Shown piece after piece: positions 1 through 64,000 of a stretch of 64,000 nucleotides of DNA. This stretch comes from an uncultured delta proteobacterium. Its GTDB lineage: Bacteria; Desulfobacterota; DSM-4660; Desulfatiglandales; HGW-15. Numbering within the stretch: position 1 is the stretch's first letter; each line of letters begins with the position of its first letter. The stretch is from contig CAVPDE010000029.1 of NCBI GenBank assembly GCA_963702565.1, positions 1,439 to 65,438 on the forward strand. The letters are read 5' to 3'. A model generated the notes under the pieces. The model ran no database searches and was not told the origin of the DNA. It worked only from the letters and a program-made list of their open reading frames with translations. The position numbers were made by a program, and so were the translations under genes.

Positions 1-165
1 GGCCCACTGCACCCCGATCAACCCGATCATAATGTAATTTTGCAGCAAGGTGTTCAAGATGTTCTTGCTGCGCGCCATGCCGCCATAAAAAAGCGCCAAC
101 CCGGGGGTCATAAACAAGACCAGAGCCGCGGAGACTAAGACAAAGGCAGTGTCACCAGAATTCAT
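1..165 (-). CDS. amtB: Ammonium transporter, N-terminal part (runs off window)
   Basis: Manual translation MNSGDTAFVLVSAALVLFMTPGLALFYGGMARSKNILNTLLQ is the Amt signature; AAGGAGG RBS upstream. Confidence 0.95.
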   Translation of the reverse strand, partial: MNSGDTAFVLVSAALVLFMTPGLALFYGGMARSKNILNTLLQNYIMIGLIGVQWA

Positions 166-218
166 AAAAAAACCCTCCTTAAGAATAACAAATGATTTCT
201 TGATTTCCTGCCTAAGAT

Positions 219-235
219 AGCAATATCGGTGCCAA
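219..235 (-). promoter_or_regulatory. sigma54 (-24/-12) promoter of amtB
   Basis: Minus strand reads TTGGCACCGATATTGCT, an exact TGGCAC-N5-TTGC, about 55 bp upstream of an N-regulated gene. Confidence 0.88.
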
Positions 236-278
236 CTTTAATTTGTAATTAATTCAGCTTGTTATAACTTCGACCAAT

Positions 279-320
279 TACATATTTGTACAATGCCTAA
301 CATGGCAATACATAATTGTA
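279..320. promoter_or_regulatory. Paired palindromic boxes, probable enhancer (bEBP) sites
   Basis: TACATATTTGTA (279-290) and TACATAATTGTA (309-320), 30 bp apart, upstream of the sigma54 site. Confidence 0.6.
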
Positions 321-528
321 ATATCTGCGAGATTTCAGTGCCAACTGTTTTGGGGAGAGGGTACAGCAGATGCGGCAGGCTTGGCCTGGGCCGGAGCGTG
401 GGTGAAGTGTTTTGATGCTTACAGTTTCAAGTTGTCGTTTGATGGTTGAGATGGAAGCCAGGGGGCCAGGGATTCAGGCATCGTGCCTGGGGATCCTTGG
501 TCTCCTCTTCCACCTCGCTTGCCCTCGG

Positions 529-3286
529 TCAGCGTTGGCGAAGTTCCTGAAGGACCTTTTCGATGCCGTCGGCCACCTGCCGCCAGGCGTAATCCCGGTC
601 GGGCCAGAGCGTCACCGCCTTGCCGTCTTTGGGAAGGGCCTGGAGTTTGCCGAAGGGCGCTGCATGCCAGTTCACGTCCCGGACGATGATCGGGATGACT
701 CTGGCCTCTATCGTTTCATGCCGTTCCAAAGCCCTTTTCATTTCAATATCGTAACAGTAATCCGAGGCGATGAAATCAGCGCTCACCAGGAGGAGAATGA
801 TGCCGGCATGCTCCAGGTTACCGTCGATTTTCCCCTTCCAATCCTCTCCGGGTTGTATCAGGCGGTCGTGCCATAGTTTGATAAGTCCCTGGCGTTGGAA
901 GATTTTCAGGTGGGTGCCCAACTCCTGTCGGAGCTCGTCGTCTTTGTGGGAATAGCTGACGAACACCTGGATCTCCGCCTCTTCCTTGCCTCTCACCGGC
1001 CCGGCACGCCTTGCTCCTTCCAGGTCCACGCCGCCCAGCAGCTCCTGCACGCCTAATATAAAAACCGAGCCCATGGCCATTTTCGGAAATTCATTCACCC
1101 CGTTGGCTTCAAAGGCCAGCAGTTCCTGGTAGGAGACCGCCGCCTCCGGATATTGGGGCAGCGGCACCATTTCCTGGGGCTGAAAAGTGAAGCTGCGGTG
1201 CAGGTGATCGAAATCAGAGCGGATCACCGCCAGGAGGCGCCTGCGACCCGACTGGGGGCCGTTGACGAGGATGCTGACCGTTTTATCCTGTTTATCTGCC
1301 TTCACCAAAGCCTGGCACCCTTCGAATTTCAGGATGACCCCGGTGCGCCAGCGGGGCTGGCCGGCGCTGAGCACGTGGGTGCGGACGATGAACCGGGGCA
1401 GGAGCCCTTCCGGCAAAATAGGGTACTGGTAGCGGAAGTTCAGACAGGGGGCTGGCTGGAAAGCTGCTGCGGCCTCAGGCTCCTGTTTGTCCAGGAGGTC
1501 CGGCAGCAGGTAGTGGCCCTCCTCATCGGGGAAGCTGAAGCAGAGCTCGAACCGGCGCATCAAATCCAGGAGAAAAGGCTGACGCTCCCGGGGATAGGCG
1601 GCGGGGTCCAGGATGCCGGCCAAATCATTGAGCTGCAGCTCCCCCTGGTTTTTGGCCACGGTCTCGGCCCGGAGGATCTGATAGACCCCTTCGGTGAGCC
1701 AGTGGGGGTTCAGGACGTGCATGTCCCGGAGGCGGGGGTCGTCCTTGTAGTTCAGAGCAAGGCCCAGCCGGTGCAGGTGCCCGGCCAGGGATTCCTGGGC
1801 CTCCAGGTCGGTTTCCCCCAAGCCAGAACAAATCTTTTGGTATTCGGGGAAGGTCAGGTAGTTCTCCGTCATGCCCGCCAGCCGCTCTTTGATGTCGAAC
1901 CAGGCGGCCGGGAAGGCGTCCCGGAGGCCAGACAGGCGGTCGGTCTCCCGCTGGATGACTTGCCGCAGGTCGTGCGAGGCCGGAGCCGTCCGAACAATCT
2001 GTCGCCACGAAGTCAGCGATCTCCGGGAACTTTTGCCGCAGACCCCGGCGGTTGACATCAAAGGCATGGAGTTTGATCTTATTCAGCACCACTACTACCG
2101 GGGAGTCGCCGCCAAAGCTCTGGATCAGGTTCAGCCAGTAGTCGGCGTCGTGCTCCTCCTGGCCCTGGCGGCCGTTGAGCACCAACAGGTAGAGGCTGCG
2201 CCGGGTCAGGAAGAACTGGTGGGTGGCGTGCATGATCTCCTGGCCGCCAAAGTCCCAAACGTGGAGCCTAATCGACTCGCCGCCGGGGAGGGTCAGCGGC
2301 CACTGGGTGATCTGGATGCCCTTGGTCTCCGGCTCGGCCGGGTCGAAGCGGTCATGCACCAGGCGGTTCACCAGGCAGGTCTTGCCCACCTCCCCGAAGC
2401 CCACCAGAATGAGCTTGGCCTCGTGCAGGGGGCGGCTGGCTTTCGCGAGTGCGAAAGTAGTAGTCCAAGATGGCCCAAGGAGTAATGGGAGATTCTTTGC
2501 GATACAATCCAAAATCTACGCTTAGACCAAGTAATTCCGGTGGTAAACCGAGGGCTTCGTTGCCAGTAAGAAAGAGTTCTTTTAAAGAAGAAAGCATTTT
2601 TAATGATTCTGGCAATGTCTTAAGCTTGTTATCACTGACGTTTAAACTCCAAAGCTCGGTCAACTGTCCAATTGACTCCGGCAGGGTGGTCAGCTGGTTG
2701 CCGCTGAGATTAAGTAATTCCAGCCCGGTCAACTGGCCCAGGGACTCCGGCAGGGTGGTAAGCTGGTTGCGCAGAGGTAAAGTTTCTGCAGCCCGGTCAA
2801 CTGCCCCAGGGACTCCGGCAGGGTGGTGAGCTGGTTGTCGCTGAGGTCAAGTGTCTGCAGCCCGGTCAACTGGCCCAGGGACTCCGGCAGGGTGGTCAGC
2901 TGGTTGTCTCTGAGGTCAAGTGTCTGCAGCCCGGTCAATTGGCCCAGGGACTCCGGCAGGGTGGTCAGCTGGTTGCCGCTGAGGTAAAGTTTCTGCAGCC
3001 CGGTCAACTGGCCCAGGGACTCCGGCAGGGTGGTGAGCTGGTTGCCTTTGAGGTAAAGTGTCTGCAGCCCGGTCAACTGGCCCAGGGACTCCGGCAGGCT
3101 GGTCAGCTGGTTGCTGCCGAGGTAAAGTTCCTGCAGCCCGGTCAATTGGCCCAGGGACTCCGGCAAAGACGTCAGCCCCAGATTTGACAAGTTTAAAAGA
3201 ACCGCCAGCTCCTGAAGGGCCTCCTGAATCCGACGTTCAGCTTCTTCCTGCACTTTGCCTTTTTTGCGCCTTAGCCACTCAAGCAT
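529..3286 (-). CDS. LRR-Roc-COR-TIR (Roco family) protein, about 920 aa, split by ~3 frameshifts (~2770, ~2440, ~1980)
   Basis: 23-aa LRRs (LxxLPESLGQLTGLQxLxL); Roc G-motifs GFGEVGKT, WDFGGQE, LNKI; COR (LxPHWLTEGVY, LPEGLLPRFIV); C-terminal TIR (VFVSYSHKD...YCYDIEM...VIPIIV). Pieces are collinear in successive frames. Confidence 0.9.
2660..3170. repeat. 69-bp coding tandem repeat (LRR units)
   Basis: About 7-8 near-identical units such as GGTCAACTGGCCCAGGGACTCCGGCAGGGTGGT(C/G)AGCTGGTTG. Confidence 0.9.
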
Positions 3287-3344
3287 GACCAGTCTCCCTT
3301 CGAGTAATTAGCTTAGGACAGCAGTTCATAAATTCGCTAACGTA

Positions 3345-3384
3345 TTCTCCCCTCTCCCACGCTTGCGGGGAAAAGGGTTAGGGT
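3345..3384. repeat. REP-like G/C-rich palindrome, cut by the IS end
   Basis: TTCTCCCCTCTCCCACGCTTGCGGGGAAAAGGGTTAGGGT directly abuts the IS terminus; a similar element lies at 34728-34840. Confidence 0.5.
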
Positions 3385-4304
3385 CAATGCTGTTGAATTA
3401 AGCATTGCCGGTTTTTTTGAGTTTGGCAGTGGACCATTTATTAATTGCTCTTTTAGTGACCCTGACGTGGGAGGGTCTTGGTGATTTGGGACGATAATAT
3501 TTAACTCTAACTATTTCTTGCAAGATTTCGGTAAAAATTATTATTGCCTTTTCAGGGTTTTCCGGGGCCAAAACAGCAGCCTCAGACGCCAGAGTCATGA
3601 TGGCGTTTTTAAACTGGAGTTCTTTTACCCTACTTTCAAAAATCTCGGCGGACAGAACCATTAGAGTTCTGGAAATGACTGACATAATCGCCGTGGGAAG
3701 GAGTTCTTGTTTGATGCTATTACAGGTATGACCATGAAATCTCTCGATTTCCAAGACACTCTTTTCATCTCGATAATATGTTTCTATTTCCCAACGTCTG
3801 AAATAGAGATCGATGATTTCCTGGCGGGGATATTTTCTTCTGTCCCAGAGATTGGTTAGAATTACTGTGATATTAACTGTCCGGGCTTTTTAATGGAACA
3901 ACTCTTACTTTTAATGATTTCAGTTTGTTGTGCTGCTGGCACGACACCTTCTGACGATATTTATTTTGAGGGTTGAGGAAGATAATGTCTTCCTCCTTGT
4001 TCGTCTTGATGAACTTTTCCACGGCCGGGAAGGTGGACTGACTCGGACAACGAATCATAAAGTATCCAGGATACTTTCGTGTATTTTGAGGATAAATTCA
4101 TAGCTGGGATAACCACGATCAAAAAATAACCGGACTATTGGCGGGGATCAAGTGGAGCATGTTTTGGGCTGCCTGGCGCTCCGAAGTGTCAAGGGGTCCA
4201 ATATGTCTGGCAACTGGAAAACGGCGGAAAACATCGTAAACGGTAGAAACCAAACATTGAGGATAATGGCCTTTACCGGCATACTGCAATCCGCTGTGCG
4301 GATT
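3385..4304 (-). mobile_element. IS4-family element, 3' part only (frameshifted DDE transposase plus right end)
   Basis: Joined frames give GKGHYPQCLVSTVYD...DRGYPSYEF...LYFRRWEIETYYRDEK (IS4 Y-x2-R-x3-E-x-K signature). Lower GC. The stop codon lies inside the putative end CAATGCTGTTGAATTAAG (3385-3402). Confidence 0.85.
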
Positions 4305-4575
4305 GATCGAGTCTTCGACGTGGGTCGGGTGGCCGGCGAGATTAAACATTTCTTCATGCAGCATACCGGCGACGGACACCTGGCGGAGCCTTTTATCGGC
4401 CACTTTCTCTGGGAGTATGCCTGCCATTTTCCTGAACAAACAGTGCCTTTAAGTCCATTACGCGCCGCGTTCCGTTTCACATGGGGCTCACGCTCCTGCG
4501 GATCGCCCGCAACTCATGGGTTACTGAAAAATACAGGCGGCAGTTGCTGGATAAGCAAAGAAAACGCTCATGTAG
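4305..4575 (+). pseudogene. C-terminal fragment of an aminoglycoside-phosphotransferase-like protein
   Basis: DRVFDVGRVAGEIKHFF...AEPFIGHFLWEYACHFP, then after a frameshift FHMGLTLLRIARNSW; the 5' part is missing. Confidence 0.55.
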
Positions 4576-4581
4576 TGCATC

Positions 4582-5318
4582 ATGACAATAAAAGGCATTC
4601 TTTTGATCTCTATGGAACATTGATCGACATAGAGACCGATGAGTCTCTGGAAGAGATCTACCGTGCTATTGCCCATTATCTGACCTACCAGGGAATATAC
4701 CTGCACCGGTGGGAGGTGCGGGATCGTTATTATGCGATTATGAAACAGCAGAAAGAAGATCAGAGAGAGGAATTTCCGGAAGTAGACGTGAAAGCCATCT
4801 GGAACCGGTTCCTCAGGCAGGAAGGCATAAAAGCGCCATCCACTCGTAAGAAGCTGGCCACGACTCTCGCCCATCTCTACCGAGCAATCTCCCGGAAACG
4901 GCTCCGACTTTACCCGGGAGTGAAGAGGGTGCTGGACGAACTTCGCCCCACCTACCGCATAGCTGTTGTTTCTGATGCCCAGCCCTGTTGGGCCCTGCCC
5001 GAGATGAAGGCCGTAGGAATCAACGGCTATTTCGACCCTATCATTATCTCCGCGAATTACGGATTCAGGAAACCTGATAGAAGGCTTTTTGAAACAGCCC
5101 TGGACACTATGGAACTCGTGGGGGCGGAGGTCATCTATGTGGGGAACGACATGTACCGGGATATTTGCGGGGCCAGTCAGCTCGGCATCAAGACCATCTT
5201 CGTCAATTCCAACCAGGGAGCCAAATGTCATGAGAATGTAATCCCCGACTACTTCGCGTGCCGATTTGAGGAGGTCCTCAAGGGAGTGGAAGCATTGGGA
5301 GGAGCGCTGCCTCTGTAG
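4582..5318 (+). CDS. HAD-superfamily hydrolase (1-bp homopolymer loss near start)
   Basis: ATG 4582 MTIKGIL-FDLYGTL (motif I), VSDA, RKPD, YVGNDMYRDI. Confidence 0.85.
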
Positions 5319-5440
5319 TCACCGAACCCTCGATTGCTTATGGTGATTCTAAGGCTTCCCGCTTGGATAAAGCCTTTGGCACCATGGAAAAGATATCCTA
5401 CTGGACAACTCGACGGTGATTTTTCAAGGGGGGAGAAGGT

Positions 5441-5866
5441 ATGACCAAAGAAAATCCAGGGATAAAACAAATCAGGGTTCAAAATCGCCGGGTCCACTTG
5501 GCCAATGAAAGAACGTTCCTCGCCTGGATTCGCACCGCCATCGGCATCATGGCCTTTGGTTTTGTGGTGGAAAAATTCAGTTTGTTTCTGAAATACCTTG
5601 CCCATTATTTGATTAAGGCAACGCCGGCTGGGTCACCTGCTGTTGAGCATGCCCCTTGGAGCCCTGGCTATTCGTCATTATTGGGAATGACGCTGATCGG
5701 TTTGGGGGCTTTCATGGGGGTCTTGGCGTTCATCCGCTACAAACGGGTGGAAAAGCAGATCGATGAAGACACCTATCATTCTTCTCTGATATTGGACATT
5801 CTCTTGACGACCTCGATCACGTCAATCGGGCTGTTCCTGATGATTTATCTGTGGCACGCGGTGTAG
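5441..5866 (+). CDS. DUF202/YidH-family membrane protein
   Basis: HLANERTFLAWIRTAI signature; three TM segments. Confidence 0.9.
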   Translation: MTKENPGIKQIRVQNRRVHLANERTFLAWIRTAIGIMAFGFVVEKFSLFLKYLAHYLIKATPAGSPAVEHAPWSPGYSSLLGMTLIGLGAFMGVLAFIRYKRVEKQIDEDTYHSSLILDILLTTSITSIGLFLMIYLWHAV

Positions 5867-6052
5867 AATAAACCATCTGGCCGAACCTCTCGGTCTCGCG
5901 GTGATTCTCCGTTGTAGGACCGTACTACTAAGGGACAGCTCTCCCGCCTCCCCAATTCCCACGGTCCCGGATATTGACTGAACAAAGTCAGTGATTATCG
6001 TTTCCGCAGAGCGGCGAGCAGCCGCGTAATGAATGGAAGGGAGGTGAAAAAT

Positions 6053-6490
6053 ATGGCAAGAATGCTTGATGTAGTTCCTGTGAGCGTCAGATCGACCCTG
6101 CCTCTCTTTGATCGGGTATTTGACGATCTATTCTATCCCTATCCTGTCAGTTACGCTGCGGAGTGCGCTGACTGGGTTCCTGCTTCGGATATCGCGGAAA
6201 CCGGGAAGGAATATGTTGTGAGTATGGAAGCTCCCGGGATTGACATGAACAAGACGGAACTGACCTTTACCGGGGGTATGTTGACCGTGAAAGGTGAGAA
6301 GATCAAAGAATCCAAAGAGGATGAATGCTGCCATTGTGCAGAGCGGTATTCCGGAACCTTTGAACGAAGCTTTCACGTTTCCGATAAGGTCGATGGGGAT
6401 AAGATCGATGCCACCTACAAAGACGGAATTCTGAAGGTGGTTCTGCCCAAGAGCGAAGAGAGCAGTGTGAAGAAAATCCAAATTCACTAA
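6053..6490 (+). CDS. Hsp20/alpha-crystallin small heat-shock protein
   Basis: EAPG...LTVKGEK...ERYSGTFERSF...IDATYKDGILKVVLPK; GGAGG RBS before ATG 6053. Confidence 0.93.
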   Translation: MARMLDVVPVSVRSTLPLFDRVFDDLFYPYPVSYAAECADWVPASDIAETGKEYVVSMEAPGIDMNKTELTFTGGMLTVKGEKIKESKEDECCHCAERYSGTFERSFHVSDKVDGDKIDATYKDGILKVVLPKSEESSVKKIQIH

Positions 6491-6529
6491 CATTGAAACA
6501 GAGCCTGCTTCAGAGGCTTGAGATAAAAG

Positions 6530-6560
6530 AGAGGGCGCTTTCCAAGAGGCGCCCTCTTTC
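6530..6560 (+). terminator. Intrinsic terminator after hsp20
   Basis: AGAGGGCGC...GCGCCCTCT stem with a short T tail and an A-run on the left. Confidence 0.7.
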
Positions 6561-6643
6561 ATTCAGGGAATACAGCCCTATCTGGGATTTGACATGGGTG
6601 AAACCATTGTTATGTTTTTGGCAAATGAATAGAAAGGGAGGTG

Positions 6644-6961
6644 ATGACCATGCTGGCATGTGAACGTCCTCACAGAAAAATGTTGCCCACTCCGGTCCAC
6701 CTTCAAATCCATGAAGATCTTGACTTCATGAAGGCACAACGCATCGCGAAGGACCAGGCAAAAGCTTACTACAGTGATTCCATGCTCCTGAGCTGGTTTG
6801 ACAAGAAGAGCGGGCGCTACTCGCCACACGAGGCCGAGTGCTGCATTGAAGGAAAACCGAGCTGGGTCGAGTACGCGAGATCGCGAGGCGGAAACCTCAC
6901 GATAGACATCAACAATGAAGACTTTGTCTTTGTGTTTACGGGAAAACCGGACCTCTCCTGA
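6644..6961 (+). CDS. AF1514/DUF5619-like small protein
   Basis: MLLSWFDKKSGRYSP..ECC..KPSWVEYARSRGG..IDIN..FVFVF resembles the AF1514 family as I recall it; GGGAGG RBS. Confidence 0.65.
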   Translation: MTMLACERPHRKMLPTPVHLQIHEDLDFMKAQRIAKDQAKAYYSDSMLLSWFDKKSGRYSPHEAECCIEGKPSWVEYARSRGGNLTIDINNEDFVFVFTGKPDLS

Positions 6962-6977
6962 ACAAGGGGAGCCCTTG

Positions 6978-7021
6978 AAAATCCCCCCTGCCCCTATGAC
7001 GAATAGGGGAGAGGGGGATTT
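6978..7021. repeat. REP-like palindrome
   Basis: AAATCCCCCCTGCCCCTAT...ATAGGGGGAGAGGGGGATTT. Confidence 0.6.
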
Positions 7022-7097
7022 GCGTTTTCGTATTCATGCACAGCGGGGTCAGGTGAATTGAGATCAAGAGGCCGCTGCTCAGTCAAAGGAGAATGCT

Positions 7098-8126
7098 ATG
7101 AAGGCTCTCCACTTTCTTCAACACGGTGAGTTGGATGTCGTGCGGTATGGAGATGTCCCTGATCCTGCGCTGCAAGCGGGACAGGTTTTGGTAAAGGTTC
7201 GTGCCTGCGCCATCAACCATCTGGACATCTGGGTGAGGCGAGGTTGGCCGGGCCTGAAATTGGCGATGCCTCACTGGTGCGGGGCGGACGTGGCAGGCGA
7301 AGTGGCTCAGCTGGGTGAGGGTGTCACCGGATGGACGATCGGCCGTAAGGTGGTGGTGGACCCCGGAGTCAGCACCACAGAGGATGAGTTTACGCGGCGG
7401 GGAGAGGCCTCTGTCAGTCCTGGCTACCACATCCTGGGAGAGCAGGTCAGGGGAGGAGCCGCAGAGTATCTTGCGGTGCCGGCAGCTAACCTGCTTCCCA
7501 TGCCTGAAACTCTGGATTTTCCCGAGGCGGCAGCCCCGCTACTGGTCAGCCTTGCAGCATGGCGCATGCTCATCCATCGGGCGAGACCCAAGGTTGGAGA
7601 ATCCGTCCTCATCGTGGGCGCAGGGGGCGGGGTCAATTCCATGGCCATCCAGATCGCAAAGCTGGCCGGCGCAAGGGTTTACGTAATCTGCGGGAACGGG
7701 CAAAAAGCGCATCGGGCCAGGGAACTCGGGGCCGATGTCACGATAGATCGGAGCCGCGGGGACTGGGTGAAAGAGGTCTACCGGCTGACGAACAAGCGCG
7801 GGGTAGACGTGGTGGTCGACAATGTGGGCAAGGCTACCCTAACCGGCAGCATGCAGGCTGTTGCGAGAGGCGGCAGGATCGTGATCATCGGCAACACGTC
7901 GGGACCACAAGCGGAAATCGATATCCGTTACATCTTCGGGAAGCAGATCAGCCTGATCGGCAGCACCATGGGCAGTCATCAGGACTTCCGCGATGTGACG
8001 TCGCTCCTGTGGGCCGGAAAACTCAAACCGGTGATCGACCGGGTCATGCCGCTGCGCGAAGGCATTGAGGCCTACAGGATTATGGAGAGGGGGGAGCAGT
8101 TTGGGAAGATTGTCCTGATACCATAG
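7098..8126 (+). CDS. MDR-family (zinc-ADH/quinone-reductase-like) oxidoreductase
   Basis: NHLDIWVRRG, GADVAG, GAGGGV, GKIVL; structural-Zn cysteines absent. Confidence 0.9.
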   Translation: MKALHFLQHGELDVVRYGDVPDPALQAGQVLVKVRACAINHLDIWVRRGWPGLKLAMPHWCGADVAGEVAQLGEGVTGWTIGRKVVVDPGVSTTEDEFTRRGEASVSPGYHILGEQVRGGAAEYLAVPAANLLPMPETLDFPEAAAPLLVSLAAWRMLIHRARPKVGESVLIVGAGGGVNSMAIQIAKLAGARVYVICGNGQKAHRARELGADVTIDRSRGDWVKEVYRLTNKRGVDVVVDNVGKATLTGSMQAVARGGRIVIIGNTSGPQAEIDIRYIFGKQISLIGSTMGSHQDFRDVTSLLWAGKLKPVIDRVMPLREGIEAYRIMERGEQFGKIVLIP

Positions 8127-8129
8127 AAG

Positions 8130-8283
8130 AAGTGCCTAAAATGTCTAAAGTGCGCTAAAGTGCCTAAAGTTGAAAAGAGAGAATACAGAAGACGGTAGAC
8201 AGAAGAAAGAAGGTGCAAGGCACTCGGTCCAAGGTACACGAAGAGATTTTAGGGCAACTGACAATGGACCACGGACAACTGAC
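8130..8283. repeat. Stack of four different short tandem-repeat arms
   Basis: AAGTGCCTA x4; AGAA(T/G)AC x4; AGGYRCA x4; CAACTGA/CAATGGA x4, between convergent genes. Confidence 0.75.
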
Positions 8284-9426
8284 CTACATTCTTTTCATCA
8301 CTTCCCTGAAGATCACAAGCTTCTGAACGTCCTGAGTGCCTTCACCAAGGGAGGAGGCCCACGCATCCATGGGGAACTTGTGGATCGGGTGTTCCCGGAT
8401 CACGGAAGCAGCGCCGAAAAGATCGGCCGCCCAGAGCGTGACATCCCGGGCAATCTGGACTGCCAGGTATTTGGCAAGAGATGATTCAAGGCGAAAGTCC
8501 TGACCCTGGTCCATGGCCCAGCAGGCTTTGAGCATCATGAGGCGAGCCGCCTCCAATCGTGAGAAAAGATCAGCCGCTTCAAAAGCTTTTCCCTGCTGAT
8601 CCAGGACCGATCGACCGAAAATCTTTCTCTTTTTGCCGTGCTGTACAGCGAGGTCAAAGGCCCCCAGCGCTGTTCCCAGGGTAAGAGCGCTGATGACGAC
8701 TCTGCTGTGCGTGAATATGGAAAGAACCTGCTGCAAACCCCGGCCACGCTCACCCACAAGATGGTCCTCCGGGACGAACACGTTGGAGCACTGAATCCGC
8801 GTCAGGTCGGAAGGAATCCACACTTGTTTGTTTAGCTTGGAGCGGCTCACCCCCTGTGAGCGGAGGTCGACCAGGAACATGGAGATACGGCGATTGCGCT
8901 CTGATTCGGAATCGGACACGGCAGTGAGCATCGCGTAGTCGCTGATAAAGCCGTTCGTTACGTAAGCCTTGGCTCCGTTCAGAACCCACCCGCCATCAAC
9001 CTTCTTGGCTTGCATGGCAATGTTTGCCGAATCGCTGCCCGCCCCGCTTTCGGTGTTGCCGATGCACAGGAGGGTCTTTCCCAGAACCGCTGAAGGCCCA
9101 AACTTTTTCTGAAGAAGCGGGGAACCGAAAAGCCACAGTCCCGTGAGCCCAAGATCTTGATGAGCAAGGACGGCCACGGCAACGCCCGGGGAAATTTTTG
9201 CCAACTCCTCAGCAAAGAGGGCTTCTCTCAGGGCAGTGTTTTTCTTGACCCGGTCTTCTCCAAAGGAGAAATTGAACCAACCCTGTTCGGCCACAAGGGA
9301 AAAAAAGGATTTGGGAACAGCCCCCTGCTCATACCACTGTGACAGGTGCGGCAAGAGGTGTTTATCCAGGAAGGCTTTGAACCTTCCCGTCTCTTCCACA
9401 TTTTGTTTAGGGATTGAAAAATCCAT
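8284..9426 (-). CDS. Acyl-CoA dehydrogenase
   Basis: TESGAGSD, WVLNGAKAYVTNG, RKIFG, GEGTQDVQK; AAGGAGG before ATG 9426. Confidence 0.93.
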   Translation of the reverse strand: MDFSIPKQNVEETGRFKAFLDKHLLPHLSQWYEQGAVPKSFFSLVAEQGWFNFSFGEDRVKKNTALREALFAEELAKISPGVAVAVLAHQDLGLTGLWLFGSPLLQKKFGPSAVLGKTLLCIGNTESGAGSDSANIAMQAKKVDGGWVLNGAKAYVTNGFISDYAMLTAVSDSESERNRRISMFLVDLRSQGVSRSKLNKQVWIPSDLTRIQCSNVFVPEDHLVGERGRGLQQVLSIFTHSRVVISALTLGTALGAFDLAVQHGKKRKIFGRSVLDQQGKAFEAADLFSRLEAARLMMLKACWAMDQGQDFRLESSLAKYLAVQIARDVTLWAADLFGAASVIREHPIHKFPMDAWASSLGEGTQDVQKLVIFREVMKRM

Positions 9427-9708
9427 GCTCCTGCCCTCCTTTTCAAGCATCCCTCTTGAGACATCCTTAAAATGGTGTTATTTTTGACAAACGCAAGTTC
9501 CCAATAGAACCAAAACCTTCCTGACAGCGGTAAGCCGCTTTTTTCTGAGCGAGTGCGGCAAGAATCAGGTGTCGAGCGCAGAAAAATACGTGAATGACCC
9601 CATAGGACTGTGGCAAGAGATAGCGTATTCGGTCGGAATGCCCAAGGATCGCTCTAAAGCTCCAGCATAGGACGAACGGCATAAACCTAAGACAAGGAGT
9701 GTTGTGTC

Positions 9709-10813
9709 ATGCCTAGAAACAAAGTGGATCTTCCCTACCATGTGGAATACCTCTCCATTCTGGACGAGGAGGGGCGCCTGGATCAAGCCCTGGAGCCCAA
9801 GATCCCCGATGACCTCCTGCTCAAGCTCCACCGGGCCATGGTGCTTGGCCGGAGGTTTGACGAAAGATTGCTGAGCCTCCAGAGACAGGGCCGCATCGGG
9901 ACCTTTGCGCCCATTACCGGCCAGGAAGCCTCTCAGCTGGGGGCAGTGGCTCCTCTCATGCCCGGTGATTGGATGGCGCCCTCTTTCAGGGAGACGGCGG
10001 CTCAAATCTACCGGGGGCTTCCCCTGGAAAGCGTCATTCTGGGTTTCGGAGGATACAATGAGGCGGCTTCCCTCGTTAAAGAAGGGAATGATCTGCCCGT
10101 TGCGATTCCTGTGGCCTCCCAGGTGCTGCATGCGGTGGGCCTTGCCTGGGGAATGAAGTACCGCAAGAAACAGAACGTGGTCATGACCTTTTTCGGAGAC
10201 GGCGGTACTTCAGAGGGAGACTTTCATGAAGGCATGAATTTCGCAGCCGTTTACCAGGCGCCGGTGGTTTTCATCTGCCAGAATAACCAGTGGGCCATTT
10301 CAGTGCCGCGGAGCAAACAGACCCATTCCAAGACCATCGCCCAGAAGGCCCTGGCCTATGACATGCCGGGCATTCAGGTCGACGGAAACGATGTCCTTGC
10401 CGTGTATTCCGCTGCGAAAGAGGCCATAGACAGAGCGCGATCCGGGGGAGGACCGTCCCTGATCGAAAACGTGACCTACCGGATGATGATGCACACCACT
10501 GCGGATGACCCGAAGCGCTACCGCAAAGATGAAGAGGTGGAGGGTTGGAGAAAACGGGATCCCATTCAAAGGTTTCAGAAATATCTCAAAGACAAAGGAC
10601 TCCTTTCAGACCAGAAGATCGAGGAGCTGGAAGCTCAAGTGAAGGAGGAAATCCAAAAGGCTGTGGAGCACGCAGAAGAGCTGATGAAAAAGTACAGCGA
10701 ATCCCCTTCACATGTTTGAACACGCCTATGCGGAAATACCGGCTCATTTGAAAGAACAGAAAGAAGAGCTGAAGCGGGAATTGGCCGAAATGCCCAAGTC
10801 CATCGAGTCATAA
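9709..10813 (+). CDS. pdhA: Pyruvate/2-oxoacid dehydrogenase E1 alpha (frameshift ~10700)
   Basis: LQRQGRIG, GQEA, TPP motif GDGGTSEGDFHE...NNQWAIS, HTTADDP; C-terminus PLHMFEHAYAE continues in another frame to TAA 10813. Confidence 0.88.
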
Positions 10814-10927
10814 ATCCGGTGAAGAATTTATTCCCTCAGGACTTGGTACTGAGGGAGCCATTCTTCAGATTTAAAAACGTCGAATAGGACAAAGTATTTG
10901 CGAATCGAAGCACCAAGGAGGAAGACC

Positions 10928-11959
10928 ATGGCTAAGATGACGATGGTTCAAGCACTCAACCTGGCCCTTCGTCAGGAGATGGAAAAGGACGATCGGGTCA
11001 TCGTCCTTGGAGAGGATGTAGGCCGCGACGGAGGCGTTTTCAGGGTGACCGAGGGTCTGATCGATCAGTTCGGAGAGGAGAGGGTCCTGGACACCCCGCT
11101 TGCGGAGTCGGGCATTGCAGGAATGTCAATCGGCATGGCAATCTACGGTCTCAGGCCTGTTTGTGAGATCCAGTTCTCCGGATTCAGCTATTTCTGCATG
11201 CATCAGATCGAAGCTCACGCTTCGCGCATGAGGTGGCGTTCTCAGGGCAACCTGACGGTGCCCATGGTTCTTCGCTGCCCCTATGGCGGCGGCGTACGGG
11301 CGCTGGAGCACCACTCGGAGAGCCGCGAGGCCTTCTGGGCTCACATCCCTGGGCTGAAGATGGTCATTCCTTCAGGACCGCGAAATGCGAGGGCCCTCAT
11401 GATCAGTGCCATCCGCGACCCTGACCCCGTGATCTTCTATGAAGGCAAAGCTATTTACAGGGCGTTCCGGGAGGAAGTGCCCGGAAGCGGAGGAGACTCT
11501 CCCCATCGGCAAGGCCCAACGGATCCTCGAGGGGTAAGGACCTCACGATGATCTCTTATGGAGCCATGATGCGTCCTACGCTGGAGGCAGCCTGCCTTGC
11601 TCAAGGAAAAGGACGGGGTGGAGGCTGAAGTGATCGATCTGCTCACGATTTCTCCTCTGGATGAGGCGACGCTGGTGGAGTCGGTCAAAAAAACAGGCAA
11701 GGCGGTGATCGTCCATGAAGCCCCTCGGAGTTTCGGCCCAGGGGCGGAGATCGCTTCCCGGCTGATGGAAAAGGCCTTTTTCTATCTGGAAGCACCCATC
11801 GCCCGGGTCACGGGCTTTGATGTCGTCATCCCGTTGTTCAGCAAGGAGCAGGCTTACCTGCCGAATGCGCAGAGAATCATAAGGGCTGCCAGAAAGCTTG
11901 CTGAGTCAATAAAGGAGGAGAGTCATGGCAAGAGCGTTCAAACTGCCGGATCTGGGTGA
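10928..11959 (+). CDS. pdhB: 2-oxoacid dehydrogenase E1 beta (frameshifts ~11480-11600)
   Basis: GEDVGRDGGVFRVT, DTPLAESGI, EHHSES, EVIDLLTISPLD, VHEAP. Confidence 0.88.
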
Positions 11960-13217
11960 AGGCATCCACGAAGGGGAAGTTCTGTCCGTTCGTGTGGCCG
12001 TGGGCGACAAGGTGAAAGAAGGGGACATCATCCTGGAGGTCGAGACCGACAAGGCGGCGGTTGAAATCCCTTCGCCTTACACCGGCGTTGTTGAAGAGAT
12101 CCTGGTGAAACCGGGCGACACGGTCAAGGTCGGCCAGGTCCTCTTGACTTTCAGCGGCGCGGAAGAAGCGGCCCCGGTAAAAAAAGAAAAGCCGGAGAAA
12201 AAAGCTCCGGAGCCTCCCAAGGCGCCGCAGGAAATGAAACCGGAACCGTCGCGCAAGGAGGGCCCTGTGCCTGCCTCCCCTGCCACAAGACGTCTTGCCC
12301 GCGAACTGGGAGTCGACCTGCGCATGGTTACCGCTACCGGTCCCGGCGGTTTGGTGACGGCCGAGGACGTGAAGGGCTTCGCAGGAAAGAAAGAAAAGGT
12401 GGTGGAAGCCCCGGCGGCCGTTGTGACGGAAGAAAGACCCCAGGAGGCTCGTCCATTCGCACCGGCAGTGCCTAAACTACCCGATTTCTCGAAATGGGGA
12501 CCCATCGAACGGGTGCCCCTGCGGTCCATCCGAAAGGCCACGGCAAAGCAGATGACCCTCGCTTGGTCACAAATCCCCCACGTGAACAATCAGGATGTGG
12601 TGGACATGACAAAACTCGAGGAATTCCGGCGAAGGCACAAGGCGGAGATCGAGGCAAAGGGAGGAAAGCTGACGCCGACGGTCTTTGCGCTCAAGGCAGT
12701 TGCGGCAGCGCTCAAAGCGTACCCTAACTTCAATGCGTCATTGGACACGGAAGCAGGAGAAATCGTCGTCAAGCGCTATTACCACATCGGGGTTGCCGTG
12801 AATACCCCTGACGGCCTCATTGTTCCGGTGGTTAGGGATGTAGACAGGAAGAGCATCGTGGATCTGAGCATAGAACTGAAACAACTGATTGAAAAAACAA
12901 GAGCGCGAAAAACGACCTTAGAGGAGCTTCAGGGCGGAACCTTTTCCATCACGAACGTGGGCAACATGGGCGGAGGCCACTTTGTCCCCATAATCAATTA
13001 CCCGCAGGTGGCTATCCTGGGGATGGGAGCGGCTACCATGCAACCCGCGGTGACAGGCAATGAAAAGGACGGATATCAGATCGTGCCTCGCCTTCTCATG
13101 CCGCTCGTGCTTTGCATTGATCACAGGGTCCTGGATGGGGCAGATGCCATTCCCTTTATGAGGAAGATTGTGGAACTGCTTGAAGATCCGGAACAGCTCT
13201 TCATGATGATGACGTAG
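11925..13217 (+). CDS. pdhC: Dihydrolipoamide acyltransferase E2
   Basis: Lipoyl ETDKA, E3-binding ASPATRRLARELG, catalytic DHRVLDG. Confidence 0.93.
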   Translation: MARAFKLPDLGEGIHEGEVLSVRVAVGDKVKEGDIILEVETDKAAVEIPSPYTGVVEEILVKPGDTVKVGQVLLTFSGAEEAAPVKKEKPEKKAPEPPKAPQEMKPEPSRKEGPVPASPATRRLARELGVDLRMVTATGPGGLVTAEDVKGFAGKKEKVVEAPAAVVTEERPQEARPFAPAVPKLPDFSKWGPIERVPLRSIRKATAKQMTLAWSQIPHVNNQDVVDMTKLEEFRRRHKAEIEAKGGKLTPTVFALKAVAAALKAYPNFNASLDTEAGEIVVKRYYHIGVAVNTPDGLIVPVVRDVDRKSIVDLSIELKQLIEKTRARKTTLEELQGGTFSITNVGNMGGGHFVPIINYPQVAILGMGAATMQPAVTGNEKDGYQIVPRLLMPLVLCIDHRVLDGADAIPFMRKIVELLEDPEQLFMMMT

Positions 13218-13230
13218 GTTGTTGAATAGA

Positions 13231-13342
13231 AGTGACAAGTGACGAGTAACGAGTGACAAGTTTGTCTTCCTTTCTCGTTACTTGCCCTTCGACTTGGCTC
13301 AGGGCCGTGAGCTCGTCGAACGGTTACTCGTCACTCGTTACT
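13231..13342. repeat. Inverted 7-mer tandem-repeat pair with a nested 39-bp palindromic insert
   Basis: AGTGAC(A/G) x4 (13231-13258); reverse arm CTCGTTA/CTCGTCA is interrupted by CCCTTCGAC...GTCGAACGG (13285-13323). Confidence 0.8.
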
Positions 13343-13379
13343 GAAATGGACGTGCTTCGGATTTCCATGGAGGTGTCCC

Positions 13380-14849
13380 ATGGTCATGGGTGAGTTGGTG
13401 CAGGAGACACAGGTCCTGGTCATCGGGAGCGGACCGGGCGGGTATGCGGCTGCTTTCAGGGCAGCGGATCTCGGTCTCGAGGTCACTATGGTGGACGTGG
13501 CAGCGAGACCCGGCGGGGAGTGCCTTTACCGTGGGTGCATTCCCTCAAAGACCCTGCTCTACCTGTCGGAGCTTCTCCATGATGCGCATCGCGCCAAAAA
13601 CATGGGCATCACTTTTGGTGAGCCCCAAGTTGACCTTGCGAAAATTCGCGCGTGGAAAGAAGAGGTCATCGACAAGCTGGCCTCAGGGCTGGTGACCCTG
13701 AGCAACAAGAGGGGCGTGCAGCTCATCAAGGGGCGAGCGGTTTTTGAACGCTCCGACAAAGTCCGTCTTCAAGATTCAGAAGTCAGCCACATCAAGTTCC
13801 GCCACGCCATTTTGGCCACAGGGTCTAAACCGGCTCCTTTTCAGGGGATAGCCTTTGAACATGGAAGCCGGATCATGGATTCTGCTGTAGCGCTCGATCT
13901 GGCCGACATCCCCGAGCGGCTTCTCATTCTGGGCGGAGGGTACATCGCCCTGGAGATGGGAACGGTGTATGCCTCTCTGGGAAGCCAGGTGACCCTCGCC
14001 GTTCGAGGAGACCGTCTTCTGCGAGGAGCAGATCCGGATCTTGCTGTTCCGCTCATGAGGCGACTGAAGGAACTTTTCAGTTCAATTCATTTCAATACCA
14101 AAGCCTCATTCATCAAGGAGAAGGAAAACCAGGTCGAAGTGGGCCTGGAGGGAGAAGCGGAAAAGCCCAAGCAAACCTATGACCGTGTGCTCATTGCCAT
14201 GGGCCGCCAGCCCAATACGAAAGAGATCGGACTCGAGAACACCAAGGTGAAGGTGAACGAGAAAGGCTTTGTGGTGGTTGACGAACAGCAGCGCACTTCA
14301 GATCCGAAGATCTTTGCCGTGGGGGATTTGGCAGGCGAACCCATGCTGGCCCACAAGGCGTTTCGAGAAGGGAAGGTGGCTGCTGAGGTCATAGCAGGCC
14401 AGCCTGCGGCTTTTGATGTGCAGGCCATTCCTGCGGTGGTTTACACAGACCCCCAGGTGGCCTGGGCAGGGCTGACAGAAGAGCAAGCCCGAAAACAGCA
14501 GCGACCTGTCCGGATCGAACGATTTCCCTGGAAGTTCTCGAACCGGGCCATTACCATGGGCGCGACAGAGGGGCTCACGAAGATAATCGCCGACCCTGAA
14601 ACCGGAAGAGTGCTGGGAATCGGTATCTCAGGAAGGAGCGCAGAGGGAATGGTTTCCGAAGGAGTCCTGGCCATCGAGATGGGCGCCCTTGTTCAGGACA
14701 TGGGTCTCAGCATTCATCCCCACCCGACGCTTTCAGAGACCGTGGGAGAGGCTGCGGAAATTTTCCTCGGCAGCGTGACCCATCTCCTGCCGAAAAAAAG
14801 AGAAGTGATCGAAGGGCATCGGAAATTGGGGTCAAAGGACCTCGGATAA
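13380..14849 (+). CDS. lpdA: Dihydrolipoyl dehydrogenase E3
   Basis: GSGPGGY, GGECLYRGCIPSK, HPHPTLSE. Confidence 0.96.
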   Translation: MVMGELVQETQVLVIGSGPGGYAAAFRAADLGLEVTMVDVAARPGGECLYRGCIPSKTLLYLSELLHDAHRAKNMGITFGEPQVDLAKIRAWKEEVIDKLASGLVTLSNKRGVQLIKGRAVFERSDKVRLQDSEVSHIKFRHAILATGSKPAPFQGIAFEHGSRIMDSAVALDLADIPERLLILGGGYIALEMGTVYASLGSQVTLAVRGDRLLRGADPDLAVPLMRRLKELFSSIHFNTKASFIKEKENQVEVGLEGEAEKPKQTYDRVLIAMGRQPNTKEIGLENTKVKVNEKGFVVVDEQQRTSDPKIFAVGDLAGEPMLAHKAFREGKVAAEVIAGQPAAFDVQAIPAVVYTDPQVAWAGLTEEQARKQQRPVRIERFPWKFSNRAITMGATEGLTKIIADPETGRVLGIGISGRSAEGMVSEGVLAIEMGALVQDMGLSIHPHPTLSETVGEAAEIFLGSVTHLLPKKREVIEGHRKLGSKDLG

Positions 14850-14868
14850 GGATTGAGGAGAAGGGATC

Positions 14869-16884
14869 ATGAAGAGAATAGTGTGGACAGTATTCTTTTG
14901 GGCACTGGCCTTTATCGGTTCTGTGGCGTTTGCTGCGGAGCAGGGCAAAATCAAGGATACGGAGTCGGCTGCGCACGGCGACGATGCAGCCAAGCATCAG
15001 ATCGTGGACACTTACAAGTTTCCGGGCTTTGAGGTGGTCCAGATCAACCTGCCGGTGCTCTCCCACTATTCCTACATCCTGGTCTCCGGCAAGGAGGCTC
15101 TGATCGTGGATCCGGACCGGGATGTGCAGTTTTACCTGGACTTTGTTTCCAAGAACCGCCTGACGATCAAGGGGGTGTATCTGACTCACTCCCATGCCGA
15201 TTTTGTGGCCGGGCATCTGGAGATCGTCAAGGTGGTTGATTGCCCGATCTATCAGAGCGCCGCCAGCGGCGCGGCCTACAAGATCAACCCCATGAAGGAA
15301 GGCTCGACCTTCAGGATCGGTTCCGCCATTGTGAAAGTCCTGGAGACGCCCGGACACACACCGGACGGGACCTGCGGTCTTGTCTTCAGCGGAGAGGAAG
15401 ACAAGGTGGGCCAGGTCCTCTTTACTGGCGACACTCTTTTTGTCGGCAGCGTCGGGCGTCCGGACCTGCTGGAGGGCAAGATGACGGCTGCGTCGCTCGC
15501 GTCCATGGGTTTTGACACCTGGAATAACAAACTCTCCAAACTGGCCGACTCCGTCATGGTGCTGCCGGCCCATGGAGCGGGCAGCCTCTGCGGGGCGCAC
15601 TTGAGCGACAGTCCCAAGAGCACCATCGGCGCCGAGCGGGCCTCCAACCCCTACTTCATTCTCAAAGGCCGATCGGAGTTCATCGCAGCGGTGTTGAAGG
15701 ATTTGCCGGAGGCGCCTCAGTACTTCAAGCACAATGCCGCCACGAACCGGCAGGGACCGGCCCTGGTCAACTGGGCCGCGCCTCTGCCCGCAGAAGTCAA
15801 GGCCGAGCAAGCGTTGATGGACACGTCGAAGGTCTACGTCGTGGACATTCGGGACTCCTCGGTTTATGCGGCCGAACACATTCCCCGTTCCGTTAATATC
15901 GGAATCCGAGGGAGGTTCGAGACCTGGGTGGGAATCATGGTCCCATGGACCATGCATGAGTCGGACAAACTCGTGGTCCTGGGCAGCAAGGCGGAACTCA
16001 AGGAAGCCCTTTACCGACTCCACCGCATCGGGTACGAAGCCGGCGTGCTCACGCCGGAGAGCTGGAAGGCCGCCAAGCTGCCGACCAAGAAGGTTGACTT
16101 CATCAAGCCTTCCGAGCTTTACAGCCAGATGAAGGCAGGGACCGGCCCGATCATCGTGGACGTGCGGCTGCCCAGCGAATGGATGGGCCTGAGGATAGGG
16201 GAGGTCGTGAACCTTCCCCTGACCCATCTGAGCGAGCTGTCGTCCAAGCTTGATCCGTCTCAGCCTGTCGTGACGGTCTGCAATTCCGCCTACCGGTCGA
16301 GCATGGCCATCGGGCTTTTGGAAGCCAAGGGATTCCAGAAAGTGACCTCCCTTGCCGGAGGCAGCGAGGCGTGGATCGATGCCGGGCTTCCCGTCTATGG
16401 TGCTGAGACGGCAATCCCTGCTGCCGGAGCCGGCCCGGTCAAGCGGGAGATCCGGCTGGCCGATCGGATGTCGGCCGATGAGTTGCGCCGCCTGGCCAAG
16501 GACCTGCCGGGGACCTTCGACCTGGTGGATATCCGGCCCGCGGATCAGTTCAAGGATTATCACATTCCGGGCTCACGGAATGCCGATATCGCCGAAGTGC
16601 TCAGCAACCCGGCCTACCTGACCGGTGCCGGGCCGCTCATCCTCGTTGATCGCGACGGCTCGCTGGCCATGCAGATCGCCGGCATCCTGTCCCAGAAAAC
16701 ACAGAGGACCATCAAGGCCCTGCACGGCGGCCTGGAAGCATACTGGAAGGACAGCGGCTGGAAGGAGTCAGGTAAGGCAGTCGTCGCACCGGCTCCGCCT
16801 GCGCTTCCTGCTGCTCCTGCTAAACCGGAGGCGCCCAAAGCAGAACCGCCAAAGGCTCCCAAGAAGAAATCCGCGGGGTGTTGA
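14869..16884 (+). CDS. Exported MBL-fold (persulfide-dioxygenase-like) protein with three rhodanese domains
   Basis: Sec signal MKRIVW...AFA; THSHADF, PGHT, GDTLFVGSVGRPDL, PAHGAGSLCG; rhodanese VCNSAYRS; Pro/Ala tail ending KKKSAGC. Confidence 0.88.
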   Translation: MKRIVWTVFFWALAFIGSVAFAAEQGKIKDTESAAHGDDAAKHQIVDTYKFPGFEVVQINLPVLSHYSYILVSGKEALIVDPDRDVQFYLDFVSKNRLTIKGVYLTHSHADFVAGHLEIVKVVDCPIYQSAASGAAYKINPMKEGSTFRIGSAIVKVLETPGHTPDGTCGLVFSGEEDKVGQVLFTGDTLFVGSVGRPDLLEGKMTAASLASMGFDTWNNKLSKLADSVMVLPAHGAGSLCGAHLSDSPKSTIGAERASNPYFILKGRSEFIAAVLKDLPEAPQYFKHNAATNRQGPALVNWAAPLPAEVKAEQALMDTSKVYVVDIRDSSVYAAEHIPRSVNIGIRGRFETWVGIMVPWTMHESDKLVVLGSKAELKEALYRLHRIGYEAGVLTPESWKAAKLPTKKVDFIKPSELYSQMKAGTGPIIVDVRLPSEWMGLRIGEVVNLPLTHLSELSSKLDPSQPVVTVCNSAYRSSMAIGLLEAKGFQKVTSLAGGSEAWIDAGLPVYGAETAIPAAGAGPVKREIRLADRMSADELRRLAKDLPGTFDLVDIRPADQFKDYHIPGSRNADIAEVLSNPAYLTGAGPLILVDRDGSLAMQIAGILSQKTQRTIKALHGGLEAYWKDSGWKESGKAVVAPAPPALPAAPAKPEAPKAEPPKAPKKKSAGC

Positions 16885-16886
16885 TC

Positions 16887-17405
16887 ATGAAAGAGTCCAT
16901 GGGACCCAAACCGTACATGAATCCGTACCTGGCAGGGGTGATTCTCGGCCTGACGCTCCTGGCCTCTTATCTTGTGCTCGGAGCCGGGCTCGGGGCATCC
17001 GGCGGCATCGCACGAATCGCCGCTTATCTCGAGGGCGGGCTTGCGCCTTCCCACGTCGGCTCCAGCGAGTACTTCGGGGCATGGGGAAAGGAACCTCTCA
17101 ATTACTACCTTGTCTTCATGTTCTTCGGCGTGTTTGCGGGAGGCTTGGTCTCCGCAGTCCTAAGCCGAAGATTGAAATTTCAGGTCGAGCGAGGCCTAAA
17201 GGCCCCAAGACAATTTCGCCTCGTGCTGGCCTTGGCCGGGGGCGTGCTGGCCGGTTTCGCGAGCCGTTTGGCCCAGGGCTGCACCTCGGGACAGGCTCTG
17301 TCCGGAAGCGCCATGCTCCTCTCAGGCAGCCTGGTCTTCTTGATCTGCGTCTTTGCCGGGGGGTATGCGGCGGCATGGTTCGTAAGGAGGCAGTGGCATG
17401 ATTAG
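16887..17405 (+). CDS. YeeE/YedE-family sulfur transporter half (GCTSG type)
   Basis: NPYLAGV, GLGASG, RLAQGCTSG. Confidence 0.88.
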   Translation: MKESMGPKPYMNPYLAGVILGLTLLASYLVLGAGLGASGGIARIAAYLEGGLAPSHVGSSEYFGAWGKEPLNYYLVFMFFGVFAGGLVSAVLSRRLKFQVERGLKAPRQFRLVLALAGGVLAGFASRLAQGCTSGQALSGSAMLLSGSLVFLICVFAGGYAAAWFVRRQWHD

Positions 17406-19401
17406 CACGTTCTTCGGAGTGGATGCGCTGTCTTCGTCGGCCGCCATGGCGGCCGCGTTCCTGATCGGACTGGCCTTCGGATTTTCCCTGGAACAGGCGG
17501 GTTTCGGCAGTTCCCGCCGGTTGGCGGGCATCTTCTACTTCCGGGATATGGCGGTACTGAAGGTCATGTTCACGGCGCTGCTCGTGGCCATGCTGGGGCT
17601 CCAGTATGCGAGCGGACTGGGGCTGATCACCGAAGATCAGCTCTTTTTCATGCCCAGCATCTACGGACCGCAGATCGTGGGCGGATTGATTTTCGGAGTG
17701 GGCTTTGTCATGGGCGCCTGGTGCCCGGGCACGGCTGCGGTCGGTCTGGCTTCAGGCCGTATGGACGCTCTGGTGTTCCTCGCCGGAGCGGGTCTGGGGA
17801 GCGTTTTCTTCAACGAACTCTTCGGCGTTTTAAGAGGCCTCTACACCTGGGGAGACAGGGGCGTTCGGTTTGCCTGGCAGGACCTGGGCCTGTCGGCTGT
17901 GGGATTCGGCTTCCTGCTGGTGGCGGTGGCGCTGGTCCTGTTTTGGGGAGCCGAGTACCTGGAGAAGCGCAGGGCAGTCGGCGGTGAGTATTGGCGAAGC
18001 CCCTTTCTGCGGTCCTTCAGCTCTGTCATGATCCTTCTCGCCCTTGGCCTGATGGCCATGGAGGGAAGGGTTGCGGGCGACAGGCCTGCAGGCCTTCAGA
18101 TAAGCACCTCCGCCATGTTGGCGGAGATTGAATCGGCAAAGGACCACATGGAGCCGGAAGAACTGGCCGACCGGCTGATGCGGGGAGAGCCGGGGCTCAT
18201 GGCGGTCGACATCCGTCCGGCAGAGGAGTATGCGGAGTTTCACATTCGCGGCGCAGTCAACATCTCCATGGCCGATTTGCCGGAGGCCCTTGCGGGCAGG
18301 GAGAACAAGGGCATTATCGTCCTTTATTCCAACGGCATGACCCACCCGGCCCAGGCGCGTGACGCCCTGTTCCGAATGGGTTTCACGAACGTGTACCTGC
18401 TCACGGACGGCCTTGTGGGGTTTATCGACCGGATTCTGAAGCCTGCTTCCCTCAGGACAGAACCGCTGTCGGCGGAGCAGAGGGCCAGAATCAACTCGTG
18501 GCGGCAGTGCTTCCTCGGTTCGGAAAAACCACAGCCGGCTCAAGCCGGGCCGGAAGAGTCTCTGGCCGTCTCTCAACCTGTTGCACCCAAGTGGCCGGGC
18601 CTGGTGGAGCCTGCGTGGCTGGCCGAGAACCTCGGCAATCGTGAAGTCCGGGTCATCGAAGTTCGGGCTCAAGCCCAGTACAACAGCGGCCACATCCCAG
18701 GTTCCGTGTGCGTTTCCCATGACAACTTCCGTGGCGTGGTGGGCGGCGTCTCCTCCATGCTGCAGCCCCCTGAGCTGCTGGCTTGGCACATGTCCCTCAT
18801 GGGAATCCGGCCCACGGACAGGGTGATCCTCGTTCCCGATGACAAACCCCATGATGCGACCTTGGTGGCCATGGCATTTGCGCGTCTAGGCCATACACGT
18901 TTCGGGATCCTCAACGGAGGCTTCCCGCGCTGGATCCATGAAAAGCGTCCTGTCACGACGGAACTGCCTCAGGTTGAGAAGTCCCAATACCCGGTTCCCT
19001 CTCCCGATGTCTTTACGGTGACGCACAAGGAAATCATGGAGGTCCTCAAGGCTGCGGATCATGTCATCCTTGATGTCCGTCCAACGGAATACTACACGGG
19101 GGAGAAGGTGGATGAAGCCCGGGGCGGGCACATCCCCGGAGCCAAGAGCCGGCCCTACACAGAAGACCTTTTCAAGTACGGCAAGGTCACCCTGCTAAAG
19201 CCGTTGGAGGAACTCGCCAATGCTTACACTTCCCTCGTGCCCAATAAGCAGGCGACGGTGATCATCCACTGCCGCACCGGCCATCAGGCCAGCCAGACCT
19301 TTTTTGTGATGCGATACCTGCTGGGCTATGAGAGGGTGTTGTGGTATGACGCAGGCTGGTCTGAGTGGGCGGCGAGAAGCGAATTGCCCGTTGAGAAGTA
19401 G
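17398..19401 (+). CDS. YeeE/YedE half (CPGT type) fused to three rhodanese/sulfurtransferase domains
   Basis: GLAFGFSLEQAGF, GAWCPGT; GHIPGS, GHIPGA, active-site HCRTGHQA, YDAGWSEW. Confidence 0.88.
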   Translation: MISTFFGVDALSSSAAMAAAFLIGLAFGFSLEQAGFGSSRRLAGIFYFRDMAVLKVMFTALLVAMLGLQYASGLGLITEDQLFFMPSIYGPQIVGGLIFGVGFVMGAWCPGTAAVGLASGRMDALVFLAGAGLGSVFFNELFGVLRGLYTWGDRGVRFAWQDLGLSAVGFGFLLVAVALVLFWGAEYLEKRRAVGGEYWRSPFLRSFSSVMILLALGLMAMEGRVAGDRPAGLQISTSAMLAEIESAKDHMEPEELADRLMRGEPGLMAVDIRPAEEYAEFHIRGAVNISMADLPEALAGRENKGIIVLYSNGMTHPAQARDALFRMGFTNVYLLTDGLVGFIDRILKPASLRTEPLSAEQRARINSWRQCFLGSEKPQPAQAGPEESLAVSQPVAPKWPGLVEPAWLAENLGNREVRVIEVRAQAQYNSGHIPGSVCVSHDNFRGVVGGVSSMLQPPELLAWHMSLMGIRPTDRVILVPDDKPHDATLVAMAFARLGHTRFGILNGGFPRWIHEKRPVTTELPQVEKSQYPVPSPDVFTVTHKEIMEVLKAADHVILDVRPTEYYTGEKVDEARGGHIPGAKSRPYTEDLFKYGKVTLLKPLEELANAYTSLVPNKQATVIIHCRTGHQASQTFFVMRYLLGYERVLWYDAGWSEWAARSELPVEK

Positions 19402-19527
19402 CAGGTTGCTGAAAAACGCCCATCTACGGCGTTGCCCTCACCCCTCGTCGTTGCGATGTACTGGACTGTACGTCTCACTCCTCGGGATTTCGGGTGCCTT
19501 GTATCTGGGCGTTTTTGAGCAACCTGC
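19401..19527. mobile_element. MITE-like element (127 bp)
   Basis: 22-bp terminal inverted repeats GCAGGTTGCTGAAAAACGCCCA / TGGGCGTTTTTGAGCAACCTGC (1 mismatch); no credible internal gene. Confidence 0.75.
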
Positions 19528-19593
19528 CAGCAGTGCCTTTCTCGGCACACTGATAATGCAAAGAGCGTTCGGAAGATTTTTTGAGAGGGGGAA

Positions 19594-20061
19594 ATGGCTG
19601 AAATCCGTTGGGCAATGATCCCCGGCGATCTCATCGCGGTTAGAAGTCTTTTCCAGGAGTACGCCGATTCTCTGGATTTCGAGCTGGACTTCCAGGATTT
19701 CAGAGAGGAGATGGAAACCCTGCCGGGAAAATACGCCCCGCCTCTGGGATCTATCCTTTTGGCAAGAGAAAACGGGGAGACGGTGGGCTGTGTCGCAGTG
19801 CGGCCCCTGGGTGAAGACATCTGCGAGATGAAACGTCTCTACGTGAAACCGGCCTGCCGCGGCAAAAGACTGGGCCGGGAACTCGCCCTGGCGATCATCG
19901 AAGAGGCCAAGAGGCTCGGGTACAAGGCGATGAGGCTGGACACGGTCGTTGCCATGAAAGAGGCGTCGGCCCTTTACCGCACTCTCGGATTCCAAACCAT
20001 CGATGCCTATTGCTACAACCCCCTGCCCGACGCCATGTACTTCGAACTGAAATTAGCGTAG
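19594..20061 (+). CDS. GNAT-family N-acetyltransferase
   Basis: EMKRLYVKPACRGKRLGR, MRLDT, LYRTLGF. Confidence 0.92.
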   Translation: MAEIRWAMIPGDLIAVRSLFQEYADSLDFELDFQDFREEMETLPGKYAPPLGSILLARENGETVGCVAVRPLGEDICEMKRLYVKPACRGKRLGRELALAIIEEAKRLGYKAMRLDTVVAMKEASALYRTLGFQTIDAYCYNPLPDAMYFELKLA

Positions 20062-20066
20062 GGCTT

Positions 20067-20115
20067 AGAGCAGAGAGCGAAGAGCAAAGAGCAAAGAGCA
20101 AAGAGCAAAGAGTAA
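20067..20115. repeat. 7-mer tandem repeat (AGAGCAA)7
   Basis: Seven consecutive units between convergent genes. Confidence 0.85.
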
Positions 20116-20121
20116 AAGCCG

Positions 20122-21177
20122 TTAAGAGATGCCGTATTTCTCCTTTAAGATACTGGCGGCTCCTTTGATGTCTTCTTTGATGATGGCGGCGGAGCGTTCG
20201 AGCTGGGTTCGGATGTCCTGCACCGGAAGTTCGTATATTTTTTCAACCCCGTAGGGACCGATCTTCGCAGGCACGCCGAAGCTCATGGAATCGAGGCCGT
20301 CTTCCGGCTTGAGTAGGCCGTACTCGTTTTCGAGGATGGCGATCACGGGCTGCACTTCGGATTCCCCTTTGACAATAGCGCGGAGCATGTCGCACGCTGC
20401 CCTGGCCGGGCCTGCAGAGGCGCTTTGTCCGGTTTCATTCACAAAGTGGGTGCCGCCTTTCTTGGCTTCATCCATCACGTCTCGGATCTTTTGCGCATCA
20501 ACACCGGCAACCCTGATCACGTCCTCCAGGGGAATGCCGCTCACCGAAAAGTAGCGGGGATGAGCCACCATGGAATCCCCGTGTTCGCCGAACACGATGC
20601 CCTGCATGTTCGCGCCGGAGACGCCGAGCACCTGGGAGACCGCATGGCAGATTCTTCTTGTGTCCAGGTTGCCGGCCTGGCCCATGATGTTCTCCCTGGG
20701 AAAGCCGCTCACCTTGTACCCCGCCCACGTCATAGCCGTAACCGGGTTTCCCATATAAATGAGGATCGGGAGATCCTGGGAAGAACAGCCTTCGTAGAGT
20801 TCCCTGATTTGGCGTGAGGTCTCGGCAATCACTTGCGTGTTCATTGCGAGCAGATCTCTCCGGCTCTGGCCTTCTTTTCTCGGAACTCCTACGCCGATAA
20901 AGATGACGTCGAGGCCGGCCATGTCGTCAAGAAAGTTCGTACCGACAAGACGGGGTCTTCGAAGGGCATTCGCTTTGAGATCTTCCACCCACGCGCCGGC
21001 CCTGTTGGGATATTTGTCCGCCGGCCTGCCATAAAAGACCACTTCCTTGCCCAGGCCTTCATCGACAAGCGTGAGCACGACATCCCTGGATACATTTCCG
21101 AATCCCCACACGCCGATCTTGTCTCTTTCCTTGATGCGCTCGATAAATCTGCAAGATCTGGGAGTCTCTGTTTCCAT
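20122..21177 (-). CDS. mdh: Malate dehydrogenase (divergent LDH/MDH family)
   Basis: GFGNV, GVPRKEGQSRRDLL (Arg in the specificity loop indicates MDH), GNP, LDTRR, GEHGDSM. Confidence 0.82.
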   Translation of the reverse strand: METETPRSCRFIERIKERDKIGVWGFGNVSRDVVLTLVDEGLGKEVVFYGRPADKYPNRAGAWVEDLKANALRRPRLVGTNFLDDMAGLDVIFIGVGVPRKEGQSRRDLLAMNTQVIAETSRQIRELYEGCSSQDLPILIYMGNPVTAMTWAGYKVSGFPRENIMGQAGNLDTRRICHAVSQVLGVSGANMQGIVFGEHGDSMVAHPRYFSVSGIPLEDVIRVAGVDAQKIRDVMDEAKKGGTHFVNETGQSASAGPARAACDMLRAIVKGESEVQPVIAILENEYGLLKPEDGLDSMSFGVPAKIGPYGVEKIYELPVQDIRTQLERSAAIIKEDIKGAASILKEKYGIS

Positions 21178-21221
21178 AATGTTCCCTCTTGGCGAATTGT
21201 TAGTGGCTTTCAGACGCATCC

Positions 21222-21294
21222 AACTTAACAACCGCGTTTTTCTATGTCAACGATGATCATTCCCATTGACGTCGCCCAAGGGGTTATCTATCTT
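21222..21294. promoter_or_regulatory. Back-to-back sigma70 promoters for mdh and the nqr-like operon
   Basis: Minus: TTGACA-17-TAAGTT (21250-21222); plus: TTGACG-17-TATCTT (21266-21294). Confidence 0.6.
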
Positions 21295-21360
21295 AGAACG
21301 GTTTATGCTTTGTTGATGACAAAGGGCCGAAGGCATCGCTCACGGGAATAGATCTGCCCC

Positions 21361-22314
21361 ATGGAATTAAGCCGCCCAGAGAAAATCTTCTTGCTGCAGA
21401 AAGTGATGCTCAGGGTCTGCTATGCTTTGATCCCCCTGGTCTTCGCTTCCGTTTATCTTTTTGGGTGGCGGTCGCTTGCCGTGGTCGTGGTGGCCCTCGG
21501 ATTCGGCATCGCGACCGAGGCCCTCTTCACCTTTCGAGAAAAGAAACCCGTCACTTCCGCGGTCTTTGTGACCTCTCTCATCTTCTCCCTTTCCCTTCCC
21601 CCTATGATCCCTTTCTGGATGGCGATTGTCGGGATCGTCGTGGGGGTTGGCCTCGGGAAAATGGTTTTCGGCGGTTTTGGCCAGAATGTCTTTAATCCGG
21701 CCATGGTGGGAAGGTGTTTTCTTTACGTCACCTTTCCCATAGAGATGACCAATCAGTGGGCTACTCCCTTGTGGGGAGGGGCGGCAGGCTTAGGCAGATG
21801 GTCCCTGTCTTTGGACGCGATCACGCAGGCCACGCCTCTGGTGGAATGGCGCAAGGGGATTTCCGTACCGATGGAAGAACTTTTTTTCGGAAATACCGCA
21901 GGTTCGATCGGAGAAACGTCAGCGCTTCTGATCCTTCTGGGTGGCGTCTACCTGATCTACACAAAGGCGGCGCCGTGGCGCTTGGCCGTTTCCTGCCTGA
22001 TCGGCGGCATCCTGCTGAGCAGCGTGCTTCACGGTTTCGGAGCAGCGGGTGTCCCGTCCGCGCTGGTCACGTTGCTCTCAGGATCTTTTCTCTTCGGAAG
22101 CATTTTCGTTGTGACCGAACCCGTCTCGGGTGCAAAGACCCACTACGGCCAGTGGATTTACGGTTTCATGGTGGGAGGCTTAACCGTGGTTTTGAGGGGG
22201 TTCTCCAATTTCCCTGAAGGCATCATGTTCTCCATCCTGATCATGAATGCCTTTGTCCCGCTCATCGACCAGATGGTGAGGCGTGTGCAGGCGGCAAAAA
22301 AGGCGGTGCCATGA
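21361..22314 (+). CDS. NqrB/RnfD-family membrane flavoprotein
   Basis: FGGFGQNVFNPAMVGR, FMN site DAITQATP, GSIGETS. Confidence 0.9.
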   Translation: MELSRPEKIFLLQKVMLRVCYALIPLVFASVYLFGWRSLAVVVVALGFGIATEALFTFREKKPVTSAVFVTSLIFSLSLPPMIPFWMAIVGIVVGVGLGKMVFGGFGQNVFNPAMVGRCFLYVTFPIEMTNQWATPLWGGAAGLGRWSLSLDAITQATPLVEWRKGISVPMEELFFGNTAGSIGETSALLILLGGVYLIYTKAAPWRLAVSCLIGGILLSSVLHGFGAAGVPSALVTLLSGSFLFGSIFVVTEPVSGAKTHYGQWIYGFMVGGLTVVLRGFSNFPEGIMFSILIMNAFVPLIDQMVRRVQAAKKAVP

Positions 22315-22946
22315 AGAAGCGGCTCTACTCCATTGTCTTCATGTTTGCGCTCACCTTTGTCTTCGCAGCCGTGGTGAGCGCGGTGAAAGTGCACAACGAA
22401 GAGAGAATACAGATCAATCAGCAGGTCAAGCTACAGAGGGTTATCCTCAAGGTGCTGGGCGTGCCTGTGGATGAAAAGGCGCCGAACCGGGTGGTGATCC
22501 AGGCTTTTGAGAGGAGAGTGAAAGCAATCGAAGTGAAGCAGCAGACCCTCTATGTGGGATACGGTGAGGGCGGTAAGCAGATCACTGGTTATGCTTTTCC
22601 AGTGGGCGGTGCGGGTTTCTGGGGGCCGGTTTATGGTATGGTGAGCGTGGACCCTGAAGCCTCCCGCATTATGGGAATTGCCTTTTTCAGACACTCGGAG
22701 ACACCGGGGCTCGGGGCAAGGATCACGGAGACTTGGTTCACCAGACAGTTCGCAGGGCTGCCGATCTTCCCTGTGGAGGGGGACAAGAAAATCTTTTTTC
22801 TGAAACCGGCAGGGCCGGGCAAAGGGCCGAATGAACTGGATGCGATCACAGGGGCGACCGGAACGAGCCGCGGGGTGGAAGCCTTTGTTAACCGGGATCT
22901 GGATCGTTTCCTCAGAGAAATGTGGAAACAGGTGAAGAAGGGATAG
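22311..22946 (+). CDS. nqrC: NqrC/RnfG-family FMN-binding subunit
   Basis: GAGFWGP, HSETPGLGARI, DAITGAT. Confidence 0.85.
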   Translation: MKKRLYSIVFMFALTFVFAAVVSAVKVHNEERIQINQQVKLQRVILKVLGVPVDEKAPNRVVIQAFERRVKAIEVKQQTLYVGYGEGGKQITGYAFPVGGAGFWGPVYGMVSVDPEASRIMGIAFFRHSETPGLGARITETWFTRQFAGLPIFPVEGDKKIFFLKPAGPGKGPNELDAITGATGTSRGVEAFVNRDLDRFLREMWKQVKKG

Positions 22947-22949
22947 GAA

Positions 22950-23576
22950 ATGCCCAAACCGTTGAGCAGCAGTCAGATCTTTTTGCAAGGACTCTGGAAT
23001 GACAATCCCGTGCTGAGGCAGATTCTCGGAATCTGCTCCACCCTTGCCGTGACCAACCTGCTCGTGAACACCCTGGTCATGAACGCAGGCCTGATCTTCA
23101 CGGTAGGCATGTCCTCCCTGACGGTCTCCATTCTGAGAAACTACACGCCCATGAAAATCCGGATGATGGCCCAGACGCTCATCATCGCTTCCTACGTCAT
23201 CATCGTGGATATTGCCATCGCCGCTTATCTTCCGGACATCAGCGAGGCCTTGGGGCCTTATGTGGGTCTTATTATTACAAATTGCATTGTCATGGGACGG
23301 TGCGAGGCTTTTGCCATGAAAAACCGGCCCTGGGCTTCGTTCCTGGACGGGCTCGCCATGAGCCTTGGGTATGGGGCGGTACTTTTGATCATCGCGGTCA
23401 TTCGTGAACCCCTTGGGTTCGGGACCCTTCTCGGCTACAGAGTCATGCCCGAGGGTTTTACGCCCTGGACCATCATGATCATGGCGCCGGGCGCCTTTTT
23501 CACCTTAGGCCTCTTTGTGTGGTTTCTGAGGGCCAAGTTCCCTCAGACCGCTGAAGAGAAAAAGCAGGGGCACTGA
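22950..23576 (+). CDS. nqrD: NqrD/RnfE-family subunit
   Basis: QILGICSTLAVT, YVGLIITNCIVMGR. Confidence 0.85.
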   Translation: MPKPLSSSQIFLQGLWNDNPVLRQILGICSTLAVTNLLVNTLVMNAGLIFTVGMSSLTVSILRNYTPMKIRMMAQTLIIASYVIIVDIAIAAYLPDISEALGPYVGLIITNCIVMGRCEAFAMKNRPWASFLDGLAMSLGYGAVLLIIAVIREPLGFGTLLGYRVMPEGFTPWTIMIMAPGAFFTLGLFVWFLRAKFPQTAEEKKQGH

Positions 23577-23577
23577 G

Positions 23578-24171
23578 ATGGTTCAGGTCGACGCGGGAAC
23601 ACTTCTTTTTGCAGCCATCTTTACGAACAACATCCTTCTGACCAATTTCCTGGGATTGTGCCCCTTCCTGGCGATCTCCCGGGAGATCCGGTCGGCCCTA
23701 GGGCTGGGCGCGGCCGTCGTCTTCGTGATGACCTGCACGGCCGTCCTCAACTACCTGGCTTACTATTATGTCCTGCTGCCTTTGAACCTGGACCATTTTC
23801 GCTACATTGTGTTCATCATTATCATCGCCGCCTTTGTCCAACTCGTGGAAATGACCGTTGAGCGATTTTTCCCTGCTCTTTACTACATCCTCGGGATCTT
23901 CTTGCCCCTCATAACGGTGAACTGTGCGATTCTTGGTGCTTCGCTTTTCCTGATTATTCGCGAGTACACCCTGGTCCAATCCATGGCCTATGGGGCTGGA
24001 AGCGGGGCCGGCTGGATGATCGCGATCGTTGCGGTCGGAGCCATCCGGGAAAAGGTTCAGAAGAGCGCGAAGCTTCCCAAAGGGTTGGAGGGTCCGGCGC
24101 TCACCCTGATCATCACAGGGATTATGGCGCTGGCCTTCACGGCATTCAGCGGGATGATACAAATTCAGTAA
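23578..24171 (+). CDS. nqrE: NqrE/RnfA-family subunit
   Basis: FLGLCPFL, FLPLITVNCAILG, AFSG. Confidence 0.82.
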   Translation: MVQVDAGTLLFAAIFTNNILLTNFLGLCPFLAISREIRSALGLGAAVVFVMTCTAVLNYLAYYYVLLPLNLDHFRYIVFIIIIAAFVQLVEMTVERFFPALYYILGIFLPLITVNCAILGASLFLIIREYTLVQSMAYGAGSGAGWMIAIVAVGAIREKVQKSAKLPKGLEGPALTLIITGIMALAFTAFSGMIQIQ

Positions 24172-24220
24172 GAATGGAGTGATGGAGTGCTCCAATGCTT
24201 TACGACCAACTGACCCTCTC

Positions 24221-25324
24221 ATGCTTTCGATAGTTATCAGCCTTCTGATCCTGAGCGGGATCGCGGCGCTGCTGGCCCTCTTCCTCGAAATCGCCGACTC
24301 CTATCTGGCCGACTACGGGGAAATGAAGATCCTCGTCAATGAGCAGAAACAATTGGTCGTTGAAGGAGGGAGGCCTTTGCTTTCCACCCTCATGGGCCAG
24401 GGAATTTTCATCCCCTCTGCGTGCGGAGGCAAAGGCACTTGCTCCTATTGCAAAGTGAAAGTTCTGGAGGGGGGCGGCCCGGTGCTCCCCACGGAGACCC
24501 CTTATCTGTCTCCGGATGAACTGAACACTCAGGTCAGGCTTTCATGCCAGGTCAAAGTCAAGGACAACCTGAAGATCGAGATTCCGGAAGAGCTGTTCCT
24601 GGTGAAGGAATACCGGGTCAGGGTGGAAAGTATCCGTGACCTGACTCCGGAGATCAAGAGCATTCGCCTTGCCATTTTATCCCCGGAAGAGGGAATCGCT
24701 TTCAAGGCCGGACAATATGTCCAGTTCGAGGTCCCAAAATACCAGCGCACCAGCGGCCCGGAGTATCGCGCCTACAGCATCTCTTCGGACGCTGGAGATC
24801 ACCATTCCCTGGAACTCGTCATCACCAAGGTTCCTCAAGGAGCCGTGACCACTTACGTGCACGACTTCCTGAAGAAGGGAGAGGATCTAAGAGCCACCGG
24901 ACCCTACGGGAAATTCTATCTGAGGAATTCGGACAGGGACATTCTCTTTATAGCGACCGGGTCGGGCATGGCTCCGATAAAATCCATGCTTCACCAGGTT
25001 GAGCATGAACAAATCCGGAAAAAGGTTCAATTTTTCTTCGGGGCAAGAACACCAAAAGATCTCTACTACCAGGAGGAACTCCTCGCATGGGAGAAAACGC
25101 TCCCTGACTTCAACTATGTGCCCACCCTTTCCCGGCCTCCGGAGGAGGAGCATTGGCAGGGCGAAAAGGGCAGAGTGACCAACCTCATCGACAAACACAT
25201 CCCTGAAGGAGCGAACATCGACGTCTACATCTGCGGGTCGCCGGCAATGATAGATTCGTGCGCGGAGATTCTGAAAAAGAAGAAAATCCCTGAGGACCGC
25301 ATTTTCTTCGATAAGTTCGCATAG
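24221..25324 (+). CDS. nqrF: NqrF-like membrane-anchored 2Fe-2S/FAD/NAD(H) subunit
   Basis: N-terminal TM; SACGGKGTCSYC...RLSCQ; RAYS; GPYG; TGSGMAP; YICGSP; FDKF. Confidence 0.85.
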   Translation: MLSIVISLLILSGIAALLALFLEIADSYLADYGEMKILVNEQKQLVVEGGRPLLSTLMGQGIFIPSACGGKGTCSYCKVKVLEGGGPVLPTETPYLSPDELNTQVRLSCQVKVKDNLKIEIPEELFLVKEYRVRVESIRDLTPEIKSIRLAILSPEEGIAFKAGQYVQFEVPKYQRTSGPEYRAYSISSDAGDHHSLELVITKVPQGAVTTYVHDFLKKGEDLRATGPYGKFYLRNSDRDILFIATGSGMAPIKSMLHQVEHEQIRKKVQFFFGARTPKDLYYQEELLAWEKTLPDFNYVPTLSRPPEEEHWQGEKGRVTNLIDKHIPEGANIDVYICGSPAMIDSCAEILKKKKIPEDRIFFDKFA

Positions 25325-25361
25325 AACCACTTGGCCTTTGGAGTTAACTCATTGTCGTCTA

Positions 25362-25389
25362 TTGACAATCCCGGCCTGCTATATAGATT
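25362..25389 (+). promoter_or_regulatory. Probable sigma70 promoter
   Basis: TTGACA-16-TAGATT upstream of the flavoprotein-kor operon. Confidence 0.45.
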
Positions 25390-25453
25390 TACAACATTGT
25401 TCATTGAATCCTAAACAAAAGCGAAGACCAATCACGAAAACAAGAAGTCAACT

Positions 25454-25662
25454 GCTGTCGGCGAAGCCGACAGCCTGAGGGACAAAGGGGCAGAGGCACA
25501 AAGGCACAAAGCAGCAAAGCAAAACAGGGGACACAGACACACAGGCACAGAGGGAGAAAGCGGAAGACTTCTTTTTTGCGCTTACCCTTTGCATCGTTGT
25601 CCCTTTGTCACTTTGTCCCTTTCTTCTGCTCTGTGCCTATGTGCCTTTGCATCTTTGTGCCT
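25454..25662. repeat. GAA-loop hairpin plus nested inverted 8-mer tandem-repeat arms
   Basis: GCTGTCGGC-GAA-GCCGACAGC; GGCACAAA-type arms at 25479-25519 and 25528-25560; CTTTGTGC-type arms at 25587-25620 and 25629-25662. Confidence 0.85.
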
Positions 25663-25745
25663 GCATCGTGTGCACAGAAACCAAGCTGAGGTCTTCGCCT
25701 AAAGGCGTTTTTCTCACCTTAAGCTTTGCATCTCATGAGGATGAC

Positions 25746-27488
25746 ATGACCAAACAAGTCGTTTACTCATCCAGCCCTGAAGATTTCTATTACATGGACG
25801 TGAATGTCCCATGCCAAGCTGCCTGCCCCGCCGCAACGAACATTCCAGCCTATATCCGGGCCCTCTTCGAAGGCCGATACGATGGGTCTTACGCCATCAA
25901 CCACATGGCCAACCTGCTGCCCGGTGTCCTGGGCCGCATCTGTTCCCGTCCCTGCGAAGACAAGTGCCGCCATGGAGAGCCGGAACTGGGCCGGCCCGTG
26001 AACATCTGTCACATCAAGAGAGCGGCGGCGGACTTGAGAAGAAAAGGGCCGCCTCCGGAACCGGGCCCTTTCGCGTCGCTTGGCAAAAGGGTGGCTGTGG
26101 TGGGGGCAGGCCCTGCAGGGCTTGCAGCAGCCCATGACTTGGCTACGCTCGGAGTCGCCGTGACACTCTACGAAGCTTTTGAAAAGGGAGGCGGAATGCT
26201 CCGGTACGGGATCCCGGAGTTCCGGCTGCCCAGAGAGGTCCTTGAAGAAGAAATCGATTATGTCGTACGCACAGGAGCTGTTCTCAAGACCGGGGTGAGG
26301 GTCGGAATCGATGTGGCAATAGAAAATCTCCTGAAGGAGCATGATGCGGTTCTCCTTGCGGCAGGATGTTACCGGTCGCTGCGGCTCGACCTGCCAGGTG
26401 AAGAGCTCGCGGGAGTCTATCCTGGCTTGGAATTCATGATGCAGGTCTGCGCAGGAAAGCCTCCCAGTGTCGGGAACAGGGTGCTCGTCATCGGCGCGGG
26501 GTTCACGGCTTTTGACTGTGCGCGGTCCGCCCTTCGGCTGGGTGCGCAAGACGTGACCATCTGCCTCAGACGAACGGAAGAGGATCTGGAGGTCACCAAA
26601 GACGAAGTGATCGAGACAAAGACAGAGGGCGTCAAGATCGCATCTCTCATGCTTTCCCGAAGAATCCTCGGGAAGGAACGCGTTGAAGGGGTGGAGTTTG
26701 TCAGGACACGGCCCGGCGAAAAAAGAGCGAAAGGCAAGGGCGAGGTTGCGGCCATCGAGGGAAGTGAATTTGTTCTCCCTGCAGACGCTGTCATCGTGGC
26801 CACGGGCCAACGGCCTGAGCCGCTTCGCCTGACGCTAGGAGACAACAAAGAAGAAGTCCTGAAGGCCGACCCGGATTCCTTTTCCTCTTCGATGAAGGGG
26901 CTCTACGTGGCCGGCGACTACCTCTCCGGGCCTTCAACCGTGATCCAGGCGGTCGGAATGGGGCGAAGGGCAGCAGAAAGGATCCTTCGAGACCTGACAG
27001 GCAAGGCGTTCCGGGACAAAGCAGTGCGCATGGAGGAAACGCAAATCACCGACCGCAAGCGCGCCTGGGATTATGTTCCAAGGCAGGAAATGCCTACGGT
27101 TCAGCCCGTACAGGAGCGTATCCGCACTCCGAGGAGCGAAGTGGAAACAGGCTTGTCTCCGGAGCAGGCGCAGGAGGAGTCGAAACGCTGCTACCTCTGC
27201 TATCTCCATTACGAAATTGACATCAGCCGCTGCATCTACTGCCGATACTGTATCGACGTCGCTCCCAGGGATTGCATCAAGCTGGTCAAAGAAGTGAAAA
27301 CCAATGAAGCCGGCGCCATCACCGCTTTTACGGAAACAACCCGTTGGGCCGAGGTCAATGCGATTATGATCGACAATTCCCGATGCATTCGATGCGGGGA
27401 GTGCATGCGGGTGTGCCCGGTGAACTGCATCTCAGTGACCAAGGTGGAACTCACAGAGCGAATGGCGCAGGGAGGGGACCATGTCTGA
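25746..27488 (+). CDS. GltD/NfnB-like FAD Fe-S oxidoreductase with C-terminal 2x[4Fe-4S]
   Basis: PCQAACP, GRICSRPCE, GAGPAG, GIPEFRLP, GAGFTAFD, CIYCRYC, CIRCGECMRVCP. Confidence 0.88.
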   Translation: MTKQVVYSSSPEDFYYMDVNVPCQAACPAATNIPAYIRALFEGRYDGSYAINHMANLLPGVLGRICSRPCEDKCRHGEPELGRPVNICHIKRAAADLRRKGPPPEPGPFASLGKRVAVVGAGPAGLAAAHDLATLGVAVTLYEAFEKGGGMLRYGIPEFRLPREVLEEEIDYVVRTGAVLKTGVRVGIDVAIENLLKEHDAVLLAAGCYRSLRLDLPGEELAGVYPGLEFMMQVCAGKPPSVGNRVLVIGAGFTAFDCARSALRLGAQDVTICLRRTEEDLEVTKDEVIETKTEGVKIASLMLSRRILGKERVEGVEFVRTRPGEKRAKGKGEVAAIEGSEFVLPADAVIVATGQRPEPLRLTLGDNKEEVLKADPDSFSSSMKGLYVAGDYLSGPSTVIQAVGMGRRAAERILRDLTGKAFRDKAVRMEETQITDRKRAWDYVPRQEMPTVQPVQERIRTPRSEVETGLSPEQAQEESKRCYLCYLHYEIDISRCIYCRYCIDVAPRDCIKLVKEVKTNEAGAITAFTETTRWAEVNAIMIDNSRCIRCGECMRVCPVNCISVTKVELTERMAQGGDHV

Positions 27489-28497
27489 CGAGCATTTCAT
27501 CGTGATCGGAAACGGTCCGGCAGGTCACCACGCCGCAGTGACCTTGCGGCTCGAGGCGCCGGGAGAGCGCATCACCCTGATCAGCAAGGACCCGCACGGG
27601 TGTTACCGGCCCCATCTCCTGCCCAAGTGGATCAGCGGCAACATCAAGGAAGAGGCCCTCTATGTGTGTCCGGTGGAAGAGTACAGGAACATGGCCATAA
27701 AACTCCGGAACGGGCAGAAGGTGGTCGCCCTGAATCCCGGCAAAAGAGAACTCATTCTGGATCACAAGGAAGTGCTCCGGTTCAGCGGCCTCGTCCTTGC
27801 TGTAGGCGGAAAACCGAGAATCCCTGAACCTCTTCTGAACTTCAGGGACGTTCTCTTCACCCTCAAAACGATGGAAGAGGCCAGAGTCTGGAGGGAGGAA
27901 GTTCCTCAGGTGGATTCGGTGCTCATGATGGGCGGAGACCTGACCTCGCTGGCCGTCACCAAGGCGCTCTTGAGCCTGGGCAAGAAGATTCACTTCATGG
28001 TGAATGAAGAGGCCTTCTGGCCGTTGCGGTGGAGTCAGTCGCTTTTCGAGGAGATGTCTCACCGGCTCCGGCAAAAGGGGGTGGAAGTCCTGGCGGATCA
28101 GCGGATAAAAGGGATCACGCGAAAAGGGGATCGCGACTATGAGGTCCAGGTCGGCAACCAGACGGTGCGCGTAGGCATGATCGGAGCCTTTTTCGGCCTC
28201 ACCCCGGATGTGCGATTCCTGGCAGGCTCCGGACTTCGGCTGGATCGCGGCATCCTTGTGGACGAATACCTGAACACGGGTTTCAATGGGGTTTATGCCA
28301 CCGGCGATTGCGCCCAGATCTATCATCCTGAGCTGCGCGACTACTGGGTCTCCATCGGTCATGACAATGCCCTCAACCTGGGCCGCACCGCCGCTCTGAA
28401 TCTGGTGGGAAACACGGTGAAAGCGGAAACCGCGGGGAAATGCATCTATGAGGTTCAGGGCATCAGGTTGAACACCTCGTGGTGGACGGAGTTTTGA
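27481..28497 (+). CDS. FAD-dependent oxidoreductase (rubredoxin/NirB-reductase fold)
   Basis: GNGPAG, LAVGG, YATGDCA; degenerate second Rossmann motif (GGDLTS). Confidence 0.8.
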   Translation: MSDEHFIVIGNGPAGHHAAVTLRLEAPGERITLISKDPHGCYRPHLLPKWISGNIKEEALYVCPVEEYRNMAIKLRNGQKVVALNPGKRELILDHKEVLRFSGLVLAVGGKPRIPEPLLNFRDVLFTLKTMEEARVWREEVPQVDSVLMMGGDLTSLAVTKALLSLGKKIHFMVNEEAFWPLRWSQSLFEEMSHRLRQKGVEVLADQRIKGITRKGDRDYEVQVGNQTVRVGMIGAFFGLTPDVRFLAGSGLRLDRGILVDEYLNTGFNGVYATGDCAQIYHPELRDYWVSIGHDNALNLGRTAALNLVGNTVKAETAGKCIYEVQGIRLNTSWWTEF

Positions 28498-28498
28498 T

Positions 28499-30268
28499 AT
28501 GGCGAGAGTGGATTTGACCATTGAAATATGCGGGATGTCGGGGGATGGGACCATCGCTGCGGGAGGAATTCTGAACGAAGCCATGTCCAGAGCCGGCCTT
28601 TCCGTGCTTGCCTTTGATTCCTACCCGGCCGAGATTCGAGGGTTCGGCCGTTGCGTCACCCATTCGCGAGTCGGCGATCAGGAAATGAGAGCTTTGAGCG
28701 ACAAAACCCATGTCCTCATTTCCCTGGATGACAAGGAATCTCAGTCGCGGACCCCGTTTCTTGCAAAGGAGGCGGTGGTGCTCTTCGACAGCAAGCCCCC
28801 GTCCTATGTGGAGGAGGGAACCTCCATTGCGGCTCATGTCGAACCTGATGCACGCCTGTTCGGTATGCCTTTATCCGACCTGGCTGCAGCGGCATCCGGA
28901 AGCACGAGGGGCAGAAACCTGGCAGCGCTCGGAGGCTTTGCGGCGATCTTCGGTGTTCCTCCCAGACCTTTCCAGGATGTGATCACGAAGAAATTCAAGG
29001 GAAAAGGTGAAAAGGTCCTCGACGCCAATCTGAAGAGCTTCGACGCCGGATACCGTTACGCCTCAGAGACCTTCAAGGAAAGGGAACGGCCGGCTCTCAC
29101 CTTGCCGGAGCCGGAGAAGGAGGAAAAGATCCTCATTTCCGGAAATGAAGCGGTGGCCCGCGGGGCACTCGATGCCGGCCTCAAACTCTACTTCGGGTAT
29201 CCCATCACCCCGGCGACACCGATCATGGAATACTTGGCTAGGACATTGCCGGAGCGGGGAGGAAAAGTGATGCAGATGGAAGATGAAATCGCTTCCATCG
29301 GCGCAGTGCTGGGGAGCTTCTTCGCGGGAAAGAGGGCGATGACAGCCACGTCGGGCCCGGGGTTTGCCCTGATGACCGAGCTCATCACTCACGGGGTCAT
29401 GTCGGAAATCCCCGCCGTGATCATCAATGCCCAAAGGGGGGGGCCTGCCACAGGGCTGCCGAGCAAAACCGAGCAGTCTGATTTGCAGGCCGCGGTTTTC
29501 GGCGGGCCCGGGGATTCTAGCCGGATCGTCATCGCGCCCACCAATGTGAAGGAGTGCTATGAATTCACCCTGATGAGCTTTCAGCTGGCTGAGCGATACC
29601 AGACGCCGGTCATCGTGCTCACGGACTTTTTTCTCAATAACCGTGTGGAGAAGGTTAAAACCCTTGGGGTATCGGAGGCACAGCGAGCAGACTGGAACCT
29701 CTATCCCGACGAATCAAGCAGGGGCCGATACGAGCGTTACAGAATCACGGAATCCGGAATTTCGCCCAGGGCCATCCCGGGGACAGAGGGGTTTCTTTTC
29801 GACGCTACGGGACTGGAGCACACGGAAAAGGGAAGACCCGATTACTCCTCCGAGATCCATTCGAAGATGACGGAGAAGCGGCATCGAAAGATTCAAGGCG
29901 CTTTAAAGGATCTGCCGGAGCCGCTGGAATTCTCCTCCGGTAAAACCATGGATGTGGGAGTCATCGCCTGGGGATCGACCTTCGGCTCAGCCCTTGAGGC
30001 AGTGTTGACAGCGCAACAGGAAGGCATGAAAGTTGGGGCGTTAAAGGTAACAAGCCTTTTTCCCTATCACGCCGAAGCCATCCGAGCTTTCATGAAAAAG
30101 TGCAAAGCGATCCTGATCCCTGAGCTCAACTTCGAAGGCCAACTGGCCAATCTGATCGGGCATCTGTGCGGAAAAGATGTAGTCAGGCTGAACCGGGCAA
30201 CGGGGATGCCGATGCCATCGAGCCTGATACTTGAAAAGATAGAATCACTGGTGGAGTCAAAAGGATAG
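28499..30268 (+). CDS. korA: 2-oxoacid:ferredoxin oxidoreductase alpha (fused gamma-alpha, KorA-type)
   Basis: GYPITPA, EDEI, ATSGPG, QRGGPATGLPSKTEQSD. Confidence 0.88.
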   Translation: MARVDLTIEICGMSGDGTIAAGGILNEAMSRAGLSVLAFDSYPAEIRGFGRCVTHSRVGDQEMRALSDKTHVLISLDDKESQSRTPFLAKEAVVLFDSKPPSYVEEGTSIAAHVEPDARLFGMPLSDLAAAASGSTRGRNLAALGGFAAIFGVPPRPFQDVITKKFKGKGEKVLDANLKSFDAGYRYASETFKERERPALTLPEPEKEEKILISGNEAVARGALDAGLKLYFGYPITPATPIMEYLARTLPERGGKVMQMEDEIASIGAVLGSFFAGKRAMTATSGPGFALMTELITHGVMSEIPAVIINAQRGGPATGLPSKTEQSDLQAAVFGGPGDSSRIVIAPTNVKECYEFTLMSFQLAERYQTPVIVLTDFFLNNRVEKVKTLGVSEAQRADWNLYPDESSRGRYERYRITESGISPRAIPGTEGFLFDATGLEHTEKGRPDYSSEIHSKMTEKRHRKIQGALKDLPEPLEFSSGKTMDVGVIAWGSTFGSALEAVLTAQQEGMKVGALKVTSLFPYHAEAIRAFMKKCKAILIPELNFEGQLANLIGHLCGKDVVRLNRATGMPMPSSLILEKIESLVESKG

Positions 30269-30269
30269 A

Positions 30270-30378
30270 GATGCAAGTAGCGTGATGCAGGTAGCAGGTT
30301 GCAGGTCGATAAAACCCAAAGACTGATTCTGATGCTTTTTCAACAAGCAACAAGCGACCTGCAACGTGCGGCCCGCAT
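30270..30378. repeat. Inverted 7-mer tandem-repeat pair
   Basis: G(A/T)TGCAG-like x5 (30270-30305) versus CAACCTG-like x5 (30341-30378). Confidence 0.7.
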
Positions 30379-30433
30379 GAAGATAGGTACTATGAAATCA
30401 AGAGTTGTTCATGGATTGTTGCAAGGGTGAAAT

Positions 30434-31234
30434 ATGAAGACATCCGGTAAAGTGCTTGCCGAGCAGGTCAAGAAGATCGAAGAATCAAAGGTGTTTTCGA
30501 TTCGGTCTCCGAACCTGCCGACCTGGTGTCCCGGTTGCGGATACTTCGGGATTCACCAGGGTTTGAACAATGCCATTCAGCGGCTGGAACTCCCTCATCA
30601 CAAGATCGTCGTTGTCTCAGGAATAGGATGCGCAGGACGCTATCCGTTTTTTACAGACACCTACGGCCTTCACACGGTTCACGGACGGACCCTTCCCGTA
30701 TCAACAGGAGTGAAACTCGCGAATCCCGAACTCACCGTATTTGCCGTCGGAGGCGACGGCGACGGTCTGGGGATCGGAGGAGGGCATCTGCCTCACATGG
30801 CGAGAAGGAATGTCGATGTCAAGTACCTTCTCTTTGACAACTCGATCTACGGCCTCACGAAGGGCCAGCCTTCTCCCAGTTCCCCTGTCGGCTTCAAAAC
30901 AAAAGTTTCGCCCCAGGGCAGCCAGGACGCTCCACTGAATGCAACGCTCCTTGCGCTCTCCTACGGGGCTTCTTTTGTCGCAAGGCTTTTTGCAGGAGAC
31001 CCGGAGGGGATTACAAACGCCCTGATCCAAGGCATCCGTCATAAGGGGTTTTCCTTTTTTCATGTGTACACCTCCTGCGTGACTTTTGACAAGGAGTACA
31101 AGACGTGGGACCATCTCAGGCAGTGGGTTCATCCTCTCCCTGCAAAGCACGATCCCGCGGATCGCAAGCAGGCGATCAACGAGGCCCTGGAGGATCAGTT
31201 CAGTTTGGGAGTTTTGTATGAACGACAGGAATGA
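30434..31234 (+). CDS. korB: 2-oxoacid:ferredoxin oxidoreductase beta
   Basis: WCPGCG, SGIGC, HGR, GGDGD, YGLTKGQ. Confidence 0.9.
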   Translation: MKTSGKVLAEQVKKIEESKVFSIRSPNLPTWCPGCGYFGIHQGLNNAIQRLELPHHKIVVVSGIGCAGRYPFFTDTYGLHTVHGRTLPVSTGVKLANPELTVFAVGGDGDGLGIGGGHLPHMARRNVDVKYLLFDNSIYGLTKGQPSPSSPVGFKTKVSPQGSQDAPLNATLLALSYGASFVARLFAGDPEGITNALIQGIRHKGFSFFHVYTSCVTFDKEYKTWDHLRQWVHPLPAKHDPADRKQAINEALEDQFSLGVLYERQE

Positions 31235-31297
31235 TGGAATAATGGATCAAATAAGAAAACAGAATACAGTATCCATAATGTAGAAGAAACCCCTTAT

Positions 31298-31392
31298 CAC
31301 GAAAACACGAAAGTACGAAAGCACGAAAGAAGAAGGGGTTATATAGAAAACCAGGCCCTTTTTCGTGTTTTCCAAATTTCGTGCTTTAGTGG
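31298..31392. repeat. Inverted 8-mer tandem-repeat pair
   Basis: CACGAAA(A/G) x4 (31298-31328) versus TTTCGTG(T/C)-like x4 (31361-31392). Confidence 0.85.
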
Positions 31393-31459
31393 TTGGGTTT
31401 TGTCTTAGAAACTTAGCCCGTACTTCTGAAATCCATGTAGAAAGGATCAAATACAACCA

Positions 31460-33400
31460 ATGGCGAAGAATCTAACTCACCAAATCCTTGAAGCCCATCT
31501 TGTTGAAGGGAAACTCATTCCCGGTGAAGAAATTGGAATCAAGATTGACCACACGCTTCTTCAAGATGCCACAGGCACGGTGGCCATGCTGGAGTTCGAG
31601 TCACTGGGAATTGACTCGGTGAAAGTTGAAGTCGCGGCCCAGTACGTGGACCACAACCTTCTGCAAACCGATAACAAGAATGCCGATGACCACCGCTATC
31701 TTCAAACCGCGTGTGCGCGATATGGAATCCATTTCAGCCCGGCAGGGAACGGCATTTCACACCAGGTTCACATGGAGCGTTTCGGGGTTCCCGGGAAAAT
31801 CATCCTCGGGTCGGACAGCCACACGCCGGGGGCGGCGGGGGTGTCCATGCTGGGCATCGGAGCCGGAGGACTGGACGTGGCGCTGGCCATGGCCGGCCGG
31901 CCTTATTATCTCCCCTGCCCGAAAGTCCTGGGAGTGAAGCTTACCGGAACTCTGCCGGATTGGGTGAGCGCCAAAGACGTGATCCTGGAGATGCTGCGCC
32001 GCTATGATGTGAAGGGGTGCGTCGGCAAAATCGTTGAATACTATGGGCCGGGGGTCAGGAGCTTGTCTGCGACAGACCGGGAAACCATCGGCAACATGGG
32101 AACCGAGCTCGGAGCCACAGGCACCGTTTTCCCCTCCGATGAAAACACCCGTGCCTATCTGGAAGCCCAGGGCAGAGGGGAGGTGTACCGGGAACTTCGT
32201 GCGGACGAAGGCGCTCCCTATGACGAACATGCGGAAATCGATCTCTCCTCTCTCGAGCCGCTGATCGCCTGTCCATCTTCTCCCGGCAATGTAGTCCCTG
32301 TGAGGGAGGTGGCCGGCATCAAAGCAGACCAGGTGATCATCGGAAGCAGTGTGAACTCCTCCTTCCGTGACCTCATGGTGGTCGCCAAGATCTTGGAGGG
32401 CAGGCATCGTCATCCGGACACCTCCCTGCACATCAATCCGGGAAGCAACCAGGTCCTTGAAAATGTTGCGCATGAAGGGGGCCTTGCCTTGCTGCTTCGT
32501 GCCGGCGCGCGCATCCACCAGTCCGGCTGCCTGGGATGCATCGGCATGGGCCAGGCGCCCGGCACAGGGCAGGTGAGCCTCCGCACTTTTCCGCGAAATT
32601 TTCCGGGCCGCTCCGGCACCAAGGATGACCGCGTCTATCTCTGCTCTCCGGAGACAGGAGCCGCGGCGGCTCTTAAGGGGGTGATCACAGATCCCAGGGA
32701 CCTGGGCAAAGAGATGAGCTATCCGAGAATCACAGATCCCAAGAAATATCTCGTGGACAAGGAGTCCATCATTTCGCCCTCAGAGGAACTTCGCAAAACC
32801 GAAGTCGTGAGAGGCCCCAACATCAAGCCGTTGCCGAAGATGGATCCGCTTCCTGACACGCTGGAGGGGGATGTCGTGATCAAGGTAGGCGACAACATCT
32901 CTACGGACACGATCATGCCGGCGGGGAGCAAGGTGCTCCCTCTTCGATCCAACATCGAGGCGATCAGTGAGTTCGTTTTTTACCAGATTGATCCCAAGTT
33001 TTATGAAGCGAGCAAGGAGGCAGGCAGCGTCGTTGTCGTGGGAGGTGAAAACTACGGCCAGGGTTCGAGCCGGGAGCATGCGGCCCTGGCGCCACGCTAT
33101 CTGGGAGTCCGCGTGAAAATCGCCAAGAGCTTTGCAAGAATTCACAAGGCCAACCTGTGCAACTTCGGGATCCTGCCCCTGGTTCTCAAAGACCCCAAAG
33201 ACTATGATCGTTTCAGCAGAGGGTCTCGCGTCGTCCTCCCCGGGGTACGAGCGCTGATTGCGAAGGGGGAAAAGGAAATCCCTGTGGAGGTGAATGGCCA
33301 TCGAGTGATCACGATCCTCGATGTCTCTGAAAGACAGCGCAAACACCTGCTGGCCGGAGGGACGCTGAATGATGTGAAGCAGGAGTTAAGAAGAAACTAA
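31460..33400 (+). CDS. Aconitate hydratase (single-chain, ~650 aa type)
   Basis: QDATG, VDHN, GSDSHT, CLGCIGMG, RNFPGR, NYGQGSSREHA. Confidence 0.93.
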   Translation: MAKNLTHQILEAHLVEGKLIPGEEIGIKIDHTLLQDATGTVAMLEFESLGIDSVKVEVAAQYVDHNLLQTDNKNADDHRYLQTACARYGIHFSPAGNGISHQVHMERFGVPGKIILGSDSHTPGAAGVSMLGIGAGGLDVALAMAGRPYYLPCPKVLGVKLTGTLPDWVSAKDVILEMLRRYDVKGCVGKIVEYYGPGVRSLSATDRETIGNMGTELGATGTVFPSDENTRAYLEAQGRGEVYRELRADEGAPYDEHAEIDLSSLEPLIACPSSPGNVVPVREVAGIKADQVIIGSSVNSSFRDLMVVAKILEGRHRHPDTSLHINPGSNQVLENVAHEGGLALLLRAGARIHQSGCLGCIGMGQAPGTGQVSLRTFPRNFPGRSGTKDDRVYLCSPETGAAAALKGVITDPRDLGKEMSYPRITDPKKYLVDKESIISPSEELRKTEVVRGPNIKPLPKMDPLPDTLEGDVVIKVGDNISTDTIMPAGSKVLPLRSNIEAISEFVFYQIDPKFYEASKEAGSVVVVGGENYGQGSSREHAALAPRYLGVRVKIAKSFARIHKANLCNFGILPLVLKDPKDYDRFSRGSRVVLPGVRALIAKGEKEIPVEVNGHRVITILDVSERQRKHLLAGGTLNDVKQELRRN

Positions 33401-33408
33401 AATACAAC

Positions 33409-33512
33409 TGGAGTATTGGAGTAGTGGAGTAGTGGTAAGAACTGAAAAAAACCCGGTGTACCGCTCTCGGTTTTAACGCAATACTCCAACACTCCATTAC
33501 TCCATCACTCCA
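33409..33512. repeat. Inverted 8-mer tandem-repeat pair
   Basis: TGGAGTA(T/G) x3 (33409-33435) versus CA(A/T)YACTC x4 (33479-33512); a remnant of the same family lies at 24175-24194. Confidence 0.88.
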
Positions 33513-33531
33513 GTCCTTCAAGGAGGTCACC

Positions 33532-34713
33532 ATGGCCCAAGTGGTTAGCGTGAAAAACACGGGATTGCGGGGAATCACGGTTGCCGATACCAAGATCAGC
33601 TTCATTGATGCTGAAAAGGGTGTCCTGATCTATCGGGGCTATCGGATCGAAGAGCTCGCTGAACGGTCAACCTTTATGGAGGTCGCTTACCTGCTCCTGA
33701 ACGGGTCCCTGGCCGGCCCGGAAGAGCTCAATAAGTTCGAGAAAGCTGTGACAGGCGCAAGAGAGGTTCCAACCTATGTGTACTCGTGCATGAAGCACTG
33801 GCCCAAAGGAGCAAAGCCCATGGATGTCCTCCAGGCTTGTGTCCCTGTGCTCGCCATGGCGGACCCGGAACTTGCAGAAGAGAGCAGGGAGGCCAATGTC
33901 CGGATGGCGATCCGGCTGATCGCTCGAGTGCCGGTGGTGGTCGCGGCGTGGCATCGGATCCGAAACGGGTTGGAGCCCCTCGCTTCAGACCCGACCCTTT
34001 CTCACACGGCAAATTTCCTGTGGTCGCTCCACGGGAAAAGACCGGATGCGGAAACGGCCAGAGACCTGGATGTATGTCTCATTCTTCACGCGGACCACAC
34101 GTTCAACGCTTCGACCTTTGCGTGCCGGGAGGTGGTCTCCACCCGGGCTCACATGTATGCTGGGATCGGGGCGGGGATCGGAGCTTTATCAGGAAGCCTG
34201 CACGGGGGCGCCAATGCCGAGGTGATGAAGATGCTCCTGGAACTGGAATCCGAGAAGGACATCCCGGGATGGGTGAAGGCCAGGCTGGACAAAGGAGACA
34301 GGATCATGGGCATGGGCCACGCGGTCTACAAGACCATGGACCCCAGGGCAAGATTCCTCAAGGACATGGCGTTTCGGATAGGCAAAAAGACCGGGCAGAG
34401 CCGGTGGCACGATCTCTCCACGCAAATTGAAACAGCCGGGCTGGAAGAGTTCAAGAAGAGAGGGAAGACGGAGATTCAGCCCAACGTGGATTTCTTCAGC
34501 GCGCCTGTCTACCACATGATGGGCATTCCCAGGGACTTGATGACTCCGATTTTTGCGATCTCCAGAACGGCAGGGTGGTGCAGCCACATCATTGAGGAGA
34601 AATTTGCCGAGGCCCAGGAAAAGCCGGCTCTTTACAGGCCGCAGGCGGAGTACGTGGGGCAGTACTGCGGGCTCATGGGGTGTGAGTACTCTGCTCCTGA
34701 AGAAAGGAAGTGA
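33532..34713 (+). CDS. gltA: Citrate synthase (type I / methylcitrate-synthase-like)
   Basis: LIYRGY, HADHTFNAST, LHGGAN, GMGHAVYK, PNVDF. Confidence 0.92.
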   Translation: MAQVVSVKNTGLRGITVADTKISFIDAEKGVLIYRGYRIEELAERSTFMEVAYLLLNGSLAGPEELNKFEKAVTGAREVPTYVYSCMKHWPKGAKPMDVLQACVPVLAMADPELAEESREANVRMAIRLIARVPVVVAAWHRIRNGLEPLASDPTLSHTANFLWSLHGKRPDAETARDLDVCLILHADHTFNASTFACREVVSTRAHMYAGIGAGIGALSGSLHGGANAEVMKMLLELESEKDIPGWVKARLDKGDRIMGMGHAVYKTMDPRARFLKDMAFRIGKKTGQSRWHDLSTQIETAGLEEFKKRGKTEIQPNVDFFSAPVYHMMGIPRDLMTPIFAISRTAGWCSHIIEEKFAEAQEKPALYRPQAEYVGQYCGLMGCEYSAPEERK

Positions 34714-34727
34714 CTCACCGAAACTCA

Positions 34728-34840
34728 CTTCCCCTCCCCCGGTGGGAGGGGACATAGGGGAGGGGGAAATACGGAGAGTGATAAGTATTGGCAACCTTTA
34801 CCACCCCCACCCTTGCCCTCCCCCATCAAGGGGGAGGAAT
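34728..34840. repeat. REP-like G/C-rich inverted pair
   Basis: TTCCCCTCCCCCGGTGGGAGGGGACATAGGGGAGGGGG ... CACCCCCACCCTTGCCCTCCCCCATCAAGGGGGAGGAA. Confidence 0.7.
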
Positions 34841-34915
34841 TCTTGCGTTGCCGCACTGCCTCTATGGACAGAGTTTTTATGTGGAGCTAAAGCCTCGCAT
34901 TGAAAGGATCTTCCC

Positions 34916-36307
34916 ATGAAGTATCGCATCGAGCAAGACAGCATGGGTGAGGTGAAGGTGCCGGAGGACGCCTACTATGGGGCGCAGACCCAGCGGGCCA
35001 AGGAGAACTTCTCCATCAGCATGCTGCGGTTCCCGCCCTGCTTCATCGAGGCCATTGCTCTGATCAAGAAGCATGCGGCGCAAGTGAATGCCGAGCTCCA
35101 GCTGCTCGATACTCGGCTCAGCCAAAGCATCGTGACCGCGGCCCAGGAAGTTTTTGAAGGCAAGCTCGATGATCAATTCGTTGTGGATGTGTTCCAGACC
35201 GGGTCGGGCACGTCCACCAACATGAATGTCAACGAGGTGATTGCAGGCAGGGCCAACGAACTCCTCACCGGAAAGCGGGGAGGGAAATCGCCGGTACACC
35301 CCAACGATCACGTGAACCTGGGACAGTCGAGCAACGATGTGATCCCCTCGGCAATTCACATCGCCGCTCTTCTCGAAATCAGAAATCAACTCCTCCCTGC
35401 TCTTGATCTGCTTCACAAGGAACTCAAGGAAAAGAGCGACGCCTTTCGCGATATCAGGAAGATTGCCCGCACTCATCTGCAGGACGCGGTTCCCATGACC
35501 TTGGGCCAGGAATTCAGCGGGTATGCGAGACAGGCGGAACTGGGGATCGAGCGGCTGAAGAGGGTCGAGGAGAGGCTCTCGGAACTGGCTCTCGGAGGGA
35601 CCGCTGTGGGGGATGGGCTCAACACCCATCCCGAGTTCGCCTCAAGAGTGATCGAAGCTGTTTCTCGGGAGACGGGAGGTGCCTTTAAAGAGGCAAAAAA
35701 CCATTTTGAAGCTCAGGCGGCTCAGGACGCGGTGGTGGAAACAAGTGGGACTCTGAAGACCATCGCTGTCAGCCTCATCAAGATAGCGAACGACATCCGG
35801 TGGCTCGCGTCCGGACCGCGCTGTGGGATTGGCGAGATTACCCTCCCATCGCTTCAGCCCGGTTCATCGATCATGCCGGGAAAGGTCAACCCTGTCATTC
35901 CCGAAATGGTGCTTCAGGTTGCAGCTCAGGTGATCGGCAATGACGCTGCCATCACCCAGGGAGGACAGGCAGGAAATTTCGAATTGAATGCCATGCTCCC
36001 TCTGATGGCCTACAACCTGATCCAGTCCATTCAGTTGCTCGCTGAAGCGGTGCGAGCGCTGGCGGGAAAATGCGTCAGAGGCATTGAAGTCGACAAAGAA
36101 AGGTGTACTTTGAACTTAGAACAAAGCCTCGCATTGGCCACTGCTTTTGTGCCGGCCATCGGCTATGACAAGGCGGCTTCCCTGGCCAAAGAAGCCTATG
36201 AGAAAAACAAAACCATACGGGAAGTGGCTTTGGAGAATCGGGTGTTGTCTGAAGAGGAGATTAAGAAGATCTTGGATAAGATGGTGGGAAAAGATGAGAC
36301 TCGTTGA
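34916..36307 (+). CDS. fumC: Fumarate hydratase class II
   Basis: QTGSGTSTNMN, HPNDHVN, RTHLQDA, GSSIMPGKVNP. Confidence 0.95.
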   Translation: MKYRIEQDSMGEVKVPEDAYYGAQTQRAKENFSISMLRFPPCFIEAIALIKKHAAQVNAELQLLDTRLSQSIVTAAQEVFEGKLDDQFVVDVFQTGSGTSTNMNVNEVIAGRANELLTGKRGGKSPVHPNDHVNLGQSSNDVIPSAIHIAALLEIRNQLLPALDLLHKELKEKSDAFRDIRKIARTHLQDAVPMTLGQEFSGYARQAELGIERLKRVEERLSELALGGTAVGDGLNTHPEFASRVIEAVSRETGGAFKEAKNHFEAQAAQDAVVETSGTLKTIAVSLIKIANDIRWLASGPRCGIGEITLPSLQPGSSIMPGKVNPVIPEMVLQVAAQVIGNDAAITQGGQAGNFELNAMLPLMAYNLIQSIQLLAEAVRALAGKCVRGIEVDKERCTLNLEQSLALATAFVPAIGYDKAASLAKEAYEKNKTIREVALENRVLSEEEIKKILDKMVGKDETR

Positions 36308-36413
36308 TCCAACCACCTATTCTGTCCTAGGGGCCTTTGACAGTCCCTTCCCGCAGGTGTATCAATAGATCGGTGCGCCGTTTCGGCGATACTATCTAAT
36401 GAGAGGTGTCGAC

Positions 36414-36827
36414 ATGAACAGAAAGTTTCGTATTTGCCTTTTCATGAGTCTGACTATTCTTGTTATCGTGCCCTTTCTTTTTTCTGACGCCTTTGCTCAG
36501 AAGGAAGACCCAAACGCCAATGTGTTCAATCTTTACGGGAAGGCGATTGGAACGGTCAAAGGGGATGGTCAAATCACCAACCTCTACGGCAACCCGATCG
36601 GATCTGTTGACGCCAGTGGCACGGTTTTCAACGTGAGCAAAATGTCTATCGGAAAAGTGGATGCCGACGGCACAGTGACCAACCAGACAGGGACTCCTCT
36701 GGGCAAGGTGGATGGACAGGGCAATGTATATAACATAAACGGGACAAAGGTTGGTTCGGTGAACGCCGGGGGAAACATGATGCTCATCGGCGGTGCGGCC
36801 CGGGTGCACTTTTTTGGAGTCCGATAG
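36414..36827 (+). CDS. Secreted protein with five ~18-aa beta-hairpin repeats (beta-flower-like)
   Basis: Signal peptide ending AFA; repeats of N-x-x-G-x-x-I-G-x-V-D-x-x-G. Confidence 0.75.
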
Positions 36828-37018
36828 GCCCTCTTCGCTGCGGGCGGTGCTGCAGGAGGGCTCACCCGAGATCTGTTTCGCTCAAGTGAACCCGATCCCG
36901 TGCTCCGTGGTTTTGTTGACCGCTGCCTCCGTGAAAGAGGATACGAGCCGATCGGCTGGCGTTGACCACTGAGCGCGTCCCTCCCCTCCTTGCCGGCAGA
37001 GGGAGTCAGTGGGTGCTC

Positions 37019-37609
37019 CTACTTAAATATGAGTTCCGCCCTTTGCCTCCCAAGTCGTTCCGTGCTGATCTCCATGGCTTTCACAATGAAGTCGATATCG
37101 GCGGCTGCGCTCTTCGGGGTGTCAGGCCTCAGGGCCTCGGTGAGAGCCTTTTCAGCTTTGTTCAGCCGGTTGAGGAAGAGCAGATAGTTCGTGCGGCTCT
37201 TGTAGGCGGACCGTATAAGAGACGGCACATCATGGCCATAGGAACGGAGAAGATCGGCGTAGTGTTCCACCAGTAGCACAAACAGCTCCTTGAAAGGACC
37301 TTTGGCTTTTTCGGGAAGGTTCGAGTCTTTCATAATCGTCTGGAGGTTGGGGCTTCCGGCTTTGTCTACGAAAGAGAGGCTCTCTTCAAGGGCGCGTTTC
37401 CTGGTAATCAGGTAATTCTTGGCAAATCCTTTGCGGCCTTCCACAACCCTTCGGACTCGGTACACGTGGTACAGCAGGAAAATGGGAATAAGGATCATCC
37501 AGAAGCTCATCTTCGGGCTTTCGAGCACCTCTCTGGAAAGATCAAAGGCAAATCGTCCTTCATATTCCAGGATGAGGGCTTTTTTTTCGCTGAGCTTAGG
37601 CAGGGTCAT
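37019..37609 (-). CDS. Conserved hypothetical protein with one TM segment
   Basis: PKMSFWMILIPIFLLY hydrophobic segment; co-oriented with the YeiH operon. Confidence 0.7.
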   Translation of the reverse strand: MTLPKLSEKKALILEYEGRFAFDLSREVLESPKMSFWMILIPIFLLYHVYRVRRVVEGRKGFAKNYLITRKRALEESLSFVDKAGSPNLQTIMKDSNLPEKAKGPFKELFVLLVEHYADLLRSYGHDVPSLIRSAYKSRTNYLLFLNRLNKAEKALTEALRPDTPKSAAADIDFIVKAMEISTERLGRQRAELIFK

Positions 37610-37661
37610 TGTCTATTTCCAGCATGCCTCTGTTCCGAGAGAATCCTTATAACTCAATCTT

Positions 37662-37949
37662 TCACTGCTCTTTGGGGGGGTATTCAAGACTGTTTCTGAT
37701 GGAGTTGACCGCTTCCCCGACTTCCTCGACTCCGGTGTAATAAAAGGCCGGTGTGTTAATCCCTGAATCATCAATAAAGCTGACGGCGGGCTTGATCCAC
37801 GGCAGGTTGTCCACAAAGGGGCCGACAACATAAGTGAGGAACCACAAGGCGGCTATACCAACGCAAAGTTTGAACCAGGATTTGAGACGCCCTGGCGGGC
37901 GCTGAGGCCCGCCGGGGCGCTGAAGGGGATTTTCTTTCTTGCCCCTCAT
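37662..37949 (-). CDS. Small single-TM hypothetical protein
   Basis: Starts 4 bp after the YeiH stop; TM segment followed by IDDSGINTPAFYYT. Confidence 0.7.
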   Translation of the reverse strand: MRGKKENPLQRPGGPQRPPGRLKSWFKLCVGIAALWFLTYVVGPFVDNLPWIKPAVSFIDDSGINTPAFYYTGVEEVGEAVNSIRNSLEYPPKEQ

Positions 37950-37953
37950 GATC

Positions 37954-39714
37954 TCATATCTTTCCGGCTACTTCAGGGAAAATGATGAAGAACATGATGT
38001 ACGCAATCAAAAGCGTGAAGCACAACTGGAAGGCCTGTCCGAACACATACAGGGTGATCGGCTTGCCTCCCTTGAAGTACTGGCCGAACTCGCGGAAATT
38101 GGTCTCCAGCCCGATGGACGTGAAGGCCAAGGCGAAGAACCACTCGCGGAGTAGCCTGCTCCATCCTCTCAGCACGCCCTGATCGATCATGGCGGTGCTG
38201 TATTCCGCACTCACGGAGCCGTCGATGATGGAGAAGATGACGGAGGCGAGCATAAAGCCGATGACAAACTTAGGGAATCTGTACCAGATTTCCCACCAGC
38301 TCACCTGCTGCCCGGGCACGCAATCGACCTTGGCGCACCAATAAACCGCCACGGCGAATGCGATGACACCGATCAGGATGTTCTGAATCATCTTGACCGT
38401 CGCCGCCACATACAGCGCCTTCTGACCGTAGAAAGCACCGGCTGCAGCCACGGCGCCCGTGGAGTCAATGGTGCTTCCCATCCAGGCGCCTGCGAGAATC
38501 TGGTCCATCCCCACCAGCTTGGCAAAGGCCGGCTGGCCCACCATGCAGATAGCGGTGAAGACCATGGAAAGGCCGATGGCAAGGGTGAGTTCCTCTTTCT
38601 TGGCGCGGCAGGCGGCCGCAGTGGCAATGGCTGCCGAGACTCCGCAGACCGACATGTCCGCCGATATGGTGATGTTTAGCGTCTTGGAAGGCATCTTGAC
38701 GATGTGCTGGCCGAACCAGTAGGTCAGGATTAGGGTGATGGGCGTGCAGATCCACGCAATGAAAATCCCCGGCTTCCCGATGGCGAGGATTTTGTTGAAG
38801 AGGATTTCGGCTCCGAGCAGAACGAGGCCCGTCTTAATGTAGTATTCGGTCGAGACAGCCGGCATGACCCACTTCGGTGTTCCCACGGTGTTACTGATCA
38901 GGATACCGAAGATGATGGCCCAGAGAGGAAATCCGAAGCCATAGTGACTCATGGTGGACTGCTGCTCCGCCATGTAAGCGAGCACAGCGAGAGCGAAGAC
39001 GAAAAAGAAGCCCATGAAGAACCGGCCGAAGGATTGGCCCATGACGGCTTTTCCGATACCGAAGAAGAGTCCCAGGATGATGGCCGCTCCAAGAAGGTAG
39101 GGTAATCTATTGTAGGGTTTGTTGCCGACTTTGGCATTGGCCTTGGAAGCCGCGTCCTTGGCCTTCAACCATGCGGCGACCTCGGCTTCGGCTTTCTTGT
39201 TGAGGTCAGCGTTCTTGAAAGCTGCAGCTCCTGCGGCTTTTTCAGCCTCTTTCGCCTTTGCAAGGGCTGCCTCCTGTGCGGCCTTGGCCTTCTCAGCCGC
39301 TTCTTTGAAGGGCGCATTCAGGGCATCTGCCTCAGCCTTGCTTCGGTAAAGGGCGTCAACCGGGTTGCCCTCCCACTTGCTCGGCGCGTTCAGGAACTCC
39401 TGGATGGTTTTGCCGAAGCTTTGATCTCTCGCGCGAATCCTGCTCTTTGAGTCCGAAGCCTGGTGCCACGCGATGGTTTTGAAGGGGGCCTTCGCCGCCT
39501 CCTCTTTCATGGTGGCATTGTACTTGTTGAAATTCTCCTGCATCTTGTCAGGGGGATTCGAGAGATAGATGAAGAGACCTACGATCAGGATGATAAAGCC
39601 CATCCAGATCGCCATCCAATCTTCTTTGGTGTATAAGTCCTTAAGTGACGTTTTCCCGCTCTCGATCACGACATAGTCTTGACCTGCAGAATGGGTACTT
39701 GTTTTGTCAGCCAT
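37954..39714 (-). CDS. YeiH/putative sulfate exporter (PSE) family transporter with Ala/Lys-rich helical insert
   Basis: EDWMAIWMG, EYYIKTGLVLLG, SVCGVSAAIA, TIDSTGAV, VKMIQN; GGAGGA RBS. Confidence 0.9.
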   Translation of the reverse strand: MADKTSTHSAGQDYVVIESGKTSLKDLYTKEDWMAIWMGFIILIVGLFIYLSNPPDKMQENFNKYNATMKEEAAKAPFKTIAWHQASDSKSRIRARDQSFGKTIQEFLNAPSKWEGNPVDALYRSKAEADALNAPFKEAAEKAKAAQEAALAKAKEAEKAAGAAAFKNADLNKKAEAEVAAWLKAKDAASKANAKVGNKPYNRLPYLLGAAIILGLFFGIGKAVMGQSFGRFFMGFFFVFALAVLAYMAEQQSTMSHYGFGFPLWAIIFGILISNTVGTPKWVMPAVSTEYYIKTGLVLLGAEILFNKILAIGKPGIFIAWICTPITLILTYWFGQHIVKMPSKTLNITISADMSVCGVSAAIATAAACRAKKEELTLAIGLSMVFTAICMVGQPAFAKLVGMDQILAGAWMGSTIDSTGAVAAAGAFYGQKALYVAATVKMIQNILIGVIAFAVAVYWCAKVDCVPGQQVSWWEIWYRFPKFVIGFMLASVIFSIIDGSVSAEYSTAMIDQGVLRGWSRLLREWFFALAFTSIGLETNFREFGQYFKGGKPITLYVFGQAFQLCFTLLIAYIMFFIIFPEVAGKI

Positions 39715-40219
39715 GATAGATCCTCCATTATGCTCCTCGACGAGGAGTCCAAGAAAGGAAAGACCAAAGCAAAAACCTCATGAGGCTTCAAAAGATCCGT
39801 AAGCAGACCATTGTCCCCAGCGCTGATCATCACCCCCTTTTGAGACGAGTTTGGTCACGCTCTAAAAAAAGAAGACAATCACGCAGACTACATCATCAAC
39901 TCTGAACTTCATTCAGCTAGAGGTTCAAGGGCCAAGGCCCAAGATGTCAGGCCCGCCAGATATGATTTCTATCTCAGCCAACAAGCTTTTGTCAAGGTTT
40001 TTAAATGGTTATGCGGAAACATGAACCATCGGCTACCAATGAAGGAACAGGTCATGTCCCTCGAAGCGGAAGCGCTCAAAAAGCTTTGAAGGGACAATCG
40101 CAATCCTTGGCGCTGGTGAAGAAGTCCGCTATAATTGGATGGAACCGCTTCGAGGAGAGCGGGAGCCCCTCATGGGAAGGCATGGGGCGCTTCGTTCTTG
40201 GGACCACGGGTTTCGGGCC

Positions 40220-41230
40220 ATGATTATAGAAAAACTTGTTTCTCTGCTTGCTCCAACGTTTGACTGGATTCAGGTGGAAGTCACCTCGGCCTGCAATGCA
40301 GCCTGCATCTATTGCCCCCGCACGGTCTACAGGAAAACATGGGAAGATCGGCACCTCCCCCTGGAAACGTTCAAGAAACTTAAACCGGCGTTTGCCGATA
40401 CTCGCCATATCCATCTTCAGGGCTGGGGAGAACCTTTTCTTCACCCCGATTTTTTCGAGATGGTAGCCATCGCTAAGGCTCAGGCATTTCAAGTGGGCAC
40501 CACCACGAATGCCATGCTGCTCAATGAAGAAACGGTGAGGAGAGTGATCGAAAGCGGTTTAGATATCCTCGCTTTTTCTCTTGCAGGCACCACAGAGCGG
40601 AATGACGTCATTCGCAAAGGGACGAGCCTGAAAAAGGTTTTGAAAGCCATAGAGACTCTAAGCCGGGAAAAGGAGAAGCGAGGAACGTCAGGACCGGAGA
40701 TTCATGTGGCTTACATGCTATTTCGATCGGGCATGACCGAACTGGAGACGTTGCCCGCGCTGCTGGAGGGCCTTGGCGTCAGTCAGGTAGTGGTCAGCAC
40801 CCTGGACTTTGTGCCGACCGAGGAACTCCGAAAGGAGGCTGTGATCCCGGCCACGCAAGAAGAGTACGAAAAAGTCCGATCCGTCCTTGAGCGTTTGGTC
40901 CAGGCGGGTCGTGAGAAAGGTTTAGCTGTCCATTACCATCTCGTCTCCCCGGAAAAACGACGGGAAATCTGCACAGAGAATATCCAGAGGGCTTTGTGCG
41001 TTTCTTCTGACGGGGCAGTCACTCCATGTGTTTACACGAGCCTCGGGGTCTCAGGGACCTATTATGATCTGCAGAGCAACAGAGTGAACTGTGAGAGGAT
41101 GGTCTTCGGAAACATCAGGGAGAAGAAGATAAAGGATATCTGGAAGGAGAAACCCTACAGCGCTTTTCGCGACGCCTTCTGCAAAGGAGAACTGGCTCCG
41201 ACCTGTCAGAAGTGCCCTAAGATCTGGTAA
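40220..41230 (+). CDS. Radical SAM/SPASM protein
   Basis: CNAACIYC, LQGWGEP, TTNA, C...DGAVTPC...GN...CQKC. Confidence 0.9.
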   Translation: MIIEKLVSLLAPTFDWIQVEVTSACNAACIYCPRTVYRKTWEDRHLPLETFKKLKPAFADTRHIHLQGWGEPFLHPDFFEMVAIAKAQAFQVGTTTNAMLLNEETVRRVIESGLDILAFSLAGTTERNDVIRKGTSLKKVLKAIETLSREKEKRGTSGPEIHVAYMLFRSGMTELETLPALLEGLGVSQVVVSTLDFVPTEELRKEAVIPATQEEYEKVRSVLERLVQAGREKGLAVHYHLVSPEKRREICTENIQRALCVSSDGAVTPCVYTSLGVSGTYYDLQSNRVNCERMVFGNIREKKIKDIWKEKPYSAFRDAFCKGELAPTCQKCPKIW

Positions 41231-41255
41231 AAGAATAAAGCAGAGATTGGCGTTC

Positions 41256-41471
41256 CTACTTAGGGGCTTTCTTCCCTTTTGACTTGCCCCCACCTTGCTC
41301 GCTTGGCCAATCGGCGAAGGTGGAAAGTCCTGTTCTCCGTTCCTTTCCTGATCTTCTTTCTTTGCCGCTTCTCCTTTCCACGCCACCGTCCATGAAGTAG
41401 CCCACATGGTAGGCCTTTCGCCGATCGCTTCCCGAGCGTCTGTCTATGGATGACCGATTTTTGTGGGCCAT
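41256..41471 (-). CDS. Small protein with (D/E)RRxG repeats
   Basis: IDRRSGSDRRK...VERRSGKERRSGKERRTG; GGAG RBS. Confidence 0.7.
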   Translation of the reverse strand: MAHKNRSSIDRRSGSDRRKAYHVGYFMDGGVERRSGKERRSGKERRTGLSTFADWPSEQGGGKSKGKKAPK

Positions 41472-41550
41472 AACCGACTCCGCAACCGTCATATCCAGAC
41501 TTTGGCGACGGCAGCCTGCGAAAGTCCAAAGGACCAAAGGGAATCGATTT

Positions 41551-41790
41551 TCATCGATCTTTTCTGCCTTCGTCCAGGTGTTGTTGAATCTCCTCAGCCG
41601 ATAACCCAAAGCTCTTCGCAGTCACTCCGGCCAGTTTGTCCGTGAATGACGGCACTGGCTGCAACACGATGTTGTTGTCTGACTTGGTGATCAGCATGCG
41701 CGTTCCAGCTCTAATTCCCATCTCCTTGCGAAGGCTTGATGGCAAAAGAACATAGCCTCTTCCTGAAACCGTCACCGAAGCTGATTTCAT
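41551..41790 (-). CDS. AbrB/MazE/SpoVT-family DNA-binding protein
   Basis: VTVSGRGYVLLPSSLRKEMGIRAG...IVLQP. Confidence 0.85.
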   Translation of the reverse strand: MKSASVTVSGRGYVLLPSSLRKEMGIRAGTRMLITKSDNNIVLQPVPSFTDKLAGVTAKSFGLSAEEIQQHLDEGRKDR

Positions 41791-42157
41791 TCTGCTGATT
41801 TCCTTTTCACAGGTCGTTTCAACTTTAGCAGCATTCTGAAAAACGTCAATCAGATTGAATTTCCGTAGCCAGATTCTTCTGGTGGCCTGAAAATCTGTTG
41901 GTTTTCTTTACCTGCGTACGATAAGAAATCCTGCTGCGTATAGGCAGGATCCGGGTATGAGTAGAATCCCCTATTGGTCTGGAAACCCAAGTGCGTCAGT
42001 ATCCTCGCCCTTCGGATCGAGGCCGATATTTAAGGAAAGGCCAGGGGTATTGCTTTCCAAATAAAAAAGATTCCCTCTATGGAGAATATGAAAATTTGCT
42101 GTTCTGGAGGTGTAGAGGGCACTGTTGGGTCCAAGGCGCAACAAAGCAAAAAAATGC

Positions 42158-42210
42158 TTGACATGGTTTTTCCCGTTTTATAATATGAATTAACGTTTCA
42201 TATTATGAAA
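42158..42210 (+). promoter_or_regulatory. sigma70 promoter and palindromic operator of iclR
   Basis: TTGACA (42158) ... TATAAT/TAATAT; TTTCATATTATGAAA at 42196-42210. Confidence 0.75.
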
Positions 42211-42225
42211 TACTTAAGGTGATCC

Positions 42226-42975
42226 ATGAAGCTCAGTTCTGTTGACAAGAGTCTTCAGGTCATTGAAGCCCTGCGAAAAAACCCCCAAGGCTTGAGCATT
42301 GCTGGACTCAGTCAGCATCTCGGATTTCCTCCGAGCACAATACACCATATTCTAAGCACCTTCCGCCCTTACGACTATGTCGCGCAGAATCCGGAGACCA
42401 AGAAATATACTCTCGGCTTCAGGTTTCTTTCGATCAGTACCTCCATTTTAGAAAACCTGGACGTTCGGAAAACGGCATACGTTCATTTGCGCAAGTTGCA
42501 TCAGAAGTGCAATGAGGCTGTTCACCTCTCCATTCTGAGGAACGGCCAAGTCACATACGTGGACAAGTTCCAAGGGTCCAGTGGCCTGAGCCTTGCCACG
42601 TATATCGGTTTTAGCACCGACCCCCACGCAGCGGCCGGCGGTAAAGTTCTGCTCTCAGAGTTGTCTCCAGAGGAGGTCAAGACCATCTATAAGAAAAGAC
42701 CTCTCAAGAGATATGGCAAGAACACCATCACAAACATCGCACAACTTCTTGAGGAGTTGAAAAACATCCGAAAGCAGGGATATGCCATCGACAACGAGGA
42801 GTATTATGAAGGCGTCAGATGTGTTGCTGCTCCAATAAGGGCCGGTGGCCGCATTGCTGCAGCCTTGAGCATCACAGGCTCGATTTTCAGTATGACTATG
42901 GATCGGATCAATCGGGAGTTAATAGGAATCGCCATAGAAACCGCTCAAAACATCTCCTCGGAGCTTCACTGGTAA
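42226..42975 (+). CDS. IclR-family transcriptional regulator
   Basis: N-terminal HTH; AGGKVLL, GYAIDNEE...GVRCVAAPI. Confidence 0.95.
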   Translation: MKLSSVDKSLQVIEALRKNPQGLSIAGLSQHLGFPPSTIHHILSTFRPYDYVAQNPETKKYTLGFRFLSISTSILENLDVRKTAYVHLRKLHQKCNEAVHLSILRNGQVTYVDKFQGSSGLSLATYIGFSTDPHAAAGGKVLLSELSPEEVKTIYKKRPLKRYGKNTITNIAQLLEELKNIRKQGYAIDNEEYYEGVRCVAAPIRAGGRIAAALSITGSIFSMTMDRINRELIGIAIETAQNISSELHW

Positions 42976-43013
42976 TAAAGAAAGGTGTTCTTTTGTACGC
43001 TCTATGAAATACA

Positions 43014-43030
43014 ATTTCATAATATGAAAT
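43014..43030. promoter_or_regulatory. Second copy of the IclR-type operator
   Basis: ATTTCATAATATGAAAT palindrome, just upstream of the first catabolic gene. Confidence 0.75.
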
Positions 43031-43052
43031 AGCACAACCACGAGAGGTCCCT

Positions 43053-43610
43053 ATGAAAGAAATATGTATTCACGGAAGGGGTGGACAAGGATCGCTTGTC
43101 CTCGCCCAGTTCATGGCTATCGCAGCCCTTGAAGACGGGCGGTATGGAAGCGCTTTTCCCTTTCTGGGGGGTGGTGGAGAAAGGAGGGGGAAACCGATCG
43201 TGGCCTTTTGCCGCCTAAGCGACGAGCCCATTCGTGCAAGAAGCCGAGTGTCCAAGCCTGACTATGTCATTGTTCAAGATGCAACCATCTTCAGCGAAGT
43301 CAATCTCCTTGAGGGGATCAAGCCCGAAGGATTGGTTCTCGTAAATACAGACAAAACCCTTGAGGACATGGGCCTTGCCGGAAACCCGATTCGAATTTTC
43401 ACCTTCTCGGCAGATAAACTCGCCCGAAAGATCTTGGGCCGCCCCATCATGAATACGGCCCTGCTGGGCGCTTTCGCGGCTGTAACGAAAGAACTGAGCC
43501 TGGAGGCTTCGCTCAAAGCTGTGCGCAGCAAGTTCCCAGGCGATCTTGGCGAAAAAAACGTCCAGGTAGTCCAGGAGAGCTACAACACACTCGCGGAGGT
43601 GGCACGATGA
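43053..43610 (+). CDS. 2-oxoacid:ferredoxin oxidoreductase gamma subunit
   Basis: HGRGGQG, ERRG, NTALLGA. Confidence 0.92.
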   Translation: MKEICIHGRGGQGSLVLAQFMAIAALEDGRYGSAFPFLGGGGERRGKPIVAFCRLSDEPIRARSRVSKPDYVIVQDATIFSEVNLLEGIKPEGLVLVNTDKTLEDMGLAGNPIRIFTFSADKLARKILGRPIMNTALLGAFAAVTKELSLEASLKAVRSKFPGDLGEKNVQVVQESYNTLAEVAR

Positions 43611-43864
43611 AAATCATGGTAGGGGCGGTTGTCCAGGGGAAAAGCTCTTTGGCCTATAAAACCGGCAACTGGCGGGATCAAAGGCCGGTGCTTGATGTCG
43701 ACCGCTGCAAAGCATGCGGTCAGTGCGAAGAAGTCTGCCCGGACAACGCTGTGCATGTGATCGATGAGGTCTACGTCATTGACTACGATTTCTGCAAAGG
43801 ATGTGGGTTGTGTGCTTACGAATGTCCCGCTCAAGCGATCGAAATGGTAAAAGAGGAGAAGTAG
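43607..43864 (+). CDS. 2-oxoacid:ferredoxin oxidoreductase delta subunit (2x[4Fe-4S])
   Basis: TGNWR, CKACGQCEEVCP, CKGCGLCAYECP. Confidence 0.92.
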   Translation: MKIMVGAVVQGKSSLAYKTGNWRDQRPVLDVDRCKACGQCEEVCPDNAVHVIDEVYVIDYDFCKGCGLCAYECPAQAIEMVKEEK

Positions 43865-43865
43865 T

Positions 43866-45056
43866 ATGAGCTATGTCAAAGTGGTGGAAGGTTCCGAAGC
43901 AGTCGCTTTCGCCGTGAAGGCGTGCCGCCCTCAAGTCATTTCCGCCTATCCTATCAGCCCACAGACTCATATTGTTGAGCGGCTCGCACAGATGCGGGCG
44001 GACGGTGAACTCGATGCGGAGTACGTGAGGGTGGAATCCGAGTTTTCTGCAGCCAGCGTGATCAGCGGAGGTTCTGCAGCAGGGAGTCGTTCTTACACTG
44101 CTTCTTCTTCTCAAGGACTCCTTCTGATGACAGAGGTTCTTTACGCAAGCGTCGGTCTCCGCTTGCCCTTCGTGATTACAGGGGTTAATCGAGCCATTTC
44201 TGCTCCGATCAGCATCCAGGTGGACTACCAGGACACGATAAGTCTTAGGGACTCAGGTGTCATACAACTCTACGTGGAGAGCAGCCAGGAAGCGTATGAC
44301 GCTCACATCGCCGCATTCAAGATTGCCGAGGATCCCGGCATTTTGCTTCCAGTCATGGTGTGCATGGACGGATGGATCCTTACCCACTCTTATGAAAGGG
44401 TGTCCTTCCTGGACCAGGCCGAAGTCGATCGCTTCCTCCCTCCATTCAGACCCATCAATTTCCTGGATGAAAAGAATCCTAAGACCTGGGGGTCCTATGC
44501 CGAGGACAACGTTCTGATGGAATTCAAGTATTCCGTCCAGAAGGCCATGCTCTATGGAAAACACCGGATCAAAGAGATCTTCTCCGAGCTTTCACAGATC
44601 ACCGGCCGAGATCATGGCGGGCTGATTGAGGCCTACCGGACAGAAGGGGCTGAAGTGATTCTCGTCGCCATGGGATCCCTGGCAGGGACGGTTAAGGATG
44701 CGGTAGATCGCCTCCGATCCGAAGGGAAACCGGCTGGGCTTGTCAAGATTCGTTGCTACAGGCCGTTCCCACATGAAGATATTTGGGAAGCGATCAAAGG
44801 AGCTCGTGTTGTCGCGGTCATGGAAGCCGATTTCTCGATGGGAAGTGAAGGGGCTGTCGGGATGGATCTTAAGGCCAAAGTCTGCGGAAGACCCGGAGCT
44901 CCTCTCGTGCTTGATTTCATCACAGGCCTAGGCGGCCGAGAGGTCAATCAGCAAACAGTGGAAGAAGTGGTCGCGGAAGCGCAGAAGGCGGTCAGCAAGA
45001 AATTACCGCCGGTTGAATCATACTGGGTGGGTTTAGACCCATCGATTGTCCCTTAG
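43866..45056 (+). CDS. 2-oxoacid:ferredoxin oxidoreductase alpha subunit
   Basis: AYPISPQT, VESE, SSQGL, RPFP, GLGGR. Confidence 0.92.
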   Translation: MSYVKVVEGSEAVAFAVKACRPQVISAYPISPQTHIVERLAQMRADGELDAEYVRVESEFSAASVISGGSAAGSRSYTASSSQGLLLMTEVLYASVGLRLPFVITGVNRAISAPISIQVDYQDTISLRDSGVIQLYVESSQEAYDAHIAAFKIAEDPGILLPVMVCMDGWILTHSYERVSFLDQAEVDRFLPPFRPINFLDEKNPKTWGSYAEDNVLMEFKYSVQKAMLYGKHRIKEIFSELSQITGRDHGGLIEAYRTEGAEVILVAMGSLAGTVKDAVDRLRSEGKPAGLVKIRCYRPFPHEDIWEAIKGARVVAVMEADFSMGSEGAVGMDLKAKVCGRPGAPLVLDFITGLGGREVNQQTVEEVVAEAQKAVSKKLPPVESYWVGLDPSIVP

Positions 45057-45065
45057 GAGTGAAGC

Positions 45066-45998
45066 ATGAAGAAAAAAGCGGTTCCCCAGACAGATCTTTT
45101 TGTTTCAGGCCATCGGGCCTGCCAAGGATGTGGAATGGCTCTTAGCGTGAGACATATTCTCAGAGCGACGGGCAATGAGGTGATTGTTGTTTCCCCAACA
45201 GGGTGTCTTGAGACCTTCACTTCCCCGTATGGTTACTCCCCGTGGGGAGTCCCCTGGATTCATCATCTTTTTGAGAATGGCCCTGCCATTGCCTCAGGTG
45301 TCGTCGCAGCACTTAAGGCGCAGAAAAGGGATCATGTCCGGGTGGTGGCTATCGGTGGAGATGGAGGAACTTTCGACATAGGCTTTGGGTCTCTATCGGG
45401 AATGCTCGAACGGGGGGACGATGTGCTCTATCTCTGCGTGGATAACGGCGCATATATGAATACTGGAGGGCAGCGGAGCGGAGCAACCCCCACCTATTCT
45501 TCAACAACCACGGAGCCCGCAGGCAAGATGTCGAGAGGCAAAACGCAGCTCAAGAAGGATCTGCCCGCGATCGTCGCCGCCCATGGTGTGCCCTATGTCG
45601 CGACAGCCTCCGCGGCTCACATCAAAGATCTGCAGAAGAAGGTCAAGAAAGCGATGACCTTTAGAGGTCCACGCTACATCCAGATCGACACTCCATGTCC
45701 TTCGGTTTGGGGCTTCCCCTCTGATCGTACTCTGGAGGTTGGGAGGTTGGGGGTCGAATGCGGCCTCGTTCCCTTGTTTGAAATCGAGGATGGCAAGATC
45801 ACGAGCGTCCGAAGAATAAAAAAGAAGATTCCCGTAGAGGGATACCTGAAAGCTCAAGGACGGTTCAAGCACCTATTCGGCAAGGAGCCTCGTCGGGAAG
45901 AGATCAAACAGATTCAAGCCTTGGCTGAAGCGAATATCAAAAAGTATGGGCTCCTGAAAAAGGACGGCGCTGGAGAAAGCACAAAGAAAAGATCTTGA
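45066..45998 (+). CDS. 2-oxoacid:ferredoxin oxidoreductase beta subunit
   Basis: GHRACQGC, TGCLE, GGDG, DNGAYMNTG, PCP. Confidence 0.92.
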   Translation: MKKKAVPQTDLFVSGHRACQGCGMALSVRHILRATGNEVIVVSPTGCLETFTSPYGYSPWGVPWIHHLFENGPAIASGVVAALKAQKRDHVRVVAIGGDGGTFDIGFGSLSGMLERGDDVLYLCVDNGAYMNTGGQRSGATPTYSSTTTEPAGKMSRGKTQLKKDLPAIVAAHGVPYVATASAAHIKDLQKKVKKAMTFRGPRYIQIDTPCPSVWGFPSDRTLEVGRLGVECGLVPLFEIEDGKITSVRRIKKKIPVEGYLKAQGRFKHLFGKEPRREEIKQIQALAEANIKKYGLLKKDGAGESTKKRS

Positions 45999-46102
45999 AC
46001 AGGCTCACCCTTGATGGTCAGGTCGCGCTGGTACATGAGGTGTCATTGCCTGCTTCAAGAGGTCGGAGGTTTCGTGATGGACAGGGCTGAAAGGAGAGCA
46101 GC

Positions 46103-46861
46103 ATGATACTGGATAAATTTCGAATTGAGGGAAAGGTTGCCGTGGTCACGGGTGGGACAACCGGGATCGGGAAGGGAATTGCCCTGGCCCTGGCCGAGGC
46201 TGGAGCCGATGTTGTCGCCGTGAGCCTGATCAAGGATAAGGATATCGAGGACCGGCTCCGCGAACTGGGCCGGAGATATCGGTATCATTATGCGGATCTC
46301 TCCGTAAGGGAGCAGACGAAAGGGATCCTCCCTTTTGTTCTGCAAGAGATGGGAAGAGTAGATATCCTGGTCAATTGTGCCGGCATTGGGCCAAGGTTCC
46401 CTGCGGAGCAGTTCCCTGAAGACCAGTGGGTTAAGGTCCTGGAGATTGATCTGACCGCTGCTTTTATTCTTTCCCAGGCGGCAGGTCAATTCATGCTCAA
46501 AGCGGGAAAAGGCAAAATCATTAATATTTCGTCGATTCTTGGCTTCCAGGGCGGGATCAACAATGCGGCCTATGCTTCCTGCAAACATGCCATAGCGGGC
46601 CTGACCAAGGCGTTGGCTAATGACTGGGCAAGCAAGGGCATCAACGTGAATGCCATCGCCCCTGGGTACTTCGCTACTGAATTCATTGCCGCCCTCATGC
46701 AGAATCCGGAGCGGACAAAAGTCATCCTAGGAAGAGTCCCGGCCGGCCGCTTCGGTCAGCCAGAGGATATTGGAGGAGCTGCAGTGTTCCTGGCCTCACC
46801 GGCATCCGATTTCCTCCACGGAGTGGTTCTGCCTGTTGATGGCGGGTGGCTTTCCTGGTGA
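46103..46861 (+). CDS. SDR oxidoreductase, KduD/gluconate 5-dehydrogenase-like
   Basis: TGGTTGIG, YASCK, NAIAPGY, VDGGW. Confidence 0.88.
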   Translation: MILDKFRIEGKVAVVTGGTTGIGKGIALALAEAGADVVAVSLIKDKDIEDRLRELGRRYRYHYADLSVREQTKGILPFVLQEMGRVDILVNCAGIGPRFPAEQFPEDQWVKVLEIDLTAAFILSQAAGQFMLKAGKGKIINISSILGFQGGINNAAYASCKHAIAGLTKALANDWASKGINVNAIAPGYFATEFIAALMQNPERTKVILGRVPAGRFGQPEDIGGAAVFLASPASDFLHGVVLPVDGGWLSW

Positions 46862-47005
46862 GGTCGCCGACTTTGCTGGAAACACCGGTCCCAGAAGCCG
46901 TGCACAGACTGAGGAGTTGGTTAGGTAAAGCAGGGAAGTCGGGCATGAGCCCATTCCAAAACGGCCCAGGACTCACTTATGGGGGGAATGGAGGTAGGGA
47001 GGGGT

Positions 47006-48100
47006 ATGGAGACGATTCGATTGAAGATCGATGGGAAGGATGTGGGAGCGGAGAGGGGGAGGACGATTCTGGAGGCGGCGAAGCAGGTTGGGATTGAGAT
47101 TCCGACGCTGTGCCACAAGGAGGAGTTGAGTCCTTTTGGTGGATGCCGGCTGTGTGTGGTGGAGGTGGAGGGCCGGAGTCAGTTGGTGGGCTCGTGCCAC
47201 ACACCGATTGAGGAGGGGATGGTGATTCGCACTCGTTCCGCGAAGGTGATGGCGTCGCGGAAGGGGACGATGGAGTTGTTGTTTGCGGGGCATACGGGTC
47301 CGTGCGTGACGGATCGGAGGGTAGAGGAGTGTGAGTTGCATAATTTGGCGGCGGCCATAGAATCGGGGCCTCCGAGGTTTAGGGTGAAGGCGCCGAGGTT
47401 TCATCGTCTGGAGGATGTGAGTCTGTACGTCTGGCGGGACATGTCGAAGTGTATTTTGTGTGGGAGGTGTGTGCGGGCTTGTCGAGAGATTGCGGGGCAG
47501 GAGGTGTACAGCACGGCGTATCGGGGGTTCAGGAGCAAGGTGGTGGTGGATTTTGATGAACCGCTGAACAAAGAGGTTTGCAAGGATTGTGGGATCTGTG
47601 TGGAGTATTGTCCTACCACGGCGTTGCAGTGGGCGGAACGCCGGGAGGGGATCAGCGGTGAAGGGAAGGGGAAGCCTGCTCCGATGGGCAGATCCAGAGA
47701 GAAGCTTCTTGGCATGCTGGAGGGGGAACAAAGGAAGAGAGGATTTGTATCCCGGGGTGCCATGGTGGAGATGGGGGGCAAGCTGGGGATGCCTTTGAGT
47801 GAGGTTTATGGGGTGGCGACCTTCTATGCGTTTATCTCGGTAGTGCCTGAGGCCCGAAACGTGATTCGGATATGCAAGAGTCTGCCCTGTTACATGCGGG
47901 ATGGGCGGATGATCATAGAGAGTATTGAGAAGGAGCTTGGGATAGGGCCAGGGGGGAGCACTGGGGACGGCAAGTTTTCTTTTGAGCTGACGAACTGTAT
48001 TGGGGCTTGTGATCAGGCGCCTGCGATGCTGGTCAACGACGATGTGCATGGGGACCTGACTCCTGAGAGGATTTCTGGGATTCTGAAATCCTACCAATAG
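47006..48100 (+). CDS. NuoG/HydA-N-terminal Fe-S domains fused to a NuoE-like 2Fe-2S domain
   Basis: IPTLC, GGCRLC, HxxxCxxxxxxxxC, CILCGRC, CKDCGIC; YGVATFY, ICKSLPC, TNCIGACDQAP. Confidence 0.9.
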   Translation: METIRLKIDGKDVGAERGRTILEAAKQVGIEIPTLCHKEELSPFGGCRLCVVEVEGRSQLVGSCHTPIEEGMVIRTRSAKVMASRKGTMELLFAGHTGPCVTDRRVEECELHNLAAAIESGPPRFRVKAPRFHRLEDVSLYVWRDMSKCILCGRCVRACREIAGQEVYSTAYRGFRSKVVVDFDEPLNKEVCKDCGICVEYCPTTALQWAERREGISGEGKGKPAPMGRSREKLLGMLEGEQRKRGFVSRGAMVEMGGKLGMPLSEVYGVATFYAFISVVPEARNVIRICKSLPCYMRDGRMIIESIEKELGIGPGGSTGDGKFSFELTNCIGACDQAPAMLVNDDVHGDLTPERISGILKSYQ

Positions 48101-48125
48101 GAGATCTGAGTGGGGAGGATGGATC

Positions 48126-49347
48126 ATGCCTGAGAGACGGATAGTGTTGAAGAATTGTGGAGCAATCGATCCCGGGGATATTGGCGACTACATGAGGAAG
48201 GATGGGTTCAGGGGTTTATCGAAGGCGCGGGGGTTGAAGCCCGAGGCGGTGATCGAGGAAGTGAAGAGGTCGGGGTTGAGGGGCCGTGGAGGAGCGGGGT
48301 TTCCGTGTGGGGTAAAGTGGGAGTTGGCGAGGAAGAGTGAAGGGTCGGAGCGGTTTCTGATCTGCAATGCTGATGAAGGGGAGATGGGGACCTTTAAGGA
48401 CAGGTATATTATCGAGAATGATCCCTTTCCTGTTGATGGAGGGAATGGGGATTGCCGCTTATGCGATTGGTGCGAGCAAGGTCTATATCTATCTTCGAGG
48501 AGAGTATCGCTATCTTCTGGGGAAACTGAGGAATGCCCTTGCGCAGGTGAAGGAAAGAGGTCTGCTTGGGGATTTGGAGGTGGAGATCTGTGAAGGGGCT
48601 GGGGCGTATGTTTGTGGGGAAGAATCTGCTTTGATGAACTCGATTGAAGGGAGGCGGGGGGAAGCGAGGTTTAGACCGCCCTACCCGCCCAGTCAGGGGT
48701 TATGGGATAAGCCCACGATCATCAACAATGTGGAGACGCTATGCAATCTTCCTGGGATCCTGCTCAATGGGGCGCAGTGGTTCAGCGCCATAGGGACGGA
48801 GAAGAGCAAGGGGACGAAGATTTTTTCTGTGAGTGGAGATGTGCAGAGGCCGGGCATTTATGAGTTGGAGATGGGGAGTTCTTTGAAGGAGCTGGTGATG
48901 GACTTGGCCGGGGCGAAGGATCTGAAGATGGTGCAAGTGGGAGGAGCGACGGGCCGGATACTTCCCCAGTCCATGATGGAGACCAAGCTTTGCTTTGAAG
49001 GAGTGCTGGGCTCTGGGGGAGTGGTGGTGTTTGATCGGAGCAGGGATGTGATTGAGATGGTCTATCACATGGTGGAGTTTCTTGCTGAAGAATCGTGCGG
49101 GAAGTGTGCCCCGTGCCGTGAAGGGACAGAGGTGATGGTGGAGATTCTGGGTCGGCTCAAGAGTGGGGATGGAGTGCAAGAAGACCTGGAGGTGCTGAAG
49201 GATTTGGGGGAGGTGATGAGGGGGAGTTCGTTGTGTGGTCTTGGCCAGGGGACCCCTGTTCCCGTGCAGGACAGTTTGGAGTATTTCAGGGGGGAGTATG
49301 AGACGCGTATTGCCCAATCGCAGTTCATCAGGAGCGTGAGAGGGTAG
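48126..49347 (+). CDS. NuoF-like FMN/NADH subunit (1-bp insertion ~48423; intact in copy 2)
   Basis: GRGGAGF, NADEGE, GAGAYVCGEE, NNVET, ESCGKCAPCREG, SLCGLG. Confidence 0.9.
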
Positions 49348-49428
49348 TGATAGAAACGTGTTTGGTTGTGGTCATGTCAGCAGGGGGGCGTCTTTTTTGA
49401 AGGCTAGCGTAGAAGGAGGTCATGAGGG

Positions 49429-49998
49429 ATGAAGAAGTACATATGTCCATATTGCTCGACGGTGTTTGCCTCGGTTGAGCAATTGAAAGAGCACGTGGTG
49501 ACGGTTCATCCATCGGAGCCTCTCCCTGAGCCGGAGGGGGTGGTGGCTTTCACGGTGAATGGTCGAAAGTACCGTTTGAGTGTGGAGCCGCAATGGACCC
49601 TGTACTATGTGATTCACGATATCCTGGGGTTGACGGGGGTGAAGATGTTCTGTGACCGGGGGGCCTGTGGGTCCTGTACGGTCATCATGGATGGCAGACC
49701 CATCCTCTCCTGCATGACGTTAGTCATAGAATGTGGAGGCAAAAACATAGAGACGGTTGAGGGGATAGCGACGGAGCAACATCCTTTGATTGATTCCTAC
49801 GTGAAACACCACTGCATGCAGTGTGGGTATTGCACACCGGGGTTTGTGACGACGGCGAAAGCTCTGCTAGACAAAAACCCCGACCCTACCCAAGAACAGA
49901 TCAGGGAAGCGTTGGGCGGCAATCTCTGTCGGTGCGGAACTTACCCTCAGCATGCGATCGCGGTGCTGGAGGCGGCGGAAACGTTACGCAAAAGGTGA
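49429..49998 (+). CDS. Xdh/CoxS-type 2x[2Fe-2S] subunit with N-terminal C2H2 finger
   Basis: CDRGACGSC...SC, QCGYCTPG, GNLCRC. Confidence 0.92.
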   Translation: MKKYICPYCSTVFASVEQLKEHVVTVHPSEPLPEPEGVVAFTVNGRKYRLSVEPQWTLYYVIHDILGLTGVKMFCDRGACGSCTVIMDGRPILSCMTLVIECGGKNIETVEGIATEQHPLIDSYVKHHCMQCGYCTPGFVTTAKALLDKNPDPTQEQIREALGGNLCRCGTYPQHAIAVLEAAETLRKR

Positions 49999-52430
49999 TG
50001 ACCATGACGGAGAAGGTAAAAGGCGAATACGAAAAAATGAAGTCTGATGGTCAGTATCACATTGGCCCCGATATCCCAACCATCACGTTCGATGCCATTG
50101 GTCGAAGGGGAATTACTCGAATGGATGGGCTTGAGAAAGCGAGCGGGCAGGCTGTCTATACGAGGGATGTTCAAATCGCCGGCATGTTGTATGCCAAGGT
50201 TATGGCATCCCCCTATCCTAGGGCCAAGATTTCACGGATGGACACCCGTTTTATTGAAGCGACTCCAGGGGTGAGGGCGGTCATCCGATTCGACGACCCG
50301 GAAATCAAAGGGAAAATGCTGAACGGGAGCTATTTCGGCCCTGAATGGGTGTGCCCGGACATTGCTGGCTGGGCTTTGAAGCCGGTTCGGCCTGTTCTTG
50401 GGGATGAGGCTTGGTATGAAGGGCAGCCCCTTGGGTTAGCCGTAGCTGCAGACAATGAGGATATTGCGGTTGAAGCGCTTTCAAGGGTAAAGGTGGAATG
50501 GGAGGAGTTCCCCTTTGTTCTGGATGGGGAAGACGCCCTGAAATCAGATGCTTCCATTTTGCGACCCGGTGCCAGGGACAATCTGCTGACGGATCCTAGA
50601 TCTCTGATTGAAAAGGGAGACATAGAAAAAGGCTTCAAAGAAGCCGACAGGATTATCGAGTTCGATGCAAGAAGATCCGCGCATTTTTGGGCCGGTGCCG
50701 AACTCCCCAGCGTGCTGATCAGATGGGTCGGGGATAAACTTGAGATGTGGGCCTATCAGCAACAGCCTCACCATGCCAAGATGCTTCTCTCGGAAGCTCT
50801 GAACCTCCCGATGAACAAGATCACCATGCACACCCCCTACATGGGTTGCTCCTTTGGAGGCAGAGGGAATCCCGCCAATAACTCAGAGAACGGCATGAAT
50901 ATTCTGGCGACACTGTTTTCGAAGAGGACCAATCGGCCGGTGAAGATGACCTATAACAGGCGGGAGGCTTTCTTCGGCGAATCGGGGGATATGATGGCCA
51001 GTCATATCAAGATTGGCGTCAAAGAGGATGGAACCATCACGGCTGTGGACATTAAGAACCTGTTTGACGTGTATATGTGCACCCCTGGAGCTGAGCACCT
51101 TGTCGACAACACGAGCATCCCGAACATCCGCTGCGAAACCCGGACCGCTGATGTGAGCAAAGGGCCGGCTTGGTGGTGTCGCTGCGAGCAGTTGCCGAAC
51201 AGCTTTTGTCTGACCCTCATCTTCGATCATGTGGCGGCTGAGCTGGGTCTGGATCCTACGGAGGTCGCTCTAAAGAATGATGGGTGTGAGGGAAAAGACA
51301 AGAGTCACCTTTTGGAGTACAAAAGAAAGCATGGATTTCCAGAAATAGACAGCCTGAGAGAGTGTATTGAAGCGGGGAAAAAAGCCATCGGCTGGAATGA
51401 AAAATGGCATGCGCCGGGAGCGAGAAAACTTCCCAACGGGAGAATGCACGGCATCGGTTTTACATGGAACCATGAATGGGATGATGTGCGAGGGACTGCT
51501 TCCGCCGCGGTGATGATTGAGAACGACGGAACCGTGAGCATCCTTGCTGAGCATCCTGACATTGGTGTGAACCCTTGGACCGCTTACTGCCAGATTGTGG
51601 CCGATGAACTCGGTCTCCGGGTCCAGGACATCAATATAAAGCCTTTTTCGACAGACACTGGTTTTGCCCTAATGAGTCCGGATGGCTCCTGCAACCTGGT
51701 GTCCAACGGAATCGTAGTCAGGAAAGCCGCGAGAAAGGCGAAGGAGATGCTTCTTGAGCTGGCGGCAAGCAAGTTTGAAGGAGTTGTGCCCCAGGATCTC
51801 GAGGTGAAAGGGGAGCATGTGTTTGTGAAGAAAAATCCCGACAATACAAAGACCATCCGAGAAGTGGTTGCGAAAGCGATGCCCAGTTTTGTTTCCTGCG
51901 CTTTTTGGACAGAAGCTCCTGTAGTTGCATGGGCATGGCATACCCAGGGACTTTGGGGGGCATCCCTCGAAACAGGCCGGCCGCGGCTATGCCGGCAAGC
52001 TCACTTTATGGAGGTGGAGGTAGATACGGAAACGGGGGAGATCCTCGTCACGAAGGTCGTTAACGTGAATGACGTGGGCAAGGCCATTTCCCCCGAAACG
52101 GTCGAAGGGCAGATGTACGGCGGGACGTACATGGGGCTCGGACGCGCTCTCACCGAGGAACTGATTTGGGATAAGAAGACGGGTGTACTGCTGAATCGAA
52201 ATCTCCTGGACTACAGATATGCTACCATGACCGATTATGGCCCAATAAAGACCATCATCATGGAATCGGGGATGGGGCATGGTCCCTACGGCTCATGCGG
52301 AATCGGAGAGGCAACCCCTACCGAGATCCCTGCTTTGTTAAGTCCCGCTGTTTTCAACGCCATCGGCGTATGGATCGACGATTTTCCTCTAACGCCGGAC
52401 AAAGTTCTTAGGGCCCTGGGCAAGGCTTAG
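49998..52430 (+). CDS. Xanthine-dehydrogenase-family molybdopterin-binding subunit
   Basis: DGLEKASG, SFGG, EVEVDTETG, VEGQMYGG, GIGE. Confidence 0.92.
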   Translation: MTMTEKVKGEYEKMKSDGQYHIGPDIPTITFDAIGRRGITRMDGLEKASGQAVYTRDVQIAGMLYAKVMASPYPRAKISRMDTRFIEATPGVRAVIRFDDPEIKGKMLNGSYFGPEWVCPDIAGWALKPVRPVLGDEAWYEGQPLGLAVAADNEDIAVEALSRVKVEWEEFPFVLDGEDALKSDASILRPGARDNLLTDPRSLIEKGDIEKGFKEADRIIEFDARRSAHFWAGAELPSVLIRWVGDKLEMWAYQQQPHHAKMLLSEALNLPMNKITMHTPYMGCSFGGRGNPANNSENGMNILATLFSKRTNRPVKMTYNRREAFFGESGDMMASHIKIGVKEDGTITAVDIKNLFDVYMCTPGAEHLVDNTSIPNIRCETRTADVSKGPAWWCRCEQLPNSFCLTLIFDHVAAELGLDPTEVALKNDGCEGKDKSHLLEYKRKHGFPEIDSLRECIEAGKKAIGWNEKWHAPGARKLPNGRMHGIGFTWNHEWDDVRGTASAAVMIENDGTVSILAEHPDIGVNPWTAYCQIVADELGLRVQDINIKPFSTDTGFALMSPDGSCNLVSNGIVVRKAARKAKEMLLELAASKFEGVVPQDLEVKGEHVFVKKNPDNTKTIREVVAKAMPSFVSCAFWTEAPVVAWAWHTQGLWGASLETGRPRLCRQAHFMEVEVDTETGEILVTKVVNVNDVGKAISPETVEGQMYGGTYMGLGRALTEELIWDKKTGVLLNRNLLDYRYATMTDYGPIKTIIMESGMGHGPYGSCGIGEATPTEIPALLSPAVFNAIGVWIDDFPLTPDKVLRALGKA

Positions 52431-52440
52431 GAGGACAGAA

Positions 52441-53418
52441 ATGAAGGAATTCACTCATTTCAATGCATCAACACTCGATGAAGCGGTCTCTTTGCTGAGT
52501 CGTTATGGGAGAAAGGCCTCCATTATAGCGGGTGGGACAGATCTGCTCGGCAAAATGAAGGACGAAATTTTGCCTACATACCCGGAAGCTGTCATCAATA
52601 TCAAGACCATACCCGGAATGGAATATGTCAGAGAGGAAAACCAGATCCTCAAGATAGGGGCTTTGACCCGGCTTGAAGATATCGCCCATCATCCTATTGT
52701 CAAAGCGAAATTCAGTGCCCTAGCCCAGGCTGCGAGTAAGACAGCCTCTCCTCATATCCGTGAGATGGGAACAATCGGAGGCAATATCGTCCAAGATATT
52801 CGATGCTGGTACTACAGGAGCCCTAATAACAGATTCCCATGCCTTCGAAAAGGAGGAGGGAGATGTTACTCCATTGAGGGGGACAACCGGTATCATTCCA
52901 TTCTTGGTGGGAGTGTCGACGGTGGCTGCTACGCAGTGCACCCAAGCGACACTGCACCGGCGTTGATTGCTCTTGACGCCCGCGTCAAGACGACGAAGAG
53001 AACCATAAATGCAGAAGACTTTTTCCAGGTCGCTGTGACAAAAACAACTGTTCTCGATGACGATGAGATCGTTGCGGAGATTCAAATCCCTGAGCCCGCG
53101 ACTTACAGCAGAAGCGCTTTCATCAAGTTTGCTCTGAGAAAGACAATCGATTTTTCGATTGTGAATTGCGCTTCCATGGTCACCTATTCAAAGGACAGGG
53201 TTCAGGTCGCGAGGATTTGCCTGAACGCGGTCTATGTCAAACCGTACAGAGCATTCAGGGCGGAAGAAGTGATCACCGGGGAAATCCTGAACGAGACCAG
53301 CGCCGAAGCGGCTGGGAGCGCTGCAATTTCCCAAGCAAAGCCTTTGCAGCATAATGGTTACATGGCACAAATCGCCAGGACAATGGTCAAGAGATCCCTG
53401 CTCGCTTGCTGTGCCTAG
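52441..53418 (+). CDS. Xdh-family FAD subunit with extra [4Fe-4S] insert
   Basis: IAGGTDL, GTIGGN, RCWYYR...C...C...C, HPSD. Confidence 0.92.
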   Translation: MKEFTHFNASTLDEAVSLLSRYGRKASIIAGGTDLLGKMKDEILPTYPEAVINIKTIPGMEYVREENQILKIGALTRLEDIAHHPIVKAKFSALAQAASKTASPHIREMGTIGGNIVQDIRCWYYRSPNNRFPCLRKGGGRCYSIEGDNRYHSILGGSVDGGCYAVHPSDTAPALIALDARVKTTKRTINAEDFFQVAVTKTTVLDDDEIVAEIQIPEPATYSRSAFIKFALRKTIDFSIVNCASMVTYSKDRVQVARICLNAVYVKPYRAFRAEEVITGEILNETSAEAAGSAAISQAKPLQHNGYMAQIARTMVKRSLLACCA

Positions 53419-53632
53419 ATTGCGGGTTTGCTTCTTTTTTCTTGGCGCCGTGAAGGTGGCTTTTGTTCTGCGAAGTGGGCGTTCCAAGAAGAAAGGAGAA
53501 TAGGGAGACGATACTGGGTACTGGAGCGGGTGCGTGAACCATCACCAGGGAAAGGAGGTGAGAAAACATCGTTATTGCTTTGCGTGGCATCGGTTGTTGT
53601 GCCTTTCAACTGCTAATGAATGGGAGGATCGC

Positions 53633-54964
53633 ATGAAGAAGAAGAGGTCAAATGGCAAGAATACTGGGCGGAGGGATTTCCTCAAGACAGCAGGTTTGGC
53701 GGCTGCTGGTCTGACTGTTGGATTGGGGGCTTCTAGGCCAACAAGGTTGGCCTATGGCCAAGCCAAACGGCCGATCAAGGTAGGCATGATGGCTATTCTT
53801 TCAGGGCCTTTGGCTGGGTATGGAGAATACCAGGTTCGAGGTTGCGAGCTTGCTAAGGAGCATATTAATGCGGCAGGTGGTATTCTGGGGCATCCGATTG
53901 AGATGAACTTTCGTGACGACGAACTAAACCCTGCTGTGGGGGTTAAGAATGCGCGGTATTTCGTTCAGGACTGGAAGGCGGATTTCATCATGGGGGTGGA
54001 TTCAAGCCCCGTTTCAAAGGCTATAGGCGAAGTCCTTCCTGAACTCAAGAAGGTCTTCATTGTTACTCATGCGGCCACACACGACTTGCATGAGGTTTTG
54101 GTTTACAAGAAAAAGATAAAGTACTTGTTCAGAAGCGAACAGTCCTTCTATCAAGACAGTTATGCGGGAGCCATAGTGGCTGCCACGATCGGGGCAAAGA
54201 AATGGTTCATGATCGGCCCGGATGAAGAGTATGGATACAAGAACTGGGAGATGTTCCAAGCCTTTTTGGCCAAGTTCGGTAAGGATTTCCAGTTCGTCGG
54301 GCAAGTCTGGGTACCCTACGGCACAACGGATTTCACCCCCTATCTCAGCAAGGCGATGAGTGCAAATCCTGATGGCATTTTCTCTACAGAATGGGGCGGC
54401 GAACTTGTCAGCTGCATCAAACAAGCAAAGATGATGGGAATGATGGATAAAATCAAGGCTTGGCTGACGGGCATGGGAGCCGGTATGGATGTTCTTGAGG
54501 GTCTAGGGAAAGAATACCCGGAGAAGTGCTGGGGTTCCTGCCGATACTGGTTCCAATATCCCAACACAAAAATGAACTATGACTTTGTGAAATCCTTCGT
54601 TGAAAAGTTCGGTCGCTTTCCCCATTACTCCTCTGAAGGTAACTATTCGGCCGTGTTGATGTACAAGGCGGCGTGTGAAAAGGCAGGCACGGTGGATGAC
54701 GTAGACAAAATCGTAGCGGCCATGGAGGGCTTGGCCTTTGACAGCCCTGCAGGTGTGCGTTGGATTCGCCCTGAAGATCATGCCTGTGCCTATTCCGTTC
54801 CATGGGGTCGAATCATGCATGATCCGAAATACCCGATGCCCGTGCTGACGGACTGGATTATCAAGCCGTGGCCATTTTATTGGCCGAGTCCTCCGCCGGA
54901 GTATGGTCTCCCTCCAGGTCCGGGAGAGCTTCCGAAGATACCGGATGTGCCTTGGAAGAAGTAA
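53633..54964 (+). CDS. LIV/HAAT-family ABC substrate-binding protein, Tat-exported
   Basis: GRRDFLK Tat motif; INAAGGILG; GTTDFTPYL; GGGAGG RBS. Confidence 0.92.
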   Translation: MKKKRSNGKNTGRRDFLKTAGLAAAGLTVGLGASRPTRLAYGQAKRPIKVGMMAILSGPLAGYGEYQVRGCELAKEHINAAGGILGHPIEMNFRDDELNPAVGVKNARYFVQDWKADFIMGVDSSPVSKAIGEVLPELKKVFIVTHAATHDLHEVLVYKKKIKYLFRSEQSFYQDSYAGAIVAATIGAKKWFMIGPDEEYGYKNWEMFQAFLAKFGKDFQFVGQVWVPYGTTDFTPYLSKAMSANPDGIFSTEWGGELVSCIKQAKMMGMMDKIKAWLTGMGAGMDVLEGLGKEYPEKCWGSCRYWFQYPNTKMNYDFVKSFVEKFGRFPHYSSEGNYSAVLMYKAACEKAGTVDDVDKIVAAMEGLAFDSPAGVRWIRPEDHACAYSVPWGRIMHDPKYPMPVLTDWIIKPWPFYWPSPPPEYGLPPGPGELPKIPDVPWKK

Positions 54965-55108
54965 ATGGTATGCGGGGGTGCGGCGGCGTCCTTTCTTGGC
55001 CGCCGCCCCTCTACCTTCCTTAATCGAAACGGGGATCGGGTTCTCAATCTTCCCATCTGCGGGGAGAAGGCAGAAGGCCTGGAATCCTCTTTTTGGATCA
55101 GGAGTGTC

Positions 55109-55969
55109 ATGGACACTTATGTCTACACCCTGTTGGTTGGGCTTTATTATGGAATGAACGTGTGGTTGGTTGCATCAGGCCTGACCCTCATTTTTGGAAT
55201 GATGGGTGTGCTGAATTTTGCCCACGGCAGCCTATACATGATGGGTGCCTTTCTGGGTTACACTTTTGCTAAACTGTGCGGCAACAATTTCTGGCTGGGT
55301 TTGCTTATCGGGCCACTTGCTGTCGGGGTGATCGGTGCCACTTTGGAGTTCTTTCTCATCAAACGCGTGTACCGATTAGACATCATCTACCAACTGCTAA
55401 TCACCTATGCGTTGGTGCTTGTCCTGGACAATCTTTTCAAGATCATCTACGGGTCTCTATACATGTCCGTCAGCGTGCCCATCCAGGGAGTGATTCCTGT
55501 GATGGGTCGTCATGTCCCGATTTACTATTTCTTCATTATCGTTGTCGGAATACTGGTCGCATTGCTGCTCTGGATTCTCCTGAACAAGACAAAACTGGGA
55601 CGATATCTCAGAGCAGCAGCCTACAATCGAGAAATGAGCAGCGCCGTTGGCATTAATGTTCCCCGTTTGTTCACATTTATCTTCGGACTCGGCAGTGCCA
55701 TGGCGGCTTTGGGTGGGGCGATGACGGCCCCTATCCAGACCATTTCATCGGGAATGGGCACGGCGATTATCATCACTTCGTTCATTGTCGCCGTGATTGG
55801 AGGGCTGGGCAGCCTTTTGGGGGCCTTTCTTGGAGCAATCATCATTGGGCTCGTCAACTCCTTCGGGATCCTCTGGCTAGGTGAAATGTCGGCGCCGCTT
55901 CCCTATGCGGCTATGGCAATCATTTTGCTGGCCAGGCCCAGTGGGTTGTTTGGAGCTTCGGAGGAGTAA
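55109..55969 (+). CDS. ABC permease, LivH-like
   Basis: GLTLIFGMMGVLNFAHG, IGGLGS, RPSGLFG. Confidence 0.93.
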   Translation: MDTYVYTLLVGLYYGMNVWLVASGLTLIFGMMGVLNFAHGSLYMMGAFLGYTFAKLCGNNFWLGLLIGPLAVGVIGATLEFFLIKRVYRLDIIYQLLITYALVLVLDNLFKIIYGSLYMSVSVPIQGVIPVMGRHVPIYYFFIIVVGILVALLLWILLNKTKLGRYLRAAAYNREMSSAVGINVPRLFTFIFGLGSAMAALGGAMTAPIQTISSGMGTAIIITSFIVAVIGGLGSLLGAFLGAIIIGLVNSFGILWLGEMSAPLPYAAMAIILLARPSGLFGASEE

Positions 55970-56038
55970 TCCGAGGGATCATTCGCATTTTCTCCCATGA
56001 GAAAAATTTGCACATGAGTACGATTCGCAGGAGGTAAG

Positions 56039-57025
56039 GTGACAGAACAGAGGTCGCAGACCTGGAGGCCTAATGAAAGGATGAGTTCAAGGCGTCAAAC
56101 GGTCCTTGTGATTATCGTCTTTGGGCTATTTGCCCTTTTGCCGGTCTTCCGCAGCGATTACTTAAATTACATGGGCATGAGAATCGCGATCATGGCCCTC
56201 TTTGCATTAAGCTTCAACCTCCTTCTGGGATACACGGGGCTTCTGTCCTTTGGACACGCCGCATTCTATGGTGTGGGTGGATATGCTTCCGGTCTTATCC
56301 TGATCCACCTTACATCAGAAACAATCTTGGCTATCGTGGCGGGGGCTGTCGTAGCCGGCTTGACGGCCCTCCTGGTCGGGTACTTCTGTGTCAAGAGGAC
56401 AAGAATCTATTTCTCCATGCTGACCCTGGCCTTTGGGATGCTCATTTATGTTGTCTGCTACAAGTGGAAGAGTCTAACGGGGGGTACTGAAAGCCTCGGC
56501 GGAATTCCCCGCGGAAAACTACTTGGCCTGGTAGATCTGTTTCCTCTTGGCCGGTACTACTTTTTCGTGTTGATCGTCACCGCGTTGGCCATCTACGTGA
56601 TATACCGCATCACCAAGTCACCCTTTGGCCTGCTGATTCAGGGAATTCGGGATAATGAGAACCGAATTCGATTTGCCGGTGTGATGGTGAAACGATACCG
56701 CCTCTACGTGTTCACCATTGCGGGATTCTTCTCAGGGCTGGCAGGGGGACTTTACGCCAGTCTTGAATCGACGATGTTTCCGAGCATCTGCGACTGGCAG
56801 AGCTCTGCAGAGCCGATCATGGTCACCCTGGTCGGAGGGGTTGAGTCCTTTATGGGTCCCATCGTCGGCTCGGTCGTTTTCATCCTTATCAAGGAGTTCA
56901 TCGTTCGGTTTACACAACAGTGGCTCCTCGTGTTTGGTATCATCCTTATCATTCTCCTCATCGGATTTCGTGGAGGCGTATCGCGGTTTATTGAACGCCG
57001 TTTTGGGAGCAACCTCCCTTCGTGA
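56039..57025 (+). CDS. ABC permease, LivM-like
   Basis: GYTGLLSFGHAAF, YFSMLTLAF, IRDNE. Confidence 0.93.
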   Translation: MTEQRSQTWRPNERMSSRRQTVLVIIVFGLFALLPVFRSDYLNYMGMRIAIMALFALSFNLLLGYTGLLSFGHAAFYGVGGYASGLILIHLTSETILAIVAGAVVAGLTALLVGYFCVKRTRIYFSMLTLAFGMLIYVVCYKWKSLTGGTESLGGIPRGKLLGLVDLFPLGRYYFFVLIVTALAIYVIYRITKSPFGLLIQGIRDNENRIRFAGVMVKRYRLYVFTIAGFFSGLAGGLYASLESTMFPSICDWQSSAEPIMVTLVGGVESFMGPIVGSVVFILIKEFIVRFTQQWLLVFGIILIILLIGFRGGVSRFIERRFGSNLPS

Positions 57026-57047
57026 GGAATAGAGGTCTTGCAGCAAG

Positions 57048-57806
57048 ATGTTGATGCGAGCAGAAAACCTGTGCAAGAGATTTGGGGGTGACTTCCTTGC
57101 AATTGACAGGGTGAGCACCCAATTCGACAAGGGGGTTTTGACTTCGATCATTGGCCCCAACGGTGCAGGAAAAACCACTTTGATCAATCTGCTAAGCGGT
57201 AGCTTAAGTCCTGATCTTGGGAAAATCTATTTCAATGGCGAGTCCATCGAACAGTTGCCGATAGAGAAAAGGGTCAAGAAAGGGGTCTGCCGCTCCTTTC
57301 AGATTACCAATATTTTTCCTGATCTCGCCCTCTTTCAAAATATACAGATTCCGTTGATCTATTACCACAGAAGGAATCTGCAGATCTTTCCGAGACTCGA
57401 TAGGGATGAGGCAATCAACGAGGAGACTTTGCAGATCCTTGAAGAGATCGGGTTGATAGAGAAAAAGGACCTCAAGGCTTCGTTTCTTTCCCATGGCGAA
57501 CAACGGCAATTGGAAATCGGGATCGCCCTGGCCACCCATCCTCAGATTCTTTTTTTGGATGAACCGACGCAAGGCATGAACAAGATTGAAAAAGCAAGCA
57601 TCATGCAGAATGTCGTCAGGTTCGCCAACGAAGGGAGGGCGACCTTTGTCATTGTCGAACATGACATGGATGTCGTCTTTTCAGTCTCCACGCGAATTAT
57701 TGTGCTCCACGGGGGAAGAATCATCGCAGATGGAACGCCGGAGGAGATTCGGAATGACTCCCTTGTTCGCAAGGTCTACCTAGGAGAGGACTTATGGACA
57801 TCCTGA
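57048..57806 (+). CDS. ABC ATPase, LivG-like
   Basis: GPNGAGKTT, LSHGE, LDEP, EHDM. Confidence 0.93.
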   Translation: MLMRAENLCKRFGGDFLAIDRVSTQFDKGVLTSIIGPNGAGKTTLINLLSGSLSPDLGKIYFNGESIEQLPIEKRVKKGVCRSFQITNIFPDLALFQNIQIPLIYYHRRNLQIFPRLDRDEAINEETLQILEEIGLIEKKDLKASFLSHGEQRQLEIGIALATHPQILFLDEPTQGMNKIEKASIMQNVVRFANEGRATFVIVEHDMDVVFSVSTRIIVLHGGRIIADGTPEEIRNDSLVRKVYLGEDLWTS

Positions 57807-58504
57807 AAATCGACCAGGTGAACACCTTCTACGGAGTGAGTCATATCCTTTTCGACATCTGCGTGAATGTCAGCCAAGGTTCGATCACGGGGCTTCTGGG
57901 AAGAAATGGTGCAGGCAAGACCACAACCCTGCGAACCATCATGGGGATTGTCCCCGCAACGGCGGGGACAATCTCCTTCAAGGGAGACGAGATCAGGGGC
58001 CTGAAGTCGCACAAAGTAGCAACAAAAGGTATCGCCTATGTTCCCGACGACAGGCAAATATTCGCTCCTCTCACGGTCTATGAGAACTTGATCATCGGAA
58101 TTCCAAAATGCAGGGAAAACAAACCGCTTCGTTGGACCCTTGAGAGAATGTACGAATTGTTTCCGGTCTTGAAAAGAATGGCCTCCAAGAAAGGGACTCA
58201 AATCAGCGGTGGCGAGCAAAAGATGCTTGCCATAGGTCGAGCTCTCATGTGTGACCCTGACCTCCTTTTGCTCGACGAACCTACGGAGGGACTGGCCCCT
58301 CTCATCGTGGTTTCTCTTGCAGAAAGCATTCAAAAGATCGGGCATGAGGGTGTGACGATTCTTCTAGCCGACCAGAATGTGAACTTTGCCAGGAGGATCA
58401 TTCACTTCGGCTATATCATAGATAAAGGATACATCGAATTCAGTGCGCCCATGCAGGACATATGGTGCGACAAGGATTTAGTCTGCAGATACTTGGCCGT
58501 ATGA
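57794..58504 (+). CDS. ABC ATPase, LivF-like
   Basis: GRNGAGKTT, ISGGEQ, LDEPTEGLAP. Confidence 0.93.
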   Translation: MDILKIDQVNTFYGVSHILFDICVNVSQGSITGLLGRNGAGKTTTLRTIMGIVPATAGTISFKGDEIRGLKSHKVATKGIAYVPDDRQIFAPLTVYENLIIGIPKCRENKPLRWTLERMYELFPVLKRMASKKGTQISGGEQKMLAIGRALMCDPDLLLLDEPTEGLAPLIVVSLAESIQKIGHEGVTILLADQNVNFARRIIHFGYIIDKGYIEFSAPMQDIWCDKDLVCRYLAV

Positions 58505-58585
58505 GAAATGAGCATTGCGGCCGGACAAAGAAAGGGCCTGTGACACTTCACGTTAAATCATTTAACAAGAAATGGAGGTTCTGCC

Positions 58586-59386
58586 ATGGATTTAGGGATT
58601 AAAGGGAAAGTAGCCTTAGTGACAGGGGGAAGCAAGGGAATCGGCAAAGCCAGTGCACTAGAATTGGCGAGGGAGGGATGCAACGTGGTGATTTCCGCCA
58701 GGACAAAGGCGGATCTGATGCAAGCAGAAAAGGAAATCGCCGCACTAGGCGTCAAGACCCTTGCAGTGGCTGCTGATCTGGAAAAGCCGGAAGATGTCGA
58801 AAAACTTATCTCTTCCGCTTTCCAGAAGTTTGGCCGCATTGATATCCTTTTCAACAATGCAGGATATTCTCACCCGACAACCCCTATCACGACGACTGAC
58901 CAAGAATGGTTCAATCTTATCAACATTCATCTCATGGCCTGTGTCAGGACCTGTCGGTTGGCGGTTCCAAAAATGCTGGAGCAGAAATGGGGGCGCATCA
59001 TAAACATGGCTTCCGTTTGCGGGATAGCTCCAATGAGCGGTCTCACGAATTACAACGCCTGCAAAGCAGCCGTCATCAATTTCACTCAATCTTTAGCCAT
59101 GGAATACTCTAAGGAAGGAATCTGCGCCGTAGCCCTTTGCCCCGGGCTGATTCATACGGACATATGGGATGTGTTCGCGGATAACGTCGGGAAGATGATT
59201 GGAAAAACTGGTCAGCAGGTCCTTGATTCAGCTGCCGCACAGGCCAGTGCTATCAAGCGATTTGCCAGACCTGATGAGGTTGGCAAGGTCGTTGCGTTTC
59301 TGGCGTCGAACTGTGCGAGCTATATCTCTGGTTGCAACATTCAGGTCGATGGGGGAACCTTTGCGGGAATAGAGATCAACTTCTGA
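58586..59386 (+). CDS. SDR oxidoreductase
   Basis: TGGSKGIG, NNAG, YNACK, VDGG. Confidence 0.9.
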   Translation: MDLGIKGKVALVTGGSKGIGKASALELAREGCNVVISARTKADLMQAEKEIAALGVKTLAVAADLEKPEDVEKLISSAFQKFGRIDILFNNAGYSHPTTPITTTDQEWFNLINIHLMACVRTCRLAVPKMLEQKWGRIINMASVCGIAPMSGLTNYNACKAAVINFTQSLAMEYSKEGICAVALCPGLIHTDIWDVFADNVGKMIGKTGQQVLDSAAAQASAIKRFARPDEVGKVVAFLASNCASYISGCNIQVDGGTFAGIEINF

Positions 59387-59477
59387 GAATGTCCTCTCTT
59401 ACTACGGTTTTTCTATTTTGGAGCTTTAGAGTTAGCGAATCCATCTTCTGAGGTGAGGAATGGAGGTAGGGAGGGGT

Positions 59478-60572
59478 ATGGAGACGATTCGATTGAAGAT
59501 CGATGGGAAGGATGTGGGAGCGGAGAGGGGGAGGACGATTCTGGAGGCGGCGAAGCAGGTTGGGATTGAGATTCCGACGCTGTGCCACAAGGAGGAGTTG
59601 AGTCCTTTTGGTGGATGCCGGCTGTGTGTGGTGGAGGTGGAGGGCCGGAGTCAGTTGGTGGGCTCGTGCCACACACCGATTGAGGAGGGGATGGTGATTC
59701 GCACTCGTTCCGCGAAGGTGATGGCGTCGCGGAAGGGGACGATGGAGTTGTTGTTTGCGGGGCATACGGGTCCGTGCGTGACGGATCGGAGGGTAGAGGA
59801 GTGTGAGTTGCATAATTTGGCGGCGGCCATAGAATCGGGGCCTCCGAGGTTTAGGGTGAAGGCGCCGAGGTTTCATCGTCTGGAGGATGTGAGTCTGTAC
59901 GTCTGGCGGGACATGTCGAAGTGTATTTTGTGTGGGAGGTGTGTGCGGGCTTGTCGAGAGATTGCGGGGCAGGAGGTGTACAGCACGGCGTATCGGGGGT
60001 TCAGGAGCAAGGTGGTGGTGGATTTTGATGAACCGCTGAACAAAGAGGTTTGCAAGGATTGTGGGATCTGTGTGGAGTATTGTCCTACCACGGCGTTGCA
60101 GTGGGCGGAACGCCGGGAGGGGATCAGCGGTGAAGGGAAGGGGAAGCCTGCTCCGATGGGCAGATCCAGAGAGAAGCTTCTTGGCATGCTGGAGGGGGAA
60201 CAAAGGAAGAGAGGATTTGTATCCCGGGGTGCCATGGTGGAGATGGGGGGCAAGCTGGGGATGCCTTTGAGTGAGGTTTATGGGGTGGCGACCTTCTATG
60301 CGTTTATCTCGGTAGTGCCTGAGGCCCGAAACGTGATTCGGATATGCAAGAGTCTGCCCTGTTACATGCGGGATGGGCGGATGATCATAGAGAGTATTGA
60401 GAAGGAGCTTGGGATAGGGCCAGGGGGGAGCACTGGGGACGGCAAGTTTTCTTTTGAGCTGACGAACTGTATTGGGGCTTGTGATCAAGCGCCTGCGATG
60501 CTGGTCAACGACGATGTGCATGGGAACCTGACTCCTGAGAGGATTTCTGGGATTCTGAAATCCTACCAATAG
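59478..60572 (+). CDS. NuoG'-NuoE fusion Fe-S protein (copy 2)
   Basis: Same as 47006-48100 except one D/N change near the C-terminus. Confidence 0.9.
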   Translation: METIRLKIDGKDVGAERGRTILEAAKQVGIEIPTLCHKEELSPFGGCRLCVVEVEGRSQLVGSCHTPIEEGMVIRTRSAKVMASRKGTMELLFAGHTGPCVTDRRVEECELHNLAAAIESGPPRFRVKAPRFHRLEDVSLYVWRDMSKCILCGRCVRACREIAGQEVYSTAYRGFRSKVVVDFDEPLNKEVCKDCGICVEYCPTTALQWAERREGISGEGKGKPAPMGRSREKLLGMLEGEQRKRGFVSRGAMVEMGGKLGMPLSEVYGVATFYAFISVVPEARNVIRICKSLPCYMRDGRMIIESIEKELGIGPGGSTGDGKFSFELTNCIGACDQAPAMLVNDDVHGNLTPERISGILKSYQ

Positions 60573-60597
60573 GAGATCTGAGTGGGGAGGATGGATC

Positions 60598-61818
60598 ATG
60601 CCTGAGAGACGGATAGTGTTGAAGAATTGTGGAGCAATCGATCCCGGGGATATTGGCGACTACGTGAAGAAGGATGGGTTCAGGGGTTTATCGAAGGCGC
60701 GGGAGTTGAAGCCCGAGGCGGTGATCGAGGAAGTGAAGAGGTCGGGGTTGAGGGGTCGTGGAGGAGCGGGGTTTCCGTGTGGGGTGAAGTGGGAGTTGGC
60801 GAGGAAGAGTGAAGGGTCGGAGCGGTTTCTGATCTGTAATGCTGATGAAGGGGAGATGGGGACCTTTAAGGACAGATATATTATCGAGAATGATCCTTTC
60901 CTGTTGATGGAGGGAATGGGGATTGCCGCTTATGCGATTGGTGCGAGCAAGGTCTATATCTATCTTCGAGGAGAGTATCGCTATCTTCTGGGGAAACTGA
61001 GGAATGCCCTTGCGCAGGTGAAGGAAAGAGGTCTGCTTGGGGATTTGGAGGTGGAGATCTGTGAAGGGGCTGGGGCGTATGTTTGTGGGGAAGAATCTGC
61101 TTTGATGAACTCGATTGAAGGGAGGCGGGGGGAAGCGAGGTTTAGACCGCCCTACCCGCCCAGTCAGGGGTTATGGGATAAGCCCACGATCATCAACAAT
61201 GTGGAGACGCTATGCAATCTTCCTGGGATCCTGCTCAATGGGGCGCAGTGGTTCAGCGCCATAGGGACGGAGAAGAGCAAGGGGACGAAGATTTTTTCTG
61301 TGAGTGGAGATGTGCAGAGGCCGGGCATTTATGAGTTGGAGATGGGGAGTTCTTTGAAGGAGCTGGTGATGGACTTGGCCGGGGCGAAGGATCTGAAGAT
61401 GGTGCAAGTGGGAGGAGCGACGGGCCGGATACTTCCCCAGTCCATGATGGAGACCAAGCTTTGCTTTGAAGGGGTGCTGGGCTCTGGGGGAGTGGTGGTG
61501 TTTGATCGGAGCAGGGATGTGATTGAGATGGTCTATCACATGGTGGAGTTTCTTGCTGAAGAATCGTGCGGGAAGTGTGCCCCGTGCCGTGAAGGGACAG
61601 AGGTGATGGTGGAGATTCTGGGTCGGCTCAAGAGTGGGGATGGAGTGCAAGAGGACCTGGAGGTGCTGAAGGATTTGGGGGAGGTGATGAGGGGGAGTTC
61701 GTTGTGTGGTCTTGGCCAGGGGACCCCTGTTCCCGTGCAGGACAGCCTGGAGCATTTCAGGGGGGAGTATGAGACGCGTATTGCCCAAGCGCAGTTTATC
61801 CGGAGCGTGAGGGGGTAG
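60598..61818 (+). CDS. NuoF-like FMN/NADH subunit (copy 2, intact)
   Basis: 406 aa with all NuoF motifs; no extra ferredoxin domains. Confidence 0.92.
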   Translation: MPERRIVLKNCGAIDPGDIGDYVKKDGFRGLSKARELKPEAVIEEVKRSGLRGRGGAGFPCGVKWELARKSEGSERFLICNADEGEMGTFKDRYIIENDPFLLMEGMGIAAYAIGASKVYIYLRGEYRYLLGKLRNALAQVKERGLLGDLEVEICEGAGAYVCGEESALMNSIEGRRGEARFRPPYPPSQGLWDKPTIINNVETLCNLPGILLNGAQWFSAIGTEKSKGTKIFSVSGDVQRPGIYELEMGSSLKELVMDLAGAKDLKMVQVGGATGRILPQSMMETKLCFEGVLGSGGVVVFDRSRDVIEMVYHMVEFLAEESCGKCAPCREGTEVMVEILGRLKSGDGVQEDLEVLKDLGEVMRGSSLCGLGQGTPVPVQDSLEHFRGEYETRIAQAQFIRSVRG

Positions 61819-61862
61819 GGGGAGTCGCTTTTCTGATGCTAACGAGAAGGAGGTCGTGAGGG

Positions 61863-62444
61863 ATGGAGAAGTACATATGTCCGTATTGCTCGATGGTGTT
61901 TGCCTCGGTTGAGCAATTGAAAGAGCACGTGGTGACGGGGCATCCATCGGAGCCTCTTCCTGAACCGGAGGGGGTGGTGGCCTTCACGGTGAACGGCCGA
62001 AAGTACAGTCTGAGTGTGGAGCCCCAGTGGACCCTGTACTATGTGATTCACGATATCCTGGGGTTGACGGGGGTGAAGATGTTTTGTGACCGGGGGGCCT
62101 GTGGGTCCTGTACGGTCATCATGGATGGAAGACCCATCCTCTCCTGCATGAAGCTCGCAGTGCACTGCAATGGGGCACAAATCGAAACGGCAGAAGGTGT
62201 CGCTGAGCAGAAACATCCCCTGATCGATGCCTATGTTAAGCATCACTGCATGCAGTGCGGGTATTGCACGCCGGGGTTTGTGACGACGGCGAAGGCCCTT
62301 TTGGACAAGAACCCCGACCCGACCGAGGAGGAAATCCGAGAGTCGCTGGGTGGAAATCTCTGTCGCTGCGGCACTTATCCCCAGCATCCAAAGGCCATTC
62401 TAGAAGCGGCCGGAGAACTGAAGGCGTCAAAGGAGGGCAGATGA
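61863..62444 (+). CDS. Xdh-type 2x[2Fe-2S] subunit with C2H2 finger (copy 2)
   Basis: Same motifs as 49429-49998; C-terminal half more diverged. Confidence 0.92.
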   Translation: MEKYICPYCSMVFASVEQLKEHVVTGHPSEPLPEPEGVVAFTVNGRKYSLSVEPQWTLYYVIHDILGLTGVKMFCDRGACGSCTVIMDGRPILSCMKLAVHCNGAQIETAEGVAEQKHPLIDAYVKHHCMQCGYCTPGFVTTAKALLDKNPDPTEEEIRESLGGNLCRCGTYPQHPKAILEAAGELKASKEGR

Positions 62445-62445
62445 C

Positions 62446-64000
62446 ATGGCCAGTGAAGAAGAAAAAAAAGCCAAGGAGCTTTTAGATAACCTGCGCGCTG
62501 ACAAGTACCCTTTGCCTCGGGAGAGATTTCAATTCATCGGGAACCGGGATGTCCGTCGTTTGGATGGAAGGGAGAAGGCGAGCGGCTTGGCCAATTACAC
62601 CATGGACGTCCAGCTGCCGGGCATGCTGTACATGCGAATGCTGACATGTCCCTTTCCCCATGCAAAGATCCTCTGGTTGGATACATCAAGAGCAGAGGCG
62701 TTACCTGGGGTTCGATGTGTTCTTCGATATGATGACCCCGCCCTGCAGGTCAAGGAGGACTGCGGCGGCCACGGGCTTTCACCGAGGTATCCCTTGTCCG
62801 GGGTCGCGCATTTCCAGGGGGAAGAATGCGGGGTTGCCATTGCCGCGGACAAGGAGGAGATAGCGGAATCCGCTATCAAGCTTATTGAAGCGCAGTGGGA
62901 TGCGAGACCTTACAATTTGGATCCGGAAGAGGCCCTTAAGCCTGGAGCTCCCCTAAGCAATCCTGAGGACTTCCCCGACGGCAACTTGGAGGCTGTCTTT
63001 GAGTCAGGTCGTGGAGATATCGAAAAAGGGTTTGGAGAGGCGGATGAGGTTTTCGAGTTCACATCGCGCCGCATCCAGCACACCTATGTGAGCCCTGAGC
63101 GGCCCTGCGGAGTGTGGCGCTGGAATGGGGATTATCCGGAGATATGGGTAAAACATCAGCGGCCCCATGTCATCAAACGAGCCGTCTCTTCGTGGTTCGG
63201 GGGAATTCCGATGAACCGAATCCAGCTTCACATCCTCCATCAGGGAGCAACCTTTGGAGGATGGACCCAGTTCGGCTGGGGCCTAGGTCCCTATTACTGT
63301 GCCGCGCTCATCGCCAAGCGTACAACCCGGCCAGTGAAGTGGATCTTTACCAGAAGGGAGGATTTCTACGGCGGTTCCATGGATGAGGGTCTTCACCGCT
63401 ACAAGGTGGGGACTCGACGGGATGGGACCATCCTTGCCGTCCGAGCGGAGAGCGTATATTCCAATCCCATGTGGGGTGGACAAGGTCCTGCCCTTCACCT
63501 TGAAGAGTGTACCTCTATCCCTCACATCTATGGAAAGAGGTCGCTCGCCCTTACCAACAAGGGCCCGAATACGGCGGTCCGTTGTGAGCAACTGCCGAAT
63601 ACGCACACCCTCACTCTGATTATGGATCATGTGGCGAACCAGTTGGGTTTGGATCCTACTCAGGTGGCTCTAAAGAACGACGGCGTCCACGGGCACTCCA
63701 TGGCCGAGTCGGTAAAACACAAGGAGGAATTAGGGTTCGAACCGATCGACAGTCTGAAGACCTGCATTGAAAAAGGAAAGAAGGCCATCGATTGGGACAG
63801 GAAATGGCATCCACCAGGCAAGAACAGACTTTCGAACGGCCGGATGCACGGACTGGGATTCACTTGGAATCATGAATGGGAAGACTCCGCAGGATCCGGC
63901 GAAATCGCTTTGAGGGTAGAACGAAACGACGGAACGATCAGCATCCTGGGCATGCGGTGCGACAACGGAGTCAACGCAGAGACCGCCTACTGCCAGATTG
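62446..64000 (+). CDS. Second Xdh-family molybdopterin subunit (runs off window)
   Basis: Manual translation MASEEEKKAKELL...RRLDGREKASG...DVQLPGMLY...AVRCEQLPN...HGLGFTWNHEWED; AAGGAGG RBS. Absent from the ORF track because no stop falls in the window. Confidence 0.9.
   Translation, partial: MASEEEKKAKELLDNLRADKYPLPRERFQFIGNRDVRRLDGREKASGLANYTMDVQLPGMLYMRMLTCPFPHAKILWLDTSRAEALPGVRCVLRYDDPALQVKEDCGGHGLSPRYPLSGVAHFQGEECGVAIAADKEEIAESAIKLIEAQWDARPYNLDPEEALKPGAPLSNPEDFPDGNLEAVFESGRGDIEKGFGEADEVFEFTSRRIQHTYVSPERPCGVWRWNGDYPEIWVKHQRPHVIKRAVSSWFGGIPMNRIQLHILHQGATFGGWTQFGWGLGPYYCAALIAKRTTRPVKWIFTRREDFYGGSMDEGLHRYKVGTRRDGTILAVRAESVYSNPMWGGQGPALHLEECTSIPHIYGKRSLALTNKGPNTAVRCEQLPNTHTLTLIMDHVANQLGLDPTQVALKNDGVHGHSMAESVKHKEELGFEPIDSLKTCIEKGKKAIDWDRKWHPPGKNRLSNGRMHGLGFTWNHEWEDSAGSGEIALRVERNDGTISILGMRCDNGVNAETAYCQI

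Follow-up and report, generated by a model that had tools for sequence, protein, structure and literature searches.

The window analysed here, a 64,000-nt stretch of a contig from an uncultured delta proteobacterium, carries short tandem arrays and hairpins between its metabolic genes. These sites are probably gene-less, internally deleted, MITE-like copies of small palindromic mobile cassettes, together with solo-arm leftovers of such cassettes. In the source genome and its relatives, arms of the same build are associated with a small four-helix-bundle gene, and one family in a genome of the same genus is flanked by 8-bp target duplications.

Arrays and hairpins in the window

An earlier note on this DNA had listed ten intergenic sites with tandem units. 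Tandem Repeats Finder (TRF) confirmed arrays at nine of the ten, seven with at least three copies; at 39921 it reported no array, and the sequence on inspection is not tandem. Five sites had been described as a purine-rich arm, a spacer and a reverse-complement arm, and reverse-complement arms were found at all five. Hairpin stability was expressed as the z score of the RNA fold of each site against 200 shuffles. The features are listed below; no strand is assigned to any of them.

8130..8212: solo arrays of AAGTGCCTA (4.4 copies, 8130-8170) and the adjoining AAGACAG (5.4 copies, 8175-8212), in a convergent gap 4 nt past the stop codon of the 7098-8126 gene; without hairpin, z -0.3.
13230..13342: AGTGACR hairpin in the PDH E2/lipoamide dehydrogenase gap; arms 13230-13261 and 13324-13342; array AAGTGAC, 4.6 copies (TRF); -45.4 kcal/mol, z -4.1.
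20067..20116: AGAGCAA solo array, 7.1 copies, in the convergent acetyltransferase/malate dehydrogenase gap, its start lying 6 nt past a stop codon; z -1.6.
24174..24200: TGGAGTA-family hairpin remnant in the nqrE-like/nqrF-like gap, with two units and a short complementary piece; array ATGGAGTG, 2.0 copies only (TRF); z -1.7.
25478..25660: composite hairpin of the GGCACAAA/GGGACAAA family; arms 25478-25553 (degenerate) and 25585-25660, loop 25554-25584; array AGGCACAA, 9.4 degenerate copies (TRF); z -1.9, with only part of the element folded (from 25520).
30270..30374: GWTGCAG (GCAGGT) hairpin in the korA-korB gap, beginning 2 nt past the korA stop codon; arms 30270-30308 and about 30341-30374; array GCAGGTA, 2.9 copies at 30287 (TRF); -35.5 kcal/mol, z -3.1.
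31228..31246: short array and weak case, GGAATAAT in 2.4 copies, which overlaps the stop codon of korB.
31298..31392: CACGAAAR hairpin in the korB/aconitase gap; arms 31298-31329 and 31360-31392 with a 31-nt conserved loop; array CACGAAAG, 4.0 copies (TRF); -33.7 kcal/mol, z -5.3.
33409..33512: TGGAGTAK hairpin in the aconitase/citrate synthase gap; arms 33409-33435 and 33479-33512, the loop holding a small hairpin of its own; array TGGAGTAG, 3.4 copies (TRF); -47.3 kcal/mol, z -7.8.

The sites at 8130, 20067 and 24174 are solo arms or remnants. The hairpin at 13230 contains a nested 39-nt palindrome (13285-13323), and degenerate AGACAGA-type outer arms lie outside the hairpin at 31298, whose CACGAAA relatives with the same loop core number more than 35 copies in the source genome. 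All window sites are located between protein-coding genes and none within a 23S rRNA helix. As had been claimed, TRF found no such array in the cluster at 42-64 kb; this absence is unremarkable: of the 18 gaps in that cluster, about 12 reach 20 nt, and genome-wide the share of gaps with arrays is 17% for co-directional, 22% for convergent and 10% for divergent ones.

The orthologous gaps were compared, as the earlier note had proposed, between the source genome (G000) and two genomes of the same genus, G001 and G002, which carry different families at the window gaps. The copy of the 13230 element in G002 is without the nested 39 nt. In the 20067 gap, both congeners keep 2-4 degenerate units followed by unrelated elements. 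The nqrE-like/nqrF-like junction holds a full TGGAGTA-family hairpin in G001 (gap of about 200 nt) and an AGTGACA hairpin in G002, and the gap of the composite element at 25478 holds a 3.1-kb two-gene insertion in G001 and a CACGAAA hairpin in G002. The korA-korB element is nested within GTCCGTT/AACGGAC arms in G001 and has extra units in G002; related GAATGGA-type units are found at the korB-stop position in both. In the korB-aconitase gap, G001 retains the left arm only and G002 carries TGGAGTA hairpins instead; the aconitase-citrate synthase gap has other families in both genomes. Variation was also seen in contigs assembled from DNA runs: in those of runs X1 and X3, 31310-31356 was replaced by a 10-nt loop and exactly one 8-nt unit was missing at 33417, and in one contig of run X3, 30236-30423 was swapped for 225 other letters.

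This turnover is like that of the genome at large. Among 200 gaps syntenic between the source genome and G001, 60 contained arrays, of which 11 had the same family in both genomes, 16 had different families, 26 had an array in G001 only and 7 in the source genome only. The earlier note had taken the window sites to be empty sites or non-autonomous units; they appear to be occupied by gene-less derivatives and not empty, the truly empty alleles being the tight junctions in relatives. The window families themselves have fuzzy, nested boundaries and yielded neither a target duplication nor a clean empty allele. The loops of the two largest families, TGGAGTA and CAGTAAG, are unrelated between copies, contrary to what would be expected if a single master element were simply copied and pasted.

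The stems could alternatively be kept by the host as RNA structures that stabilise 3' ends, terminate transcription or, through RNase III processing, fix the subunit ratios of operons. The predicted stems are indeed very stable at four window sites (z -3.1 to -7.8), hairpins begin directly past stop codons (median 9 nt past the upstream stop, n=89), and a related 23S rRNA intervening sequence is described as cut by RNase III in vitro (PMC4990558). We nevertheless regard this explanation as unlikely. The elements are replaced rapidly between congeners, Rfam gave no match across 7-42 kb, and mismatches that would be tolerated in the sense transcript are no commoner than the opposite kind: stem mismatches comprised 110 that are G:U in the sense transcript and 109 that are G:U only in the antisense one (30 versus 29 when counted per element). 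The earlier statement that the purine arm comes first in the direction of transcription holds as a description, with 90 of the 5' arms purine-rich, 4 intermediate and none pyrimidine-rich, but not as a transcriptional polarity. The order is uninformative on transcription because a purine arm, a loop and a pyrimidine arm read alike on both strands; across all gap types, 104 of 123 hairpins ran from purine to pyrimidine, 3 the reverse way and 16 were ambiguous. Among contigs assembled from RNA runs, none bridged a stem or ended informatively at one.

A mobile family and the cargo genes

A family in G001 is a proven mobile element. Its end motif, TAACTNCTCAGGT, occurred 101 times in G001 and 0 times in both G000 and G002, with 0-1 occurrences of a reversed-pattern control; the family, with the ends GTAACTNCTCAGGT, counts about 50 copies in G001 and none in the two congeners, a species-specific burst. 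Thirty-one copies could be bounded, and their 8-bp flanking duplications were perfect in 15, matched at 7/8 in 8 and at 6/8 in 4; a shifted-flank control never exceeded 4/8. The copies are located between genes that overlap or abut in the source genome. These insertions, together with the hairpins close behind stop codons, bear out the idea that operon gaps are targeted.

The full-length form of this family, 440 bp long, has a four-helix-bundle gene as its sole gene. The short form of 150-210 bp is repeat-armed and retains the first ~25 nt of that gene, and one further copy has a partial internal deletion. The gene-less element thus derives from the gene-bearing one, in agreement with the earlier suggestion of non-autonomous units. 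Between the ends, only four-helix-bundle or housekeeping genes were present, and no transposase was found. The IS66-type DDE transposase (PF03050) was matched in 0 of the 3 assemblies (G000, G001 and G002), drafts of a kind that often lose insertion sequences. Nor did these drafts, which may have lost it, contain an autonomous insertion sequence sharing the ends. The evidence of transposition comes from this G001 family, not from a window family.

The earlier note had stated that such arms often flank four-helix-bundle or GxxExxY genes, and this was right on both counts. The source genome has 9 profile matches to TIGR02436 and 4 to TIGR04256. Its four-helix-bundle gene at C8:12233-12741 is bracketed by ATGGAGTA arms, the unit family of the 33409 site, and that at C11:53314-53625 by AAGTGCCTA arms, the family of the 8130 site; the gene at C10:949792-950319 is flanked by inverted tandem CAGTAAG arms, and further such genes in this genome have arms of this kind. 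We further surveyed 21 related genomes, examining 76 of 80 TIGR02436 matches, 73 with usable flanks. Inverted arms at z of at least 5 were present around 47 of these 73 TIGR02436/PF05635 genes, 44 of the 47 with tandem units; the other 26 had no significant arms. For GxxExxY genes (n=23), 16 had inverted flanks and 9 direct repeat flanks. A terminal stem around the PF05635/TIGR02436 ORF is present in full-length cassettes of the source genome and its relatives, and the window copies are without the ORF. Gene-bearing cassettes whose arms match, or nearly match, exist in the source genome or relatives for six of the eight unit families of the window.

Arms and cargo are inherited together, as expected if each repeat family has its own cargo gene. 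Mean protein identity was 0.49 for pairs sharing arm 7-mers and 0.30 for the others, a difference reached in 0 of 2000 label permutations, and all 8 cassette pairs with at least 71% protein identity share arms; these pairs are not independent, because the test includes related genomes and some pairs are kin. Judged from substitution rates, the four-helix-bundle cargo is a working gene under strong purifying selection: dN/dS was 0.05-0.10 in 5 of 9 pairs, those with unsaturated dS. The arms likewise are conserved beyond neutral sites. When a cassette of another genome, G026, was compared with one at a different genomic place in the source genome, the arms agreed at 24/24 and 22/24 positions, against 42/105 matches at third codon positions and 13/50 in the outside flanks.

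Such conservation would also be expected if the arrays were host regulatory sites, their paired tandem units serving a global DNA-binding regulator as binding sites. The sharp peak of unit number at about 4.5, expected of a protein-binding array, points the same way, and look-alike paired sites in Geobacter metallireducens have been read as sites of an IHF/HU-type regulator (PMC2700814). However, the same family recurs in only 11 of the 60 array-bearing orthologous gaps, the gaps adjoin unrelated housekeeping genes, the arms bracket a small gene of their own, and a burst of about 50 copies with target duplications in one species but none in two congeners does not fit regulator sites. We therefore consider host regulation improbable.

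Array statistics and the proposed mechanism

The genome was scanned for arrays of period 6-10 with at least 2.8 copies, against crude gene calls that left 16.5% of the genome non-coding; the calls came from a home-made ORF scorer, and start-codon distances are therefore rough. The scan gave 954 arrays, 747 of them intergenic, in about 88 unit families, ten of which account for 504 of the 747. The units differ between sites, as had been observed, yet each window unit is a member of a genome-wide family. Periods of 7 and 8 predominate (389 period-7 arrays are intergenic and 61 coding), and the copy number has a sharp mode at ~4.5 with no decaying tail. A spacer below 60 nt was found in 106 of 154 inverted unit-matched pairs versus 3 of 56 direct ones. 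On four contigs (2.41 Mb), a third-order Markov simulation yielded 20 array rows against 560 real ones, a 28-fold excess, far above chance.

It is accordingly very improbable that the arrays are ordinary microsatellites arisen in place by replication slippage. The unit lost at 33417 in two DNA runs and the extra korA-korB units in G002 show slippage to be at work; as the sole cause it is contradicted by the Markov excess, the copy-number mode, the few dominant periods and families, the inverted pairing and the insertion of entire elements between abutting genes. An origin as REP/BIME-like elements moved by RAYT-type tyrosine (Y1) transposases is just as improbable and was not supported, for although the source genome has 8 Y1_Tnp (PF01797) matches, no Y1 gene examined was flanked by matching repeats, the inverted repeats around seven of them are not tandem-built, unlike any arm family, and occur only 1-4 times each in the genome, and HUH/Y1 enzymes are not known to leave 8-bp target duplications like those in G001.

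For the mobile cassettes, the following course is proposed. A full cassette is ~0.45-0.55 kb long and has two inverted arms, each a tandem array in which a unit of 7-9 bp recurs ~4-5 times; short terminal inverted repeats lie external to the arms in at least one family. Cassettes would transpose as DNA, mostly to sites exactly between neighbouring genes or just past stop codons. Internal deletion would remove the gene, later insertions would overwrite older copies, and unit slippage would cause drift. The TGGAGTA, CACGAAA, GCAGGT, AGTGACR, GGCACAAA and AAGTGCCTA families of the window presumably moved by the same route as the G001 family. Cutting would be done by a trans-acting factor, and the arms are putative binding sites of a sequence-specific protein, possibly the cargo protein. 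In transcripts, the stem may be tolerated or processed as in rRNA intervening sequences.

More tentatively, the PF05635 four-helix-bundle protein might itself be the specificity factor of the element, a possibility to which we give limited credence. Each lineage would recognise its own 7-9 bp unit, a pentamer taking up about one unit with each subunit, at ~4.5 units per arm. Once bound to both arms, the protein would either bring in a nuclease or transposase, encoded elsewhere or by the host, or protect the stem. If true, the cassettes would be a mobile element that encodes no known recombinase and yet spreads into gene junctions, and a single phenomenon would account for the heptamer repeats between genes and for rRNA intervening sequences with an ORF.

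Related systems and implications

MITEs and mobile insertion cassettes are transposase-less elements moved in trans, and a MITE containing a minisatellite has reportedly been found. The present elements resemble them in their terminal inverted repeats (five window elements and the G001 family), in many dispersed copies, in the lack of a transposase and, for the G001 family, in target-site duplications and short forms made by internal deletion. Unlike for MITEs, a parent insertion sequence sharing the ends was not found here; furthermore, the conserved gene of the longer form does not encode a transposase and is under purifying selection, and the arms are tandem arrays co-varying with that gene.

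Heptamer repeats between genes include the STRR repeats of heterocystous cyanobacteria. Those with the unit TAACTGA, found in Beggiatoaceae, Cyanobacteria and Bacteroidetes, are described as direct repeats immediately 5' of start codons, with one inverted pair in 170 sets, and interpreted as translational signals (PMC4679880). Both share with our arrays tandem 7-nt units, nearly all intergenic, near gene ends and patchy across phyla; as far as the TAACTGA repeats are described there, the arrays here differ in lying at stop codons, as inverted pairs, and in belonging to gene cassettes.

ORF-bearing 23S rRNA intervening sequences, such as that in helix 45 of Coxiella burnetii with its S23p ORF, are closer still in content (PMC4990558). 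By that account, they resemble the cassettes in that a long stem of terminal inverted repeats encloses a small PF05635 gene in its loop; they measure ~0.43-0.5 kb, occur sporadically, which suggests horizontal spread, and are likewise regarded as selfish. Unlike them as so described, the present elements lie between protein-coding genes, have arms of tandem 7-9 bp units and are mostly gene-less, and one family shows DNA-level insertion with 8-bp duplications.

The 'global regulator binding sites' of classes 1-3 in Geobacter metallireducens are opposite-strand pairs whose members each comprise 3-5 units of 7-9 nt in tandem; the distance within a pair varies. They lie in intergenic DNA such as the proB-proA gap and are absent from a congener (PMC2700814). 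By description, to which this comparison is confined, they resemble our 154 inverted unit-matched pairs with ~4.5 copies; in the account given there they are read as regulator sites, without a link to a cargo gene or mobility. We found no paper linking intergenic tandem-repeat hairpins to these cassettes.

One cause may underlie intergenic heptamer and octamer repeats from cyanobacteria to Geobacter, and it may also cover the function of the widespread PF05635 'intervening-sequence protein' and the spread of ORF-bearing intervening sequences. If the cassettes are one mobile family, a large share of the 'structured, hypervariable' DNA between the genes of many uncultured bacteria would be cassette debris. 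This would bear on operon and small-RNA prediction and on assembly, since contigs break at cassette repeats, and presence or absence at gene junctions might serve strain typing.

Repeat arrays in the window and in the genome

The genome of the window (G000) was assembled into 30 contigs (5.23 Mb, 54% G+C). The closest named relatives of the window's aconitase were uncultured Desulfobacteria- or Syntrophobacterales-type genomes, with identity of 83% or less. The genes surrounding the repeats are listed below.

Genes between 7 and 42 kb of the window, in order
pyruvate dehydrogenase E1, E2 and E3
rhodanese proteins
malate dehydrogenase
Nqr/Rnf-type complex
2-oxoacid:ferredoxin oxidoreductase alpha and beta
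aconitase
citrate synthase
fumarase

Ten repeat sites had been named in the earlier note. Using Tandem Repeats Finder, we observed arrays at nine of them, seven with at least about three copies, and nothing tandem at 39921. The copy number was low at two sites, exactly two at 24174 and 2.4 at 31228. Five sites did consist of a purine-rich arm (an array of tandem 7-9 bp units), a loop and the reverse-complement arm, and four of these five hairpins folded far better than shuffled sequence (z of -3.1 to -7.8). The sites 8130, 20067 and 24174 were solo arms or remnants. No Rfam match was found between 7 and 42 kb. Several other features of the window were also recorded.

Other features of the window
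2653-3165, inside a minus-strand ORF encoding leucine-rich repeats (LRR_4, LRR_8): a 69-bp unit in 7.4 copies (90% matches)
10898-11959: pyruvate dehydrogenase E1 beta gene split across two separate open frames, 10898-11551 and 11597-11959; in a profile of 327 positions, the match of the first frame spans the N-terminal 184 and no more; possible causes are a frameshift, a sequencing error or a truly broken gene
37019-37609, minus strand: gene with a full-length match to the uncharacterised NF038143 (HYxxLL) family (E 4e-56)
46103-52430 and 58586-63999, in the 42-64 kb cluster: two copies of a block with a short-chain dehydrogenase, a fused 2Fe-2S/4Fe-4S/NuoE-like protein, a NuoF-like protein and a molybdopterin (xanthine dehydrogenase family) subunit, adjoined by an IclR regulator, 2-oxoacid:ferredoxin oxidoreductase genes and a branched-chain amino-acid ABC transporter; the G-over-C skew is high (0.1-0.25) around the block

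The arrays are a genome-wide system and not chance. A scan for periods of 6-10 with at least 2.8 copies gave 954 arrays in G000, 747 of which fell in non-coding DNA (16.5% of the genome by crude gene calls). When four contigs were simulated with a third-order Markov model, 20 rows were obtained, compared with 560 in the real sequence. The dominant periods were 7 (389 arrays) and 8 (289 arrays). The 747 arrays fell into approximately 88 unit families, ten of which accounted for 504 arrays, and each window unit belonged to one of the large families. The copy number per array had a sharp mode near 4.5, unlike freely slipping microsatellites. Furthermore, the spacer was shorter than 60 nt in 106 of 154 inverted unit-matched pairs, compared with 3 of 56 direct pairs.

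The repeat families, named here by their units, differ in kind. Loop cores were common to copies within the CACGAAA, AAATTCG, AATATCG and GGGACAAA families, whereas the TGGAGTA and CAGTAAG copies had only their arms in common. Their loops were unrelated; hence, descent of these two families from a single master element could not be shown by loop homology.

Nesting of elements within one another was frequent. The right half of the AGTGACR hairpin contained a nested 39-nt palindrome with the core GCTCAGGGCCGTGAG (13285-13323), which was missing from the otherwise identical element of G002, a genome of the same genus. This core occurred in seven copies in the genome, one of them within a different AGTGACA hairpin (contig C10 of G000). 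A further palindromic element, about 125 nt long with CAGGTTGCTCAAAA at its ends (about 40 copies by motif count, e.g. C10:263311-263495 and C10:278374-278626), sometimes surrounded a tandem-arm hairpin, and is another small mobile family in the same gaps.

Cargo genes and their arms

According to the earlier note, such arms often flank genes for four-helix-bundle proteins (here TIGR02436/PF05635) or GxxExxY proteins (here TIGR04256). Indeed, several of these genes were bracketed by inverted tandem arms in G000 and its relatives. G000 contained nine TIGR02436 matches and four GxxExxY matches, and the arms of three four-helix-bundle cassettes are given below.

Four-helix-bundle cassettes of G000 and their arms
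C8:12233-12741: arms ATGGAGTA, of the same unit family as window sites 33409 and 24174
C10:949792-950319: arms CAGTAAG
around C11:53314-53625: arms AAGTGCCTA, the unit of window site 8130

The four-helix-bundle family was present in 16 of 21 related genomes. We examined 76 of the 80 TIGR02436 matches, leaving out four low-scoring ones, and 73 had usable flanks. Inverted arms (z of at least 5) were observed at 47 of these 73 genes, and the arms consisted of tandem units in 44 of the 47. Among 23 GxxExxY genes, 16 had inverted flanks and nine had direct repeat flanks. Two such genes of G000 (C18:194119-194630 and C18:344668-345200) carried direct copies of a 30-40 nt array-plus-tail segment on either side, one of them with an inverted arm further downstream, a layout unlike that of the four-helix-bundle cassettes with their simple inverted arms. 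The nearest solved structures to the four-helix-bundle protein, 2RLD and 2GSC, are of two uncharacterised proteins, with five chains per deposit.

Arms belong to cargo lineages. When sharing was defined as at least three arm 7-mers in common, 34 of 1081 cassette pairs qualified; their mean protein identity was 0.49, compared with 0.30 in the rest, a difference reached by none of 2000 label permutations, although this test overstates independence because orthologous loci from related genomes are among the pairs. Arms were common to all eight pairs with protein identity of at least 71%. The four-helix-bundle gene is under strong purifying selection, with a dN/dS of 0.05-0.10 in the five of nine pairs without dS saturation. 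To compare the arms themselves, we aligned a G000 cassette by MAFFT with one from G026, a relative from the same order but another family, the two lying at unrelated genomic places; in a second pair, repeat register blurred the comparison. In this one pair, the arms were identical at 24/24 and 22/24 positions, exceeding the third codon positions (42/105) and the outside flanks (13/50); the arm sequence itself, and not the ability to pair alone, is therefore constrained.

Turnover of gaps and a mobile family in G001

We compared G000 with the same-genus genomes G002 and G001, whose aconitases were 97% and 92% identical to that of the window. Orthologous gaps failed to align among the three genomes, unlike the flanking genes (77-93% DNA identity).

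Contents of three orthologous gaps
Aconitase-citrate synthase: G000, TGGAGTA hairpin; G002, GCAGGT hairpin; G001, other arrays
nqrE-nqrF: G000, two-unit remnant; G001, full TGGAGTA hairpin; G002, AGTGACA hairpin
korB-aconitase: G000, CACGAAA hairpin; G001, its left arm only; G002, TGGAGTA hairpins

Over 400 kb of G001, 60 of 200 syntenic gaps held arrays in at least one genome. Between G000 and G001, 11 of the 60 held the same family, 16 different families, 26 an array in G001 only and seven in G000 only. A population check of 28500-35000 used contigs assembled from two metatranscriptome and two DNA runs. In contigs of the two public DNA runs, the 33409 element had a variant one 8-nt unit shorter and the 31298 element a variant in which the loop was a different one of 10 nt; in one of these runs, the korA-korB element was swapped for 225 other letters. 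These three variants show that slippage, loop exchange and replacement all happen in nature. For the window's own families, neither a target duplication nor a clean empty allele was obtained.

Three insertions present only in G001 were copies of one element, sited at junctions where the G000 genes abut or overlap. The end motif of this element occurred 101 times in G001 and not at all in G000 or G002. Flanking 8-bp duplications of 31 bounded copies were perfect in 15, 7/8 in eight and 6/8 in four, and shifted-flank controls never exceeded 4/8. The 440-bp version contained the four-helix-bundle gene alone, another copy had lost the 3' half of this gene, and versions of 150-210 bp retained its first 25 nt or so. 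The G001 copies are a full series from the gene-bearing cassette to the gene-less hairpin.

No transposase was found between any pair of element ends. Ends beginning with GTAA and an 8-bp duplication are IS66-like. IS66 was not supported as the mover of this GTAAC-ended family, since no match to PF03050 (IS66-type transposase) was found in the draft assemblies of G000, G001 and G002. RAYT was not supported either, the ends of the RAYT-type genes of G000 being low-copy and unrelated to the arms. Separately, the G001 gap orthologous to window 25324-25605 held a 3.1-kb insertion carrying a flavoprotein-like ORF of 574 aa and a second ORF of 245 aa. The insertion was bordered by copies of a repeat in which both GTCATTCCGGCG and CTGGACCCCGGCTT occur; this repeat also occurred in the mdh-nqrB gap of G002.

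Polarity, placement and known relatives

The earlier note held that the purine-rich arm always comes first along transcription. In co-directional gaps, the 5' arm was purine-rich in 90 hairpins, intermediate in four and pyrimidine-rich in none. However, reading the reverse complement of a hairpin of purine arm, loop and pyrimidine arm gives that order again, so the rule cannot concern transcription. Counts were also equal across all four gap types: on the plus strand, 104 of 123 hairpins read purine then pyrimidine, three the reverse, and 16 were ambiguous. The asymmetry is genuine, yet intrinsic to the elements. Pyrimidine-first arms (GTCATTT, GTCCGTT) were seen in 6 of the 47 arm-bearing cassettes of relatives, one related group with proteins 58-81% identical; accordingly, arm polarity looks inherited with the element lineage.

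When the two arms of 89 co-directional-gap hairpins were aligned, mismatches giving G:U in the sense transcript numbered 110 and those giving G:U in the antisense transcript only numbered 109; counted by element, the split was 30 against 29. There is thus no evidence that the stems are compensated at the RNA level on the strand that is transcribed. RNA contigs, as assembled, covered the genes of 28500-35000 and neither bridged the stems nor ended informatively at them. No RNase III match was found in G000 by TIGR02191, PF14622 or tblastn with the G002 protein; the gene was present in G001 and G002, and its lack in G000 is probably an assembly gap, not absence (completeness 97.8%). Hairpins (n=89) started a median of 9 nt past the upstream stop codon, the median distance from their end to the following called start was 41 nt, and divergent gaps were occupied approximately half as often as other types. 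The idea that units of period 7 or 8 insulate by placing a stop codon in every frame was dropped, because only 5 of the 12 largest families contained a stop triplet by eye.

Among the closest published objects are MITEs in general. Others are the ORF-bearing 23S rRNA intervening sequences (PMC4990558), the paired tandem-repeat 'global regulator sites' of Geobacter metallireducens (PMC2700814) and the intergenic TAACTGA heptamers (PMC4679880); the portions of these sources that were consulted do not link repeats, cargo gene and mobility. A literature search covering few subscription journals gave no paper in which PF05635 genes were tied either to arms of tandem repeats or to gaps in operons.

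Taken together, the observation in the earlier note was largely right apart from transcriptional polarity, and its reading of a cassette-mobility system is supported. The window sites are quite likely decayed, gene-less members of a widespread, transposase-less family of palindromic cassettes, which has apparently been undescribed so far.

Follow-up and report, generated by a model that had tools for sequence, protein, structure and literature searches.

Why would a persulfide dioxygenase of the CstB type carry an export signal, end in a cysteine on a flexible arm, and be encoded next to a YeeE channel that is split in two and fused to rhodaneses? The question is raised by three genes (ORF1, ORF2 and ORF3; Table 1) in a window of 64,000 nucleotides from an uncultured delta proteobacterium. 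The original prediction described them as a trans-envelope sulfur relay. As argued below, the exported, Cys-tailed enzyme linked to YeeE stands, while the relay across the envelope is not supported.

Table 1. Features of the three-gene module and its 3' end (positions in the window)
Feature	Coordinates	Strand	Details
ORF1	14869..16884	+	671 aa; predicted exported CstB-type persulfide dioxygenase-rhodanese with extra carrier-like domain and Cys tail (ORF, Pfam, structure matches)
Signal peptide, predicted	14869..14934	+	Residues 1-22; cleavage between MKRIVWTVFFWALAFIGSVAFA and AEQ, read by eye
Mature N-terminal motif I-K-D-x-E-S-A-x-H-G	14950..14979	+	D30, E32, S33, H36 invariant in alignment A1
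Persulfide dioxygenase (MBL) domain	15046..15768	+	H107, H109, D111, H163, D188, R197, H235 invariant, 25 sequences
CstB-specific mobile loop P233-S246	15565..15606	+	G238, C241-G242, L245 invariant
Middle pseudo-rhodanese domain, Cys-less	15796..16068	+	First Pfam rhodanese stretch; aligns to 3tp9/3r2u middle domain
Catalytic rhodanese domain	16096..16398	+	C471 (codon 16279-16281), R433, R476, all invariant
Third rhodanese-like domain	16450..16752	+	No catalytic Cys (D594-R-D-G-S); Pfam stretch; many invariant residues
Disordered Pro/Ala-rich tether	16756..16860	+	pLDDT 30-38 over residues 630-671; sequence unconserved
Terminal K-K-K-S-A-G-C	16861..16881	+	Cys671 is the true C-terminus; then TGA
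ORF2	16887..17405	+	C-terminal half of split YeeE (PmpA/YedE type), predicted, 4 TM; alternative GTG start 16878
ORF3	17398..19401	+	667 aa; YeeE N-half (PmpB type), predicted, and 3 rhodanese domains
ORF3 membrane part, YeeE N-half and two extra helices	17398..18072	+	C109 in WCPGT (codon 17722-17724)
ORF3 first rhodanese domain	18130..18432	+	Tyr310 replaces catalytic Cys (YSNGMTH); Pfam and alignment
ORF3 tandem two-domain thiosulfate-sulfurtransferase-like rhodanese	18595..19398	+	C625 in HCRTGHQ (codon 19270-19272)
Hairpin repeat, 126 nt	19402..19527	+	Abuts ORF3 stop; 3' end of gene cluster

Enzyme core, export and tail of ORF1

Using Pfam, ORF1 matched Lactamase_B (48.7 bits, cut-off 22.7) and, in three stretches, Rhodanese (109.2 bits), and we found the motifs HSHADF (H107-F112), GAGSLCG (C241) and VCNSAYRS, C471 being its only rhodanese Cys. 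This confirms the proposed CstB-like MBL domain followed by three rhodanese domains, one of them with Cys. The best solved relatives were 3tp9 (9e-57) and 3r2u (2e-46, residues 64-496); the latter, S. aureus CstB, is the closest of known function, and its order of persulfide dioxygenase, pseudo-rhodanese and rhodanese is that of the first three ORF1 domains. Residue roles were assigned by correspondence to a CstB study (PMC12934615). In the 3r2u alignment (24-residue tag offset), the MBL residues map onto CstB H56, H58, H119, D145 and R154, the conserved loop residues match G198, C201-G202 and L205, and C471, R433 and R476 correspond to C408, R370 and R413. ORF1 shares with CstB the Fe triad, the mobile Cys-Gly loop and its hinge Gly, the Cys of the rhodanese and the two steering arginines, and all the CstB residues named essential in that study have invariant counterparts in 25 homologues with 61-94% identity. 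The study presents the CstB mobile loop as a ‘glutathione mimic’ that becomes self-S-sulfonated (PMC12934615). In the AF2 model of ORF1, loop residues 237-243 have a pLDDT below 50, as do residues 18-40. Judged from these alignments, ORF1 is predicted to be a secreted enzyme of the CstB type in which no catalytic element is missing (Fe-binding His2Asp triad, Cys241-Gly242 loop and, behind Arg433 and Arg476, Cys471).

Regarding export, residues 4-22 form the sole hydrophobic segment of ORF1 (Kyte-Doolittle 2.11) and, among the 113 homologues whose N-terminus is complete, 110 begin with a stretch resembling a signal peptide, in agreement with the signal peptide seen earlier. Some homologues carry Tat-type signals instead, one of them being of the twin-arginine type RRRFLR. 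CstB, in contrast, is cytoplasmic and supplied by small-molecule persulfides; besides its predicted export, ORF1 differs from it in the extra N-terminal motif, the fourth, Cys-less rhodanese-like domain and the Cys-ended tether.

As first described, the ORF1 sequence ends in K-K-K-S-A-G-C (...PKAPKKKSAGC, followed by TGA); the Pro/Ala tether has about 40 residues. For 109 of the 120 homologues the domain end was locatable; there, 39 to 60 residues (median 45) separate it from the C-terminus, Pro making up 26% and Ala 22.5% of them, and the final heptapeptide is KKKSAGC in 74, RKKSAGC in 15 and KRKSAGC in 7 of these 109. Conservation of the terminal Cys had been proposed as a check on the original prediction, and the residue is present in all 120 database homologues and in 64 of the 78 complete genome loci. 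That S-A-G-C is strictly invariant suggests that a specific site recognises it. The predicted disorder of the tail agrees with the flexibility expected of a swinging arm, and the AF2 monomer model gave no sign of the tail docking anywhere on ORF1. Selenocysteine read-through at the ORF1 end was ruled out: Cys is final in every database homologue and all three stops are used (TGA 52, TAA 7 and TAG 5 in 64 loci), with nothing conserved downstream of the stop codon in these loci.

The Cys-less rhodanese and its tail are also encoded by themselves, as exported proteins without an MBL domain, and may therefore be a new carrier family. SoxY is a periplasmic carrier of the Sox system with a C-terminal GGCGG arm. 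The ORF1 tail resembles it in working mode, both being periplasmic proteins with a mobile C-terminal peptide whose one Cys could carry sulfur adducts between enzyme sites. It differs in its rhodanese-like carrier fold, in having K-K-S-A-G-C with Cys as the last residue, in a much longer, disordered spacer and in having no SoxZ partner. It does not belong to the SoxY family.

Split YeeE channel and the side of the ORF3 rhodaneses

ORF2 and ORF3 both matched Sulf_transp, with 66.4 bits (cut-off 27) over profile positions 177-309 of 310 and with 53.3 bits over positions 4-208, respectively. The two genes overlap by 8 nt, and the tightly coupled YeeE halves with GCTSG and CPGT cysteines are recovered as proposed, in reversed order, with the C-half upstream and the N-half downstream. 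Upstream, 2 nt separate the ORF1 stop from the ORF2 ATG at 16887, which is probably the start; the GTG at 16878 would give a 7 nt overlap. In a profile comparison with residues 244-329 of S. thermophila YeeE, GCTSG of ORF2 (C132, codon 17280-17282) falls on GGCNIG (E 0.011), whose Cys is C293 by the assignment of the SoxT paper. C109 of ORF3 is invariant in 28/28 sequences. By sequence, the pair is predicted to make up a split YeeE of the PmpA/PmpB type, one half each, in which ORF2 C132 would face outward and ORF3 C109 inward.

PmpA/PmpB, also YedE1/YedE2, of Serratia and Cupriavidus likewise have adjacent half-YeeE genes with one conserved Cys each (positions C91 and C293) and a genomic association with a persulfide dioxygenase (PMC10812762), often a cytoplasmic PDO (blh, pdo2). 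Unlike them, the ORF3 N-half is extended by two helices and some 440 residues of rhodanese predicted to be periplasmic, the partner dioxygenase lies outside the cell membrane, and the C-half gene comes first. YeeE/TsuA with YeeD/TsuB, which takes up thiosulfate, shares the channel family (PF04143) and a thiol protein as obligate partner. However, ORF2 and ORF3 score far under the TsuA model cut-offs (35 bits vs 400; 27.9 vs 645), their channel is split where TsuA-type channels are a single 9-helix chain, and the module partners are outside the membrane.

The soluble part of ORF3 gave a Rhodanese match of 164.1 bits in three stretches. The three domains with CRTGHQ that had been listed are all present and C625 is confirmed as the lone catalytic Cys among them, invariant in 28/28 sequences; the first domain needs correcting, having Tyr310 instead of Cys (split-clade members have CSNGMTH at this place). 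The tandem rhodanese matched 1uar (2.4e-47), 1e0c and SseA-type enzymes by profile, and 1uar and 1e0c by Foldseek with TM scores of 0.86-0.89. Foldseek also returned three-domain matches of the whole soluble part to EanB and YnjE, to which it aligns over about 450-475 columns (E 1e-17 to 1e-19), the last domain bearing the catalytic Cys. YnjE of E. coli is periplasmic. The ORF3 rhodaneses differ from YnjE and EanB in being anchored to the membrane by fusion to a YeeE half.

On which side do these rhodaneses lie? The YeeE crystal-structure paper places the N-terminus outside and describes helix H7 as reversing the topology (PMC7449682); of the split proteins, PmpB is the counterpart of the YeeE N-half and PmpA that of the C-half (PMC11582611). 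Hydropathy and the AF2 model give ORF3 six helices, the extra ones being TM5 (167-191) and TM6 (202-225); confidence in the membrane model is low, with a pLDDT of 45-67 over much of residues 1-160. Across 27 homologues, the loops predicted to lie inside have a mean K+R of 3.26 and 3.11, the outer segments one of 0.22, 0.30 and 1.44. ORF2 has four hydrophobic segments with a K+R-rich N-terminus, middle loop and C-terminus. In 13 of 55 homologues ORF3 is split into a membrane protein of 197-206 aa and a separate gene; in nine of the ten inspected, this gene encodes a rhodanese protein of 470-492 aa with one N-terminal hydrophobic helix (in the tenth, L066, an overlapping spurious frame was read instead). 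Because of the YeeE topology, the six helices, the charge bias and the split variants, we predict that the three ORF3 rhodanese domains lie in the periplasm. The trans-envelope relay first envisaged, read as a periplasmic tail Cys loading the channel and YeeE-fused rhodaneses taking over the sulfur in the cytoplasm, fits the parts list, and full-length YeeE has known cytoplasmic partners such as YeeD (PMC13047784). Nevertheless, an outside N-terminus with six helices puts the C-terminal domains outside, no other orientation agrees with the charge bias, and the rhodanese protein of split variants has its own N-terminal hydrophobic helix; we consider the relay very unlikely.

Distribution of the module and its hosts

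Of 80 genome loci, which come from several phyla, 58 have the three-gene order, as do 31 of 32 metagenome loci; such a recurrence is more than chance. The YeeE halves adjoin 60 of the 64 tail-bearing loci vs none of the 14 without a tail, which bears out the synteny anticipated between tail and channel; 58 of the 64 have both ORF2 and ORF3, and two more have ORF2 at a contig end. The arrangement is widespread and seems undescribed so far. No cytoplasmic sulfur acceptor or TusA-like partner is encoded in the three-gene module, and no further flanking gene is conserved, the most frequent one being shared by 7 of 60 loci, and these 7 belong to a single clade.

The last point bears on the idea that the polybasic stretch and terminal Cys are an anchoring or sorting signal, through lipidation or a disulfide with a partner, keeping ORF1 at the membrane instead of acting as a catalytic carrier. 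Invariant last residues after a variable spacer do look like a sorting signal, and basic residues would favour an acidic membrane surface. Yet there is no conserved fourth gene near the module for a processing enzyme, the same tail occurs on small stand-alone proteins that otherwise consist of a rhodanese-like domain only, and in one relative selenocysteine replaces the channel Cys, pointing to chemistry at these thiols; a mere anchor is extremely unlikely.

We consider equally improbable a function in selenium uptake or detoxification, with YedE-type channels and rhodaneses binding selenium and the terminal Cys carrying a selenotrisulfide. Selenium-family matches are weak and below cut-off (selen_YedE_FdhT 39.6 bits vs 350, rhodanese-related (seleno)protein 63.4 vs 115, ExtH 53.5 vs 200); SelB is found in the host, and SelD in 5/5 related carriers. 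However, among five carriers that belong to other phyla, two gave no above-cut-off match to SelD, one of them a 5.8-Mb record titled ‘chromosome’ (best match 35 bits vs cut-off 125), and no part of the CstB persulfide machinery has been lost.

The host encodes DsrAB and a member of an oxidase family. Like it, 5/5 other module-bearing genomes of its phylum have DsrA and match the cytochrome bd family, the bd match being weak in the host (38.7 bits) and truncated in one relative (G009); four of the five related carriers have no heme-copper oxidase match. A MAG of an anammox organism, labelled Kuenenia (L074), has the module too. DsrAB-bearing and anammox hosts are unusual places for an enzyme that depends on O2; the carriers of the host phylum are organisms of sulfide-rich, occasionally micro-oxic settings.

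One could argue for O2-independent work in an anaerobe, as originally suggested: the rhodaneses and Cys tail would shuttle polysulfide sulfur to YeeE for disproportionation, reduction or assimilation, and the MBL domain would be a hydrolase or binding site. The Sud protein shuttles polysulfide sulfur for polysulfide reductase in this manner. The presence of DsrA and scarcity of heme-copper oxidases just described favour such a role, as do the tailed, exported Cys-less rhodaneses without any MBL domain and a related genome (L138) in which split YeeE halves and an exported rhodanese-like protein with the ending ...GGCG come directly after a psrABC-like molybdoenzyme operon. On the other hand, the ORF1 core keeps every O2-dependent CstB residue, invariant across phyla, which would be unexpected if the chemistry were lost, and the cytochrome bd-family matches in 5/5 carriers indicate that these organisms do meet O2. 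The role in an anaerobe is not indicated, and we regard this alternative as unlikely.

Proposed working of the module and its 3' end

Our preferred reading, to which we give about an even chance, is a self-contained and wholly extracytoplasmic sulfane-sulfur module, in which the tethered Cys supplies the CstB-type core and thiosulfate or sulfur enters through the split YeeE. It would act on sulfane sulfur (persulfide or polysulfide) at the outer face of the cytoplasmic membrane, where the outward ORF3 rhodanese would take it over, in persulfide form, from polysulfide or thiosulfate. Cys671, a built-in thiol on a disordered tether borne by a non-catalytic rhodanese-like domain, may substitute for the glutathione, CoA or bacillithiol persulfides that feed cytoplasmic CstB and would be absent from the periplasm, and could bring the persulfide sulfur to C241 and C471. 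Given O2, the ORF1 core would make thiosulfate from two persulfide sulfurs, as CstB does, and either this thiosulfate or sulfane sulfur passed from Cys to Cys would go in through the split YeeE. According to PMC10812762, split YedE1E2 imports zero-valent sulfur and requires both conserved Cys.

The chain of cysteines, with one at either membrane face, also fits detoxification in the opposite direction: cytoplasmic sulfane sulfur would pass from C109 to C132, the outer rhodanese and the tail, be oxidised outside to thiosulfate and leave. Operons of yedE1-yedE2-pdo have been attributed to sulfide detoxification (cited in PMC10812762). However, YedE1E2 in E. coli boosts the import of zero-valent sulfur, not its export (same source), and full-length YeeE is an importer (PMC7449682), making outward flow quite unlikely.

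Several observations sit uneasily with the extracytoplasmic uptake module that we prefer. Besides the lack of docking of the tail in the AF2 monomer, the invariant S-A-G-C and the kind of hosts, a thiosulfate-forming enzyme beside a rhodanese of the thiosulfate-cleaving type could be futile, and the KKK of the tail would be repelled by the positive outer vestibule described for full-length YeeE (PMC7449682).

Finally, RNA-library contigs from three studies span all three genes and cross both junctions, which is weak evidence of their transcription, DNA carry-over being possible. The hairpin after ORF3 folds with -64.6 kcal/mol (z -7.2) and contains a terminator-like site at 19489-19509; the genome holds 40 near-full-length copies of it (87-100% identity) and three short partial matches.

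The ORF1-ORF2-ORF3 unit and its distribution

The three ORFs of the module, an exported CstB-type enzyme with a Cys tail (ORF1), a split-YeeE C-half (ORF2) and an N-half followed by rhodaneses (ORF3), lie exactly where the original prediction had placed them. The ATG of ORF2 is found 2 nt past the ORF1 stop, ORF2 and ORF3 overlap by 8 nt, and the three genes are translationally coupled. Pfam recognizes in ORF1 an MBL domain and three rhodanese stretches, while both ORF2 (66.4 bits) and ORF3 (53.3 bits) match Sulf_transp (YeeE family, PF04143) above its gathering score of 27. No NCBIfam model reached its cut-off for ORF1, ORF2 or ORF3, and hence none of them is a member of a curated equivalog; the TsuA models NF041049 and NF052577 gave 27.9 bits against a cut-off of 645 and 35 against 400.

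Coordinates of the features in the window
Feature	Position	Strand	Remarks
E1 beta subunit gene	10898-11959		two ORFs, 10898-11551 and 11597-11959
ORF1	14869-16884	+	stop TGA 16882-16884
Motif I-K-D-x-E-S-A-x-H-G	14950-14979		ORF1 residues 28-37
ORF2	16878/16887-17405	+	alternative starts
ORF3	17398-19401	+	
Hairpin repeat	19402-19527		126 nt, abuts the ORF3 stop

A 2-oxoacid dehydrogenase operon (E1, E2 and E3) ends 19 nt 5' of ORF1 on the same strand. A scan for sigma-70-like promoters returned no sites, including between this operon and ORF1, and Rfam gave no match in positions 14400-19800 at E-values up to 1. All three genes and both junctions between them are spanned by RNA-library contigs from three studies; these contigs carry no information on expression level, strand or transcript ends, and constitute weak evidence that the module is transcribed. 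In the upstream operon, the two ORFs of the E1 beta gene are in different frames, suggesting a frameshift that is either a sequencing error or a broken gene. At the other end, the hairpin repeat has a perfect stem, a predicted fold of -64.6 kcal/mol (z -7.2) and no counterpart in Rfam. The host genome holds 40 near-full-length copies of it with 87-100% identity, plus 3 short partial matches, and its depth in four RNA-library runs was 10-50x that of the flanking genes, with many contigs matching the hairpin alone. It looks like a REP/MITE-like intergenic element and is possibly a transcript-stabilising terminator.

Scanning species-representative genomes for ORF1 relatives, we obtained 80 loci, 78 of them with a complete 3' end, of which 64 end in Cys. 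Homologues of both ORF2 and ORF3 follow in 58 of these 64; ORF2 follows at the contig end in two and neither gene follows in four (L022, L027, L049 and L056). Among the 14 relatives without a terminal Cys, which are cytoplasmic CstB-like proteins (~470 aa), three Tat-exported tail-less forms and locus L064, adjacent YeeE halves were found in none. A metagenome scan showed the same gene order in 31 of 32 loci, the exception stopping at a contig edge. As to other flanking genes, none is shared past one clade (the best, in 7 of 60 loci), which makes ORF1-ORF2-ORF3 the whole conserved unit. In the 80-locus scan the carriers belong to Planctomycetota, Verrucomicrobiota, Lentisphaerota, Kiritimatiellales, several orders of Desulfobacterota, Hydrogenedentota, Auribacterota, Riflebacteria and a Kuenenia MAG. 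The module is widespread; the genomes that bear it come mostly from sediment, and include several candidate phyla and the anammox MAG. The host genome has a single copy.

ORF1, an exported relative of CstB with a C-terminal Cys

The best solved relatives of ORF1 are 3tp9 (9e-57) and the S. aureus CstB, 3r2u (2e-46), both aligning over residues 64-496 or beyond. Residues were mapped onto CstB through the 3r2u alignment (chain numbering minus 24), and invariance was judged on 25 homologues with 61-94% identity. Invariant positions with a CstB counterpart were H107, H109, H163, D188, R197, G238, C241, G242, L245, R433, C471 and R476. They include, in the MBL fold, a mononuclear iron site of two His and one Asp (H107, H163 and D188 for CstB H56, H119 and D145), the catalytic rhodanese residues (C471, R433 and R476 for CstB C408, R370 and R413) and the CstB-specific mobile loop (G238, C241, G242 and L245; in CstB, C201-G202 with hinge Gly198), which has low confidence in the AlphaFold2 model. 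As described in a 2026 preprint on CstB (PMC12934615), small persulfides are not bound at the iron: the enzyme persulfidates its own Cys201 on the mobile Cys-Gly loop, Fe(II) and O2 oxidise this to an S-sulfonate, and the loop swings over, steered by Arg370 and Arg413, to the persulfidated Cys408 of the rhodanese, with release of thiosulfate. In the same description CstB requires an external persulfide donor, which in the cytoplasm can be any small thiol persulfide.

CstB is a cytoplasmic enzyme without a signal peptide, whereas ORF1 is exported and has an extra rhodanese-like domain and a tail. Its signal peptide has a typical form and is the sole hydrophobic segment of the protein. A comparable N-terminal segment was present in 110 of the 113 homologues with a complete N-terminus, and a few relatives have a twin-arginine signal instead. 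The Rho-PDO fusion of cable bacteria, as presented in PMC13047784, carries its rhodanese at the N-terminus and is a different protein. Right behind the ORF1 signal peptide, the motif I-K-D-x-E-S-A-x-H-G has invariant D30, E32, S33 and H36, shows low model confidence and does not occur in cytoplasmic CstB; a metal site or a pro-peptide are our guesses. Loci L028, L034 and L037 encode exported CstB-like proteins of Desulfomonile type, with twin-arginine signals and without the Cys tail, and the proteins of L022 and L027, one of them from strain NaphS2, are shorter (549 and 556 aa), with two rhodaneses and a basic tail ending in GC, and have no YeeE genes beside them.

Beyond the CstB core, ORF1 has a fourth, well-conserved domain that is rhodanese-like and bears an Asp (D594) in place of the catalytic Cys. 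It is followed by a Pro/Ala-rich stretch without sequence conservation and by K-K-K-S-A-G-C as the last seven residues. Cys is the last residue in all 120 of the best database homologues. In the 109 with a locatable domain end, the tail is 39-60 residues long (median 45) and the last seven residues are KKKSAGC (74), RKKSAGC (15) or KRKSAGC (7). The AlphaFold2 monomer model, built on a 25-row alignment, gave pLDDT values of 30-38 over residues 630-671 with no rise at the C-terminus, indicating a flexible tether that is undocked in this model; intramolecular docking of the tail thus finds no support there.

The ORF1 stop TGA is followed by a Ser codon and another TGA, and the host genome encodes SelB, so we tested a selenocysteine reading (...GC-U-S). 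At 64 genome loci the stop after the terminal Cys is TGA in 52, TAA in 7 and TAG in 5, and no in-frame conservation exists 3' of it. TGA is also the commonest stop for ORF2 (40 of 60) and ORF3 (37 of 55). Within the host's phylum the co-occurrence of SelD, seen in five of five other carriers, does not discriminate. With TAA or TAG in 12 of 64 loci, nothing conserved downstream and TGA usual in the neighbour genes, read-through was ruled out and, as judged from these comparisons, Cys671 is the true C-terminus. A SoxY-type carrier was considered as well. SoxY has the SoxY fold, a C-terminal GGCGG and SoxZ as partner. We rejected this assignment on account of the rhodanese-like domain before the ORF1 tail, the SAGC motif and the absence of any further conserved neighbour.

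Orientation of the split YeeE halves and their rhodaneses

ORF2 and ORF3 show the arrangement of the split PmpA/PmpB (YedE1/YedE2) proteins, with adjacent C-half and N-half genes, each having a conserved Cys at the C293 or C91 position. PMC11582611 describes the PmpB type as the N-half (Cys at the C91 position) and the PmpA type as the C-half (Cys at the C293 position). The Sulf_transp profile is matched over positions 177-309 by ORF2 and 4-208 by ORF3, and places GCTSG of ORF2 on GGCNIG of S. thermophila YeeE, that is, at C293. ORF2 C132 and ORF3 C109 are invariant among homologues. Split YeeE halves are small (about 130-140 aa, four helices each), a size that ORF2 fits (172 aa, 4 helices) and from which ORF3 departs, being 667 aa long with 6 helices and 3 rhodanese domains. 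The long periplasmic loop of most ORF2 homologues contains one more Cys (consensus ...CVxPxHT...), which is absent in ORF2 of the window (AAYLEGGLAPSHVG).

In the YeeE crystal structure reported in PMC7449682 the chain starts outside and finishes inside, and helix H7 inverts the topology from one half to the other; C22 and C91 are on the cytoplasmic side and C293 is on the periplasmic side. ORF3 consists of the N-half (WCPGT) and two more long helices, at residues 167-191 and 202-225. A start on the outside followed by six crossings puts its rhodanese domains outside. The charge distribution over 27 ORF3 homologues points in the same direction: the two loops predicted to be inside average 3.26 and 3.11 K+R, the predicted outer segments 0.22, 0.30 and 1.22, and the stretch just past the sixth helix 1.44, with 4.63 acidic residues. 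Moreover, of 55 ORF3 homologues, three rhodaneses are present in 27 and a single one in 11, four look truncated and 13, from a Planctomycetota clade, are split, ending after the fifth helix with a separate gene next to them. In 9 of 10 inspected cases the product of this gene is a rhodanese protein of 470-492 aa with one hydrophobic helix at its N-terminus; L066 gave an overlapping spurious frame. Foldseek with the whole ORF3 model listed rhodaneses alone and did not superpose the membrane part on YeeE, so the topology argument rests on the Pfam ranges, the charge bias and the split variants. According to these data, the ORF3 rhodanese domains are probably located outside the membrane, and not on its inner side as a trans-envelope layout would have them. 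The split clade (L065-L077 and L080, Kuenenia MAG included) has a membrane protein of 197-206 aa, and its first rhodanese keeps the Cys (CSNGMTH) where fused forms have Tyr.

Regarding the rhodanese domains, the catalytic Cys of PF00581 is present in two out of six, as ORF1 C471 and ORF3 C625. The other four are Cys-less, including domain 3 of ORF1 (D594) and domain 1 of ORF3 (Y310). The soluble part of ORF3 comprises one domain and, behind it, a tandem pair of thiosulfate-sulfurtransferase-like domains (1uar, 2.4e-47), and is overall similar to three-domain rhodaneses, e.g. YnjE and EanB. C625, in the last domain, is its sole catalytic Cys and is invariant (28/28).

A candidate tethered carrier, its relatives and its setting

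With this orientation, five conserved thiols would face the periplasm (ORF1 C241, C471 and C671, ORF2 C132 and ORF3 C625) and one the cytoplasm (ORF3 C109). To our knowledge, the periplasm has no small-thiol pools; given that CstB depends on a persulfide supplied from outside, Cys671 would most simply be read as the donor. Its tether would be long enough for any site of the complex. Cys671 may be loaded with sulfane sulfur, the most plausible source being Cys625 of the membrane-anchored rhodanese, and hand it to C241 and C471, whereupon the ORF1 core, with O2, would make thiosulfate beside a YeeE-family channel. For this family, PMC7449682 reports import of thiosulfate, and PMC10812762 import of zero-valent sulfur by the split form. 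Beyond homology, we infer this mechanism from sequence. The original prediction, a trans-envelope sulfur relay with the terminal Cys as a swinging persulfide carrier loading YeeE, stands in part: the carrier idea is plausible, and the loss of terminal Cys or signal peptide that would speak against it was not observed, while the trans-envelope layout is not supported.

DsrA and DsrB occur in the host together with a single gene of the heme-copper oxidase family and a weak match to cytochrome bd. DsrA and a cytochrome bd-family match (truncated in one case) were found in all of five other carriers from the host's phylum, and a heme-copper oxidase match in just one of them. These organisms are sulfide producers that meet O2 occasionally, a lifestyle consistent with protection or scavenging at oxic-sulfidic boundaries. 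The same physiology, with O2 met just occasionally, keeps alive a role of the module that is independent of O2.

CstB, split YeeE beside a persulfide dioxygenase (PDO) and multi-domain rhodaneses are all known kinds. What appears to be new is the export of a CstB-type enzyme, a carrier-like domain with a terminal-Cys tether, and a channel half fused to outward-facing rhodaneses; of these, the carrier with its tethered Cys has the best chance of turning out to be new in kind. In the literature outside subscription journals we found no description of an exported CstB-like enzyme, a K-K-S-A-G-C tail or a YeeE half fused to rhodaneses. We know of persulfide dioxygenases and the CstB mechanism just from the cytoplasm and mitochondria, where the carriers are glutathione, CoA or bacillithiol. 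ORF1-type enzymes appear to do CstB chemistry outside the membrane through their own tethered thiol, wired to a sulfur channel. If true, this would be an unrecognised route of polysulfide and thiosulfate turnover at oxic-sulfidic interfaces, a natural test for covalent sulfur passage by YeeE-type channels, and a new carrier module with which to annotate many 'hypothetical' exported rhodanese-like proteins.

Using ORF1 residues 515-671 as query, we retrieved 410 cluster representatives (E-values up to 0.001); among the 150 best, 74 have a terminal Cys. Part of these Cys-ending matches are fragments of the fused ORF1-type protein, and others are complete small proteins. Twenty-five of the stand-alone type were aligned with the ORF1 domain of the window; in such proteins a signal peptide precedes a single rhodanese-like domain that lacks the Cys, and a Pro/Ala spacer leads to K-K-[KR]-[SN]-A-G-C. 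Examples of 140-225 aa are the database proteins P0142, P0149, P0160, P0166, P0177, P0182 and P0185, among others; P0182 is a hypothetical protein on a 2.4-Mb contig of the isolate Fundidesulfovibrio butyratiphilus. No stand-alone copy was found among the 80 genome loci or in the host genome, the 32 metagenome loci (closer alignment as query) were all of the fused type, and P0182 searched against 401 genomes of the host's phylum gave six fused forms, the other matches being weak. It is a tentative and rather doubtful proposal that the rhodanese-like domain without Cys, its Pro/Ala tether and the K-K-S-A-G-C end make up an unrecognised family of periplasmic carriers, free and enzyme-fused, with a SoxY-like Cys arm, that would carry a persulfide or thiosulfonate at the last Cys, dock at split YeeE and pass sulfur covalently from C671 to C132 to C109, with no free ion.

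One locus of the host's phylum, L138 (348-5916 of G091:C102), has a psrABC-like operon (Tat-signal molybdopterin oxidoreductase, 4Fe-4S subunit and NrfD-like membrane subunit) and, behind it, split YeeE halves and an exported 190-aa protein that is rhodanese-like and ends in ...NPGGCG. In its YeeE N-half, an in-frame TGA stands precisely where the CPGT motif has its Cys (...SGL-U-PGT...), and the frame reads on to a full-length protein; this N-half is likely a selenoprotein variant of the channel. Sec at this position would fit a covalent Cys-to-Cys hand-over. A YeeE-family selenoprotein with Sec in the motif of the other half (GUxSG) appears in a 2026 review (PMC13188914), and the exchange of Cys and Sec at both channel positions argues for chemistry, and not just hydrogen bonding, at those residues.
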